From: Desulfobulbaceae bacterium S3730MH12
Lineage (GTDB): Bacteria > Desulfobacterota > Desulfobulbia > Desulfobulbales > Desulfocapsaceae
Direction of reading: 5' to 3'
Assembly (NCBI GenBank): GCA_001750925.1
Contig: MAXH01000042.1
Coordinates: 1 to 32,000, forward strand
Length of the DNA stretch: 32,000 bases
Part shown: in pieces, positions 1 through 32,000 of the stretch
Layout of the letters: the number at the start of each line of letters is the position of its first letter
Position numbering within the stretch: the stretch's first letter is position 1
Notes under the pieces: model-generated
Databases searched by the model: none
Told to the model about the DNA's origin: nothing
The model's input: only the letters and a program-made list of their open reading frames with translations
Program-made: the position numbers and the translations under genes

Positions 1-180
1 GGCAAACTGCTTCTCCCCTGTGAAATAATAGCACCCTTCACAGCGAATATTACACCGATTGCTCATATCATAAGTGGATTCACGCAGGAAGAAAAAGCGG
101 CGAACCTTCTCCCAACGCTCTCTGATCAGCGGATCAGCGATAATATCAGAGAATTTATATTCCTGTTGCCCTGCAGACAT
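1..180 (-). CDS. radical SAM enzyme, N-terminal 60 codons only (gene runs off the left edge)
   Basis: Absent from the ORF track because it is truncated. A reverse-strand ATG at 180..178 abuts the stop codon (183..181) of the upstream ACP gene. My translation is MSAGQQEYKFSDIIADPLIRERWEKVRRFFFLRESTYDMSNRCNIRCEGCYYFTGEKQFA. It contains CNIRCEGC, a CX3CX2C radical-SAM cluster motif. Confidence 0.75.
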   Translation of the reverse strand, partial: MSAGQQEYKFSDIIADPLIRERWEKVRRFFFLRESTYDMSNRCNIRCEGCYYFTGEKQFA

Positions 181-447
181 CTATTCGCTGCTGTTGAGTT
201 TATCGTTGATATACCCGGCAATGATGCGCACTGTAGTCAACCTGGGATAATCATCTTCATCAATCCTCACACCGTACTCATCTCGCAACACCAGAACAAC
301 AGTTGCCAGATCCATGGAATCAATGCCCACCTCGTCAACCAGATCAAGGTCGGCATCAAAGGTCTCGGGTGTTATATCTTCGAGCTTGAGCTCGTCGATG
401 ATAATTTCGGCAATTCGGGTAATGGTCTTGCTCATATCGTTAGCCAT
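181..447 (-). CDS. acyl carrier protein (cluster-specific ACP)
   Basis: 88 aa and acidic, with the phosphopantetheine-attachment motif GIDSMD (DSxD/L-type serine). ACP-like length. Sits 4 nt downstream of the dehydratase gene. Confidence 0.9.
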   Translation of the reverse strand: MANDMSKTITRIAEIIIDELKLEDITPETFDADLDLVDEVGIDSMDLATVVLVLRDEYGVRIDEDDYPRLTTVRIIAGYINDKLNSSE

Positions 448-451
448 GAAC

Positions 452-808
452 TCATACTAGTTTTTTTTGAGTGGAAAACATCCTGCCGGAACAAACCTCT
501 TCATCCCCGGAGGTAATTCTAAATATAAACTGATCTTCTCTACCAGTGCATGTAACCTGGATATCGAGCAACTCCCCCGGCCTTACAATTTTCCTGAACT
601 TTACCCGGCTCAAACCGGTCAAATGCGAAACACCTTGCCCGGAGGTGGCGATAAGATCGACAACCATCTTCAATTGGGCAATTCCAGGCAAAATCGGGTC
701 GTCAGGGAAATGGCCGGAAAACCAGGGAGAACTGCCTGTAGTAGTCACTGATGCTGACATCTTGCCTTCTTTATCGTTCAGCAAATGATCATTAAACAAA
801 AAGTCCAT
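452..808 (-). CDS. FabA/FabZ-like hot-dog beta-hydroxyacyl-ACP dehydratase (short form)
   Basis: Contains GHFPDDPILPG, the FabZ histidine motif HFPxxPxxPG. About 118 aa. It lacks the usual N-terminal LLPHRxP segment. An alternative start at 760 (M17) is preceded by AAGAAGG, so the start is uncertain. Confidence 0.8.
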   Translation of the reverse strand: MDFLFNDHLLNDKEGKMSASVTTTGSSPWFSGHFPDDPILPGIAQLKMVVDLIATSGQGVSHLTGLSRVKFRKIVRPGELLDIQVTCTGREDQFIFRITSGDEEVCSGRMFSTQKKLV

Positions 809-870
809 ATTTAAAGTAGCTGATTTTTACCAGTGTTCCCTCCACGTCACGCACACCAGTACGACGCATG

Positions 871-899
871 TTTATACCATCTGAGCCGAAAATTCACAA
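871..899 (-). promoter_or_regulatory. candidate sigma70-type promoter inside the 130-nt gap upstream of the dehydratase-ACP-rSAM genes
   Basis: On the minus strand: TTGTGA (899..894), a 17-nt spacer, then TATAAA (876..871). By-eye match only. Confidence 0.3.
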
Positions 900-937
900 C
901 AGGTATGTAGACCGACCCATGCCGCATAATACAATGC

Positions 938-1525
938 TCAAAACAGCCGGGGAATAAACATTCCTGTCCGTTGCATATACTCGTCATACACCGAGCCGAA
1001 AAACCGGATATTTTCACGTTCCTCCACCCTGGCACAGGCTGTGAGGAATCCGGAGACAGCAAGAATCAACATACTGGTTAATGGTGTAATGTGTTTTAAA
1101 AAAGCTCCCCAGGCAAGAAAAAGCAGCGAGCTGTACATTGGATGTCGAATATAGCGATAGAGCCCGGTCTCCACAAGATGGGCAGTATTTTCGAAAGAAA
1201 AATTTTCCGGCATATCCTGCCGTTCAGAATAGCCCCCCTCCCTTTTAAACATCAGAAGAGCCTGAATAATAAAGACAATCGAAACAAGGAGAAAAGACCA
1301 GGAGATAAGGTGCTGTGGCGACATCGGCTCAACAAACCAGTAAGGATGATTGAGTAAAACCAGGAGCAGGATCCCTTCAAAAACAAAAAACCGGTAAAAA
1401 CCATGGCTTCCCGGGTTCATCAGAGCCCTCCGGGACAACCAAGTAAAAATCAGGGTACCAAGGCTGAACAGAACAATCCTTATCACGGCAGACTCCTTAA
1501 AATTTGACTCTTTTTTCAAACTCAT
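938..1525 (-). CDS. ICMT/PEMT-family integral-membrane methyltransferase (isoprenylcysteine carboxyl methyltransferase-like)
   Basis: 195 aa and very hydrophobic. Signature LVETGLYRYIRHPMYSS (RHPxY motif). C-terminal EERENIRFFGSVYDEYMQRTGMFIP matches EExxLxxxFGxxYxxY of this family. Overlaps the upstream gene by 29 nt. Confidence 0.85.
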   Translation of the reverse strand: MSLKKESNFKESAVIRIVLFSLGTLIFTWLSRRALMNPGSHGFYRFFVFEGILLLVLLNHPYWFVEPMSPQHLISWSFLLVSIVFIIQALLMFKREGGYSERQDMPENFSFENTAHLVETGLYRYIRHPMYSSLLFLAWGAFLKHITPLTSMLILAVSGFLTACARVEERENIRFFGSVYDEYMQRTGMFIPRLF

Positions 1526-3065
1526 CTGCCCCGAGAATCAATTTTACAGTACTCAAGGATCCCATAATAGTACCGATGATTCCGGGGGCCATTACACTTT
1601 GTCCGGCAAGATATAAGCCTTTCACAGCAGTCCGGTTCAGCAGGGCAGTTGCCAGCATTTGACTGGAGGATCGCAGCACCCCGTAAGCACTTCCTCCCGG
1701 ACTGTTTACCCAGTCCCGTATGGTCAGAGGTGTATAGGTATCAAGAATTTTCAGCCCCTTGAAAGAACCGAACTGTTCCTCCGCCTCCCTGACCAGTTCC
1801 GCAGCATGTTTCTCCTTCCTTTCAAGATAGTCTCCACCTCGATACCCACTTTTTGTCTCCGACCAGGGTGCCCATAACTCATCTTTCCCGGAGGTCAGTA
1901 TCGAAAGGAGAGTAGCATCTTTTTTTTCACTTTTTCGAATTTGATAATATTTTAGATCAACCACATCACCATTATGAGCCACATTGATCTTAAAAACATT
2001 ATAAGGGATTTCCTGATGCATATCAGCATCAAGCCGGACATGGACCGAGAATATACCGTGGGTATCCTGCAGATTGCTAATCCGTTGGCGATACGAAGGT
2101 TTTACATCTCCGCGGGAAAGCATTTTTAAAACAACCTTCGGGTGAACAGCTCCAATAACAGTTCCGGCTGTCAGATCCTCTCCTGATCTTAACTGCAGAC
2201 CGGTTACAACACGGTCCTCAACATTGATCCGGCTCACTTCTTCCCCGACAACTATCCGCCCGCCCAACTCCTTCAATCGCCCGGCAAAAACATCAGCCAT
2301 ATCTGAACCATTTCGTTCCAGACGCCATGAGGATGAAACGTAGGAAGCGAGAGCCATATTGTGATAGTAGGCAGGGCAGTCATTCGGGGGAACACCAATC
2401 CAGCAGGATGGAATGGACAGGACACTTCGCAGCCCCGGCGAACATTGGAGCTCAGTTAAAATTTCACCCAGAGACTGGGATTGATCAAGCAGGGAAAAAT
2501 CGTTATCTGTTGAATAGAGAAAATCCAGCCCATGCAGCTGCCGACCTGCTTGGCGAAGAGGAATGAGCAGCTTTGCTATCTTTTCCTCTTCCCCTGGAAA
2601 AGCCCGGTTAAGGTTCTCTTCATAACCATCCATCCCCTGGGGCAGATCAAAGATCGGCGGACTATTTATAGAGGAGTCAAAGATATACCGGTCGATAACA
2701 CCGTCCTGACCCATTTTTACTACCGGTATGCCCTCACTTACCCCAAGATAATCAAAGAAACTCCTGAGAATTTGCCCCCTGTCAAGCGAACCCAGATAAT
2801 GCACTCCCACACCACACTCAATTCCGTCACGGGTATAACTGCGCAGCAGTCCGCCCGGCCGGAAATTTTTTTCCAGGACGGTAACGTCGATGCCAAGTTT
2901 AGCTAAAATAATTGCAGTGCTGAGGCCACCGACCCCGGAACCTATAATCAGTACCTTGTCAGGCAGGGATGAACAACTTTTCACTATTTGTACCCCGTGA
3001 TTCAAAATAAAACGGAAATTACCGGATGAGATACTCCCACAGCGGTCCGGTATATCCACGATCAT
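1497..3065 (-). CDS. FAD-dependent oxidoreductase of the phytoene desaturase / CrtI / retinol-saturase-like family
   Basis: N-terminal Rossmann dinucleotide motif KVLIIGSGVGGLSTAIILAKLG...LEKN. About 500 aa, typical of COG1233-type amine-oxidase-fold enzymes. C-terminal GLYLAGQSVMAPGIIG. The track ORF extends to 3173 but would overlap the upstream rSAM gene by 155 nt. I chose the ATG at 3065; TTG 3005 and GTG 2984 are also possible. Confidence 0.8.
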   Translation of the reverse strand: MIVDIPDRCGSISSGNFRFILNHGVQIVKSCSSLPDKVLIIGSGVGGLSTAIILAKLGIDVTVLEKNFRPGGLLRSYTRDGIECGVGVHYLGSLDRGQILRSFFDYLGVSEGIPVVKMGQDGVIDRYIFDSSINSPPIFDLPQGMDGYEENLNRAFPGEEEKIAKLLIPLRQAGRQLHGLDFLYSTDNDFSLLDQSQSLGEILTELQCSPGLRSVLSIPSCWIGVPPNDCPAYYHNMALASYVSSSWRLERNGSDMADVFAGRLKELGGRIVVGEEVSRINVEDRVVTGLQLRSGEDLTAGTVIGAVHPKVVLKMLSRGDVKPSYRQRISNLQDTHGIFSVHVRLDADMHQEIPYNVFKINVAHNGDVVDLKYYQIRKSEKKDATLLSILTSGKDELWAPWSETKSGYRGGDYLERKEKHAAELVREAEEQFGSFKGLKILDTYTPLTIRDWVNSPGGSAYGVLRSSSQMLATALLNRTAVKGLYLAGQSVMAPGIIGTIMGSLSTVKLILGADEFEKRVKF

Positions 3066-4362
3066 GCATTCTGCTGACTGTGGCAGCACCCATGGATCCT
3101 CCTGAACCGACAACACAGTTGATTCGATTGCCGACTCTTGTTGAAACAAGATCTTCAATGGCTTCTCGGCCAATATTATCAGCCTGATAAAAAACAGGCT
3201 CCAGCAGATTGGTATCAGTTGTTATCTTTCCCTCGTCAAGTGCGATTGAGTAAAGTGCAGTACGAGGGTAAATCCTGATACCGATGAAAAAAAACAGTAC
3301 TGTCTTCCTGAGATTTTCTATATTATCCAGACTTTCAGTAACCGTAGCAGCTGATTCACCCGGCCCCCCCATAAGAAAATAGTGGGCAGCGTGCAGACCG
3401 GCGTCAATTGCCTGTTGATGAGCGGTAAAAACGTCACCAACTGCAAAGGGTTTATGATACGTTCTCAGCATTGATGCTGACAGAGATTCTGTACCGAATT
3501 CAACATGGGCAAGACCGGAATCCGCCATTTTGGAAAAATAACTGGCTGGATGCCTGACAGGAGCAAAGAACCCTCCCCAGGGGATTGAAACACCGGCAAC
3601 GGTAAAAGCTTTGGCCACCGCAAGGCTGTGATCAATATCTGAATTAAAGGCTGAATCCGTGATAAAAAAATATTTCGCACCGGCACCCTCCAGCTCCAAA
3701 GCCATCTGAGCAACCTTTTCCGGCTCAATCAACCGGTGTTTTCTCCCCTCTATATAAGGATAAGGACAGTATATGCAGTTGAAAGAGCATCCCCTTTTGC
3801 TCTGCAGGTTCAACATCCCCCCTCTATCAAGATAAAAACGGTTATATGACGCATCCTTTTGAAACAGGCGGACACTCTCTCCATACCAGGGCTCCGGTGC
3901 CTGTTTCCCGGTAGGGGAGATCACCCCGGCTATCCTGGCCGGATCAAAACCTTTTTCCACAGCATTAACCAGCAGACTGAACCGTTCCCCCTCACCGACA
4001 ATACCGTAATCGGCCCCAAGAGCGGAGAGAATCTGCTCTGGCATAATAGTGAATCCACTGCCACCGCAGACAATCAGGGCTTTTGAACAAGATCTCAGCC
4101 AGGAGACGAGGGTTTTATACTGATCGATAAAGTGAAGAGAATCTCCTGCTTCAGTATTGTCTATATTACGGCAGGACAACCCGATAATTGCAGGAGAGAA
4201 GTCATGCAGCATCTCTTTAAGGTTTTCAAGCGAGAGTACATTGAGATCAGCAATTCTAACCTCATGCCGGGAAGAAACAGAGCCGGCAACATAATCAAGG
4301 CCTATGGGGTAGACGGGGTAAGGAACAACGAGGGTGTTGGGTGAAATAAGCAGTATGTTCAC
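3019..4362 (-). CDS. B12-binding-domain radical SAM enzyme (class B rSAM), lipid-biosynthesis type
   Basis: The N-terminal region MNILLISPN...IIGLSCR...ALIVCGGSGFT resembles a cobalamin-binding Rossmann-like domain. This is followed by SKRGCSFNCIYCPYP (CX3CX2C). GTG start overlaps the KS-CLF stop (GTGA). Confidence 0.85.
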   Translation of the reverse strand: MNILLISPNTLVVPYPVYPIGLDYVAGSVSSRHEVRIADLNVLSLENLKEMLHDFSPAIIGLSCRNIDNTEAGDSLHFIDQYKTLVSWLRSCSKALIVCGGSGFTIMPEQILSALGADYGIVGEGERFSLLVNAVEKGFDPARIAGVISPTGKQAPEPWYGESVRLFQKDASYNRFYLDRGGMLNLQSKRGCSFNCIYCPYPYIEGRKHRLIEPEKVAQMALELEGAGAKYFFITDSAFNSDIDHSLAVAKAFTVAGVSIPWGGFFAPVRHPASYFSKMADSGLAHVEFGTESLSASMLRTYHKPFAVGDVFTAHQQAIDAGLHAAHYFLMGGPGESAATVTESLDNIENLRKTVLFFFIGIRIYPRTALYSIALDEGKITTDTNLLEPVFYQADNIGREAIEDLVSTRVGNRINCVVGSGGSMGAATVSRMHDRGYTGPLWEYLIR

Positions 4363-6509
4363 AGCCGGGAAAACTCCATTGCTGTAATATACGAACCGAA
4401 CCCGAGCACAAGTATTTTATTCATCCTGCTGTCTATGACAATCTCACTTCGGCCCGTAATACCCCGGGGAACAGCCCCTGTCTCAAAAAAGGAGACGGCA
4501 AGAGCTGCAGCCACAGCAGAAGCGGAGGCAAACTCACCTGTAAGTCTGCGGTAACGGAGAACGGGGGCAGATAATTTTGTTTGCGCCATAAACTGTTCAA
4601 GCTGCAGCTCCCCTTCCCGGCGACTGGCAGCGGGGATACCGGCCAGGATCAGTGCACAGCTGTTCTGTAAAAAGCTAACGCCGCCAAGAGAATCTACCAG
4701 GGCTGCAACTGCTCCGTCGGCCCTGCTGCTTTCGTAGTAGGGAATGGAAATAGAGCAATCGGCTCCCCCGGTTTTTCTGTTTACACAAAAAGCAGCACCA
4801 CCATCGGCAAGGGTTGATCCCTGCTCAATCGAAGGATCAAAAAGTGGCGAGAATATATCATGCCCCTCATCCGCCCCGATAATAACAGCCGGCCCTGCAG
4901 ATTCATCATGCATAAGTTCTGCCGCGAACAGTGCCTGTTCAAAGGAATAGTCTCCACCACTGGTGGTAATATTCGGACCTGTTGCTCCAAACATGATTGC
5001 CACCTGACTGGCAGGCCCGTTATGGACAGAACCGACAAAATCTGTGGGGCTTGGAAACTGCTCTTTGGAGTCCTTAAGGCGAGTCAAAAAGTCGCAGGTT
5101 TCAGAGAGGGCTCCCCAGCCGGTCCCCATAAAGACAGAGTCCGGATTCCCTCTGGCTCCTGCTGCCAGTGACAGCGTTATCCGCGGCAGCCTCTTCAGCC
5201 GGCGTATCAATCGTGGCGGCAGATTCTTTGAAATCATATCCAGTTCAGCTCTCCCGGCAACAGATCCTCCGTCATGCATCCGGGTTATGGAAGCAGCAGT
5301 AGCACCTGCACCGGTCAAACAGGAATATCCATGAATTGCCAGCCCCCGGCGGGATGGCACCTCCACTGGCCCTGAAAATATATCAGCTTTTCCAATGACC
5401 AGGGAACCGTTATTTCCCCCGAAACCAAAAGAGTTGGAAAGAACAGCCCGGACGGGACATTCCAGCGGATCTGACAATGGTGTCAAACCAAGCTCGGGAT
5501 CAACTTCCTGCAGACCTGTATTAGCCGGCAGCAGTCCCCGGGAAAGAATAATGGTGGAGACCACTGCCTCGATGCCTCCGGCAGCTGCCAGGCTGTGACC
5601 GGATGCGCCTTTAATGGAAGAGAGCGGCGGGAGGCTGATAAAAAGTTTGTGCAAAGCCTTGGATTCAGCCAGATCATTATCCGGAGTTCCGGTGCCATGC
5701 AGATTTATATAACTGATATCATCAGGAGAAAGCCCGCCATCAGCGAGAGCATTCTGCATGGCACTGAAGGCCCCCGTACCTTCCGGATGGGGGGCGGCCG
5801 GATGGTAGGCGTCACAGGAAAGCCCGGCCCCAAGGAGTACACCATAAGGGTTTTGCGGTTTCACTGTGGTGAGGAGAAGCAGACCTGCACCCTCAGCCAC
5901 AACCATCCCCTGGCGGTTCCGGTCGAGAGGTTTACAGCCGGAATTATCTACAAGCTGCAGGGAATGAAAACCAAAATAGGTAAGACGGCAGAGAGAATCC
6001 ACTCCACCGGCAAGAACTGCCTCCACCTGCCCCCTGCGCAGCATTTTCAACGCCATACTGATGGCCACAGTACCGGAGGAACATGCAGTGGAAACAGTAA
6101 GAGCGGGACCTGTACAGTTAAGTTCCCGGGCCAGAAAGCTGACAACAGTATTTAACCCATGGTTTCGATACAAATCCTTTTTCTGTTCATTGCTGCGAAG
6201 CAACTCTTCAGTAGTCAGGATACCGCCGGTGGTAGTTCCAATAACAATTGCATCCGGGGAGTGGTTATACCCCTCCATGGCCTGCTGCGCCGCAGTAAGA
6301 GCCAACATGTGAGTCCGCGGCAGCACTGACACCCTCGTCATGCCACCTGCTTCACCAACCGGCAGAGGAGATCCCTGCATCAGGGGAAACAGTTCCAGAG
6401 GTTTAATTGCCGAACGGTTTTCAAGCAGTGTTCTTTCGGTGGCACCAAGCCCCACACCCAGGGGGCTGACTATGCCTGCGCCGCCAATATAAACCTGCCT
6501 CTCTGTCAA
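4359..6509 (-). CDS. fused beta-ketoacyl synthase / chain-length-factor-like protein (KS-CLF in one polypeptide)
   Basis: N-terminal ~395 aa carry KS catalytic motifs: TACSSG (Cys), HGTGT, GHSLAAAG and FGFGGNNGSLVI. The C-terminal ~320 aa are thiolase-like but have no active-site Cys. They carry SPTDFVGSVHNGPASQVAIMFGATGPN, which I associate with APE-type CLF partners. TTG start overlaps the ACP stop (TTGA). Confidence 0.85.
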   Translation of the reverse strand: MTERQVYIGGAGIVSPLGVGLGATERTLLENRSAIKPLELFPLMQGSPLPVGEAGGMTRVSVLPRTHMLALTAAQQAMEGYNHSPDAIVIGTTTGGILTTEELLRSNEQKKDLYRNHGLNTVVSFLARELNCTGPALTVSTACSSGTVAISMALKMLRRGQVEAVLAGGVDSLCRLTYFGFHSLQLVDNSGCKPLDRNRQGMVVAEGAGLLLLTTVKPQNPYGVLLGAGLSCDAYHPAAPHPEGTGAFSAMQNALADGGLSPDDISYINLHGTGTPDNDLAESKALHKLFISLPPLSSIKGASGHSLAAAGGIEAVVSTIILSRGLLPANTGLQEVDPELGLTPLSDPLECPVRAVLSNSFGFGGNNGSLVIGKADIFSGPVEVPSRRGLAIHGYSCLTGAGATAASITRMHDGGSVAGRAELDMISKNLPPRLIRRLKRLPRITLSLAAGARGNPDSVFMGTGWGALSETCDFLTRLKDSKEQFPSPTDFVGSVHNGPASQVAIMFGATGPNITTSGGDYSFEQALFAAELMHDESAGPAVIIGADEGHDIFSPLFDPSIEQGSTLADGGAAFCVNRKTGGADCSISIPYYESSRADGAVAALVDSLGGVSFLQNSCALILAGIPAASRREGELQLEQFMAQTKLSAPVLRYRRLTGEFASASAVAAALAVSFFETGAVPRGITGRSEIVIDSRMNKILVLGFGSYITAMEFSRL

Positions 6510-6772
6510 GACAGTGAACCTGATGAGTTTTTTTCGATATAATCTGCAAGATTAGCCAGTGAGAAGAACACCTTTTCACCAACTTCCTGGTTATTGATAA
6601 CAATGCCATAATCTTTTTCGACCATGACCACCATTTCCAGAACATCGATGGAGTCTATTCCCAGTTCACCACCGACCAGCTGCCCGTTTTCATCAAAATC
6701 CTCAGGGTTCACATCCTGCAGATTCAGGATATCAATCAGTTTTACTTTAAGTTCTGCTATAAGTTCACTCAT
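6506..6772 (-). CDS. acyl carrier protein (first gene of the minus-strand operon)
   Basis: Motif LGIDSIDVLEMV holds the phosphopantetheine serine. From the ATG at 6772 the product is 88 aa and aligns end to end with the other ACP. The track ORF begins at GTG 6808, which remains an alternative start. Confidence 0.85.
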   Translation of the reverse strand: MSELIAELKVKLIDILNLQDVNPEDFDENGQLVGGELGIDSIDVLEMVVMVEKDYGIVINNQEVGEKVFFSLANLADYIEKNSSGSLS

Positions 6773-6787
6773 ATTTTTTACAGTTTG

Positions 6788-6805
6788 GTTTATATGAAAG
6801 TCATG
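6788..6805. repeat. copy 1 of an exact 18-nt repeat GTTTATATGAAAGTCATG
   Basis: Identical to 30687..30704, read directly from the sequence. Lies just upstream of, or overlapping, the start region of the first minus-strand ACP gene. Confidence 0.9.
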
Positions 6806-6808
6806 CAC

Positions 6809-7047
6809 GAATCCGGATCCCGATTATATCCCTTCCATAACAGCAAAGCGGTGTCATCGTAGTGAACGCATTTCATGGGTGTTAAATCAGCAAAAATGGC
6901 AGAATTACGACAACACGACAGCTACCATCCGCTGAAAATTGTACTGACGTTAAATCACGTTGCATATAGTATAATGATCGCATAAATTTGTCATCTGATT
7001 TGGTGGCGATTTTCCTAATAATAGAGTATCAGTGTCGATATATTATC
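6809..7047. promoter_or_regulatory. divergent control region between the two operons of the lipid cluster
   Basis: 239 nt non-coding gap between head-to-head genes. Plus strand: perfect TATAAT at 6970..6975 with CTGACG at 6945..6950 (19-nt spacer), and an alternative TTGCAT 6960..6965 with TAAATT 6983..6988. Minus strand: perfect TATAAT at 6828..6823 with no convincing -35. Confidence 0.5.
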
Positions 7048-7482
7048 ATGAGTAGAATTCCATTTTCCGATCTTACACTTGACGACCTGCTTCCCCATCG
7101 CGAAAACATGATGCTGGTGAAAAAGGTTTTCGAAGTTGACAGCAAACATGCCCGCACACTCTGTCGCCCGGAGAAGTCCTGGCCCATGAGTGATGATAAG
7201 GGAGTCCATCCCCTGATTTTAATAGAGCTGGCGGCACAGACTGCGGGAGTATGCAACGGCTGGGACAGAATACAGACCCAGGGACTTGACTCAGATCAGA
7301 TGGGCTGGCTGGTGGGCATTAAAAAAGCTGAATTTTTTATTGACTGGTTGCCTCTGGGCAGCGACATTATCACCAATGCGGAAAACAGATATAATTTTGA
7401 AAATCTGCGGGTGGTATTCTGTGAACAGACCATGGACAATAAACTTATAGGCAGGATCACACTGCAGCTCTTCCAGGCATAG
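7048..7482 (+). CDS. hot-dog fold 3-hydroxyacyl-ACP dehydratase (APE-type, LLPHR-motif form)
   Basis: N-terminal DDLLPHRENMMLVKKV matches the LPHRxPxLLV motif of FabZ/APE dehydratases. Followed by VHPLILIELAAQTAG (central-helix His/Glu region). The ATG at 7048 was chosen; the track ORF starts at TTG 6988 with an implausible leader. Confidence 0.8.
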   Translation: MSRIPFSDLTLDDLLPHRENMMLVKKVFEVDSKHARTLCRPEKSWPMSDDKGVHPLILIELAAQTAGVCNGWDRIQTQGLDSDQMGWLVGIKKAEFFIDWLPLGSDIITNAENRYNFENLRVVFCEQTMDNKLIGRITLQLFQA

Positions 7483-7488
7483 AACGGA

Positions 7489-8226
7489 ATGACGGAAAAA
7501 AACGAACAGCAGATAGCCATAGTAACCGGAGGCAGTAAGGGAATTGGCAGGGCAATCTGTGTGGAGCTGGCCCGAGCCGGTTATTACATCATTATCAATT
7601 ACATGAGGGATAAAAAGGGTGCAGAGCAGACCTTGGCAGAAGTCAAAGATGCTGGCAGTCAGGGAGAAATTTATCAGTTTGATGTAAGAGACATGGCGGT
7701 TGCCGAGAAGGTAGTTGAGGATATTGCAGAACGGCTGGGCAGCATTGCTGTTCTGGTCAATAACGCCGGCATCATAGCAGATGGTTTATTTATGATGATG
7801 TCTCAAAATAACTGGCAGTCTGTGATTGATACCAGTTTGCACGGTTTTTACAATATGACCCGACCCGTAATTGAAAAAATGGTGCGCAGACGAAAAGGAG
7901 CCATTGTTTCCATCTCTTCCGCCAGCTCTCTTATGGCCAACCGGGGTCAGGCCAACTATTCAGCAGCCAAGGCCGGTTTGAATGGTGCCAGCAGAGCAGT
8001 TGCTTCTGAGGTTGCCCGACTCGGCATCCGGATCAACGTAGTAGCCCCTGGCCTTATTGAAACAGATATGATCAGAGATGTGCCAAAAGATCAGATCAAA
8101 GCCATGATCCCCATGGCCCGCATTGGCAAGCCTGAAGAGGTTGCCCGGGTGGTAGGTTTTCTCTGCTCCGATGCGGCTTCCTATCTGACCGGCCAGATAA
8201 TATCAGTGAACGGCGGGATGTTTTAA
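7489..8226 (+). CDS. fabG: 3-oxoacyl-ACP reductase, SDR family (FabG-like ketoreductase)
   Basis: TGGSKGIGRAI cofactor motif, NNAG, and the catalytic Ser...YSAAK triad (ISSASS...NYSAAKAG). 245 aa. Confidence 0.9.
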   Translation: MTEKNEQQIAIVTGGSKGIGRAICVELARAGYYIIINYMRDKKGAEQTLAEVKDAGSQGEIYQFDVRDMAVAEKVVEDIAERLGSIAVLVNNAGIIADGLFMMMSQNNWQSVIDTSLHGFYNMTRPVIEKMVRRRKGAIVSISSASSLMANRGQANYSAAKAGLNGASRAVASEVARLGIRINVVAPGLIETDMIRDVPKDQIKAMIPMARIGKPEEVARVVGFLCSDAASYLTGQIISVNGGMF

Positions 8227-8238
8227 TGAAGCTGCACA
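8225..8238 (+). repeat. 14-nt start-region repeat AATGAAGCTGCACA (copy 1, LolA-like gene start)
   Basis: The same 14-mer recurs at 8815..8828, the start of the next gene. Both encode MKLH and begin a signal peptide. Confidence 0.85.
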
Positions 8239-8819
8239 CTCTGCTCATTGCCGTCTGGTTTTTTATCCTCGCTCCCCCACCCTCCTTCGGCTCTGCTGAC
8301 AGGAATCAGGTTCACCTGGATTCTATTCGGGCGGATTTCGTCCAGGAAAAGCATCTGAAAATACTTGCCCGACCACTAATCTCTACCGGGATCTTTGCCT
8401 TTCAGGCGCCCCGTTCACTGCGTTGGGAATACCTCACTCCTGTGCCATCCATCATGCTCATGCACAACGGTAAATTGAGCAAATATACTAAGATAGACGG
8501 TCAGTTCACAAAACAACGGGGGATGGGACTTGACTCCATGCAGTTTATGCTGGGCGAAATCAGCAACTGGCTTGATGGGCGATTTGCAGAAAATGAGATG
8601 TTCGTCGCATCTTTTCCTGACGAACAAACCATCCTGCTCAAGCCCAAAGATCAAACCCTCGCCGGTCTCATCAGCAAAATTGAACTTAAACTTTCAGATC
8701 AAAGAGGAATCCTTGACACTATAATGATTTTTGAAGGTTCTGACTCTTACACCAGGATGACCTTCAGTAATACCGTTATCAACAAAAATATCCCCGCCTC
8801 CCTTTTCACCCAAAAATGA
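8226..8819 (+). CDS. LolA-like outer-membrane lipoprotein carrier family protein (secreted)
   Basis: N-terminal signal peptide MKLHTLLIAVWFFILAPPPSFGSA. The LolA-like pattern RADFVQEK...GIFAFQAPRSLRWEY..P is present. About 197 aa. A LolA-like gene sits at this position in APE-type clusters. Confidence 0.7.
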   Translation: MKLHTLLIAVWFFILAPPPSFGSADRNQVHLDSIRADFVQEKHLKILARPLISTGIFAFQAPRSLRWEYLTPVPSIMLMHNGKLSKYTKIDGQFTKQRGMGLDSMQFMLGEISNWLDGRFAENEMFVASFPDEQTILLKPKDQTLAGLISKIELKLSDQRGILDTIMIFEGSDSYTRMTFSNTVINKNIPASLFTQK

Positions 8820-8828
8820 AGCTGCACA
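8815..8828 (+). repeat. 14-nt start-region repeat AATGAAGCTGCACA (copy 2, lipoprotein gene start)
   Basis: Identical to 8225..8238. Confidence 0.85.
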
Positions 8829-9481
8829 TCTTCTGCCTGTCTACCGTGATGATCCTGCTTACCAGCTGTGCTGTAGAAAAACAGAGGCACCTTCCGAATT
8901 TATCACCCGCTCCGGCCTTGGAGGAAACGTCCTGCTCTGCAGCTGTCTTCCCCCAGGGTAAATGGCAGTTTATCCACGCCATCGACTTCAGCATGAAAAA
9001 CGGTGCCGGCACCGCTGTTATCGGAGTTACCAGCCTTAGCAGAAATAGGATTGATTGTGCCCTGATCACCATTGAAGGACTCACACTTTTTGAGGCAGCC
9101 TACGAAGAGGAAAAGGGGCTGGAAATCCGGCGGGCAGTTCCCCCATTCGACAAGCCCCTGTTTGCAGAAGGGTTGATACGAGATCTGCGGACAATTTTTC
9201 AACCTCCGACCGGCGGTATGCAGACAGGGCAAATCCCCGGAGCAATAACTGTATGCCGGTATGCTGATAACATGGGCAGGGTTATAGATGTCCTCCCTGA
9301 AGCGGATGACTGCTGGCAGATTAATATTTACAATTCAGAGATGACCCTGGATCGTTCCATTACAGGAAGATCATGCAGAAACAATGGCTCTGCTCAGGTC
9401 CCTGAATATCTTGAGCTTAACAGTTACGGCCAAACCGGCTATACTCTTAAAATGACACTGATACGCGCTGATAAACTTTGA
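8816..9481 (+). CDS. putative lipoprotein of unknown function
   Basis: Signal peptide with lipobox MKLHIFCLSTVMILLTSC (L-T-S-C). No catalytic motifs recognised. Translationally coupled on both sides (ATGA, TGATG). It may correspond to the small lipoprotein (DUF-type) seen in APE clusters, which is unverified. Confidence 0.6.
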   Translation: MKLHIFCLSTVMILLTSCAVEKQRHLPNLSPAPALEETSCSAAVFPQGKWQFIHAIDFSMKNGAGTAVIGVTSLSRNRIDCALITIEGLTLFEAAYEEEKGLEIRRAVPPFDKPLFAEGLIRDLRTIFQPPTGGMQTGQIPGAITVCRYADNMGRVIDVLPEADDCWQINIYNSEMTLDRSITGRSCRNNGSAQVPEYLELNSYGQTGYTLKMTLIRADKL

Positions 9482-10758
9482 TGAAATTTAAACTTATCTA
9501 CCCTAAATGGGCCAAGCTGAGCAGACAGACAGAATTTCATCTGCCCCCCCACGGCCCCGTGGTTTTTGCCGCGACCCTTCCTGATAATATTGATATCGAT
9601 TTTATTGATGAAAATCTGGAAACCATCGATTTTGACGACGATGTTGACTTCGTAGGCATCTCAATGATGCTCACAGTCCAGGTAAAAAGGGGCTGGGAAA
9701 TTGCTGATAACTACCGCAAGAGAGGAATTAAGGTTATTTTTGGCGGCATTGCAACCATGCTCCATGCTGAAGAAACCATGGAACATGCAGATTCAGTTTT
9801 TCTCGGTGAAGCGGAAGGGAGAATGGCGCAGGTTCTCTCTGATTTCAACCATGACAGGTTGCAGCCATGCTATGATTTTTTAAGCGAAAGACCCGATATT
9901 GATCTGGTAGGTGCGGCGAGAAGAGATATCCTCAACCGCAAACTCTACAACTTCAAAGGCGTGCAGATGGTAGACCTGGTGCATGCTTCAAGAGGCTGCC
10001 GTTTTAACTGTTACCCCTGTGCCGTCTCCTACCTAGGAGGAAGGGTCTTTCGACCACGCCCCATCGATAAGGCGGTGGCCGAGATCGCCGGTATTGACAA
10101 TAACCGGCTCTTTATTGTCGATAACTCCCTGGCCCAGGATACCAAGTGGGAAATGGATCTGTTCAGGGAGATGATTCCGCTGAAAAAGAACTGGTGCTCT
10201 CATCCCATTGAGGATAACCCTGAGGTTCTTGATCTGGCAGCACAGGCGGGAGCCTGGTATGTGTACCAGGCAGTCTTTGATACCTCTGACTATATCAAAG
10301 AGCGGATCAAACGCTATCATGATCATGGAATCGGCGTGGAGGGAACAATCCTGCTCGGGCTCGACAGCCATACTGAAGATTCCATTAAACGGTTGATTGA
10401 TTTCCTTCTTGAGATTGAACTGGATCTTGCCGAATTTACCGTACTGACACCTTTTCCTCATACCAAAGCCTATGATGAACTGAACAAAAATAATCGTATC
10501 CTGTCCCGGGACTGGGATGATTTTTCAGCTGACCGGGTAGTATTTCAGCCAAAAAACATGAGCTCGCAGAAATTGCAGGAACTGCTCGATTACGCCTGGA
10601 ATACCTTTTATCAAGATGAACCCCAGCGAATAAAAATGGCCCGACTATTTAAGCAGGTTGTTAAAAAAGAGATGGAAAATAATACCTTCAGGCCAAGGGA
10701 CAGGAGCCTGACCGGACAATCTTTTGGCAAACCGGTAAACCGAGAAAATGCGCGCTGA
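9481..10758 (+). CDS. B12-binding-domain radical SAM enzyme (class B rSAM)
   Basis: N-terminal B12-domain-like region (FVGISMMLTVQ...IKVIFGGIATM). Followed by ASRGCRFNCYPCAV (CX3CX2C). The ATG at 9481 overlaps the preceding stop (TGATG); the track start at 9478 is a TTG. Confidence 0.85.
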   Translation: MKFKLIYPKWAKLSRQTEFHLPPHGPVVFAATLPDNIDIDFIDENLETIDFDDDVDFVGISMMLTVQVKRGWEIADNYRKRGIKVIFGGIATMLHAEETMEHADSVFLGEAEGRMAQVLSDFNHDRLQPCYDFLSERPDIDLVGAARRDILNRKLYNFKGVQMVDLVHASRGCRFNCYPCAVSYLGGRVFRPRPIDKAVAEIAGIDNNRLFIVDNSLAQDTKWEMDLFREMIPLKKNWCSHPIEDNPEVLDLAAQAGAWYVYQAVFDTSDYIKERIKRYHDHGIGVEGTILLGLDSHTEDSIKRLIDFLLEIELDLAEFTVLTPFPHTKAYDELNKNNRILSRDWDDFSADRVVFQPKNMSSQKLQELLDYAWNTFYQDEPQRIKMARLFKQVVKKEMENNTFRPRDRSLTGQSFGKPVNRENAR

Positions 10759-12109
10759 ATCTCCACCCGATATCAAAAAGAATATAGATGAACTGCTGCG
10801 GGGAGCATTATTTCCCGATAAAGAGTTTATCTGTTTCGGCTCTACTTTTGGTGATGTGTATAAAATGGCATCCCGGTTGCGTGTGGCGTTAGCAAATCCC
10901 CGGTATCAGGGGACAGCTGTCTGCCTTGCCACAGACAGCAAAGCAGTTATGGCTGCGGCTCTGCTGGCATCACTGGGGGGAGGGCCAGCCCTTCTTCTAC
11001 CCTATGCGTTTTCTGCCGGAGCCCTCGACAAAATGCACCAGGAAACCGGTTTTACAACTGCTGTTTCCGATCTGGATAGAGAATTCCCCAAAGGGGTTGA
11101 AGTTATCTGCCCACAATTTACAAAGACCGCTGAAGCTCCAATTAATACTCACACCTTGCCCCGCTCGGAACTACTGAAAATTTTCACCGGTGGTTCCACA
11201 GGTTCACCGCAGATCTGGCTCAAAACTTCGGAAAATATTTTCAGTGAAGGATTTTTTCTGGCAAATCGTTATAAAATAACTGAACAAGACTGCATTCTGG
11301 CCACCATCCCGCCTTACCATATCTACGGTCTGCTTTTCTCTATTGTCCTGCCTCTGGTCTCATCGGCATCTGTTGTAGAAGAAGTACCATCCTTTCCCGG
11401 TGAAATTACCCGTGCCGCCCAAGACAATAAGGTCACAATCCTGGCCAGTGTCCCCGCCCATTATCGGGCCTTACGTGATAAAAAAATATCGTTGAGACTG
11501 GCCGTTTCCTCGGCCGGCATGCTTGATGCGAAAGACAATGAAACATTCAGCCAATTAAACAGAGCCGGAATAGAGGAGATATATGGATCCACCGAAACCG
11601 GAGGAATAGCGACTAGAAACAGGTTCCTCGGTGAAAAGTATTTCACTCCTTTTACAACAATTGAATGGAAAATTATAAACCATCGGCTTGCTGTTCGCTC
11701 ACCCTATATCTCACCCGACCTGCCTGTTGATACCGAAGGGTTCTTCACCGCCAATGACCGGGTAGAGGCTGAAGAAACAGACAAATTTTCCCTGCAGGGG
11801 AGAATCGACGCTGTGACAAAAGTTGGAGGTAAACGGGTTGATCTTGAGGAAATCAGTACCCTTATTAAAGGTGAATCAGATGTTGATGACTGTGTAGCTC
11901 TGGCCCTTCCTGAAAAGGGAGGTCGTGAACACCGGATTGGCGTTTTGATCCAGGGGCACAGAGTGGAACCGAAAATGATTAAAAAATCACTGGTCAATGC
12001 CCTTGAGCCATACGCCATGCCCCGTCGCATTAAAGTAGTTGATCGAATTCCCGTAAATAAAAACGGTAAATATGACTGGCGTACTATTGCGCGGCTTCTT
12101 GAAAAATGA
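10748..12109 (+). CDS. AMP-dependent synthetase/ligase (ANL superfamily; acyl/aryl-ACP or -CoA ligase)
   Basis: ANL motifs: FTGGSTGSPQ (degenerate A3 P-loop), YGSTETGG (A5), GRIDAVTKVGGKRVDLEEI (A8), and the C-terminal NKNGKYDW lysine (A10). At 453 aa it is short, like APE-cluster ligases. Confidence 0.85.
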   Translation: MRAESPPDIKKNIDELLRGALFPDKEFICFGSTFGDVYKMASRLRVALANPRYQGTAVCLATDSKAVMAAALLASLGGGPALLLPYAFSAGALDKMHQETGFTTAVSDLDREFPKGVEVICPQFTKTAEAPINTHTLPRSELLKIFTGGSTGSPQIWLKTSENIFSEGFFLANRYKITEQDCILATIPPYHIYGLLFSIVLPLVSSASVVEEVPSFPGEITRAAQDNKVTILASVPAHYRALRDKKISLRLAVSSAGMLDAKDNETFSQLNRAGIEEIYGSTETGGIATRNRFLGEKYFTPFTTIEWKIINHRLAVRSPYISPDLPVDTEGFFTANDRVEAEETDKFSLQGRIDAVTKVGGKRVDLEEISTLIKGESDVDDCVALALPEKGGREHRIGVLIQGHRVEPKMIKKSLVNALEPYAMPRRIKVVDRIPVNKNGKYDWRTIARLLEK

Positions 12110-13824
12110 GTGCTATCGAAAAAAGTTTTGCTGCCGGCTATGCATATCTTTCTGCCTGGACAGATCTTCTGGATCAGATCAATGTCTTTCCTGTTACTGA
12201 TGGAGATACCGGAACCAATCTGCGTATCAGCCTGGCTCCGCTTCGCAGCAGTGACGGAAACGTCAGAAACACCCGCACCCTGCTGGCTCACTGTGCAACG
12301 GGAAACTCCGGTAATATTGCTGCGGCTTTTTTTCGGGAATTTTGTCAGGCTAAAAGCTCCTGTGAGCTTGCAGAAACAACCGCGGCGGGCAGAGAAATGG
12401 CCTGGCAGGCAATTGCCAGTCCCTGTGCCGGAACCATGCTCACGGTATTTGACAAACTGGCTTCGACACTGGCATCTGTGACCGAACCGGAAAACCTTTA
12501 TTCCTCCCTCAACCCGGAATTACAGAAGGCAGTCCATACCACATCAGAGATCCTGCCTGAGCTCAAGGAGGCCGGCGTGGTGGATTCCGGTGCCCTGGCC
12601 ATGTACCTTTATTTTGACGGCTTCTTCAGAAATCTCACCGGACAAAAAGATGACCCGGTCTCCATCATTGACATTTTTGCAGGCAAACTTGCTGTCAGCA
12701 GCTCTTTCCAACCGGAAAACACCAACGACTACTGTGTAGATGTTACCCTTCAGGTAGAAGATAAAGAAACAACAACCCGAAACTCCATTGCAGAGCTTGG
12801 GGAAAGTGCGGTGATATTGCAGGATAAATCAACCATGAAGGTTCACCTTCATACCCCTGACCCGCGCCGCCTGCGAAACCAGCTCGATTCGTTTGGTGAT
12901 GTCAGTGACTGGTCCCATGAAAAAATTAATCAGCAAACTGGAAAACAACAGGTAGAGGCCGGTAAAGAAGCAGTTCTCCATATTGTGACAGATGCCGCCG
13001 GCTCCATAACCAGAAAAATGGCCAGAGACCATGGCATTACCCTGCTTGACAGCCACATCATAGCAGGAGACAACTCAAGGCCGGAAAGTCTGTACAGCCC
13101 TGATCAAATCTACCCTTTGATGCGCAAAGGCATAAAAATTACCACCGCGCAATCCTCCACCCTCGAACGGCATCAGCACTATCAAAGTATTTGCCGGCAG
13201 TTCGGTCGTTCACTCTACCTTTGCGTTGGTTCTGCTTTTACCGGTAACTATGCTGCCGCTGCTGCCTGGAAGAAAGAATATGATCCCCAGAATTTTTTTA
13301 CCGTATTAGACACAGGTGCAGCTTCCGGACGACTTGCACTTATAGCCCTGCTCACCGCCGGACATTCAAAATTTGTCAACTCCTCCGAGGAGGTCATCGA
13401 GTTTGCCCGAAAAAGTATTACAGAATGTAAAGAGTATGTCTTCATAGACCAACTGAAATATCTCGTTGCCGGCGGTAGAATAACAAGAACCAGAGGTTTT
13501 TTCGGAAATCTGCTCAACATAAAACCTGTTATCAGCCCAACCGAAAATGAAGTGCGCAAAATTGCTGTGGTCCATAGTAGAAATGGACAACTTGAGTTTG
13601 CCCTGAAAAAGATCAACAACTCTTTTCAGAAATCTACCGCCTCCCCCCTGATCATGCTCCAATACACAGATAATGAGAAATGGGTGGGTGACACTGTGCA
13701 GTCGCAGATAAGAGCCCTGCTGCCGAAAGCTGAAATACTACTCACGCCTCTCTCCCTCACCTCCGGTGTTCATATGGGCCCTGGAACATGGTCCATAGCC
13801 TTCACCCGCCTGCACTTGACATGA
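12106..13824 (+). CDS. Dak2 (FakA/DhaL-like kinase domain) - DegV (FakB-like fatty-acid-binding domain) fusion protein
   Basis: N-terminus: INVFPVTDGDTGTNL and CATGNSGNI match the Dak2/FakA motifs DGDTGTN and GNSG. The C-terminal ~280 aa are DegV-like: HIVTDAAGS, TTAQSS, GSAFTGNY, VLDTGAASG, LVAGGRITRTRGFFGNLLNIKPVIS and GVHMGPGTWSIAF. Confidence 0.8.
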   Translation: MSAIEKSFAAGYAYLSAWTDLLDQINVFPVTDGDTGTNLRISLAPLRSSDGNVRNTRTLLAHCATGNSGNIAAAFFREFCQAKSSCELAETTAAGREMAWQAIASPCAGTMLTVFDKLASTLASVTEPENLYSSLNPELQKAVHTTSEILPELKEAGVVDSGALAMYLYFDGFFRNLTGQKDDPVSIIDIFAGKLAVSSSFQPENTNDYCVDVTLQVEDKETTTRNSIAELGESAVILQDKSTMKVHLHTPDPRRLRNQLDSFGDVSDWSHEKINQQTGKQQVEAGKEAVLHIVTDAAGSITRKMARDHGITLLDSHIIAGDNSRPESLYSPDQIYPLMRKGIKITTAQSSTLERHQHYQSICRQFGRSLYLCVGSAFTGNYAAAAAWKKEYDPQNFFTVLDTGAASGRLALIALLTAGHSKFVNSSEEVIEFARKSITECKEYVFIDQLKYLVAGGRITRTRGFFGNLLNIKPVISPTENEVRKIAVVHSRNGQLEFALKKINNSFQKSTASPLIMLQYTDNEKWVGDTVQSQIRALLPKAEILLTPLSLTSGVHMGPGTWSIAFTRLHLT

Positions 13825-14525
13825 AACCAGCTGTCATAATTCCTGTTTATAATCACGACCGTCAAGTCGTCGAAGTCATCCGGCAAACCTGTAAACTGGG
13901 TCTGCCGATCTTTGTGATTGATGATGGTTCAACAGACTCCACCTCCACCAATATTGATACGCTGAAAGGAATCACTGTCCTTCACCACCCCGTTAACAAG
14001 GGCAAAGGAGCCGCCATTCTCACCGGTCTTGCCGCCGCCGGAGAACAGAATTGTGACTATGCCATCACCCTGGATGGGGACGGCCAGCACAATCCTGAAA
14101 ATGCTGCAGAATTACTCCGCGCAGTCGATAACGGCGAGCGATGCATTGTCATCGGCAGCCGACAGGGCATGAAGGATGGAAAAAACGTGCCATGGACCAG
14201 CAAATTTGGCCGCAAATTTTCCAACTTCTGGGTGTGGGCAGCCGGTGGGCCTAAAGTGCAGGATTCCCAGTCCGGTTTCAGGCTCTATCCTGTCCCTGAA
14301 ACACTCCAGTTGGGCGTAAAAGCCAGGCGGTACCAGTTTGAGGTAGAGGTACTGGTCAAGGCCAGACAGCAGGGTATTAAAATCAGGGAAGCACCGGTGC
14401 AGGTCGTCTACCAGGCAAAAGGGAAACGAATCAGCCATTTCCGGCCCTGGCTTGATTTCTGGCGTAATTCGACCACCTTCAGCAGGCTGATATTTGCCCG
14501 CTTTTTCAGGATATTTCGGCCATGA
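13821..14525 (+). CDS. family 2 glycosyltransferase
   Basis: KPAVIIPVYNH, FVIDDGSTDST and TLDGDGQH (DxD-type) motifs. The ATG at 13821 overlaps the upstream stop (ATGA). The track start at 13788 lies inside the preceding gene. Confidence 0.85.
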   Translation: MKPAVIIPVYNHDRQVVEVIRQTCKLGLPIFVIDDGSTDSTSTNIDTLKGITVLHHPVNKGKGAAILTGLAAAGEQNCDYAITLDGDGQHNPENAAELLRAVDNGERCIVIGSRQGMKDGKNVPWTSKFGRKFSNFWVWAAGGPKVQDSQSGFRLYPVPETLQLGVKARRYQFEVEVLVKARQQGIKIREAPVQVVYQAKGKRISHFRPWLDFWRNSTTFSRLIFARFFRIFRP

Positions 14526-15391
14526 ATAATTTCTGGTATAAACTGCTTACCCGGACTGCCAACTTGTGTGGATCGTGGTTATTTATCATCGTATCCCGGA
14601 CTGTTGCCGCCGGCTACTTTCTACTTTCCAGGCGGGTGAGAGAAAGCAGCCGCTTCTATGCCGCCCTCTATCCCGGCAGAGGAAAACTCTACCATCTATG
14701 GTGCAGCTTTTACCAGTATCAGAATTTCACAACCATTCACCTTGACAGATTTTTGGCGAATCAAGCTAAATCAGTAACCTTTACATCCCAGGGTTGGGAA
14801 AAACTGGAATCGGTCATTGGATCCCGGGGTGGTATTCTTCTTATGTCACATCTTGGCAACTGGGAAATTGCCGCAACACTGCTCAAGCGGCAGAAAAACA
14901 ACCTGCGTCTGCTCCTCTATATGGGTATAAAGGAAAAAGAAGGGATAGAAAAGGCCCAAAAAGATACCCTCCGCAGATCCGGAGTAACCATCATTGGAGT
15001 AGAAAAAGAAGACAGTTCACCATTTTCCGCGTTGGAAGGTATTCGCTTTCTGCAGTCGGGAGGTCTGGTATCCATGGCAGGCGATATCGTCTGGCGCAAA
15101 GATCAACGAAAGGTATGTGTTTCTTTTCTGGGCCATGATGCCTTCCTGCCGGAAGCACCTTTTGTTTTTGCTCTGGTATCAGGTGCCCCGCTTTTTGTCT
15201 TCTTTGCATTCCGCACCGGCAAAAACTGCTACCACTTCACCCTGTCAGATCCAATCCCGGTTCGAACCGTATCCCGTCAGGATAGAGCCGAAGCCATCTC
15301 ACAGGCTGCTCAGCAGTACGCTGATCTGCTGGAAGAATCACTCCGGAAACATCCATTTGAATGGTATCATTTTGATCGATTTATTCATTGA
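14522..15391 (+). CDS. LpxL/HtrB-family lysophospholipid (lipid A-type) acyltransferase
   Basis: 289 aa with an N-terminal membrane anchor. The LLMSHLGNWE motif is the HxxxxD/E acyltransferase box as found in the lauroyl/myristoyl acyltransferase family. ATGA overlap with the GT2 gene. Confidence 0.75.
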   Translation: MNNFWYKLLTRTANLCGSWLFIIVSRTVAAGYFLLSRRVRESSRFYAALYPGRGKLYHLWCSFYQYQNFTTIHLDRFLANQAKSVTFTSQGWEKLESVIGSRGGILLMSHLGNWEIAATLLKRQKNNLRLLLYMGIKEKEGIEKAQKDTLRRSGVTIIGVEKEDSSPFSALEGIRFLQSGGLVSMAGDIVWRKDQRKVCVSFLGHDAFLPEAPFVFALVSGAPLFVFFAFRTGKNCYHFTLSDPIPVRTVSRQDRAEAISQAAQQYADLLEESLRKHPFEWYHFDRFIH

Positions 15392-15429
15392 ACCATGATA
15401 GTCTCGTAAAAATCGTAGATTTGGTATCA

Positions 15430-15435
15430 TATAAT
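15430..15435 (+). promoter_or_regulatory. candidate -10 box (perfect TATAAT) in the only sizeable gap of the plus operon
   Basis: TATAAT at 15430..15435, 38 nt upstream of the ACP ATG at 15473. No convincing -35 element. Confidence 0.2.
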
Positions 15436-15472
15436 TTTTTTCCCAGAAAGTTCTCGCTTGATAAGTCCTATT

Positions 15473-15745
15473 ATGACCAGAGATGAATTAAAAGATAAAA
15501 TCTTAACAATCCTGACTGAAGATTTTGAATTTGAAAAACCCGGCCTGAACGACAATCTCCGAAACGACCATGGTTTTGACAGTATTGATGCCATTGAACT
15601 GCTGGGGAAAATTGAGATCATCCTTGACTTTTCCCTTACCCGGGATGAAAAAGAAAAGGCCATGGAAATCAGAACAATCAACGATATCCTTGATTATATT
15701 GAAGGAATCGTACAGTCTCGAAACAAACAACCAACTTCAGTCTGA
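15473..15745 (+). CDS. acyl carrier protein (third ACP of the cluster)
   Basis: HGFDSIDAIELLGKIE contains the phosphopantetheine serine. About 90 aa from the ATG at 15473; the track start at 15458 is a TTG. Confidence 0.85.
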   Translation: MTRDELKDKILTILTEDFEFEKPGLNDNLRNDHGFDSIDAIELLGKIEIILDFSLTRDEKEKAMEIRTINDILDYIEGIVQSRNKQPTSV

Positions 15746-15750
15746 TATCC

Positions 15751-16998
15751 ATGAAACGACGCGTTGTTATCACCGCCTGCTCTGCCATTACTCCTATCGG
15801 GTATGACAAAAGGGATATAATAGAAAGCCTCAGGCAGGGCAAATCCGGGGTAAAACCACTACGGGATGACGGATTGCTGACAAAACATATCCACTCCCGT
15901 GTATTCGGCACTGTCGACTACCCCATCGAGTACGGCTTCAAACGGCAGTACCGAAAGACCATGGGGCCCGTTGCCTTTTACGCCTGTCAGGTTGCAAAAG
16001 ATGTTTTGCAAAGCTCTGGCCTGAGTCGGGACTATATCACCTCCGGCCGTCTTGGTGTTGCCTTTGGCTCAACCCACGGCAGCCCTACCGTCCAGCGCGA
16101 TATCTACAAAACATTTTTCAACGATCTTGATTCAAAATTTTCCTCTATCGGAGCAGTTGATTATCTCCGCTCCATGGTTCATACGACAGCGGTAAACATC
16201 ACCCGAATGTTCGGCATCACCGGGCGGGTCATCGCTTCATCCACCGCCTGTACAACCAGCAGCCAGTCCATCGGGTTTGGTTATGAAACGATCAAGTATG
16301 GCATGCAGGATGCTATGATCTGTGGTGGGGCGGATGAGTATGATACTACCACTGTTGCAGTTTTTGATAACCTGCTTGCCTGTTCTGTAGATTATAATCA
16401 TAAACCGCACTGTACTCCCCGTCCATTTGATGCCGGACGAGACGGGTTGGTTGTAGGAGAGGGAGGCGGCGCTGTACTTCTCGAAGAGTATGAGTCCGCC
16501 AAAAGACGTGGCGCCAACATCCTTGGAGAAATCATTGGTTTTGGTTGCAATAACAACGGCGGCGACATGATCCTGCCGAATCTTGATGGAATTACCGCAA
16601 CCTTGCGTCTGGCACTCGAATCTGCCGAGATATCTCCCGACGACGTCGATTTTATCAGCGCCCATGCCACTGCGACAAAGATGGGTGATGTCATTGAATC
16701 TCAGGCCATAGCAGCGGTATATGGAAACGGACCACTGGTTACCGGCCTGAAAAGTTATATGGGCCATACCATGGGGACCTGTGGCGTCATTGAGTTAATT
16801 TTAACGTTGTATATGATGGAGCAGGGATTTATTGCCCCAACCCTCAATCTTGACAATGTTGATGAACGGTGCAGCATGCTGCGTCATACCCGTCAACTGA
16901 CTGATACCGCCATCAGGATAGCAGCCATTCAAAACTTTGCTTTTGGCGGAGTAAATACCTGCCTGCTTATTAAAAATGGTAGTGAAGCAGATTCGTAA
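15751..16998 (+). CDS. beta-ketoacyl-ACP synthase (FabB/FabF-like KS)
   Basis: Catalytic triad motifs STACTTSS (Cys), SAHATATKMGD (His) and GHTMGTCG (His), plus FAFGGVNTCLLI at the C-terminus. 415 aa. Confidence 0.9.
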   Translation: MKRRVVITACSAITPIGYDKRDIIESLRQGKSGVKPLRDDGLLTKHIHSRVFGTVDYPIEYGFKRQYRKTMGPVAFYACQVAKDVLQSSGLSRDYITSGRLGVAFGSTHGSPTVQRDIYKTFFNDLDSKFSSIGAVDYLRSMVHTTAVNITRMFGITGRVIASSTACTTSSQSIGFGYETIKYGMQDAMICGGADEYDTTTVAVFDNLLACSVDYNHKPHCTPRPFDAGRDGLVVGEGGGAVLLEEYESAKRRGANILGEIIGFGCNNNGGDMILPNLDGITATLRLALESAEISPDDVDFISAHATATKMGDVIESQAIAAVYGNGPLVTGLKSYMGHTMGTCGVIELILTLYMMEQGFIAPTLNLDNVDERCSMLRHTRQLTDTAIRIAAIQNFAFGGVNTCLLIKNGSEADS

Positions 16999-17764
16999 CG
17001 GTTCTTTTGGTCATCTGATTGATCGACTTATTGATTGCACTGTAACCATTGCATGCTGGAGCTGGTTTATATTTGGATTTCTGCTGTTTTTTTCCTGGCC
17101 CTATATTGCATTTTCGCTGTTTTCAAAAAATCCTGAAATTCATTTCCAGAAATTGAACAGCCTCTTTTACCGATTCTTTTTCCGTATCCTTAAGATAACA
17201 GCCCCCCGTCAAAAAATTGAAGTAGACAAACGGGTAGCAGCAATCAAATCTTCAGTTATTGTCTGTAACCACCTCTCCTATCTTGACCCGCTGCTATTGA
17301 TTGCTCTCTTCCCAAAACAAAAAACAATCGTCAAAACACGTTTTTTCGGGGCACCTGTTTTCGGCTGGATTATCACAAAATCCGGTTATCTCCCTGCGAC
17401 CTGCGAAGGACGGTTTTCCAGGATGATGATTGAGCAGATGGAAACGATGGCTACCTATTTGAAGGCAGGCGGTAATCTCTTTGTCTTCCCTGAAGGAACT
17501 CGGGTTCGGAATGGAAAAATAGGCGAACTTCATATGGGCGCCTTGAAAATTGCACGAATGCATCAAGCCCCTGTCCATGTTCTGCAGATTCGTAATAGCG
17601 ACAAACTCTTCACTCCCGGCAGGTTTCTTTTTAATACCAGGATAAGAAATACAATCAGCGTTAAAAGTATTGATTGCATCGAACCGGACTATGAGAATGA
17701 ACCACCATCTACTGCTCAACTTGCCCGGCGGGTTCGTCAATCATTTTACGAGAAGCAGATATGA
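16976..17764 (+). CDS. 1-acyl-sn-glycerol-3-phosphate acyltransferase family protein (PlsC-like)
   Basis: N-terminal TM segment. VCNHLSYLDP is the HX4D box and VFPEGTR is the second acyltransferase box. Overlaps the KS gene by 23 nt. Confidence 0.85.
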   Translation: MVVKQIRNGSFGHLIDRLIDCTVTIACWSWFIFGFLLFFSWPYIAFSLFSKNPEIHFQKLNSLFYRFFFRILKITAPRQKIEVDKRVAAIKSSVIVCNHLSYLDPLLLIALFPKQKTIVKTRFFGAPVFGWIITKSGYLPATCEGRFSRMMIEQMETMATYLKAGGNLFVFPEGTRVRNGKIGELHMGALKIARMHQAPVHVLQIRNSDKLFTPGRFLFNTRIRNTISVKSIDCIEPDYENEPPSTAQLARRVRQSFYEKQI

Positions 17765-19251
17765 AAGTAATTCTAATATCTATGCCTGATGTGGTACCTG
17801 TCATCATTCACGAAGCGGCATTCCACCTGTCAAACCATGGAATAGCCAGTGTTGGAGCAAATATCGACATTGAACATGATGTTTTTCTGATTGATCTGAT
17901 TCGAAAGCGTCGGTCAATTAGAAAATATATTGCCAGAGCAGTGAGGAAGATCAAACCTGATCTTATTGGTCTTTCCGCCATGACCTGGCAGTATAACACC
18001 TGTATTAAGATAACCCGCCTCATCAGGGAACTCCTTCCCGAAGTAAAAATAGTTATCGGGGGATACCACACCACCCTGATGTTTGAGGAGATAGCGACAT
18101 CCCATGAGGCAAAATTCATCGACTTTATGATCAGGGGCGAAGGTGAAGAGCCATGCCGCCTGCTGGTTAATGCACTTGCCGGCCAGGGAAACCCGGCTGC
18201 AATCCCCTCGCTGTCGTATAAAAAAAATGGCGTTTTTATACACAATCCCCGGAGTGAAAACCTCGATCTCAGCGAATTGAAACTGCCAATCCGGGATAAG
18301 CGAAGATTGACCTGGGGATACCATATGCTTCACTCCAAAATCGAACTGATAGAAACATCCCGCGGCTGCACGCGATCCTGCAACTTCTGTTCGATGAAAC
18401 ACATGTATGGCCGTACCTTCAGGACGTTTCCTCTCATCCGGGTGCTAACAGATATTGACGATATTTATTTTAAGCGAAAGACACGGTATATTTTTATCAC
18501 AGATGATAATATGGTGCTTAACCCAGCCAGGGTCATAGAACTGTGTGATGCCATAATTGCCAGGAATTATAAAGATCTTCATCTTTTTGTCCAGGCTGAC
18601 TGCGTATCGATGGCAAAAAACGAGGCGATGGTCGCAAAAATGGCAGAAGCCGGTTTTCGTTCCGTTTTCCTCGGTATTGAAAACGTATCAAAAAAGAACC
18701 TGGCCGCTGCAGGTAAAGGCGATATTATTGCATCTTCCAAACAAGCTGTTCAAAACTGTCATAAGTACGGAATGATGGTCATCGGTGGCCTTATATTCGG
18801 CTTCCCCGAGGATGACGAAGAATCGATCAGAGATAATTATGAATTCTTCAAATCTATTAAAGCCGACGCAGCGTACTGCCAGGTGTTGACCCCCTATCCC
18901 AAAACCGGGATACGAGAACATCTTCTACAGCAGGAATTAATTACCAACCGGACTGATTTTACAAAATACAACGGTCTGTGGGCCAATGTACGAACAAATT
19001 ATTTAGCTACAGAACAGCTGCAATTCCAATTCTGGTACCAGCGTCAAGTTGTGCTGGGCTGGTGGAATCCACCCGCCGAGGTCAGAAGTCAAGGATGGGC
19101 ATGGATATTCGTCTGGCGGTTTATGTTCAAACCTTTTTTGACACTCTACTATAGAAGGGTTATGAAGAAGTACGGCTGGGAAGGACGCTACAGGAAAGAA
19201 GTAACACGGTGGGAAAACATGAACAGGTTTCAGGATCTTGAGGATTACTAA
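17761..19251 (+). CDS. B12-binding-domain radical SAM enzyme (class B rSAM)
   Basis: N-terminal MKVILISMP...LIGLSAMTWQ...VKIVIGGYHTT resembles a cobalamin-binding domain. Followed by TSRGCTRSCNFCSM (CX3CX2C). 496 aa. ATGA overlap with the upstream gene. Confidence 0.85.
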   Translation: MKVILISMPDVVPVIIHEAAFHLSNHGIASVGANIDIEHDVFLIDLIRKRRSIRKYIARAVRKIKPDLIGLSAMTWQYNTCIKITRLIRELLPEVKIVIGGYHTTLMFEEIATSHEAKFIDFMIRGEGEEPCRLLVNALAGQGNPAAIPSLSYKKNGVFIHNPRSENLDLSELKLPIRDKRRLTWGYHMLHSKIELIETSRGCTRSCNFCSMKHMYGRTFRTFPLIRVLTDIDDIYFKRKTRYIFITDDNMVLNPARVIELCDAIIARNYKDLHLFVQADCVSMAKNEAMVAKMAEAGFRSVFLGIENVSKKNLAAAGKGDIIASSKQAVQNCHKYGMMVIGGLIFGFPEDDEESIRDNYEFFKSIKADAAYCQVLTPYPKTGIREHLLQQELITNRTDFTKYNGLWANVRTNYLATEQLQFQFWYQRQVVLGWWNPPAEVRSQGWAWIFVWRFMFKPFLTLYYRRVMKKYGWEGRYRKEVTRWENMNRFQDLEDY

Positions 19252-19256
19252 TTTCA

Positions 19257-20294
19257 ATGCAGATATATAATTTTGAATTTACCGAACAAGAGATCCGTGA
19301 GGCAGTGGCTACCGACAGACTTCTATCCATGGAGATTGAGTTCAGCCGGGTTTGCAACTTCCGCTGCTCTTACTGCTATGTTGACGAGAAGGTTGAATGC
19401 AATAATGAGCTTTCCAGAGAAGAGATCAGGAATGTCATCCGGCAGGCAAAAGAGCTGGGAGCACGAAAAATAATCATTCTTGGGGGAGAACCATCTATTT
19501 ATCCGCATCTCGTTGAGATGCTGCGCTTTCTTGGTAAAGAGAACCTTCAGATCGAAATGTTTACCAATGGTTCCGGCATTGACAAAGAGTTGGCTGGAGT
19601 GCTGGCCGAAGAAAAGGTCCGGATTGCCTTGAAACAAAATTCCCGGGATGAGAAAATCCAGGATCATCTGGCCGGGAAAAAAGGAGCATTTCGGATGATC
19701 AACAGGGCGCTGGCTGCATTAAAAGAGGCAGGATACCCCTCTAAAGAGCTGTTTCTGGCAATCAGCACTGTCATCTGCCGACAAAACATTAAAGAATTAC
19801 CGTCAATGTGGCAGTGGTTGCGAGCTGAAAATATTGAACCTTATTTTGAAGTCATTACTCCCCAGGCTAATGGTCGTGAAAATAGTTGGCTTGGCGTCGA
19901 CCCGGAAGAATTGAAGGAGTTATTTACCGAGCTTTCGGCCATTGACAAAAAAATGTTTGGTCGGAAATGGGAACCACAGCCACCACTGGTAGGCAACAAA
20001 TGCATGCGGCACCAGGTCTCCTGTGTGGTTACAGCAACCGGTGATGTCATGCCCTGTGTAGGAGTTACCATTGCTCTGGATAATATTCGCCACAACAAAC
20101 TCGCCTCTATCCTGAAAAACAGTGAGGTGATCAGCAATCTGAAGAATTACCGGCAGATGATCAAGGGAGAGTGCCGCAGTTGCGAAAAAGCATCCGAATG
20201 TTATGGCTGTCGGGGAGCAGCATATCAACTCACCGGTGATTATCTCGCCTCAGATCCCACCTGCTGGCGCAATTCTGCCTGTAAAAATCTATGA
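19257..20294 (+). CDS. radical SAM enzyme with C-terminal SPASM/twitch-like Cys-rich domain
   Basis: EFSRVCNFRCSYCYV (CX3CX2C). C-terminal auxiliary-cluster pattern NKCMRHQVSCVVTATGDVMPC ... CRSCEKASECYGCRGAAY ... DPTCW. Last gene of the cluster. Confidence 0.85.
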   Translation: MQIYNFEFTEQEIREAVATDRLLSMEIEFSRVCNFRCSYCYVDEKVECNNELSREEIRNVIRQAKELGARKIIILGGEPSIYPHLVEMLRFLGKENLQIEMFTNGSGIDKELAGVLAEEKVRIALKQNSRDEKIQDHLAGKKGAFRMINRALAALKEAGYPSKELFLAISTVICRQNIKELPSMWQWLRAENIEPYFEVITPQANGRENSWLGVDPEELKELFTELSAIDKKMFGRKWEPQPPLVGNKCMRHQVSCVVTATGDVMPCVGVTIALDNIRHNKLASILKNSEVISNLKNYRQMIKGECRSCEKASECYGCRGAAYQLTGDYLASDPTCWRNSACKNL

Positions 20295-20352
20295 AGATGT
20301 TGTGTTAATCTCCCAGGAGACTGTCCGGGAATGGTTGTCCCCTGACCAACTT

Positions 20353-22851
20353 CTACTCCACCGGGATTCCCCAGATCTCTTCAGAATACTGTTTAATGGT
20401 ACGATCGGTGGAGAATTTTCCCATCCGTGAGACATTGAGTATCGCCATTCTGGTCCAGCTGTCCTGGTCGAGGAACATCTCGCTCACCCGGTTCTGGCAT
20501 GTAATATACGATTCAAAATCAACCATATGAAGATATGGATCATGTTTATCCATTAAGCTGTCCACAAGGGGTTGGAAAAGTGATTTATCTCCATCACTGA
20601 AAGATCCGTTGCTGAGTGCTTCAATTACATCTTTGATCTTGTCATTTTGCTCACATACCTGAAGAGGTGTCCTGCTGACATTTTTCCTTTCAAATTCCGC
20701 TTCATCTGCGGTCAAACCAAAAATAAAGATGTTCCCCTCCCCTACCTCCTCACGGATCTCGATATTTGCACCATCAAGGGTGCCGATGGTCAATGCCCCG
20801 TTAAGTGAAAACTTCATATTTCCCGTACCTGAAGCTTCCGTACCGGCAGTGGATATCTGTTCCGACAGATCTGCTGCAGGCATAATAATCTCCGCCTGGG
20901 ATACATTATAATTAGGTAGAAAAACCACCTTCAGTTTCTCTTTCACTCTGGGATCATTATTGACAACCTCAGAAATTGAGGTGATAAGCTTGATTATCAA
21001 TTTTGCCCGCCAATAGGAAGGTGCCGCCTTGCCGGCAAATACTGCAACCCTTGGAGATGTATTTTCCGCCTCACCCCGTATTATCCGGTGGTAGAAATGA
21101 ATAAGATGAAGTGCATTGAGCAGCTGGCGTTTATATTCGTGTATCCGCTTCACCTGAATATCGAACATCGACCCAGGGTTAACTGTCACCCCGACTGTCT
21201 TTTGGATGTAGGCAGCCAGTGCGACCTTATTATCAAATTTTATCTGACACCATTTCTTACAAAATTTGGGGTCATCCACCAGGGATTCAAGACCACGCAA
21301 TTGATCAAGATCAGTAATCCATCCAAATCCGAGATGGTTGCTGATCAGGTCAGCCAGTTCAGGATTCACATCGAGCAGCCAGCGCCTGGGGGTAATACCA
21401 TTTGTTTTTGAATTGAATCTCCCCGGGAAAAAATTATGGAAATCAGGAAAAATTCTCTCTTTGAGGAGCTGTGAATGCAGTTCCGCCACACCATTGACAG
21501 AGTGGCTGCCGATAATCGCCAGGTGAGCCATCCTCACCATCTTGACCGGCCCCTCTTCAATAATGGAAAGCTCCCGTATTTTTCTTTCATTGCCGGGATA
21601 TTTCTCGGTAAGTTCGACGAGAAAGCGACGATTGATCTCATAGATGATCTGCAGATGACGGGGCAGCACCTTTCCCATCATATCCACCCGCCATCGTTCC
21701 AGAGCCTCAGGCATAAGGGTATGATTGGTATAGCCAAAAGTATTCACACATATATTCCACGACTCCTCCCAGCCAAGCCCTTCAATGTCAAGGAGGAGCC
21801 GCATGAGTTCCGGGATGGCAATGGCAGGGTGGGTGTCATTGAGTTGTACAGCCACCATGTCAGTAAATTTATCGAAAGTCTCATGCTTCTTTTTGTACCG
21901 CCTCATAATATCCTGGAATGTTGCGGCAACAAAAAAGTACTGCTGTTTCAATCGCAATTCCTGCCCGGCATAGTTATGATCCGGAGGATAAAGCACCTTG
22001 GAGATTGTCTCCGAACTCACTTTAGATTGAACCGCACCTATATAATCCCCCCTGCTGAAATCCTTCAAATCAAGTTCTCTTGATGATTGAGCCGACCAGA
22101 GGCGCATATTTATCACATGATCATTTCTGTATCCCGGTACCAGGATATCAGAGGCCCGCGCTTTCACATCCCTGGTATTCACCCATTTGGCCCTGTAATT
22201 TCCATCACCATTCTGGTAACTTGTCACGTCACCAAAGAATTGTACATTGAAGATCGGCTGCGAACGATCAAATTCCCATGGAGTACCGTCAACCAGCCAG
22301 TTGTCAGGCCCTTCGACCTGATACCCGTCAATCAGCTGCTGAAAAAAGAGACCATACTCATAGCGTATGCCATACCCGTAGGCAGGGATTTTGAGAGTTG
22401 CAATAGAATCCATAAAACAGGCAGCCAGACGTCCAAGACCTCCGTTGCCAAGGGCTGCGTCCTCCTCCTGATCCCGTATCTCCGACATATCAAATCCAAG
22501 ATCCTCAACAGCTTGTTTTGCGGCTCTCAGGATACCAAGATTGGTCATACTGTTGCCAAGACTTCGCCCAATTAAAAATTCAAGAGAAAGATAGTAGACC
22601 CTCTTTTGTTCCTTTGCATAAAACGTTTTCTGGGTCGAGATCCATTTTTCCACCATAATATCCCGCATGGTATAGGCGAGCGCCTTATACACATCTCTCG
22701 CACCGGATCGCTCCGGGTCGCGGCCCTGAAAGCTCATCAGATGATGAATAATATTTTCCCGCAATGCCTTTACAGTTGTGGGAAAATGGACTTCGGAGGA
22801 GAATTTCTTCTTCTGCCCGGTCTGCGACTTAACTGTTTCCATAACCTTCAT
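20353..22851 (-). CDS. glgP: glycogen/maltodextrin phosphorylase
   Basis: About 830 aa with the PLP-lysine signature EASGTGNMKFSLNGALTIGTLDGANIEI and typical GT35 length. I chose the ATG at 22851 (MKVMETVKS...), preceded by GGAGGG at 22866..22861 with a 9-nt spacer. The track start at 22917 has no RBS. Confidence 0.93.
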   Translation of the reverse strand: MKVMETVKSQTGQKKKFSSEVHFPTTVKALRENIIHHLMSFQGRDPERSGARDVYKALAYTMRDIMVEKWISTQKTFYAKEQKRVYYLSLEFLIGRSLGNSMTNLGILRAAKQAVEDLGFDMSEIRDQEEDAALGNGGLGRLAACFMDSIATLKIPAYGYGIRYEYGLFFQQLIDGYQVEGPDNWLVDGTPWEFDRSQPIFNVQFFGDVTSYQNGDGNYRAKWVNTRDVKARASDILVPGYRNDHVINMRLWSAQSSRELDLKDFSRGDYIGAVQSKVSSETISKVLYPPDHNYAGQELRLKQQYFFVAATFQDIMRRYKKKHETFDKFTDMVAVQLNDTHPAIAIPELMRLLLDIEGLGWEESWNICVNTFGYTNHTLMPEALERWRVDMMGKVLPRHLQIIYEINRRFLVELTEKYPGNERKIRELSIIEEGPVKMVRMAHLAIIGSHSVNGVAELHSQLLKERIFPDFHNFFPGRFNSKTNGITPRRWLLDVNPELADLISNHLGFGWITDLDQLRGLESLVDDPKFCKKWCQIKFDNKVALAAYIQKTVGVTVNPGSMFDIQVKRIHEYKRQLLNALHLIHFYHRIIRGEAENTSPRVAVFAGKAAPSYWRAKLIIKLITSISEVVNNDPRVKEKLKVVFLPNYNVSQAEIIMPAADLSEQISTAGTEASGTGNMKFSLNGALTIGTLDGANIEIREEVGEGNIFIFGLTADEAEFERKNVSRTPLQVCEQNDKIKDVIEALSNGSFSDGDKSLFQPLVDSLMDKHDPYLHMVDFESYITCQNRVSEMFLDQDSWTRMAILNVSRMGKFSTDRTIKQYSEEIWGIPVE

Positions 22852-23127
22852 ATAGTAACCCCCTCCAGGGGAACAAATTTTATTGCTGCTTTTTTTCGGA
22901 TAAGAACTGCACGCCATCTCTGGACAAATTGTACCGGCAGATATATCTATTTTAGAACCGGCTGTTGATGACGGTGTAAAAACTCTTCATCCGGAGTCTC
23001 GCAAGCTCGCTTACCTGCTTCATTGCTGCAATATAACAACGAAGCAGATATTGGCTACTGTCTCTTTCAGTAAAGAGACATAATAGCTCCACAGGCATCC
23101 GGTTTTTGGGTAAATTTATGATTTTCA

Positions 23128-23156
23128 TTGAAGCCAACACCACATTGTAGTATATC
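23128..23156 (+). promoter_or_regulatory. candidate sigma70-type promoter upstream of the TPR gene (and possibly metY)
   Basis: TTGAAG (23128..23133), a 17-nt spacer, then TATATC (23151..23156). By-eye match only. Confidence 0.25.
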
Positions 23157-23228
23157 GGCTTCAGGCACTAGTTCACTCTTTTTAAAAAATCGTTCTATCG
23201 TCCCCAGCATTAAAATCAGAGGAGATCC

Positions 23229-23834
23229 ATGGCTGCAGATAAATCAAAACAGAAAAACCGCAATCCTTTAGTAATCTATTTCATGATTTTCATCCTTGGC
23301 TTTTTAACAGGGGTTGGATTTACGGTATTTAAAACAGGTGGAACCGGTTCGGATACTGCCGTAGTCAGCAGTCAACAAACCGATAATCACAATGAAGAAA
23401 CCCATCAAGCCATCCTCAACCTCGAAGCTGAAGTTACCGCCGACCCTGATAATTTCCAGGCATGGAGACAGCTGGGAAACCTCTACTATGATCATAATGA
23501 CCCGGAAAAAGCGATCGGTGCCTATACAAAGTCACTGGAATTACATTCAGGTGATGCCAATCTACTTACTGATCTGGGTGTAATGTACCGCCGAACAAAA
23601 CAGTCTGAAAAGGCTATAGAATTTTTTGACAAAGCGATACAAATGGCCCCGAATCATGAACCGGCCAGATTTAATAAAGCGATTGTTTATATGTATGATC
23701 TTAACAACCCCGGCGAGGCAATTGCAAGCTTGGAGGAGCTTCTCCGGATCAATCCACAGGCCCGGGCCGCCAATGGCGAACTCATTAGTGACTTCGTTAA
23801 AAGTATTAAATCGGAGACCGCAGACAAAAAGTAA
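23229..23834 (+). CDS. membrane-anchored TPR-repeat protein
   Basis: GGAG RBS. One N-terminal TM helix (LVIYFMIFILGFLTGVGFTVF). Then canonical TPR units (WRQLGNLYYDHNDPEKAIGAYTKSLELHSGDANLLTDLGVMYRRTKQSEKAIEFFDKAIQMAPNH). Confidence 0.8.
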   Translation: MAADKSKQKNRNPLVIYFMIFILGFLTGVGFTVFKTGGTGSDTAVVSSQQTDNHNEETHQAILNLEAEVTADPDNFQAWRQLGNLYYDHNDPEKAIGAYTKSLELHSGDANLLTDLGVMYRRTKQSEKAIEFFDKAIQMAPNHEPARFNKAIVYMYDLNNPGEAIASLEELLRINPQARAANGELISDFVKSIKSETADKK

Positions 23835-23871
23835 AATAATTCTACTCTGGATCCAGGAAAGGAAATACTCT

Positions 23872-25149
23872 ATGAAATTTGAAACAAAAGCACTGCACGC
23901 AGGCCAGACCATCGATCAGGATACACTCTCAAGAGCTGTTCCCATATACCGGACAAGTGGCTACATGTTTAAAAACACTGAACATGCGGCGAATCTTTTT
24001 GCCTTAAAAGAGCTTGGCAATATCTACACCAGAATCGGCAATCCAACCCAGGATATCCTGGAGCAGAGGATGGCACAACTTGAAGGCGGCGCAGCAGCCC
24101 TTGCCCTCTCGTCTGGGACTTCCGCGATATTTTATTCCATCATAAATATCTGTGGTCAGGGAGATGAGGTTGTCTCGGCAAACAACCTCTATGGCGGCAC
24201 ATTTTCCCAGTTCGACACGATTTTACCCCAGTTTGGTATAAAGGTACGAATGGTGGATCCTTCTGATCTTGGAAACTTTGAAACAGCAATTACTGAAAAC
24301 ACCAGGGCCCTTTACTGTGAAACTCTCGGTAACCCGGCCCTCAATATGACTGACCTTGAAGGACTGGCAAAAATAGCCCAAAACCATAACCTGCCCCTTA
24401 TCGTCGACTCCACCTTTACACCGCCCTGCATCCTGCGACCAATTGAATATGGCGCTGATATTGTCATTCATTCCCTGACCAAGTGGATTGGTGGACACGG
24501 TACCACCATTGGCGGAATTGTGATCGACAGTGGTAAATTTGACTGGACCGACACCAAGTTTACCCTCTACAACGAACCCGATGAATCATATCATGGCCTC
24601 CGCTATGCCCATGATCTTGGCGACCTGAACCCTGTTGCCTTTGCCCTCCGCATGCGGCTTGTACCCCTCAGAAATCTTGGCGCGTGCATCTCTCCGGACA
24701 ACTGCTGGGCAATCCTGCAGGGAATAGAAACATTGAGTCTGAGAATGGAGCGTCACTGTGAAAATGGTGCTGCAGTAGCCAGCTTTCTCGACAAACACCC
24801 CGGAGTAGACTGGGTGCACTATCCAGGTCTCCCCGGATCTCCCGGTCATGAAAATGCAGTTAAATATCTTGGCGACAGTTTTGGCGGAATGATTGCTTTT
24901 GCCATAAAAGGAGGCCTTGAAGCTGGAAGAAAATTCATAGACTCCCTGGAACTCGTGTCTCATCTTGCAAATGTCGGTGATGCGAAATCTCTTGCCATCC
25001 ACCCTGCCTCCACCACCCACTCGCAGTTATCACCCGAACAGCTGCAGGCTGGCGGGATCGATGAAGGCATGGTTCGACTTTCTATCGGTATTGAGCATAT
25101 CGACGATATAACAGCAGATATCGGCCAGGCAATAGAAAAAACACAATAG
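23872..25149 (+). CDS. metY: O-acetylhomoserine sulfhydrylase (aminocarboxypropyltransferase), PLP-dependent
   Basis: MKFETKALHAGQ N-terminus and PLP-lysine motif HSLTKWIGGHG. About 425 aa. The ATG at 23872 is preceded by AGGAAAGGAAA. The track ORF (from 23626) has an N-terminal extension overlapping the TPR gene. Confidence 0.9.
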   Translation: MKFETKALHAGQTIDQDTLSRAVPIYRTSGYMFKNTEHAANLFALKELGNIYTRIGNPTQDILEQRMAQLEGGAAALALSSGTSAIFYSIINICGQGDEVVSANNLYGGTFSQFDTILPQFGIKVRMVDPSDLGNFETAITENTRALYCETLGNPALNMTDLEGLAKIAQNHNLPLIVDSTFTPPCILRPIEYGADIVIHSLTKWIGGHGTTIGGIVIDSGKFDWTDTKFTLYNEPDESYHGLRYAHDLGDLNPVAFALRMRLVPLRNLGACISPDNCWAILQGIETLSLRMERHCENGAAVASFLDKHPGVDWVHYPGLPGSPGHENAVKYLGDSFGGMIAFAIKGGLEAGRKFIDSLELVSHLANVGDAKSLAIHPASTTHSQLSPEQLQAGGIDEGMVRLSIGIEHIDDITADIGQAIEKTQ

Positions 25150-25162
25150 TTTAACAAAACAG

Positions 25163-26320
25163 ATGACCCTGGAAACCAGCCATAGCCGCTCTTCAGTTGG
25201 TATAGTCGAAAAACAATACTATACCTTTGCCCACCCTCCCGAGCTGCTGGTACTTGAAAACGGAGCTGAATTCGGGCCGGTGACCATCGCCTATGAAACC
25301 TACGGCACCCTTGCCGAAGATAAAAGCAATGCCATACTCGTAGCCCATGCATTTTCAGGCGATTCCCATGTCGCCGGCTACTACAGGGACGATATCGAAG
25401 ACGAAAAGCCCGGATGGTGGGATTCGATGGTCGGGCCGGGAAAAGGCATCGACACAGACAAATACTTTGTTATCTGTGCCAACATTCTTGGCAGTTGTAT
25501 GGGCTCAACAGGGCCAGGTTCTCCTAACCCGGAAACCAGCGACCCATATGGACTCGATTTTCCCATGGTGACCATCGGTGATATGGTGAACGCCCAAAAA
25601 GCACTTCTGGACTCTCTTGGTATCGAGAGGATCCACGCAGTGGTGGGTGGTTCCATAGGCGGCATGCAGGTTCTCCAGTGGTGTGTTCGGTTTCCGGAGA
25701 TGGTTCGGTGTGCAATTCCGATAGCAACAACAATGCGCCATTCAGCCCTGGCGATAGCCTTTAATGAGATTGCCAGGCAGTCGATCATGGCGGATCCAAA
25801 CTGGAACAACGGCAACTACTATGGAGGATCCAGGCCGGATATGGGCCTTGCCGTTGCCCGAATGGTCGGTCATGTCACATATCTCTCCGATGAGGCGATG
25901 CGGCGAAAATTTGGCAGACGACTGCAGGATAAGGAAACTTTTTCTTTTGGTTTTAATGCCGATTTCCAGGTTGAAAGCTACCTCCGTCACCAGGGAATTA
26001 AATTTGTAAACCGCTTTGATGCCAATTCCCTGCTCTATATTACCAAGGCTGCAGACTACTTTGATGTTGTAGAGAGTATGAATAAATCAGGCCCGGCAAA
26101 CGACACCCGGCAGAATAAAATAAAATATCTTATCGTTTCCTATACTTCCGACTGGCTTTACCCGACATACCAGGCAAAAGAGCTGGTAAAAACCTTAAAA
26201 CGTACCGGCCAGGATGTAAGCTTCTGCGAAATTGAGGCGGACTGCGGACATGACGCCTTTCTCATCCCCGATGACCGGCTCAGCAAACTTATTGGGGGGT
26301 TCCTCAATGGTACTGCCTGA
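25163..26320 (+). CDS. metX: homoserine O-acetyltransferase
   Basis: Alpha/beta hydrolase with the nucleophile elbow GGSIGGMQ. N-terminal SVGIVEKQYYTF...LENG pattern and C-terminal GHDAFL. 385 aa. Confidence 0.9.
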   Translation: MTLETSHSRSSVGIVEKQYYTFAHPPELLVLENGAEFGPVTIAYETYGTLAEDKSNAILVAHAFSGDSHVAGYYRDDIEDEKPGWWDSMVGPGKGIDTDKYFVICANILGSCMGSTGPGSPNPETSDPYGLDFPMVTIGDMVNAQKALLDSLGIERIHAVVGGSIGGMQVLQWCVRFPEMVRCAIPIATTMRHSALAIAFNEIARQSIMADPNWNNGNYYGGSRPDMGLAVARMVGHVTYLSDEAMRRKFGRRLQDKETFSFGFNADFQVESYLRHQGIKFVNRFDANSLLYITKAADYFDVVESMNKSGPANDTRQNKIKYLIVSYTSDWLYPTYQAKELVKTLKRTGQDVSFCEIEADCGHDAFLIPDDRLSKLIGGFLNGTA

Positions 26321-26930
26321 TTCAGAGAAAATTCGCTTTGACCTTCAGATTATCGGTTCCACTATCGAGCCGGAGAGCAGGGTACTTGATCTTGGATGCG
26401 GCAATGGTGACCTGCTCGCCTGGCTTGAAACACATAAAGGTGTACAGTGTACCGGAATTGAGCAGGACAAGGAAAAGGCTGCTCACTGTATCGCCAGGGG
26501 ACTAAGCGTGCTGCAGGGAGACTTGAGTGAAGAAGTGGAGGACTATCCTACCTGCAGTTTCGACTATGTAATCCTCAGCCAGACCCTGCAGCAGGTATAT
26601 GAACCAGCACAGTTACTCAAATCCCTCTCCAGGATCGGCAGAAAAGTTATTGTCAGTTTTCCAAATTTCAGTCATTACACCATCAGGCTGAAACTTCTGT
26701 TCGCCGGATGTGCACCAAAAAACGATCAGCTCCCCTATTCCTGGTACGACACTCCCAACATCCGGGTTATTACCTTGAAAGATTTCAGGAAATTCTCCAG
26801 TGATGTGGGCTATACCATTGTGAATGAGATAGCCGTCAACACCAACCCTGCAAACAGTAAAGGGAATGTTGTCCATCTTTTGACAGACCTCCGTGCAACA
26901 TACGGCATTTTTGTCATCGAAAAATCATAA
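26307..26930 (+). CDS. metW: methionine biosynthesis protein MetW (SAM-MTase-fold partner of MetX)
   Basis: [12 protein letters not shown] motif. About 207 aa and immediately follows metX. The ATG at 26307 overlaps the metX end by 14 nt; the track start at 26232 lies inside metX. Confidence 0.85.
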
Positions 26931-26952
26931 TTATTCAGCACCAGGAAAAACC

Positions 26953-27930
26953 ATGGTTCAACAAATAAGACCCATTTCAGAGACAGTTTTTTCTCCCCCC
27001 CTGTGCGATCACGTTCTTACCTCCAATGCCAGTCGACACGATAAAGTCCCTGGAGTGGTAAAAGAATTACTGACCTCATGGAGCACCAAAGAATGCTTTA
27101 ACCATATAAGCCCTGTATCAATTCCTTCCCAGGAAAAAATTGTGGAAATTGTCCTCCAGGCACGGCGCATTCTCTTTCCCGGGTATTTCACCAGGACAAA
27201 ACTCCATGCTGCCAATCTCGAATATTATATCGGCAAACAGACTACCGACTTATATGACAAAGCTGCCGAACAGATTACCATGGCTATCCGCCATGACTGC
27301 AGAAGAAACGAACTGGACTGTACCAACTGCGATGAACAGAGCCACCGTAAGGCCCTGGCATTTATTGAATCTCTGCCTCAAATTGCGGCAACCATGGCAA
27401 CAGACATTCGGGCTACTCTGGATGGCGACCCGGCGACCAGCAGTCCTGATGAGGTGATTTTCTGCTACCCCGGTCTTCTGGCAACTCTCACCTTCCGTCT
27501 GGCCCATGAACTGTATTTGCTTAATATTCCTGTAATTCCCCGGATCATGACGGAATATGCCCACAGTTTGACAGGTATTGACATCCACCCGGGTGCAACT
27601 ATTGGCCCCGGTTTTTTCATCGATCATGGCACGGGGGTTGTCATTGGAGAAACCACGATCATCGGCAAAAATGTTCGCATCTATCAGGGAGTCACCCTGG
27701 GTGCATTGTCTCTGCCACACGATGCAGGCGAAAAAATGCGCAACAAGAAACGTCATCCAACCATTGAAGACAACGTTATTGTCTACTCCAATACCACGAT
27801 CCTTGGCGGTAAAACAATCATCGGCAAAGGATCAATTATTGGCGGTAATATCTGGATCACAGAGAGTGTGGCCACCGGTACAAAAGTACTGCTGAAACGC
27901 CCCGAACTGATCTATTCCAATTCACAATAG
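26953..27930 (+). CDS. cysE: serine O-acetyltransferase
   Basis: Left-handed beta-helix hexapeptide repeats [43 protein letters not shown]. The ATG at 26953 is preceded by AGGA. The N-terminal region is longer than in E. coli CysE. Confidence 0.88.
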
Positions 27931-27970
27931 CATCAACATACAAACTTTTAAAAATATAGAGGTTATTCCT

Positions 27971-28888
27971 ATGGTTACAAGTCTAACAGCAAGCTTTGGC
28001 AACACCCCTCTTCTATCTCTTGACAACTTTTCAGCCGGAACCGGCGCTCTCATTCTCGGAAAACAGGAGTCGAGAAACCCGATGGGCAGCGTCAAATGCC
28101 GTATCGCAGTTTCCATGATTGAAACTGCAGAAAACGAAGGTCTTATTAATGAAAATACCACTATTATTGAACCGACAAGTGGCAATACCGGACTTGGACT
28201 GGCATTTGTCTGCGCTGCCAGAAGTCTCAAATTGATCCTTACCATGCCGGAGAGCATGAGTATCGAACGTAGACAACTGCTCAAACATCTTGGAGCAGAA
28301 CTGGTACTCACCCCAGCTGCTGACGGGATTAAAGGTACAATCGCTGCAGCCGAGCAACTCCTGGCAGATACTCCCGACAGCTTTATGCCAAATCAGTTTC
28401 AAAACCCGGCAAACCCTGAAGTTCACAGGAGAACTACGGCAGAGGAAATCTGGAGAGATACTGACGGTAAGATCGATATCTTTGTTGCCGGCGTTGGCAC
28501 CGGCGGCACCATTACCGGTGTATCCGAAGTACTGAAAGCCAGAAATCCGAACATGAAAACCATTGCTGTGGAACCCCAAGATTCTCCGATCCTGTCAGGA
28601 GGGAAACCGGGACCACACAAGATTCAAGGTATCGGTGCCGGTTTTATACCAGCTGTTCTCAACACAGACATTATTGATGAAGTGATTACTGTAAGCAACG
28701 ATGATGCCTTTGCCACTGCAAGAGAACTTGCAACCCGTGAAGGAGTGCTCTGCGGGATTTCCAGCGGGGCAGCAGCATGGGCTGCCAGGCAGGTAGCAAA
28801 GAGACCTGAAAATGCGGATAAAAAAATCGTGGTTATTTTACCTGATACCGGCGAGAGGTACTTAAGTACTCCACTGGTGGATGAATAG
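27971..28888 (+). CDS. cysK: cysteine synthase A (O-acetylserine sulfhydrylase)
   Basis: PLP-lysine GSVKCR, and the motifs [17 protein letters not shown] and GISSGAA. 305 aa with an AGAGG RBS. Confidence 0.92.
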
Positions 28889-28940
28889 CACAAGCTTTAT
28901 GGTATAATTTGTCCCTGCCCCGCAAAAGATTGCTCTGAGG

Positions 28941-30632
28941 CTATTCCTGGGAAACCCGAACCACCTCTTCGACGGTGGTTATACCCTGAAGAACCTTCAT
29001 CGCACCATCCCGGCGCAGGGTAATCATACCATTCTCTACGGCTTGCTTTTTTATCTGATTAGCATCAGAGGTATGCAGAACAAGGGACTTCATCTCCTGA
29101 TTCATCAGAAGCAGCTCAAATATTCCACACCTCCCCTTATATCCTGTCTGGTGACAACTGGCACACCCCCTGCCACGATGTACTTTCTGACCGCGGCTCT
29201 CCTCCTCTGTCAGGCCAATACGTTTGAGCTCCTCTACATCAGCTGTATACTCTTCACTGCAGTCGGAACAGATCATTCGTACCAGCCTTTGCGCCAAAAT
29301 CGCATTAATCGACGAGGCTATCAGAAAAGGCTCAATCCCCATATCCCGCAGACGGGTTATAGCACTTGCAGAATCATTGGTGTGCAAAGTTGAAAATACA
29401 AGGTGACCTGTCAGGGCTGATTGTATGGCAATCTCCGCAGTTTCGGTATCCCGAATTTCACCCACCAGGATAACATCGGGATCCTGTCGTACAATTGACC
29501 TGAGCCCCGAGGCAAAGGTGAGATCAATCCTGGGATTGATCTGTACCTGACCTATACCGCTTATCCGGTATTCAATGGGATCTTCAATTGTGATTATATT
29601 AATATCAGTATTGTTAATTGAGGAAAGAGCAGCATAGAGGGTTGTCGTCTTCCCCGAACCTGTCGGTCCTGTAACCAGGACAATGCCGTTGGCCGCCTTA
29701 ATCTCCTTCTCAAACGGCGCAAAACGGTCATCCGGCATCCCGAGATCAGTCAAAGGGATAAGCACTGATGATTTTTTCAGTAGACGGAGAACCACCCGCT
29801 CGCCAAATGCCGTGGGAAGAGTTGAAACCCGAACGTCAATCTCCTTATCTGCAACTTTCAACTCAATTCGACCATCCTGAGGCAGTCTCTTCTGATCGAT
29901 ATTAAGTTTGGCCATGATCTTTACCCTGGAGATAAGAGCTGCCTGCACATGTTTTGGAGGGCTGATCATATCGTAAAGAATGCCATCCAGTCTCTGTCTT
30001 ATCTTCAGGCTGTTCTGGTACGGTTCAATATGTATATCCGACGCATCATCCCTGACGGCTTGAGAGAACATCAGATTTACCAGGCGAATAACAGGAGAGT
30101 CACTGGTATCATCCAGAAGATCATCGATCTCTTCCATCTCAGAATACAATCTCTCCGGATCTTCATCGTCTATATCCTGCATAACCACATCCGCCGAGGA
30201 CTGGGTCATATCATAACTATAGTTGATGGCGTTGAGAATTGGCTGGGCCGGCACCAGAACAGATCTACGTTCCCGGCCCTGCCTGTCCAGGAGTCTGTGC
30301 AAATCGTCAAGGGGTTGAAAAAGGAAAGGGTCATTCATTGCAACATAGTGCTCTTCCCCGGCATCTATGGGCACCATCTTATTATTTTTGAGAAAACTGA
30401 TAGGTATTTTTTCGGCAAAATCGGTCTGGATATCGGCTGGTAAGCTCTTATAAACCTCCATATCAAAATGCTTACCAAGGGCGCGGAGAAGATCGATCTC
30501 ATCCACATCACCATTTTTGATGAGGATTTCTCCCAAACGACCACCGCTTTCTGCCTGCTTCTCAAGCGCCTTCTCAAGAGCATCGACAGAAAGACCACAG
30601 TCATTAATCAATATTTCGCCAATTTTTTCCAT
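28941..30632 (-). CDS. gspE: type II secretion / type IV pilus-type assembly ATPase (GspE family)
   Basis: Walker A GPTGSGKTTT, Walker B/Asp box ILVGEIRD, His box GHLVFSTLHTND and the tetracysteine CSDC...CASC. Has an N-terminal T2SS-E N domain. The ATG at 30632 was chosen; the track start at 30647 is a TTG. Confidence 0.88.
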   Translation of the reverse strand: MEKIGEILINDCGLSVDALEKALEKQAESGGRLGEILIKNGDVDEIDLLRALGKHFDMEVYKSLPADIQTDFAEKIPISFLKNNKMVPIDAGEEHYVAMNDPFLFQPLDDLHRLLDRQGRERRSVLVPAQPILNAINYSYDMTQSSADVVMQDIDDEDPERLYSEMEEIDDLLDDTSDSPVIRLVNLMFSQAVRDDASDIHIEPYQNSLKIRQRLDGILYDMISPPKHVQAALISRVKIMAKLNIDQKRLPQDGRIELKVADKEIDVRVSTLPTAFGERVVLRLLKKSSVLIPLTDLGMPDDRFAPFEKEIKAANGIVLVTGPTGSGKTTTLYAALSSINNTDINIITIEDPIEYRISGIGQVQINPRIDLTFASGLRSIVRQDPDVILVGEIRDTETAEIAIQSALTGHLVFSTLHTNDSASAITRLRDMGIEPFLIASSINAILAQRLVRMICSDCSEEYTADVEELKRIGLTEEESRGQKVHRGRGCASCHQTGYKGRCGIFELLLMNQEMKSLVLHTSDANQIKKQAVENGMITLRRDGAMKVLQGITTVEEVVRVSQE

Positions 30633-30686
30633 ATTAATCAACAGCAAATCACTGAATACCTGCAGCTATCTTCACAATATCAGAGA

Positions 30687-30704
30687 GTTTATATGAAAGT
30701 CATG
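30687..30704. repeat. copy 2 of an exact 18-nt repeat GTTTATATGAAAGTCATG
   Basis: Identical to 6788..6805. Lies in the gspD-gspE intergenic gap, 55 nt upstream of the gspE ATG on the minus strand. Confidence 0.9.
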
Positions 30705-30744
30705 TGTAATTTGGAAGGAGAGGGATTCGGAGTGGTGTGGGCCA

Positions 30745-32000
30745 CTAATTATTCCCCTTTATTCTATCAATATTATCCTGAGCTATCTCTACAAGAAGAG
30801 AGCCGTTCCTCTCCGTATTATTTGATTCAGCCGCAACTTCAGTTGTACCGACATTAATCACCGCCTGATACATCTCCAGAGCTTTTTCCGTATCGCCTTC
30901 CTTCTCAGAGACAACACCCATATTCATCAGGGCAAAGGGGTTCTCAGGATTAATATCCAGGGCTTCAAGGAAATAGTTTTTTGCCTCCTGGGGATATCCC
31001 GCCGTCAACTTCTCATATCCGATGATTGTCAATTTCGTTGAGTGCTCCGGATTAACTTCTTTATGGAGTTCTCGCTCTACAGCCGGCAAAACAGTACCCA
31101 TATTATCTTCTTTCTCCAGGGTCACTGCGGCCAGATCGGCTGGGTTTTTGATGATACGGGCAGTAACAAAGATAAACATATTGGTCTTGACACTTGAATT
31201 AGTATGGGTCTTAAACAACCAGCCAAGCAATGGAATATCTCCCAGAAGAGGAATCTTTCCCTCTCCCTCCGTAGCATCCTGACCAATAATACCACCTATA
31301 ACAACCGTATCACCATCACTAACAATAACAGTTGTTTCTGCAGTTCTCTTAAACGTTGTCGGACGAAAACGATCAACTGCACTGCCCGCCTTCAGTTTCA
31401 CCACCTCGGTCGCGATTTCCAGACGCAGGGTATTTGCCTGATTAATATGGGGAGTTATCGCAAGTTTAGTCGAAACATCCTTGTACTCATATGTAGTATA
31501 ATCCTGCTCACTTGCATTTGTATTTTGACTGGTAATATAGGGTACGTTCTCACCAACACTTATCTCAGCTTTTTTATTATCCGTAGTCAAAATTTGAGGA
31601 GTTGAGATGATATTAATAGCTGAGTCAGTTGCATATGCATTGAGTACCGCGGCAATATCGGGAAAGACAACCCCCCCAATCTTTATCCCCTGTTTCAGGA
31701 CTCCCAGGGAAAATCCATCAGGTAATCCCCCCAACAGGCCCGTAAGGCCATCGCCAATATTCCCTCCTATAATACCGCCAACTGAATCAAGACCGGAATT
31801 GGTTCTAAAACCGGTAGCAAGACGTCCTGTTCCATCAGCAAAAGTGCCGCCGCCGGCCCACTGTACACCAACCTCAAAAGTCTCATCCGTATCCACTTCC
31901 ATGATGAGCGCTTCCAGGTACACCATCCTCCGTGGAATATCGAGTTTCTTGATTACATTTTCCAGAACAGCATACTCATCCCGGGTTGCAGTAATAATCA
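30745..32000 (-). CDS. gspD: type II secretion system secretin (GspD family), C-terminal part; gene continues past the right edge
   Basis: The reading frame stays open upstream of the track's Met at 31926 (…IITATRDEYAVLENVIKKLDIPRRMVYLEALIMEV). Secretin core motifs are present: IISTPQILTTDNKKAEISVG, TVVIGGII, KIPLLGDIPLLGWLF and NMFIFVTARII. About 134 extra C-terminal residues include a TPR-like unit. Confidence 0.88.
   Translation of the reverse strand, partial: IITATRDEYAVLENVIKKLDIPRRMVYLEALIMEVDTDETFEVGVQWAGGGTFADGTGRLATGFRTNSGLDSVGGIIGGNIGDGLTGLLGGLPDGFSLGVLKQGIKIGGVVFPDIAAVLNAYATDSAINIISTPQILTTDNKKAEISVGENVPYITSQNTNASEQDYTTYEYKDVSTKLAITPHINQANTLRLEIATEVVKLKAGSAVDRFRPTTFKRTAETTVIVSDGDTVVIGGIIGQDATEGEGKIPLLGDIPLLGWLFKTHTNSSVKTNMFIFVTARIIKNPADLAAVTLEKEDNMGTVLPAVERELHKEVNPEHSTKLTIIGYEKLTAGYPQEAKNYFLEALDINPENPFALMNMGVVSEKEGDTEKALEMYQAVINVGTTEVAAESNNTERNGSLLVEIAQDNIDRIKGNN

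What the first reader, a model, noticed from the sequence alone, without database searches (positions are those of the whole stretch)
1..20294. ~20-kb orphan lipid/polyketide cluster: APE-like type II PKS core plus five radical-SAM enzymes; product unknown
Every gene from the left edge to 20294 shares one theme, and the genes are packed with 1-29 nt overlaps in two divergent operons.

Minus operon: ACP, fused KS-CLF, B12-rSAM, CrtI-like flavoenzyme, ICMT-type methyltransferase, hot-dog dehydratase, ACP, then an rSAM that continues off-window. Plus operon: hot-dog dehydratase, ketoreductase, LolA-like protein, lipoprotein, B12-rSAM, AMP-ligase, Dak2-DegV, GT2, LpxL-like acyltransferase, ACP, KS, PlsC-like acyltransferase, B12-rSAM, SPASM-rSAM.

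The set KS/CLF + KS + 2 DH + KR + ACPs + AMP-ligase + GT2 + two acyltransferases + LolA-like is the architecture of aryl-polyene (APE) type II PKS clusters. APE clusters as I know them carry no radical-SAM enzymes, CrtI homologue or Dak2-DegV.

The only comparable mixture I recall is KS/ACP/FabZ genes with several rSAM enzymes and a phytoene-desaturase homologue. That occurs in the bioinformatically proposed 'ladderane' lipid clusters of anammox bacteria, with a look-alike noted in Desulfotalea. This is a recollection of comparative-genomics work by Rattray and colleagues, and as far as I know the chemistry was never demonstrated.

The cluster therefore plausibly makes a heavily tailored acyl chain (methylated, cyclised, cross-linked and/or polyunsaturated). 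That chain would be esterified to a glycero- or glycolipid anchor and sent to the outer membrane. The structure cannot be inferred from sequence.
Basis: partly seen in the sequence, partly recalled or inferred. Interest (0 to 1): 0.88.

Follow-up and report, generated by a model that had tools for sequence, protein, structure and literature searches.

The report
Orphan polyketide-lipid cluster with radical-SAM enzymes
This is a real, tightly packed gene cluster in a sulfate-reducer relative that pairs an aryl-polyene-like fatty-acid/polyketide machine with many radical-SAM enzymes; the cluster family is widespread and was described in 2009, but its product is still unknown.

Summary
Profile searches confirm all 22 ORFs from position 1 to 20294 as called, and all five radical-SAM (rSAM) proteins carry CX3CX2C.

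The cluster is not rare. The hallmark B12-rSAM (3019-4362) passes the NCBIfam equivalog TIGR04072 ("lipid biosynthesis B12-binding/radical SAM protein"). Relatives occur in at least 525 species genomes.

In Desulfobulbia loci the KS-CLF, ACPs, dehydratases, KR, LolA-like protein, lipoprotein, three B12-rSAMs and the Dak2-DegV fusion are co-conserved. The CrtI-like/ICMT pair, the SPASM rSAM and the AMP-ligase are variable accessories.

The cluster runs off the window. In relatives it continues about 6 kb with a second small rSAM, two FabF-like KS, a thioesterase and a double hot-dog dehydratase.

The resemblance to the anammox "Cluster I" ladderane genes is remote (22-38% identity). The anammox B12-rSAM fails TIGR04072 and is closest to the window's second B12-rSAM.

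Best reading: an aryl-polyene-like type II PKS/FAS builds an unsaturated ACP-bound chain. Radical enzymes then tailor it, and it is attached to an envelope lipid.

This is a new member of a bioinformatically known, chemically orphan class (Rattray 2009; antiSMASH "ladderane" hits in non-anammox phyla).

The parts
1..180 (-). N-terminal 60 aa of a small radical-SAM protein that continues off the window. Full-length homologues are about 353 aa and carry a C-terminal CC-x6-C-x2-C auxiliary-cluster motif.
   Evidence: CNIRCEGC at aa 43-50. 68-91% identical to the start of the 353-aa rSAM in relatives. Present in 45/59 loci.
181..447 (-). Acyl carrier protein ACP1
   Evidence: PF00550 38 bits. GIDSM serine motif. 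Present in 48/59 loci.
452..808 (-). Hot-dog 3-hydroxyacyl-ACP dehydratase, FabZ/ApeI-like
   Evidence: PF07977 33.6 bits and ApeI-like 24.6 bits, the latter below its cutoff. Best PDB hits 3esi and 6qsr. HFPxxPxxPG motif. Present in 47/60 loci.
938..1525 (-). Membrane ICMT/PEMT-family methyltransferase (variable accessory)
   Evidence: PF04191, PF06966 and PF04140. Present in only 9/65 loci. A nonsense variant occurs in another assembly of the same population.
1497..2984 (-). CrtI/phytoene-desaturase-family flavoenzyme (variable accessory). The longest ORF reaches 3173; the real GTG start is at 2984.
   Evidence: PF01593 77 bits. CrtD 94 bits and crtI_fam 76 bits, both far below cutoffs. Start codon with a GGGG ribosome-binding site. 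Homologues are about 495 aa. Adjacent to the T4072 rSAM in 13/70 loci.
3019..4362 (-). B12-binding radical-SAM protein, member of TIGR04072 (the hallmark gene of the cluster)
   Evidence: TIGR04072 391 bits against a cutoff of 360. CSFNCIYC motif. Best solved relative is TsrM 6wte, 102 bits. 592 clusters at 50% identity reach E<=1e-30. At least 525 species genomes carry a relative.
4359..6509 (-). Fused ketosynthase / chain-length-factor (KS-CLF)
   Evidence: PF00109, PF02801 and PF13723. The KS half keeps Cys-His-His; the CLF half has lost all three. Best PDB hits are ApeO 6qsp (204 bits) and amxFabF2 9s5h_B (200 bits). Present in 63/64 loci.
6506..6808 (-). Acyl carrier protein ACP2 (probable start at 6772)
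   Evidence: PF00550. PRK09184 65 bits. GIDSI motif. Present in 61/62 loci.
6809..7047 (.). Divergent intergenic region between the two operons
   Evidence: Gene coordinates. Promoter-like matches are not above chance. No Rfam family.
7048..7482 (+). Hot-dog dehydratase, ApeP-like (longest ORF starts at 6988)
   Evidence: ApeP-like 18 bits, below its cutoff of 27, is the only Pfam hit. Weak fabZ hit. Present in 55/61 loci.
7489..8226 (+). 3-oxoacyl-ACP reductase (FabG/FlxB-like KR)
   Evidence: NF004200 302 bits, above its cutoff of 273. FlxB_rubin_SDR 297 bits against 340. Present in 55/60 loci.
8226..8819 (+). LolA-like periplasmic lipid/lipoprotein carrier
   Evidence: PF03548 48 bits. LolA2_flexi 87 bits against 125. 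Present in 54/60 loci.
8816..9481 (+). Conserved lipoprotein of unknown family (signal peptide plus LTSC lipobox)
   Evidence: No Pfam or NCBIfam hit. Lipobox visible in the sequence. Present in 49/58 loci. The AlphaFold2 model was unusable.
9478..10758 (+). Second B12-binding radical-SAM protein. It is the most conserved gene of the cluster and the closest in-window relative of the anammox Cluster I rSAM.
   Evidence: PF02310 34 bits and PF04055 24.7 bits, the latter below its cutoff. CRFNCYPC motif. 73-89% identity across relatives. 27-28% identity and 149-156 bits to the Kuenenia and Brocadia rSAMs. Present in 47/52 loci.
10748..12109 (+). AMP-dependent ligase (ApeH-like role; variable)
   Evidence: PF00501. 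Best NCBIfam hit is 4-coumarate-CoA ligase, 95 bits against 335. Present in 37/52 loci. Absent from the more distant metagenome relatives.
12106..13824 (+). Dak2-FakA_M-DegV fusion (single-chain FakA/FakB-like fatty-acid kinase)
   Evidence: PF02734, PF21645 and PF02645. TIGR00762 DegV 144 bits, above its cutoff of 99.7. FakA 105 bits against 975. Present in 32/46 loci and in the metagenome relatives.
13788..14525 (+). Family-2 glycosyltransferase
   Evidence: PF00535 82 bits. Co-occurs with B12rSAM_3 in relatives.
14522..15391 (+). LpxL/PIM-type lipid acyltransferase
   Evidence: PF03279 47 bits. Co-conserved.
15458..15745 (+). Acyl carrier protein ACP3
   Evidence: PF00550. GFDSI motif. Co-conserved.
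15751..16998 (+). Stand-alone ketosynthase KS2 (PRK09116 type, ApeR-like role)
   Evidence: NF006587 399 bits against 470. Cys-His-His intact. 69-97% identity in relatives.
16976..17764 (+). PlsC-type acyltransferase
   Evidence: PF01553 71 bits. Co-conserved.
17761..19251 (+). Third B12-binding radical-SAM protein (BchE/HpnR-like)
   Evidence: PF02310 and PF04055. BchE 160 bits and HpnR 111 bits, both below cutoffs. Best PDB hits are 9ccb and TokK. 247 metagenome relatives, linked to KS2, PlsC and ACP3.
19257..20294 (+). SPASM-domain radical-SAM protein (peripheral; found only in close relatives)
   Evidence: PF04055 92 bits and PF13186 28 bits. Present only where B12rSAM_3 identity is 71% or higher.

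Best explanation
The locus encodes a dedicated, ACP-dependent type II PKS/FAS pathway of the aryl-polyene (APE) kind, extended by radical-SAM tailoring enzymes. Its product is a modified acyl chain displayed on an envelope lipid.

Proposed sequence of events (all steps are inferred; none has been shown biochemically):
1. Priming. A starter is loaded on a cluster ACP, either by the AMP-ligase or by decarboxylative priming by the KS-CLF or KS2.
2. Elongation. The fused KS-CLF, the FabG-like KR and the ApeI/ApeP-like dehydratase pair run iterative cycles. The cluster has no enoyl reductase, so the ACP-bound chain is expected to stay unsaturated, possibly as a polyene.
3. Tailoring. Three cobalamin-dependent rSAMs and the small SPASM/twitch-type rSAMs modify unactivated carbons. 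C-methylation is the most likely reaction for the B12 class, with C-C bond formation or cyclisation as the alternative. Where present, the CrtI-like flavoenzyme changes the double-bond pattern and the ICMT-like enzyme O-methylates.
4. A second module lies mostly off-window: two small rSAMs, two active FabF-like KS, a YbgC-type thioesterase and a double hot-dog dehydratase. It builds or releases a second chain.
5. Re-activation and attachment. The FakA/FakB-like fusion re-activates free acid as acyl-phosphate. The PlsC-like and LpxL-like acyltransferases and the GT2 then attach the chain(s) to a glycero- or glycolipid.
6. Export. The LolA-like protein and the lipoprotein carry the product toward the outer membrane.
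For: Domain content and intact catalytic residues support functional enzymes.

APE affinity:
- KS half versus ApeO 6qsp, 204 bits.
- Hot-dog proteins versus 3esi, 6qsr and the ApeI/ApeP-like models.
- FlxB-like KR and LolA2_flexi-like carrier.

No ER domain appears anywhere in 1-20294 or in the extension seen in L017.

rSAM assignments:
- The T4072 rSAM is above the equivalog cutoff of a family that NCBI names 'lipid biosynthesis'. Its nearest solved relative is the methyltransferase TsrM.
- B12rSAM_3 is nearest to BchE, HpnR and TokK.

Co-conservation of rSAMs with the KS/ACP core in 80 genome loci and 80 metagenome loci:
- KS-CLF 63/64
- ACP2 61/62
- B12rSAM_2 47/52
- rSAM_L 45/59
- B12rSAM_3 is linked to KS2, PlsC, ACP3, LpxL, GT2 and Dak2-DegV.

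Gene junctions overlap, implying co-translation within operons. The left-hand module is present in 27-29 of the 29 full-length loci that hit it. The DegV and Dak2 domains are above Pfam cutoffs.
Against: - No product is known for any member, so every chemical step is inference.
- ApeI-like and ApeP-like Pfam scores are below gathering thresholds.
- No MMPL/RND exporter and no aryl-starter gene (TAL/UbiC type) lies in the window, so an aryl head group is unsupported.
- The AMP-ligase is missing from many relatives.
- Not all B12-rSAMs are methyltransferases (BchE, OxsB and AprD4 are not), so methylation is only the prior expectation.
- B12rSAM_2 scores below the Pfam Radical_SAM cutoff (24.7 against 29.5), although it has the CX3CX2C motif.
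- Housekeeping FabI could still reduce the chain.
Confidence: 0.55

Rival explanations
1. The cluster remodels ordinary membrane phospholipid acyl chains rather than making a polyketide-like pigment lipid. Candidate reactions are mid-chain C-methylation, tail-to-tail coupling or ether-lipid-related chemistry. The rSAMs would act on fatty acyl chains, and the FakA/B fusion plus PlsC would feed them back into phospholipid synthesis.
For: - The FakA/FakB-like fusion and the PlsC-type acyltransferase are phospholipid-pathway parts.
- rSAM enzymes are known to couple or modify lipid tails (Mss/Tes).
- Two FabF-like, fully active KS sit in the left module.
- NCBI names the hallmark family 'lipid biosynthesis'.
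Against: - The KS-CLF, ApeI/ApeP-like dehydratases, LolA-like carrier, GT2 and LpxL-like genes are the APE/flexirubin toolkit, not the phospholipid toolkit.
- None of the five searched rSAM proteins returned any solved tetraether synthase; their hit lists name only TsrM, AprD4, TokK, OxsB, CysS, PqqE, SkfB, viperin-type and unnamed rSAM chains.
- Homology to Mss could not be tested.
Confidence: 0.2
2. It is an ordinary aryl-polyene/flexirubin-type pigment cluster. The rSAM genes are minor decorators or passengers, and the product is a standard APE lipid.
For: - Nearly the full APE gene set is present by function: KS/CLF, KS, two dehydratases, KR, ACPs, AMP-ligase, GT2, two acyltransferases and a LolA-like protein.
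- TIGR04072 members also occur in Bacteroidota such as Flammeovirga.
Against: - B12rSAM_2 is the most conserved protein of the locus (73-89% identity). The rSAMs are retained in 45-47 of 52-59 loci, which does not fit passengers.
- No aryl-starter gene is present.
- The AMP-ligase that would load an aryl acid is dispensable in many relatives.
- The ApeI/ApeP models are not met at threshold.
Confidence: 0.12
3. It encodes an anaerobic route to polyunsaturated fatty acids or hydrocarbons, as Rattray et al. proposed for Desulfotalea. In that scheme the CrtI-like enzyme and the rSAMs introduce double bonds.
For: Rattray et al. found C31:8 and C31:9 hydrocarbons in D. psychrophila, which carries a similar cluster, and proposed this link.
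Against: - The C31:9 hydrocarbon is explained elsewhere by the Pfa synthase plus OleABCD (PMC6463001).
- The CrtI-like gene lies next to the hallmark rSAM in only 13/70 loci.
- A KS/KR/DH system without ER already yields unsaturation without desaturases.
- The paper's own reviewers judged the inference weak.
Confidence: 0.05
4. It makes ladderane (concatenated cyclobutane) lipids, as the anammox cluster is proposed to do.
For: - It has the same six component types as anammox Cluster I: ACP, hot-dog dehydratase, KS, CLF-like protein, CrtI-like protein and B12-rSAM.
- The hallmark family's short name is rSAM_ladder_B12.
- Such clusters are typed 'ladderane' by antiSMASH in Desulfobacterota.
Against: - Identities to the Brocadia and Kuenenia proteins are only 22-38%.
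- The anammox Cluster I rSAM scores 88 bits against the TIGR04072 cutoff of 360. It matches the window's T4072 rSAM at only 22-24%.
- No ladderanes were found in D. psychrophila.
- The family occurs in hundreds of non-anammox species.
- Ladderanes are reported only from anammox bacteria.
Confidence: 0.03

Closest known systems
Aryl-polyene (APE) type II PKS clusters (ApeA-R of E. coli / Xenorhabdus; structures 6QSP, 6QSR) and the related flexirubin clusters
   Same: - KS plus an inactive CLF partner.
- A second stand-alone KS.
- Two small hot-dog dehydratases.
- A FabG-like KR and several ACPs.
- An AMP-ligase, GT2, LpxL-like and PlsC-like acyltransferases.
- A LolA-like carrier plus a lipoprotein, and no ER.
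- The best solved relatives of the KS and of one dehydratase are APE proteins. The best or second-best NCBIfam hits of the LolA-like protein and the KR are flexirubin families.
   Different: - KS and CLF are fused into one 716-aa protein.
- Five or more rSAM enzymes, a FakA/B-like fusion and (here) a CrtI-like/ICMT pair are embedded in the operons.
- No MMPL exporter, thioesterase or ring methyltransferase lies in the window, and there is no aryl-starter gene.
- ApeI/ApeP Pfam thresholds are not reached.
Extended FASII / radical-SAM / phytoene-dehydrogenase clusters of Kuenenia stuttgartiensis and Desulfotalea psychrophila (Rattray et al. 2009), which is the class antiSMASH labels 'ladderane' in non-anammox phyla
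   Same: - Same taxonomic neighbourhood (Desulfobulbia).
- Same unusual mix of FabF paralogues, ACPs, rSAM enzymes, a phytoene-dehydrogenase homologue, a CoA-ligase-like gene and a glycosyltransferase.
- Product unknown.
   Different: Direct sequence comparison with the D. psychrophila loci (DP1853, DP1855, DP1860) could not be made here. The window's version combines the CrtI/ICMT pair with the DH-ACP-rSAM module, an arrangement seen in only 2 of 59 related loci.
Anammox 'Cluster I' (kuste3603-3608: amxACP, amxFabZ, amxFabF2, amxFabFmut, PDH, B12-rSAM)
   Same: - Same six component types and roughly the same order: ACP, KS, CLF-like, then flavoenzyme and B12-rSAM.
- The CLF-like partners in both have lost Cys/His/His and share a Gly-Glu at the second His position.
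- amxFabF2 scores almost as well as ApeO against the KS half (200 against 204 bits).
   Different: - Identities are low: KS 38%, FabZ versus dehydratase 28-33%, PDH 22%, amx rSAM versus T4072 rSAM 22-24%.
- The amx rSAM is not a TIGR04072 member (88 bits against 360). It aligns best, end to end, with the window's other B12-rSAM at 9478-10758 (27-28%, 149-156 bits).
- In anammox the KS and CLF are separate proteins.
Jawsamycin-type pathway (iterative PKS plus rSAM cyclopropanase Jaw5)
   Same: It is the only characterised precedent cited for an rSAM enzyme modifying a growing ketoacyl chain (review PMC13459092). It works like the tailoring step proposed here.
   Different: Jaw5 is a HemN-like rSAM working with a type I PKS. 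No window rSAM gave a HemN-type hit, and the window enzymes are B12-dependent or SPASM/twitch types.
FakA/FakB fatty-acid kinase of Firmicutes
   Same: A Dak2 kinase domain, the FakA middle domain and a DegV fatty-acid-binding domain are all present.
   Different: They are fused in one 572-aa chain. The protein scores far below the FakA (105 against 975) and FakB1 (42 against 350) equivalog cutoffs, and it sits inside a PKS-like operon.

Membership tests
TIGR04072 (lipid biosynthesis B12-binding/radical SAM protein) | Whole-protein score above the curated equivalog cutoff (360 bits), covering the model end to end | tested here: met
   Window 3019-4362: 391 bits, model positions 1-443 of 443.
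Radical SAM superfamily (all five in-window proteins) | CX3CX2C cluster-binding motif plus a Radical_SAM profile match | tested here: met
   The motif is present in all five. PF04055 is above its cutoff for 3019-4362, 17761-19251 and 19257-20294. It is below the cutoff for 9478-10758 (24.7 against 29.5), and the 60-aa fragment gives no Pfam hit.
Aryl-polyene (APE) BGC | ApeO/ApeC-type KS/CLF pair | tested here: met
   The KS half's best PDB hit is 6qsp (204 bits). The C-terminal half matches PF13723 and lacks Cys/His/His. Here the two are fused.
Aryl-polyene (APE) BGC | ApeI/ApeP dehydratase pair recognised by the Pfam families PF22818 and PF22817 | tested here: inconclusive
   ApeI-like 24.6 bits against a cutoff of 28.5. 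ApeP-like 18.2 bits against 27. These are the best or only specific hits but fall below threshold.
Aryl-polyene (APE) BGC | MMPL/RND exporter (ApeM) and thioesterase (ApeK) within the cluster | tested here: not met
   Neither is present in 1-20294. A YbgC-type thioesterase appears in the off-window extension of relatives. No MMPL protein was seen.
Aryl-polyene (APE) BGC | Aryl (4-hydroxybenzoate-type) starter and a pigmented polyene product | not testable with these tools
   This needs chemistry. No starter-supply gene is present in the window.
Anammox Cluster I (putative ladderane cluster) | Co-located amxACP, amxFabZ, FabF2, FabFmut, PDH and B12-rSAM component types | tested here: met
   All six domain types lie in the minus operon and in L086 and L087.
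Anammox Cluster I (putative ladderane cluster) | Orthology of the components, especially the B12-rSAM and the PDH | tested here: not met
   PDH 22% identity. amx rSAM versus T4072 rSAM 22-24% (43-46 bits). The amx rSAM scores 88 bits on TIGR04072 against a cutoff of 360.
Anammox Cluster I (putative ladderane cluster) | The host makes ladderane lipids | not testable with these tools
   Literature only: no ladderanes in D. psychrophila, and ladderanes are restricted to anammox bacteria.
Desulfotalea/Kuenenia extended FASII-rSAM clusters (Rattray 2009) | Sequence-level synteny with D. psychrophila DP1853, DP1855 and DP1860 | not tested
   The D. psychrophila sequence could not be retrieved. It was not among the best 80 loci or the best 120 hits. 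Gene content matches the paper's description.
antiSMASH 'ladderane' BGC type | Passes the antiSMASH rule | not testable with these tools
   antiSMASH is not available here. The literature reports such calls in Desulfobacterota and other non-anammox phyla.
FakA/FakB fatty-acid kinase | Equivalog-level match to FakA and FakB | tested here: not met
   FakA_VfrB 105 bits against 975. FakB1 42 bits against 350. Only the DegV domain model passes (144 against 99.7).

The most novel reading that the evidence does not exclude
Desulfobulbia, including cable-bacteria relatives and several culturable sulfate reducers, may use this cluster to make an undescribed class of envelope lipid. Its polyketide-type chain would be multiply C-methylated or radical-cyclised/cross-linked by six or more rSAM enzymes.

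The highly conserved B12-rSAM at 9478-10758 is the closest in-window relative found here of the anammox Cluster I rSAM. These culturable carriers could therefore serve as a surrogate system for working out ladderane-type radical chemistry.
Probability: 0.2. Interest if true: 0.85.

Novelty: new member of a known kind. Interest (0 to 1): 0.5.

Why it matters
According to a 2026 review, rSAM chemistry on fatty-acyl or polyketide chains is almost undocumented; only jawsamycin and the unproven ladderane route are cited. Yet this cluster family places six or more rSAM enzymes inside a conserved ACP-dependent pathway found in hundreds of anaerobe genomes.

Solving one member would do three things:
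- assign function to a large named-but-uncharacterised rSAM family (TIGR04072);
- explain the 'ladderane' BGC calls that genome-mining studies keep reporting outside anammox bacteria;
- possibly give a culturable model for the anammox enzymes, which have so far resisted heterologous expression.

The window itself adds one more member and a rarer combined architecture. It does not add a new principle.

Tried and rejected
- **Lipoprotein structure.** A single-sequence AlphaFold2 model of the lipoprotein at 8816-9481 gave a mean pLDDT of 33 and was unusable, so no fold search was run.
- **RNA elements.** An Rfam scan of the whole window found no family, including no B12 or SAM riboswitch in the divergent region.
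- **Promoters and terminators.** The promoter/terminator scan of the divergent region and of the right boundary gave nothing above shuffled expectation.
- **D. psychrophila locus.** I tried to retrieve it through the rSAM and CrtI-like searches. It was not in the listed hits, and the single genome scan kept only the best 80 loci of at least 525.
- **Literature.** Searches for TIGR04072 or 'lipid biosynthesis B12-binding' returned 0 papers. 'Aryl polyene + radical SAM + cobalamin + gene cluster' also returned 0. None of the 12 papers listed for 'ladderane' combined with cable-bacteria/Desulfobulbaceae terms contained the word 'ladderane'.
- **T4072 rSAM as the anammox orthologue.** I considered and rejected this.
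- **Tetraether-synthase-like rSAMs.** The PDB sequence searches returned no solved tetraether synthase; the named hits were TsrM, AprD4, TokK, OxsB, CysS, PqqE, SkfB and viperin-type chains.
- **Chance adjacency.** I rejected this on the synteny counts.

Full report
**Source and layout**

The window matches a metagenome-assembled contig held as NCBI GCA_001750995.1 (MAXK01000359.1) and as ENA scaffolds. The nearest relatives of its proteins are all Desulfobulbia: Desulforhopalus, Desulfopila, Desulfocapsaceae, Desulfobulbus and Electrothrix. GC content is even across the window at 0.44-0.53, so nothing marks the cluster as recently acquired.

Genes to the right of 20294 are unrelated housekeeping genes:
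- glycogen phosphorylase on the opposite strand
- a TPR protein
- metY-metX-metW
- cysE and cysK
- a GspE/PilB-type ATPase

The ORF at 30745-31926 (possibly a secretin) was not searched.

ORF listing and translation reproduce the 22 ORFs. Pfam and NCBIfam confirm each call.

Minus strand:
- ACP
- FabZ/ApeI-like hot-dog dehydratase
- ICMT/PEMT-type methyltransferase
- CrtI-family flavoenzyme
- B12-binding rSAM
- a 716-aa protein with a complete KS followed by a Ketoacyl-synt_2 (CLF-type) half
- ACP

Plus strand:
- ApeP-like hot-dog dehydratase
- FabG-type reductase
- LolA-like protein
- a lipobox protein with no family
- B12-rSAM
- AMP-ligase
- Dak2-FakA_M-DegV fusion
- GT2
- LpxL-like acyltransferase
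- ACP
- KS
- PlsC-like acyltransferase
- B12-rSAM
- SPASM-rSAM

Catalytic features are intact:
- CX3CX2C is present in all five rSAMs and the phosphopantetheine serine in all three ACPs.
- Cys-His-His is present in the KS half and in KS2.
- The CLF half has Asp, a deletion and Glu at those three positions.

Junctions overlap by 1-37 nt apart from three short gaps. One correction: the CrtI-like gene starts at GTG 2984 behind a GGGG ribosome-binding site, giving the 495 aa typical of its homologues. It therefore does not overlap the rSAM gene.

**The cluster is conserved, modular and larger than the window**

I scanned one genome per species with an alignment of the 3019-4362 rSAM. At least 525 genomes encode a relative, and the best 80 loci (55-74% identity) were kept. 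I then scored each window protein against those loci with tblastn, requiring at least 35% identity and at least 50% coverage. Only loci with enough flank to contain the gene were counted.

| Gene | Loci with the gene / loci with enough flank |
|---|---|
| KS-CLF | 63/64 |
| ACP2 | 61/62 |
| ApeP-like dehydratase | 55/61 |
| KR | 55/60 |
| LolA-like | 54/60 |
| lipoprotein | 49/58 |
| second B12-rSAM | 47/52 |
| AMP-ligase | 37/52 |
| Dak2-DegV | 32/46 |
| ApeI-like dehydratase | 47/60 |
| ACP1 | 48/59 |
| small rSAM (rSAM_L) | 45/59 |
| CrtI-like | 13/70 |
| ICMT | 9/65 |

Of 59 loci with enough downstream sequence:
- 42 have the DH-ACP-rSAM module only.
- 11 have CrtI (with or without ICMT) only.
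- 2 have CrtI together with the DH-ACP-rSAM module but no ICMT hit (the window carries CrtI, ICMT and the module).
- 1 has ICMT with the module.
- 3 have none of these genes.

A second scan was anchored on the third B12-rSAM and run over metagenome contigs, giving 247 relatives. That gene travels with KS2, PlsC, ACP3, LpxL, GT2, Dak2-DegV, the second B12-rSAM and the KS-CLF core. The SPASM rSAM appears only in the closest relatives, where anchor identity is 71% or higher.

To the left of the window, relatives continue with the following genes:
- the rest of the small rSAM (353 aa)
- a paralogous rSAM (332 aa)
- two FabF-like KS, both with intact active sites
- a YbgC-type thioesterase
- a double hot-dog PKS-type dehydratase

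These were found in 27-29 of the 29 full-length loci that hit the extension queries. The CrtI-like and ICMT genes behave as accessories.

**How it relates to known systems**

*Aryl-polyene machinery.* This is the closest characterised relative.
- The KS half's best solved relative is the ApeO ketosynthase 6qsp.
- The small dehydratase is nearest to 3esi and 6qsr.
- The specific Pfam hits are ApeI-like and ApeP-like, both below threshold.
- The LolA-like protein's best NCBIfam hit, and the reductase's second-best, are flexirubin-cluster families.

*The hallmark rSAM.* It passes the NCBIfam equivalog TIGR04072, 'lipid biosynthesis B12-binding/radical SAM protein', short name rSAM_ladder_B12 (391 against 360 bits). 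The family is large, with 592 clusters at 50% identity reaching E<=1e-30. It reaches Bacteroidota (Flammeovirga) and Elusimicrobiota.

*Literature.*
- Rattray et al. (2009) described such FASII/rSAM/phytoene-dehydrogenase clusters in Kuenenia, Desulfotalea psychrophila, Geobacter and Pelobacter. They found no ladderanes in Desulfotalea.
- Heterologous expression of the Kuenenia candidate genes gave no product.
- A 2023 survey reports antiSMASH 'ladderane' clusters expressed in Desulfobacterota and seven other non-anammox lineages, with unknown function.
- A 2026 review still lists ladderane biosynthesis as unsolved.

I found no paper that assigns a product to this cluster type.

**Direct test against the anammox cluster**

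I recovered the anammox Cluster I from a Brocadia-type (Planctomycetia) contig and a Kuenenia contig, using the crystallised amxFabF2 sequence as the entry point. The cluster has the same six component types as the window's minus operon, but the similarity is remote:

| Comparison | Identity |
|---|---|
| amxFabF2 vs KS half | 38% |
| amxFabZ vs small dehydratase | 28-33% |
| amx PDH vs window CrtI-like | 22% |
| Cluster I B12-rSAM vs TIGR04072 rSAM | 22-24% (43-46 bits) |
| Cluster I B12-rSAM vs second B12-rSAM (9478-10758), end to end | 27-28% (149-156 bits) |

The anammox rSAM itself scores only 88 bits on TIGR04072. So the family's name should not be read as a link to the currently favoured ladderane genes.

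The one notable connection is the second B12-rSAM. It is the most conserved protein of the Desulfobulbia clusters, at 73-89% identity.

**Most likely mechanism (inferred, not shown)**

1. An APE-like iterative KS-CLF/KR/DH system has no enoyl reductase in the cluster, so it should give an unsaturated ACP-bound chain.
2. The B12-rSAMs would then tailor that chain. Their nearest solved or curated relatives are TsrM, TokK, HpnR and BchE, which makes C-methylation the default expectation and C-C bond formation the alternative.
3. The small rSAMs carry a C-terminal Cys-rich motif and have no informative relatives. Their chemistry is open.
4. The thioesterase, the FakA/B-like fusion, two acyltransferases, the GT2, the LolA-like protein and the lipoprotein suggest release, re-activation, attachment to a glyco- or glycerolipid, and transfer toward the outer membrane.

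I put this general model at about 0.55. The rivals are:
- phospholipid acyl-chain remodelling, 0.2
- an ordinary APE pigment, 0.12
- Rattray's PUFA/hydrocarbon route, 0.05; it is weakened because the C31:9 hydrocarbon is explained elsewhere by Pfa plus Ole enzymes
- true ladderane synthesis, 0.03

**Verdict**

The cluster is, however, one more member of a widespread class that was described bioinformatically long ago and remains chemically orphan.

The work here adds four things:
- module boundaries and core-versus-accessory assignments;
- the off-window extension;
- the result that the TIGR04072 rSAM is not the anammox Cluster I orthologue, while the second B12-rSAM is that enzyme's nearest in-window relative;
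- a list of culturable carriers (Desulfopila sp. IMCC35006, Desulforhopalus sp. IMCC35007, Desulfogranum mediterraneum DSM 13871, Desulfobulbus rhabdoformis DSM 8777) in which the product could be sought.

Interest is moderate at 0.5. The enzymology would be new, but this window does not open a question that was not already open.

Noticed in passing
L001:13100-13160 (equivalent to window ~1170-1180, ICMT gene): In another assembly of the same population (ENA ERZ9811289, coverage about 2.6x), a G-to-T change turns a GAA codon of the ICMT-like gene into TAA. The gene is therefore called as two fragments of 93 and 78 aa. This could be a real nonsense variant of an accessory gene or a low-coverage error.
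   Followed up: partly
L086:13989-15449 and L087:14037-15494: The B12-rSAM of the anammox Cluster I scores only 88 bits on TIGR04072, whose short name is rSAM_ladder_B12 and whose cutoff is 360. The family name therefore does not cover the rSAM now favoured for ladderane synthesis.
   Followed up: yes
L081:8550-17000 (MAG labelled Spirochaetota): A module of CrtI-like gene, TIGR04072 rSAM, dehydratase, ACP, two small rSAMs and FabF-like KS occurs without any of the APE-like genes within 10 kb. This suggests that the left module can exist on its own.
   Followed up: partly
L147:11416-15718 and L095:12872-15389: More distant relatives carry further parts downstream of the third B12-rSAM: an extra KS, a DUF1638 protein, another B12-binding protein, or a FabH-like KS III plus a fourth B12-rSAM. 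The cluster family is highly modular.
   Followed up: partly
proteins P0367 (754 aa) and P0388 (807 aa): Some TIGR04072-like domains are fused to an N-terminal extension of about 300-360 aa and unknown identity.
   Followed up: no
proteins P0365/P0524: TIGR04072 members occur in Flammeovirga (Bacteroidota) and in an Elusimicrobiota MAG. The family is therefore not confined to Desulfobacterota.
   Followed up: partly
window 23626-25149: The longest ORF for the O-acetylhomoserine sulfhydrylase-type gene has an 82-codon N-terminal extension that overlaps the preceding TPR gene. Gene calls in sister contigs start at about 23872 (425 aa).
   Followed up: partly
window 20353-31926: The right flank is housekeeping: glgP, a CcmH-like TPR protein, metY-metX-metW, cysE, cysK and a GspE/PilB-type ATPase with an MshEN domain. 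A 393-aa ORF that might be a secretin follows but was not searched against any family library. Only the closest relative (L089) shares the tested flank genes (GlgP, TPR, MetY), which supports 20294 as the right boundary.
   Followed up: partly

Follow-up and report, generated by a model that had tools for sequence, protein, structure and literature searches.

Does a gene that appears to join both components of fatty acid kinase, a system that published work treats as a Gram-positive device of two proteins for scavenging host or exogenous fatty acids, serve the specialised lipid cluster in which it is embedded? This question is raised by a stretch of 32,000 nucleotides from Desulfobulbaceae bacterium S3730MH12 (contig MAXH01000042.1, positions 1 to 32,000; hereinafter, the window), for which an earlier note, made from the DNA letters, had proposed that the covalent fusion of a FakA-like kinase with a FakB/DegV protein indicates a dedicated carboxylate activation or hand-over step for an unusual acid.

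The fusion itself is confirmed. The open reading frame starts with the ATG at position 12106, ends with the TGA at 13822-13824 and encodes 572 amino acids with zero internal stops, exactly as the note had placed it. All three domains detected with Pfam score above the respective cut-offs, namely, Dak2 at residues 29-173 (E = 1.7e-16, 61 bits, cut-off 27), the FakA-like middle domain at residues 208-279 (E = 5.8e-12, 45.7 bits, cut-off 24.9) and DegV at residues 292-567 (E = 3.1e-40, 138.7 bits, cut-off 27); the first and the last of these had been recognised correctly in the note, and the middle one had been missed. The motifs quoted there for the Dak2 and DegV halves are all present in the translation, which contains DGDTGTN (within residues 25-38), GNSGNI (66-71), HIVTDAAGS (292-300), TTAQSS (346-351), GGRITRTRG (456-464) and HMGPGTW (556-562), and the architecture is far beyond chance. 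Among the NCBIfam models, DegV TIGR00762 scores 144.2 against a cut-off of 99.7, and the YloV and FakA models cover only the N-terminal ~310 residues, with whole-length scores far under the cut-offs (TIGR03599 YloV, 161.6 vs 396.1; NF038248 FakA_VfrB, 105.1 vs 975); the PDB matches to FakA end near residue 277. The FakA-like C-terminal domain that docks a separate FakB (PF13684) has no Pfam match in the fusion, which carries a full DegV domain at its C-terminus instead. The AF2 model of the protein (mean pLDDT 93.3, pTM 0.92) matches FakA_N in its N-terminal part (TM 0.78) and, in its C-terminal half, fatty-acid-bound DegV/FakB structures (Foldseek TM 0.80-0.89 over the whole 268-289-residue chains). 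Because the DegV half fits entire fatty-acid-loaded FakB/DegV chains, the two-lobed fold is complete and includes the tunnel-forming inserts that are absent from FakA_C. The protein is better described as a FakA in which the FakB-docking C-terminal domain has been swapped for a real FakB-type domain and the middle domain has been kept. Domain searches of the genome identified it as the sole Dak2 match and the sole DegV match, and no separate, free-standing DegV gene was found there, the DegV domain being covalently joined to the kinase.

Alignment to the FakA_N structures 7RM7/8VIP and 7W7H_A places the ATP-Mg site of the fusion at N26, D32, D34, T35, N38, N67 and D160, with N26, D32, D34, T35, N67 and D160 corresponding to N32, D38, D40, T41, N82 and D185 of S. 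aureus FakA. In the middle domain, C210, H247 and H249 align with C240/H282/H284 of S. aureus FakA and with C244/H289/H291 of S. suis FakA, whose fourth zinc ligand, H226, has no counterpart in the fusion and falls in an alignment gap; in FakA, this is the dimerisation domain and a zinc or 'catalytic triad' domain. Among 67 fused homologues with 22-72% identity to the window protein, the ATP-Mg residues and C210/H247/H249 are invariant (67/67, down to 22% identity). The carboxylate-site motifs of the DegV half align with those of 1PZX, 3PL5 and 2DT8, and the residues placed by this motif alignment are T347, S376, R458 and H556, of which T347 and R458 are invariant among the 67 fusions, H556 is conserved in 66 and S376 in 51. 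The residue roles used in this comparison are those reported for FakA and FakB (PMC9136124, PMC10848957), including the requirement of the FakB arginine for phosphotransfer. The degenerate, non-catalytic Dak2 domain that the note had considered is not what the alignment reveals and, judged by its sequence, the kinase half is not degenerate.

The fused architecture is that of a large, multi-phylum family and is not rare in databases. Approximately 100 full-length fusions are found among the best 150 representatives at 50%-identity clustering, with named representatives from Nitrospinae, Aminicenantes, Marinimicrobia, Gemmatimonadota and others, and in the sampled representatives, down to 25% identity, as well as in precomputed Pfam columns, Dak2, FakA_M and DegV are colinear in one chain of ~560-620 amino acids. 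The window protein belongs to this family, as indicated by full-length, single-stretch matches at 22-94% identity. Members are annotated automatically as 'DegV family EDD domain-containing protein' or 'DAK2 domain fusion protein YloV', and it is from such annotation that the family is known, our literature search having found no paper that describes or assays it. Since the architecture is common across phyla, the fusion by itself is no sign of an unusual acid, and this part of the earlier proposal has to be revised. Some members of the family adjoin plsY (next downstream in an Aminicenantes member), and others are in no lipid cluster at all. Phylogenetic analysis, however, showed that the cluster-linked fusions, including the window protein, comprise a single clade with SH-aLRT support of 100, distinct from both a plsY-operon clade and a general clade that includes the four phyla named above; in the sister clade, 3/3 members examined are in plsY-fak operons with a 4-nt overlap. 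Every examined member of the cluster-linked clade sits within the lipid cluster or adjoins its thioesterase. The occurrence away from such clusters that the note would have counted against its idea is seen in some members of the wider family and not in this clade. It is the clade, not the architecture, that is specific here.

The fusion is patchily distributed (52/201 Desulfobulbales genomes; 36/401 in the phylum), and its synteny is kept in 18/18 named Desulfobulbales loci and 16/16 phylum-level loci. Phylogenetic profiling bore out the suspected link to the B12-binding radical-SAM (rSAM) genes: an orthologue of the cluster enzyme, with at least 77% identity, is present in 50 of the 52 fusion genomes and in none of the fusion-less ones among the 201 from Desulfobulbales; in 45 genomes it shares a contig with the fusion, usually one gene (~1.4 kb) away. 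The surrounding gene set encodes ketosynthase (KS) paralogues, ACPs, a ketoreductase (KR), a hotdog dehydratase (DH; weak ApeP/FabZ matches), B12-rSAM and SPASM rSAM enzymes, an amine-oxidase/phytoene-desaturase-like flavoenzyme, a LolA-like protein, lipoproteins, a GT2 glycosyltransferase, and LpxL-like and PlsC-like acyltransferases, and the co-location of KS/ACP/KR/DH, B12-rSAM, GT2, LpxL-like and PlsC-like genes with the fusion is kept across genomes. Related clusters without the fusion occur in 45/201 Desulfobulbales genomes, so the kinase step is accessory, not core. Given the strict tie of the clade to the cluster, cluster-dedicated carboxylate activation via an acyl-phosphate is the best reading, and to this extent the earlier proposal of a dedicated step survives.

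The stop/start overlaps with the AMP-ligase gene upstream and the GT2 gene downstream that the note had described are real, both being 4-nt ATGA junctions (12106-12109, ligase stop and fusion start; 13821-13824, fusion stop and GT2 start). The ligase gene is located upstream of the fusion in 18/18 Desulfobulbales loci; in thioesterase-type relatives, its orthologue is found elsewhere in the genome, and the gene directly upstream of the fusion in most relatives encodes a 4HBT thioesterase (10/16 phylum-level loci and loci L024, L031 and L050). The adjacency of the ligase is a derived Desulfobulbales arrangement, and no support was found for a 'hand-over' to this enzyme. The ligase also uses free acids and could compete for, or share, a substrate with the kinase. 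Of the 17 Desulfobulbales loci that extend beyond the fusion, 16 have the GT2 gene downstream of it (the exception being locus L014), as do locus L030 and 8/16 phylum-level loci. The features of the locus are listed in Table 1.

Table 1. The fusion gene, its domains and neighbouring genes in the window.
Feature	Position	Strand	Evidence and remarks
B12-binding radical-SAM gene, co-occurring with the fusion	9478..10758	+	Pfam; orthologue co-occurrence profile
AMP-binding (ANL) ligase	10748..12109	+	Pfam; best NCBIfam match 4-coumarate-CoA ligase, under cut-off
Predicted single-chain fatty-acid kinase gene, Dak2 - FakA middle domain - DegV	12106..13824	+	ORF/translation, Pfam, NCBIfam, AF2, fold matches
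Dak2 / FakA_N nucleotide-binding domain, residues 29-173	12190..12624	+	Pfam PF02734; alignment to FakA_N structures 7RM7/8VIP and 7W7H_A
FakA-like middle domain, residues 208-279 (C210, H247, H249)	12727..12942	+	Pfam PF21645; alignment to S. suis FakA
DegV / FakB-type fatty-acid-binding domain, residues 292-567	12979..13806	+	PF02645 and TIGR00762 above cut-off; alignments to 1PZX, 3PL5, 2DT8; Foldseek; conservation
GT2 glycosyltransferase	13821..14525	+	Pfam; junction sequence; alternative start, in-frame ATG at 13788
LpxL/HtrB-family (lipid A-type) acyltransferase homologue	14522..15391	+	Pfam PF03279; kept beside GT2 in relatives
PlsC-type 1-acylglycerol-3-phosphate acyltransferase homologue	16976..17764	+	Pfam PF01553; TIGR00530 domain match
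B12-binding radical-SAM gene, orthologue fused to kinase in Desulfobacter	17761..19251	+	Pfam

Taken at the level of sequence and gene neighbourhood, the fusion is, with reasonable probability, a self-contained, single-chain carboxylate kinase reserved for the lipid cluster around it, with an acyl-phosphate as the product, most likely destined for PlsY. A free lipid acid would be held by the C-terminal DegV domain, with its tail buried and its carboxylate exposed, the N-terminal Dak2 domain would bind ATP and two Mg ions and transfer the gamma-phosphate to the carboxylate, yielding the acyl-phosphate, and dimerisation is probably brought about by the middle domain, so that the phosphate may pass from one protomer to the other, as it does with FakA-FakB. 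PlsY, encoded elsewhere in the genome, would most likely convert the acyl-phosphate to 1-acyl-glycerol-3-phosphate, to be elaborated by the PlsC-like and LpxL-like acyltransferases and the GT2 of the cluster, with the PlsC-type homologue as a possible user of the lysophosphatidate; a less likely sink would be PlsX, giving acyl-ACP. We infer the acyl-phosphate product from homology and gene context and likewise infer PlsY as its consumer, the identity of the acid, and phosphotransfer in cis or in trans. In most relatives, the free acid would be supplied by the 4HBT thioesterase encoded upstream, and an unusual acyl chain would thereby bypass PlsX by way of a thioesterase and a kinase; in loci L024, L044, L045 and L047, plsY is inside the cluster. 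In the genome analysed here, which is 82% complete, no orthologue of the cluster thioesterase was found, either in the window or elsewhere, and plsY, as well as plsX, is outside the cluster, so the source of the acid and the consumer of the product are indirect in this case.

The position of plsX and plsY outside the cluster and the status of the fusion as the only Dak2/DegV protein of the genome would also suit a housekeeping kinase of general function for ordinary fatty acids from scavenging or recycling, a Gram-negative counterpart of FakAB that is in the cluster by chance, as would the more distant fused relatives that lack any lipid cluster or simply stand beside plsY. Such a role appears quite improbable in view of the patchy occurrence in both the order and the phylum, the placement of all examined clade members in the cluster or beside its thioesterase, the near-perfect co-occurrence with the cluster-specific rSAM orthologue and the 4-nt overlaps with both neighbours. 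The kinase might, instead of the long-chain product, activate an aromatic or short starter acid of a polyene pathway (e.g., coumarate- or hydroxybenzoate-type) as the acyl-phosphate: an aromatic ammonia-lyase, which makes a free aryl acid, precedes the thioesterase-fusion pair in 7/16 phylum-level loci and in L024 and is directly upstream of the fusion in L042, and the adjoining ligase is most similar to 4-coumarate-CoA ligase. We consider this very unlikely, given that long-chain fatty-acid-binding proteins match the DegV half over their whole fold, tunnel-forming elements included, that the lyase-type genomes hold elsewhere an ANL ligase orthologue able to activate the starter, and that the Desulfobulbales clusters, in which no lyase was found, keep the fusion. 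The LolA-like and lipoprotein genes of the cluster, along with the roles beyond Fak of some DegV proteins (e.g., PMC10138225), would fit a non-catalytic lipid sensor or chaperone, in which the Dak2 nucleotide is a regulatory switch and DegV shuttles lipid to the LolA-like export proteins, but this is hardly credible for a protein whose Mg/phosphate ligands, Cys-His-His set and FakB phosphotransfer arginine are strictly conserved over 67 sequences and whose wider family is repeatedly linked to plsY.

A different role for the DegV domain is suggested by the rSAM genes. In Desulfobacter, 16 proteins of 1102-1125 amino acids have the Dak2-M-DegV-B12-rSAM organisation, with the rSAM at the C-terminus of the kinase fusion, and the rSAM half and its orthologue, the product of the window gene at 17761-19251, share 59% identity over the full length. 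Three separate clades also have a B12-rSAM gene beside the fused kinase: it is one gene upstream in Desulfobulbales, directly downstream in locus L024 and, as a distant homologue, directly upstream in a Nitrospinae member. These Rosetta-stone proteins and adjacencies could mean that the DegV domain is a carrier that presents the free lipid acid to the B12-dependent rSAM enzyme, with presentation more important than activation and phosphorylation only an exit step. This seems unlikely: in DegV and FakB proteins, the acyl tail is buried and the carboxylate alone is exposed (PMC9136124), leaving little of the chain within reach of the rSAM enzyme, genes may be fused because they are co-regulated or encode consecutive pathway steps, with no direct presentation involved, and the invariance of the kinase residues implies selection for phosphorylation regardless. 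That fused kinases are protein carriers in which DegV holds the acid during rSAM modification, after which Dak2 phosphorylates it for PlsY, we regard as quite unlikely; if true, lipid tailoring would have, next to chains bound to ACP or to phospholipid, a third carrier chemistry in the DegV-held acids, which would account for both the Desulfobacter proteins and the recurrent kinase-rSAM adjacency.

Under the preferred reading, that of a cluster-dedicated carboxylate kinase, a predicted one-protein form of fatty acid kinase is widespread in Gram-negative-type phyla, and one well-supported branch, with plsY translationally coupled to its closest relatives, has been taken into a specialised lipid pathway of Desulfobacterota encoded by relatives of the 'ladderane' and aryl-polyene clusters. 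If an acyl-phosphate is made, these clusters would attach their unusual chain, or the anchor lipid, via PlsY after a thioesterase-kinase bypass of PlsX, and the PlsY route would be a concrete entry point into the structure of the cluster product. Should the self-contained fused enzyme have the predicted activity, a single gene would also suffice for convenient acyl-phosphate synthesis in vitro. Finally, the fused form is a plausible picture of the origin of FakA, in which the C-terminal domain is a tunnel-less DegV relic.

The closest known system is the FakA-FakB pair of Firmicutes (S. aureus and S. suis; PDB 7RM7, 6W6B, 7W7H, 4X9X and 5WOO), which shares with the fusion a Dak2-type ATP/Mg domain with identical ligands (PMC9136124, PMC10848957), a middle domain with the Cys/His/His set, a DegV fold with the Thr/Ser/His/Arg carboxylate site and, in relatives of the window protein, the genomic link to PlsY; by analogy, the same chemistry, from fatty acid and ATP to acyl-phosphate, would be expected. 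By contrast, FakA and FakB are two proteins and the window fusion is one polypeptide; the C-terminal domain of FakA (PF13684) docks FakB, whereas the fusion has a complete DegV domain and hence no set of FakB isoforms to exchange; H226, the fourth zinc ligand in S. suis FakA, is not aligned; FakAB, called a Gram-positive strategy in a review (PMC10146087), serves bulk scavenging, and the fusion, which comes from a Gram-negative sulfate-reducing bacterium, is part of a specialised lipid cluster. For TesE of E. faecalis and TesS of S. pneumoniae, a pathway that leads from a thioesterase through Fak to acyl-phosphate has been described (PMC12288450), and the cluster relatives with an upstream thioesterase follow the same logic, in which acyl-ACP is cleaved to the free acid and Fak re-activates the latter as acyl-phosphate, although theirs is a 4HBT-type hotdog thioesterase encoded in a polyene/ladderane-type cluster, and the Desulfobulbales variant in the window has the ANL ligase in the place of a thioesterase. 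The gene set around the fusion matches that of the 'ladderane-type' extended FASII clusters of Kuenenia stuttgartiensis and Desulfotalea psychrophila (PMC2649909) and of aryl-polyene/flexirubin-type clusters; the 2009 paper on the former makes no mention of a kinase or DegV gene, and the kinase module is accessory and belongs to one variant of the cluster, as the Desulfobulbales clusters without it attest. A precedent for joining an EDD-fold substrate-holding domain and a Dak2 domain in one chain is the Citrobacter-type DhaK-DhaL dihydroxyacetone kinase (PMC9136124, PMC10848957), in which the domain order is K then L, the reverse of the L-M-DegV order of the fusion, the middle domain is absent, and the substrate is the hydroxyl of a small ketose rather than the lipid carboxylate that is expected for the fusion.

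The fusion of a Dak2 kinase domain to a DegV domain in a single polypeptide, which the earlier note had read from the sequence, was confirmed at the level of the open reading frame, its domains, their motifs and the gene junctions. All the sequence motifs by which that note had recognized the two domains are present in the protein at the positions assigned to them, and a FakA-like middle domain lies between the two, with each of the three domains exceeding its curated Pfam cut-off. The protein also scores above the cut-off of the NCBIfam DegV model TIGR00762, and its matches to the YloV/FakA models of NCBIfam are confined to approximately the first 310 residues, with scores far under the cut-offs. 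The ATGA overlaps of 4 nt behind the translational coupling proposed for the gene were verified, with the AMP-ligase gene at 12106-12109 and with the GT2 gene at 13821-13824. The GT2 start itself is ambiguous between two in-frame codons, namely, ATG 13788, which would overlap the kinase gene by 37 nt, and ATG 13821 of the ATGA overlap; the Pfam match starts 15 codons past the former and 4 codons past the latter.

Features of the fusion gene, its product and the region beyond the lipid gene cluster
Feature	Position	Strand	Remarks
Fusion gene	12106-13824	+	572 residues, stop-free translation
Dak2 domain	residues 29-173 of the fusion		Pfam, exceeds curated cut-off
FakA-like middle domain	residues 208-279 of the fusion		Pfam, exceeds curated cut-off
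DegV domain	residues 292-567 of the fusion		Pfam, exceeds curated cut-off
Cluster end	20294
Glycogen phosphorylase gene, then TPR gene, then O-acetylhomoserine sulfhydrylase-like/alpha-beta-hydrolase pair	20353-26320		glycogen phosphorylase gene on minus strand

The possibility that the Dak2 domain of the fusion is a degenerate, non-catalytic derivative was ruled out by alignment both with FakA and among the fusions, which shows that the ATP/Mg residues are intact. When aligned to the solved structures of FakA (S. suis 7W7H_A and S. aureus 7RM7/8VIP), residues N26, D32, D34, T35, N67 and D160 of the fusion correspond to the Mg/phosphate ligands N32, D38, D40, T41, N82 and D185 of FakA, the roles of which are taken from published work (PMC9136124, PMC10848957). 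In the same alignment, C210, H247 and H249 correspond to the Cys-His-His set of the FakA middle domain, and H226, which in S. suis FakA acts as the fourth zinc ligand, is opposite a gap. The DegV half can be aligned with fatty acid-binding DegV proteins (1PZX, 3PL5, 2DT8 and others) and retains the T-x-Q, S-x-x-T/S-G, GGR and H-x-G-P-G motifs. Across 67 full-length fusions, with 22-72% identity, the aligned kinase residues as well as T347 and R458 are invariant, and H556 is nearly so. An AlphaFold2 model built from the alignment of these fusions (mean pLDDT 93.3, pTM 0.92) was compared with known structures using Foldseek, yielding TM scores of 0.80-0.89 between the C-terminal half and whole fatty acid-loaded DegV/FakB chains and 0.78 between the N-terminal part and FakA_N. 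FakA 7W7H aligns colinearly with the whole fusion chain but the arrangement of the domains is different (rmsd of about 27 Å). Taken together, the residue, domain and fold evidence shows that the fusion consists of FakA_N and FakA_M, with a complete FakB substituting for FakA_C.

The host genome, a 3.1-Mb MAG that is 82% complete, contains no Dak2 or DegV match other than the fusion, and its plsY and plsX genes reside on other contigs than the cluster. The close relatives of the fusion, which are 57-94% identical to it, belong to Desulfopila, Desulforhopalus and other Desulfobulbales. In the named Desulfobulbales loci, divergent KS-CLF/ACP genes, hotdog, KR and B12-radical SAM genes lie upstream, the AMP-ligase gene precedes the fusion in 18 of 18, and a GT2 gene followed by an LpxL-like gene comes after it in 16 of the 17 loci that extend past the fusion, the remaining one (L014) being without GT2. 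In the window, the 164-aa open reading frame at 6988-7482 has no Pfam match at default thresholds; it is probably the hotdog dehydratase of the cluster, given its weak matches to an ApeP-like dehydratase (E 0.002) and, below the cut-off, to FabZ (E 9e-6). The genes beyond the cluster end look unrelated to the lipid genes.

The earlier note had proposed a dedicated role in this cluster, to be set against a housekeeping gene that happens to lie there, and phylogenetic profiling against the B12-radical SAM gene at 9478-10758 revealed clear co-occurrence. The fusion is present in 52 of the 201 sampled Desulfobulbales genomes (46 of the 156 high-quality ones; matches in 36 of 401 genomes of a phylum-wide sample), and an orthologue of this radical SAM protein with at least 77% identity was detected in 50 of these 52 genomes vs none of the 149 fusion-less ones. 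In 45 genomes, the orthologue is on the same contig as the fusion, mostly about 1.4 kb, that is, one gene, away. Furthermore, 45 of the 201 genomes carry a sister cluster, in the order radical SAM-radical SAM-GT2-LpxL-ACP-KS, in which the radical SAM protein is 56-62% identical to that of 9478-10758 and which has neither the kinase fusion nor an adjacent AMP-ligase (e.g., L027, L028 and L029; genomes G021, G017 and G009). Thus, the cluster occurs in fusion-bearing and fusion-less variants, which makes the kinase an accessory module belonging to one variant rather than a housekeeping gene.

A second connection with radical SAM enzymes came from a search among longer proteins, which recovered 16 Desulfobacter proteins (P0397-P0412), 1102-1125 residues long, in which Dak2, M and DegV are followed by B12-binding and radical SAM domains. 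The radical SAM half of these proteins is a full-length orthologue, with 59% identity, of the product of the window gene 17761-19251. In D. hydrogenophilus (L050:10001-13342, JAAGRP010000023.1), the fused gene is located between a 4HBT thioesterase gene, directly upstream, and downstream genes for an ACP and an ApeI-like dehydratase. A complex prediction prompted by the Desulfobacter proteins, for the DegV domain (286-572) and the radical SAM protein of 17761-19251 (alignments A1 and A2), gave a score of 0.01, which we weighed neither way. A third, independent kinase-radical SAM adjacency is found on a Nitrospinae-type contig (L051:4576-7770), with a B12-binding radical SAM gene 30 nt upstream of a fused kinase of the general clade; this radical SAM protein is only 24-27% identical to those of the window.

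In other orders of the phylum, fusions with 40-51% identity belong to the same kind of cluster in all 16 loci, and the metagenomic loci L024, L030 and L031 are consistent with this context. A 4HBT-type thioesterase gene is upstream of the fusion in 10 of the 16 loci, preceded in 6 of these 10 by an aromatic ammonia-lyase gene, and plsY is inside the cluster in 3. The searched window yielded no cluster-type 4HBT thioesterase, ammonia-lyase or plsY, and one query recovered no thioesterase orthologue from the 82%-complete genome, which does not imply its absence. All 3 of the more distant members (27-34% identity) that were examined form plsY-fak operons, the two genes overlapping by 4 nt. Rooted with a single canonical FakA, a quick maximum-likelihood tree of 66 sequences separated a general clade from a clade (SH-aLRT 100) that divides into a plsY-operon group and a cluster group of 33 rows (support 100). 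The AMP-ligase type of the window forms a subclade with support 100 nested among the thioesterase-type members, so that the ligase adjacency is a derived, lineage-specific rearrangement. The notion that the AMP-ligase has taken over from the thioesterase the role of a partner required by the kinase was rejected because thioesterase-type genomes also encode a ligase orthologue elsewhere (42-45% identity). Within the general clade, plsY comes after the fused gene of an Aminicenantes contig (L052:6001-9005), and 2 other genes have no lipid context. Right after this plsY, on the opposite strand, is an acylphosphatase gene (PF00708), so that a hydrolyser of acyl-phosphates sits beside their presumed maker and user. 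The DegV domains of P0262 and many other general-clade proteins also match FakA-like_C (PF13684), weakly, which fits the idea of a fused ancestor whose DegV domain gave rise to the C-terminal domain of FakA.

Sequence databases hold the fused architecture very commonly. In an exhaustive HMMER search, 1.84 billion representatives yielded 242 clusters at E<1e-30, and among the best 150, about 100 match over the full length in a single stretch, with identities as low as 25%; all 8 full-length representatives sampled contain Dak2, FakA_M and DegV. The sources of the relatives of one distant member include Nitrospinae, Marinimicrobia, Aminicenantes, Thermoanaerobaculia, Gemmatimonadota and Calditrichaeota, and these relatives carry no annotation beyond 'DegV family protein' or 'DAK2 domain fusion protein YloV'. 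Our literature searches found no paper on a fused Dak2-DegV or FakA-FakB form and nothing relevant on fatty acid kinase in Desulfobulbaceae or on DegV in aryl-polyene or ladderane papers; a 2009 comparative-genomic study of ladderanes (PMC2649909) mentions neither a kinase nor DegV. The interpretation in the earlier note is partly supported: it stands as regards an intact, cluster-dedicated kinase and does not as regards the fusion, which is widespread though unstudied, and the coupling to the ligase, a lineage-specific rearrangement.

The observed architecture, residues and fold, the clade-level linkage to the cluster and the family-level links to plsY, thioesterase and B12-radical SAM genes are accompanied by a best-supported reading of the fusion as a self-contained carboxylate kinase, for which we infer the acyl-phosphate product, its consumer and the identity of the acid. 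In this reading, the DegV domain would hold a free lipid acid, the carboxylate of which would be phosphorylated by Dak2 with ATP and two Mg ions; the acyl-phosphate would then be passed to PlsY, and the resulting lysophosphatidate would be elaborated by the PlsC-like and LpxL-like acyltransferases and the GT2 of the cluster.

FakAB has been termed a Gram-positive strategy in a 2023 review (PMC10146087). [quoted passage not shown] The thioesterase-kinase pairing seen among the relatives of the fusion resembles the published TesE/TesS-plus-Fak route, in which acyl-ACP is converted to acyl-phosphate (PMC12288450).

What the first reader, a model, noticed from the sequence alone, without database searches (positions are those of the whole stretch)
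17761..20294. Radical-SAM complement: three class-B (B12) rSAMs, one SPASM/twitch rSAM and one further rSAM in a fatty-acyl context
Five independent CX3CX2C motifs are read directly:
- CNIRCEGC (1..180)
- CSFNCIYC (3019..4362)
- CRFNCYPC (9481..10758)
- CTRSCNFC (17761..19251)
- CNFRCSYC (19257..20294)

Three have N-terminal B12-binding-like domains. The last two genes form a tandem pair 5 nt apart that closes the plus operon.

Established precedents for such enzymes on lipids include C-methylation of unactivated carbons (hopanoid methylases HpnP/HpnR), cyclopentane ring formation in GDGTs (GrsA/GrsB), and tail-to-tail C-C coupling in membrane-spanning lipids (Tes and bacterial analogues). Five of them around one PKS/FAS core implies multiple radical tailoring steps on a single acyl scaffold, which is rare.
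Basis: partly seen in the sequence, partly recalled or inferred. Interest (0 to 1): 0.78.

Follow-up and report, generated by a model that had tools for sequence, protein, structure and literature searches.

The report
Radical-SAM pair in polyene-lipid cluster
Two neighbouring radical-SAM enzyme genes end a small, widely conserved lipid-building cassette inside a known but still unsolved "ladderane-type / aryl-polyene-like" gene cluster of sulfate-reducing Desulfobulbaceae; one enzyme is core to the cassette and the other is an optional add-on.

Summary
All five CX3CX2C motifs are in frame in genes with radical-SAM support. Three carry B12-binding domains. The last two genes lie 5 nt apart and end the plus operon.

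The cluster is not rare or new in kind. It is the Desulfobulbales version of the "ladderane-type" FASII cluster described in 2009 for Desulfotalea psychrophila and Kuenenia. Its product is still unknown. Its backbone enzymes are closest to aryl-polyene (Ape) proteins.

New here:
- The pair belongs to a five-gene cassette: ACP, ApeR-type ketosynthase, PlsC-type acyltransferase, B12-rSAM, SPASM-rSAM. The cassette can stand alone.
- The B12-rSAM is accessory. It is absent in 13 of 62 informative loci, spread over at least six clades.
- The SPASM enzyme is core. In Omnitrophota and other lineages it is fused to a hotdog domain homologous to the window's ApeP-like dehydratase.

This fusion suggests the SPASM enzyme acts on ACP-tethered 3-hydroxy/enoyl (polyenoyl) intermediates. 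The B12 enzyme is most likely an optional C-methyltransferase.

Neither enzyme belongs to HpnP/R, BchE, AhbD, MoaA or TIGR04072. Chemistry and product remain inferred.

The parts
15473..15745 (+). ACP_c, the dedicated acyl carrier protein (90 aa, DSID motif).
   Evidence: ORF found in the 15391-15751 gap. Called as PP-binding in the orthologous loci L083 and L084. 62-94% identical across loci.
15751..16998 (+). ApeR-type (FabB-like) beta-ketoacyl-ACP synthase with an intact Cys166/His305/His338 triad.
   Evidence: Pfam ketoacyl-synt. NCBIfam PRK09116 at 399 bits. Closest solved structures are 7F27 AbApeR (E 5e-95) and 4EWG PpApeR (E 4e-93); their identities come from PMC8358021. Triad read.
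16976..17764 (+). PlsC/ApeD-type lysophospholipid acyltransferase with an N-terminal membrane helix, an HX4D motif (H99) and FPEGTR.
   Evidence: Pfam Acyltransferase at 71 bits. TIGR00530 AGP_acyltrn at 70 bits. Motifs and hydropathy.
17761..19251 (+). Class B (cobalamin-dependent) radical SAM enzyme, 496 aa. It is the accessory member of the cassette and a probable C-methyltransferase.
   Evidence: PF02310 at 70.6 bits, PF04055 at 62.1 bits and the CTRSCNFC motif. Fold hits are TsrM, OxsB, TokK and CysS. Closest PDB sequences are 9CCB (glutamine C-methyltransferase) and TokK. No NCBIfam cutoff is reached. Absent from 13 of 62 informative loci.
19257..20294 (+). Radical SAM/SPASM enzyme, 345 aa, with 8 invariant C-terminal Cys, which implies two auxiliary clusters. 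It is the core radical enzyme of the cassette.
   Evidence: PF04055 at 92.3 bits and PF13186 at 27.7 bits. Invariant Cys at 249, 256, 267, 306, 309, 315, 318 and 336. Always next to KS/PlsC. Fused to an ApeP-like hotdog domain in other phyla.
6988..7482 (+). ApeP-like hotdog 3-hydroxyacyl-ACP dehydratase (LPHR motif). It is the predicted partner of the SPASM enzyme. A gene caller starts it at 7048.
   Evidence: An HMM of the C-terminal domain of the fused SPASM proteins hits only this protein (E 3.4e-10). Closest PDB entry is 6QSR_B. Weak hits to Pfam ApeP-like and to FabZ.
3019..4362 (-). B12-rSAM of the TIGR04072 'lipid biosynthesis B12-binding/radical SAM' (ladderane-cluster) family.
   Evidence: 391 bits against a 360 cutoff. 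CSFNCIYC motif.
9478..10758 (+). Third, divergent B12-rSAM (CRFNCYPC). A gene caller starts it at 9481.
   Evidence: PF02310 at 34.1 bits (cutoff 32.1) and PF04055 at 24.7 bits (below cutoff). 77-86% conserved across loci. 19-24% identical to the other two B12-rSAMs.
1..180 (-). N-terminus of a 351-aa rSAM (CNIRCEGC). It is the paralogue of a 332-aa rSAM just outside the window.
   Evidence: 28% identity over the full length between the two paralogues.
4359..6509 (-). KS-CLF fusion (ApeO-ApeC type), 716 aa.
   Evidence: Pfam ketoacyl-synt plus Ketoacyl-synt_2. Closest PDB entries are 6QSP ApeO, 9S5H and 7F28.
6506..6808 (-). ACP_a.
   Evidence: PF00550.
1497..3065 (-). Phytoene-desaturase-like flavoprotein.
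   Evidence: Amino_oxidase at 77 bits. Weak hits to the CrtI family. Start taken from the called gene in L001.
938..1525 (-). PEMT/ICMT-like membrane methyltransferase.
452..808 (-). ApeI/FabA-like hotdog dehydratase.
181..447 (-). ACP_b.
   Evidence: Called as PP-binding in L001. DSM motif.
7489..15391 (+). Anchor and export module: FabG, LolA-like, a 221-aa lipoprotein, (B12-rSAM), AMP-ligase, a Dak2-DegV fusion, GT2 and an LpxL-like acyltransferase.

Best explanation
SHOWN

Genes 17761-19251 and 19257-20294 are the last two genes of a conserved five-gene cassette. Its order is ACP, ApeR-type ketosynthase, PlsC/ApeD-type acyltransferase, class-B (cobalamin) rSAM, SPASM rSAM.

The cassette sits in a roughly 40-kb type II FAS/PKS cluster of a Desulfobulbaceae MAG. 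This is the 'ladderane-type' cluster known from Desulfotalea and anammox bacteria. Its backbone enzymes are aryl-polyene (Ape)-like.

The SPASM enzyme is the constant radical component. The B12 enzyme has been lost repeatedly while the rest of the cassette stayed intact. In other phyla the SPASM enzyme is fused to a hotdog domain homologous to the cluster's ApeP-like dehydratase.

INFERRED

1. The ApeR-type KS, together with the cluster's KR and the ApeI/ApeP dehydratases, builds a short enoyl or polyenoyl chain on the dedicated ACP.
2. The SPASM enzyme docks on the ApeP-like hotdog protein and abstracts a hydrogen from the ACP-tethered 3-hydroxy/enoyl (polyenoyl) intermediate.
3. Its two auxiliary [4Fe-4S] clusters take the second electron. 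The net result is a two-electron oxidation or an intramolecular C-C bond.
4. The B12-rSAM adds an optional methyl group to a carbon of the same chain or head group.
5. The PlsC-type enzyme moves the finished acyl group onto a lyso-lipid anchor. GT2, the LpxL-type acyltransferase, LolA and MMPL then decorate and export it.

The product is unknown. It is probably not a ladderane.
For: Cassette and synteny:
- Identical order in Desulfoprunum (L083).
- Stand-alone cassette in Desulfopila (L084).
- In 80 metagenome loci, 49 carry the B12 gene and 13 have PlsC directly abutting the SPASM gene. L119 was checked ORF by ORF.
- The B12-less loci fall in at least 6 separate clades of the SPASM tree, interleaved with B12-carrying loci.
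- B12-less loci L116, L119, L121 and L155 keep the other B12-rSAM, so the loss is specific to this gene.

Conservation: the B12 enzyme is 72-94% and the SPASM enzyme 79-100% identical across Desulfobulbales.

Fusion:
- All 120 of the top homologues of the Omnitrophota-type SPASM protein are about 495 aa long and carry an ApeP-like annotation.
- An HMM of their C-terminal domain hits only the window's ApeP-like protein among 31 cluster proteins (E 3.4e-10, 127 of 144 positions).
- In 5 Desulfobulbales loci an ApeI-like dehydratase gene directly follows the SPASM gene.

Ape affinity:
- KS415 is closest to 7F27/4EWG (ApeR).
- The KS-CLF fusion is closest to 6QSP/7F28 (ApeO).
- The hotdog protein is closest to 6QSR_B.

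Class B assignment: Pfam hits and fold hits to TsrM, OxsB, TokK and CysS.

Methylase leaning:
- The closest solved sequences are C-methyltransferases, 9CCB (QCMT) and TokK.
- Every functionally characterised group of B12-rSAMs contains C-methyltransferases (PMC12931638).
- The accessory distribution fits a tailoring step.

Lipid link of the B12 family:
- A PlsC gene is adjacent in Jettenia and Loosdrechtia homologues.
- In Acidobacteriaceae the family sits in ACP/KS/CLF/LpxL/AMP-ligase clusters.
Against: - No substrate or product is known for any member. Heterologous expression of the Kuenenia genes gave no product (PMC4790861).
- The fusion is seen in a different lineage, about 60% identical to the window's SPASM protein.
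- The fused hotdog domain has Gln in place of the catalytic His in 96 of 120 sequences. It may only bind the substrate.
- Pairwise BLAST did not detect the homology. It needed a profile.
- The best NCBIfam hit of the B12 enzyme is BchE, a cyclase, not a methylase (160 bits).
- Most anammox homologues have no lipid context.
- The models are only moderate (pLDDT 69 and 64).
- The cassette has no KR, DH or ER of its own. In Desulfopila it stands away from the rest of the cluster.
Confidence: 0.4

Rival explanations
1. All five or six rSAMs act in sequence on one acyl scaffold. They carry out methylation, ring formation or tail-to-tail coupling in the manner of HpnP/R, GrsA/B and Tes.
For: All the genes are clustered with FAS/PKS genes. 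The sub-modules stay linked in most genomes, although their order changes.
Against: - The window has three ACPs and three KS genes, with two more KS just outside.
- The cassette stands alone in L084, L092 and L106.
- The B12-rSAM is dispensable.
- Scores against HpnR, HpnJ and BchE are far below the cutoffs.
- Tes is not among the 25 best NCBIfam hits shown for the SPASM enzyme.
Confidence: 0.2
2. The B12-rSAM is not a methylase. It is a BchE/OxsB-like enzyme that forms or rearranges a ring on the polyene chain. Cobalamin would act as an electron sink or as a second radical source.
For: The best NCBIfam hit is BchE at 160 bits. OxsB is among the top fold hits. The nearest relatives are a multi-copy family in ladderane-producing anammox bacteria.
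Against: - The BchE score is a third of the cutoff.
- The enzyme is dispensable within the cassette, which is unusual for a skeleton-forming step.
- The closest solved sequences are methylases.
- The anammox paralogues mostly lack a lipid context.
Confidence: 0.2
3. The cassette is an independent pathway. It remodels ordinary membrane phospholipid acyl chains, for example by mid-chain methylation or cross-linking, and does not tailor the Ape-like product.
For: - The cassette stands alone in Desulfopila.
- It includes a PlsC-type glycerolipid acyltransferase.
- Sequence conservation is very high, as expected for a core function.
- The B12 enzyme has an aromatic, basic C-terminal tail.
Against: - The KS is ApeR-type, not FabF-type.
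- The SPASM enzyme is fused to an ApeP-like domain inside Ape-like clusters that also carry LolA and MMPL.
- In most loci the cassette adjoins the other modules.
Confidence: 0.15
4. The SPASM enzyme is a peptide or protein maturase, as most SPASM enzymes are. It would act on the dedicated ACP or on an unannotated small peptide.
For: Top fold hits include anSME, SkfB, SuiB and PqqE, all of which act on peptides or proteins.
Against: - No precursor-like ORF is present. The SPASM gene is followed by 58 bp and then the convergent glgP gene.
- The fusion partner is an acyl-binding hotdog domain, not a peptide-recognition element.
Confidence: 0.04
5. The pair are misplaced housekeeping cofactor enzymes: AhbD/NirJ for heme, MoaA for molybdenum cofactor, or BchE.
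For: The names of the best NCBIfam hits.
Against: - AhbD scores 126 against a 500 cutoff, NirJ2 119/500, MoaA 68/284 and BchE 160/481.
- Synteny with ACP, KS and PlsC is strict across more than 60 loci.
Confidence: 0.01

Closest known systems
'Ladderane-type' extended FASII clusters of Kuenenia stuttgartiensis and Desulfotalea psychrophila (Rattray 2009, PMC2649909; NCBIfam TIGR04072; anammox 'Cluster I', PMC10139942)
   Same: - The same gene set: ACP, a KS plus an inactive KS (here fused as KS-CLF), a FabZ-like dehydratase, a phytoene-desaturase-like protein, a B12-rSAM (the gene at 3019-4362 passes TIGR04072), a paralogous pair of small rSAMs, an AMP-ligase, a GT and an MMPL transporter.
- The same order of bacteria as D. 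psychrophila.
- The product is unknown in both.
   Different: - The tandem pair studied here reaches no ladderane-family model. The B12 enzyme scores 95 bits against TIGR04072 (cutoff 360).
- I could not show that it is the counterpart of Kuste2803.
- Non-anammox carriers make no ladderanes (PMC2649909).
Aryl polyene (APE) biosynthetic gene clusters (ApeR, ApeO-ApeC, ApeI/ApeP, ApeD, ApeH, ApeJ, ApeL, ApeM)
   Same: - The closest solved structures of KS415, the KS-CLF fusion and the hotdog protein are ApeR, ApeO and chain B of 6QSR (which I take from memory to be the Xenorhabdus ApeI-ApeP complex).
- The cluster has the same accessory set: LPLAT, GT2, LolA-like protein, AMP-ligase and MMPL.
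   Different: - APE clusters have no radical SAM enzymes, no phytoene-desaturase-like protein and no Dak2-DegV fusion.
- An aryl starter and a pigment have not been shown here.
Class B cobalamin-dependent rSAM C-methyltransferases (QCMT/MgmA 9CCB, TokK, CysS, HpnR/HpnP)
   Same: An N-terminal Rossmann B12 domain followed by an rSAM barrel. Best sequence and fold matches.
   Different: About 16-19% identity in the fold-search alignments. No family cutoff is met. The substrate is presumably an acyl or polyene chain. Methyl transfer has not been shown.
SPASM rSAMs acting on non-peptide substrates (AhbD/NirJ; lipid-active Tes and Gms)
   Same: An rSAM core plus a SPASM domain with two auxiliary clusters. 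Lipid context, as for Tes and Gms (PMC13459092).
   Different: Scores are far below the AhbD and NirJ cutoffs. The substrate is ACP-linked rather than a membrane tetraether. The hotdog fusion is not known for those families.
Jaw5 (rSAM cyclopropanase working with an iterative PKS in jawsamycin biosynthesis)
   Same: A radical SAM enzyme that modifies carrier-bound enoyl intermediates during chain elongation. This is the working analogy (PMC13459092).
   Different: To my knowledge Jaw5 is a HemN-like (class C) rSAM and has no SPASM domain. It works with a type I PKS.

Membership tests
Radical SAM superfamily | CX3CX2C cluster motif inside a partial TIM-barrel rSAM domain | tested here: met
   The 496-aa protein has CTRSCNFC and PF04055 at 62.1 bits. 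The 345-aa protein has CNFRCSYC and PF04055 at 92.3 bits.
Class B (cobalamin-dependent) rSAM | N-terminal Rossmann-type B12-binding domain preceding the rSAM core | tested here: met
   PF02310 at 70.6 bits against a 32.1 cutoff, residues 14-134. The model matches TsrM, OxsB, TokK and CysS at TM 0.53-0.61.
Class B (cobalamin-dependent) rSAM | Actual cobalamin binding and use | not testable with these tools
   This needs reconstitution and UV-vis or EPR of the purified protein.
TIGR04072 rSAM_ladder_B12 (lipid biosynthesis B12-binding/radical SAM protein) | Score at or above the curated cutoff of 360 bits | tested here: not met
   The 496-aa protein scores 95.3 bits. The paralogue at 3019-4362 scores 391 bits and is a member.
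   BchE 160/481, HpnR 111/650 and HpnJ 102/578.
GrsA/GrsB, HpnP, Mss | Sequence membership | not tested
   No model or sequence of these families was available in the tools used. None appeared among the NCBIfam hits.
SPASM-domain rSAM | C-terminal 7-8 Cys motif (CX2CX5CX2-3C plus flanking Cys) for two auxiliary [4Fe-4S] clusters | tested here: met
   PF13186 at 27.7 bits against a 21.5 cutoff. Invariant C249, C256, C267, C306, C309, C315, C318 and C336 in 27 sequences.
AhbD / NirJ / PqqE / MoaA (housekeeping SPASM or twitch enzymes) | Score at or above the curated cutoff | tested here: not met
   AhbD 126/500, NirJ2 119/500, PqqE 108.5/381 and MoaA 68/284.
'Ladderane-type' extended FASII cluster (Rattray 2009; antiSMASH 'ladderane') | Co-clustered ACP, KS plus inactive KS, hotdog dehydratase, phytoene-desaturase-like protein and TIGR04072 B12-rSAM | tested here: met
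   All are present at 1497-7482.
'Ladderane-type' extended FASII cluster | Production of ladderane lipids | not testable with these tools
   None were detected in the relative D. psychrophila (PMC2649909).
Aryl polyene (APE) cluster | ApeR-type KS, ApeO-ApeC KS/CLF, ApeI/ApeP dehydratases, LPLAT, GT, LolA-like protein, AMP-ligase | tested here: met
   Closest PDB entries are 7F27/4EWG, 6QSP/7F28 and 6QSR_B. Several of those hits are below the gathering cutoffs.
Aryl polyene (APE) cluster | Aryl starter unit and conjugated polyene pigment product | not testable with these tools
   No gene for starter supply was identified. The product is unknown.

The most novel reading that the evidence does not exclude
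The SPASM enzyme and its hotdog-fused relatives define a new class of radical SAM enzymes. They work 'in line' with a type II FAS/PKS elongation cycle. They dock on or are fused to the ApeP-type dehydratase subunit and perform radical oxidation or ring closure on ACP-tethered enoyl/polyenoyl intermediates.

This is the kind of step proposed, but never demonstrated, for stepwise ('type c') ladderane assembly. If true, the system is available in cultivable, non-anammox sulfate reducers, with natural variants that carry or lack the B12-rSAM.
Probability: 0.2. Interest if true: 0.8.

Novelty: new member of a known kind. Interest (0 to 1): 0.45.

Why it matters
Radical-SAM chemistry on fatty-acyl (ketoacyl-derived) lipids is almost unexplored. 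A 2026 review lists only the hypothetical ladderane enzymes and Jaw5 (PMC13459092).

Anammox bacteria cannot be manipulated genetically, and their enzymes have resisted heterologous expression (PMC4790861, PMC10139942). This window shows three things:
- The homologous machinery in Desulfobulbales splits into separable modules.
- One small cassette (ACP, KS, acyltransferase, SPASM-rSAM, with or without the B12-rSAM) is a tractable unit.
- A domain fusion points to the likely substrate state, an ACP-bound intermediate at the dehydratase.

Together these give concrete experiments for an old problem. The cluster type itself is already known.

Tried and rejected
- The promoter/terminator scan of 15200-20500 gave no more sites than shuffles. 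Operon boundaries therefore rest on gene spacing only.
- There are no Rfam families or tRNAs in the window, and so no cobalamin or SAM riboswitch.
- The exact-sequence look-up of the SPASM protein found no contig. The source was inferred from a 100% identical named protein and from L001.
- Pairwise BLASTP between the fused SPASM protein and the window's hotdog protein found nothing. Single-sequence Pfam hits to ApeP-like were below the cutoff. Only a profile of 120 C-terminal domains gave a specific hit.
- I considered that the 496-aa protein is the counterpart of Kuste2803, the anammox 'unique' B12-rSAM. I rejected this as unproven: none of about 60 anammox loci has a KS next to the homologue, whereas Kuste2803 lies beside FabF genes. 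Two annotated anammox contexts carry no lipid genes.
- I considered a relation to the bacterial membrane-spanning-lipid synthase Mss. This could not be tested because no sequence was available.
- I considered loss of the B12-rSAM through lack of cobalamin. I rejected this because B12-less loci keep another B12-rSAM.
- The structure models (pLDDT 69 and 64) were good enough for fold class only. The SPASM region is not modelled.

Full report
**Observation**

The window carries a divergent pair of operons around position 6900.

- CNIRCEGC: the first 60 codons of a minus-strand gene cut by the window edge.
- CSFNCIYC: 3019-4362, minus strand.
- CRFNCYPC: 9478-10758.
- CTRSCNFC: 17761-19251.
- CNFRCSYC: 19257-20294.

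A six-frame scan finds nine such motifs, four of them in non-coding frames. The motif by itself therefore does occur by chance. The five claimed motifs lie in ORFs with independent profile support.

Three of these proteins have N-terminal B12-binding domains, with PF02310 at 60.7, 34.1 and 70.6 bits against a cutoff of 32.1.

The last two genes are 5 nt apart. They are followed by a convergent glycogen phosphorylase gene.

A locus with identical genes (L001) shows what lies beyond the left edge. The truncated gene encodes a 351-aa protein. It is followed by a 332-aa paralogue with its own CNLRCRGC motif, two more ketosynthases, a thioesterase, a PS-DH dehydratase and an MMPL/methyltransferase fusion. 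The whole cluster is about 40 kb and has at least six rSAM genes.

**Source and gene map**

The SPASM protein is 100% identical to a protein of 'Desulfobulbaceae bacterium S3730MH12'.

Minus operon:
- ACP
- KS-CLF fusion
- B12-rSAM
- phytoene-desaturase-like protein
- PEMT-like methyltransferase
- ApeI-like hotdog protein
- ACP
- rSAM

Plus operon:
- ApeP-like hotdog protein
- FabG
- LolA-like protein
- lipoprotein
- divergent B12-rSAM
- AMP-ligase
- Dak2-DegV fusion
- GT2
- LpxL-type acyltransferase
- then ACP (15473-15745), KS, PlsC-type acyltransferase, B12-rSAM and SPASM-rSAM

These assignments rest.

The three B12-rSAMs are only 19-24% identical to each other.

**It is a known kind of cluster**

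The B12-rSAM at 3019-4362 passes the NCBIfam equivalog TIGR04072, 'lipid biosynthesis B12-binding/radical SAM protein' (391 bits against a 360 cutoff).

Rattray et al. (2009) described striking synteny between the Kuenenia 'ladderane' FASII clusters and clusters in Desulfotalea psychrophila. The shared genes included SAM-radical enzymes, phytoene-dehydrogenase-like proteins, a CoA-ligase and a membrane transporter. They found no ladderanes in D. psychrophila (PMC2649909).

antiSMASH 'ladderane' BGCs are reported in Desulfobacterota, Omnitrophota and other phyla, with unknown function (PMC9902471).

No enzyme of these clusters has an established reaction (PMC10139942, PMC4790861, PMC13459092).

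The backbone is aryl-polyene-like:
- KS415 is closest to ApeR structures: 7F27 at E 5e-95 and 4EWG at E 4e-93.
- The KS-CLF fusion is closest to ApeO: 6QSP and 7F28.
- The hotdog protein is closest to 6QSR_B.

The identities of the PDB entries 7F27, 7F28, 4EWG and 6QSP come from PMC8358021. That 6QSR is the Xenorhabdus ApeI-ApeP complex is from my own knowledge and was not checked here.

**The tandem pair itself**

The 496-aa protein is a class B rSAM by profile. It is also class B by fold, matching TsrM, OxsB, AprD4, TokK and CysS at TM 0.53-0.61 (model pLDDT 69).

It reaches no curated family: BchE 160/481, HpnR 111/650, HpnJ 102/578 and TIGR04072 95/360.

Its closest solved sequences are the glutamine C-methyltransferase 9CCB and TokK.

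It has no membrane helix. Its C-terminal tail is rich in aromatic and basic residues.

The 345-aa protein is a full SPASM enzyme with eight invariant C-terminal cysteines. Its scores against AhbD, NirJ, PqqE and MoaA are far below the cutoffs. Its fold hits are generic: anSME, SkfB, SuiB, viperin and MoaA.

Both proteins are unusually conserved within Desulfobulbales, at 72-94% and 79-100% identity.

**A five-gene cassette with one core and one accessory radical enzyme**

In Desulfoprunum the layout equals the window.

In Desulfopila sp. IMCC35006 the genes ACP, KS, PlsC, B12-rSAM and SPASM form a stand-alone operon among unrelated genes.

I mapped the cluster proteins onto 80 metagenome loci found with the SPASM alignment:
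- 49 loci have the B12-rSAM directly upstream of the SPASM gene.
- 13 loci have PlsC directly abutting the SPASM gene with no B12-rSAM. L119 was verified ORF by ORF.

On a neighbour-joining tree of the SPASM proteins the B12-less loci fall into at least six separate clades, interleaved with loci that carry the B12 gene. Several of them still carry the other B12-rSAM of the cluster. The loss is therefore specific to this gene and is not a consequence of lacking cobalamin.

The modules around the cassette are reshuffled between genomes. Downstream of the SPASM gene one finds the desaturase-methyltransferase pair, or the ApeI-ACP-rSAM-rSAM-KS-KS module, or unrelated genes.

**A fusion that points to the substrate**

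A more distant branch of the SPASM family is about 60% identical over residues 2-339. Sources name several members as Omnitrophica/Omnitrophota. These proteins are about 495 aa long.

Their clusters contain FabG, a desaturase-like protein, a KS, a PlsC-type acyltransferase, an AMP-ligase, the SPASM protein, LolA, MMPL, a KS and a B12-rSAM. They have no homologue of the 496-aa protein.

I built an HMM from the extra C-terminal domain of 120 such proteins. Among 31 proteins of this cluster it hits only the ApeP-like hotdog protein at 6988-7482 (E 3.4e-10, 127 of 144 positions).

The 'LPHR' catalytic histidine is glutamine in 96 of 120 fused domains. The window's free-standing protein keeps LPHR.

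In five Desulfobulbales loci the gene right after the SPASM gene is the ApeI-like hotdog protein.

I read this as a Rosetta-stone link. The SPASM enzyme works on or with the hotdog dehydratase, which handles ACP-tethered 3-hydroxyacyl and enoyl thioesters.

**Relatives of the B12 enzyme**

In a library clustered at 50% identity the family drops from a 60%-identical cluster straight to about 40% identity. 638 representatives have E below 1e-30.

The closest genomes outside Desulfobulbales fall into two groups:
- Anammox bacteria, at 38-46% identity, often with several, partly tandem copies per genome.
- Acidobacteriaceae and Bryobacteraceae, where the gene closes an ACP, B12-rSAM, LpxL-acyltransferase, KS, CLF, AMP-ligase cluster.

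A PlsC-type gene directly precedes the anammox homologue in Jettenia and Loosdrechtia. Other anammox copies have no lipid neighbours. I therefore do not equate the window's protein with Kuste2803 or with any ladderane step.

**Mechanism proposed**

Shown: the cassette, the core and accessory roles, the Ape affinity and the fusion.

Inferred:
1. An ApeR-type KS, together with the cluster's KR and dehydratases, builds a short enoyl or polyenoyl chain on ACP_c.
2. The SPASM enzyme, docked on the ApeP-like subunit, abstracts a hydrogen atom from this intermediate.
3. It uses its auxiliary clusters as the electron outlet. The result is a desaturation-type oxidation or an intramolecular C-C bond.
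4. The B12-rSAM adds an optional methyl group.
5. The PlsC-type enzyme transfers the product to a lyso-lipid anchor for decoration and export.

I give this about 0.4 overall. The class assignments and the cassette structure are near certain. The chemistry is not.

**Verdict**

The cluster is a further member of a known, widespread, functionally unsolved kind. The idea of five tailoring steps on one scaffold is not supported.

The useful additions are the separable cassette, the dispensable B12 enzyme and the SPASM-hotdog link.

Noticed in passing
window 1497-7482 (both strands): ACP, KS-CLF fusion, TIGR04072 B12-rSAM and a phytoene-desaturase-like protein, with a divergently transcribed FabZ/ApeP-like dehydratase. 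This mirrors anammox 'Cluster I' (amxACP, amxFabZ, FabF2/FabFmut, PDH, B12-rSAM), which recent papers call unique to ladderane producers. Here the KS and the inactive KS are fused into one 716-aa protein.
   Followed up: partly
L005-L065 (anammox genomes), e.g. L008, L012, L031, L032, L044, L058-L060: The closest non-Desulfobulbales relatives of the 496-aa B12-rSAM form a multi-copy, often tandemly duplicated family in Brocadia, Scalindua, Jettenia, Loosdrechtia and Anammoxibacter, with 2-4 or more copies per genome. Most copies have no lipid genes nearby.
   Followed up: partly
L066-L080 (Acidobacteriaceae, Terracidiphilus, Bryobacteraceae): A conserved cluster of ACP, distant B12-rSAM, LpxL-type acyltransferase, KS, CLF, AMP-ligase and a 496-like B12-rSAM (38-40% identity). 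It occurs in lineages that I recall as iso-diabolic-acid/brGDGT producers; this was not checked here. Its function is unknown.
   Followed up: no
window 12106-13824 (+): A Dak2 (FakA-like) domain fused to a DegV (FakB-like) domain in one 572-aa protein inside the lipid cluster. This looks like a single-chain fatty-acid kinase. It is conserved in the orthologous clusters at 41-59% identity.
   Followed up: no
window 8816-9481 (+): A 221-aa protein with no family hit. It has a lipoprotein signal with a lipobox (LLTSC), lies next to the LolA-like gene and is conserved at 40-44% identity in related loci.
   Followed up: no
The window therefore has three ACPs.
   Followed up: yes
L001 10629-12690 (left of the window): A paralogous pair of small rSAMs (351 and 332 aa, 28% identical) with a C-terminal CCx5-6CxxC motif and almost no Pfam signal. 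They are probably the counterparts of Kuste3342/3343 and DP1853/1855.
   Followed up: partly
P0391-P0510; L157-L164: In the fused SPASM-hotdog proteins the catalytic His of the hotdog 'LPHR' motif is Gln in 96 of 120 sequences. The domain may have become a substrate-binding module and lost dehydratase activity.
   Followed up: partly
window 23626-28888 (+): A methionine/cysteine biosynthesis block (Cys/Met PLP enzyme, alpha/beta hydrolase (possibly MetX-like), MetW, a hexapeptide transferase and a PALP enzyme) lies a few kb downstream of the cluster. It is probably housekeeping. No link to SAM supply was tested.
   Followed up: no
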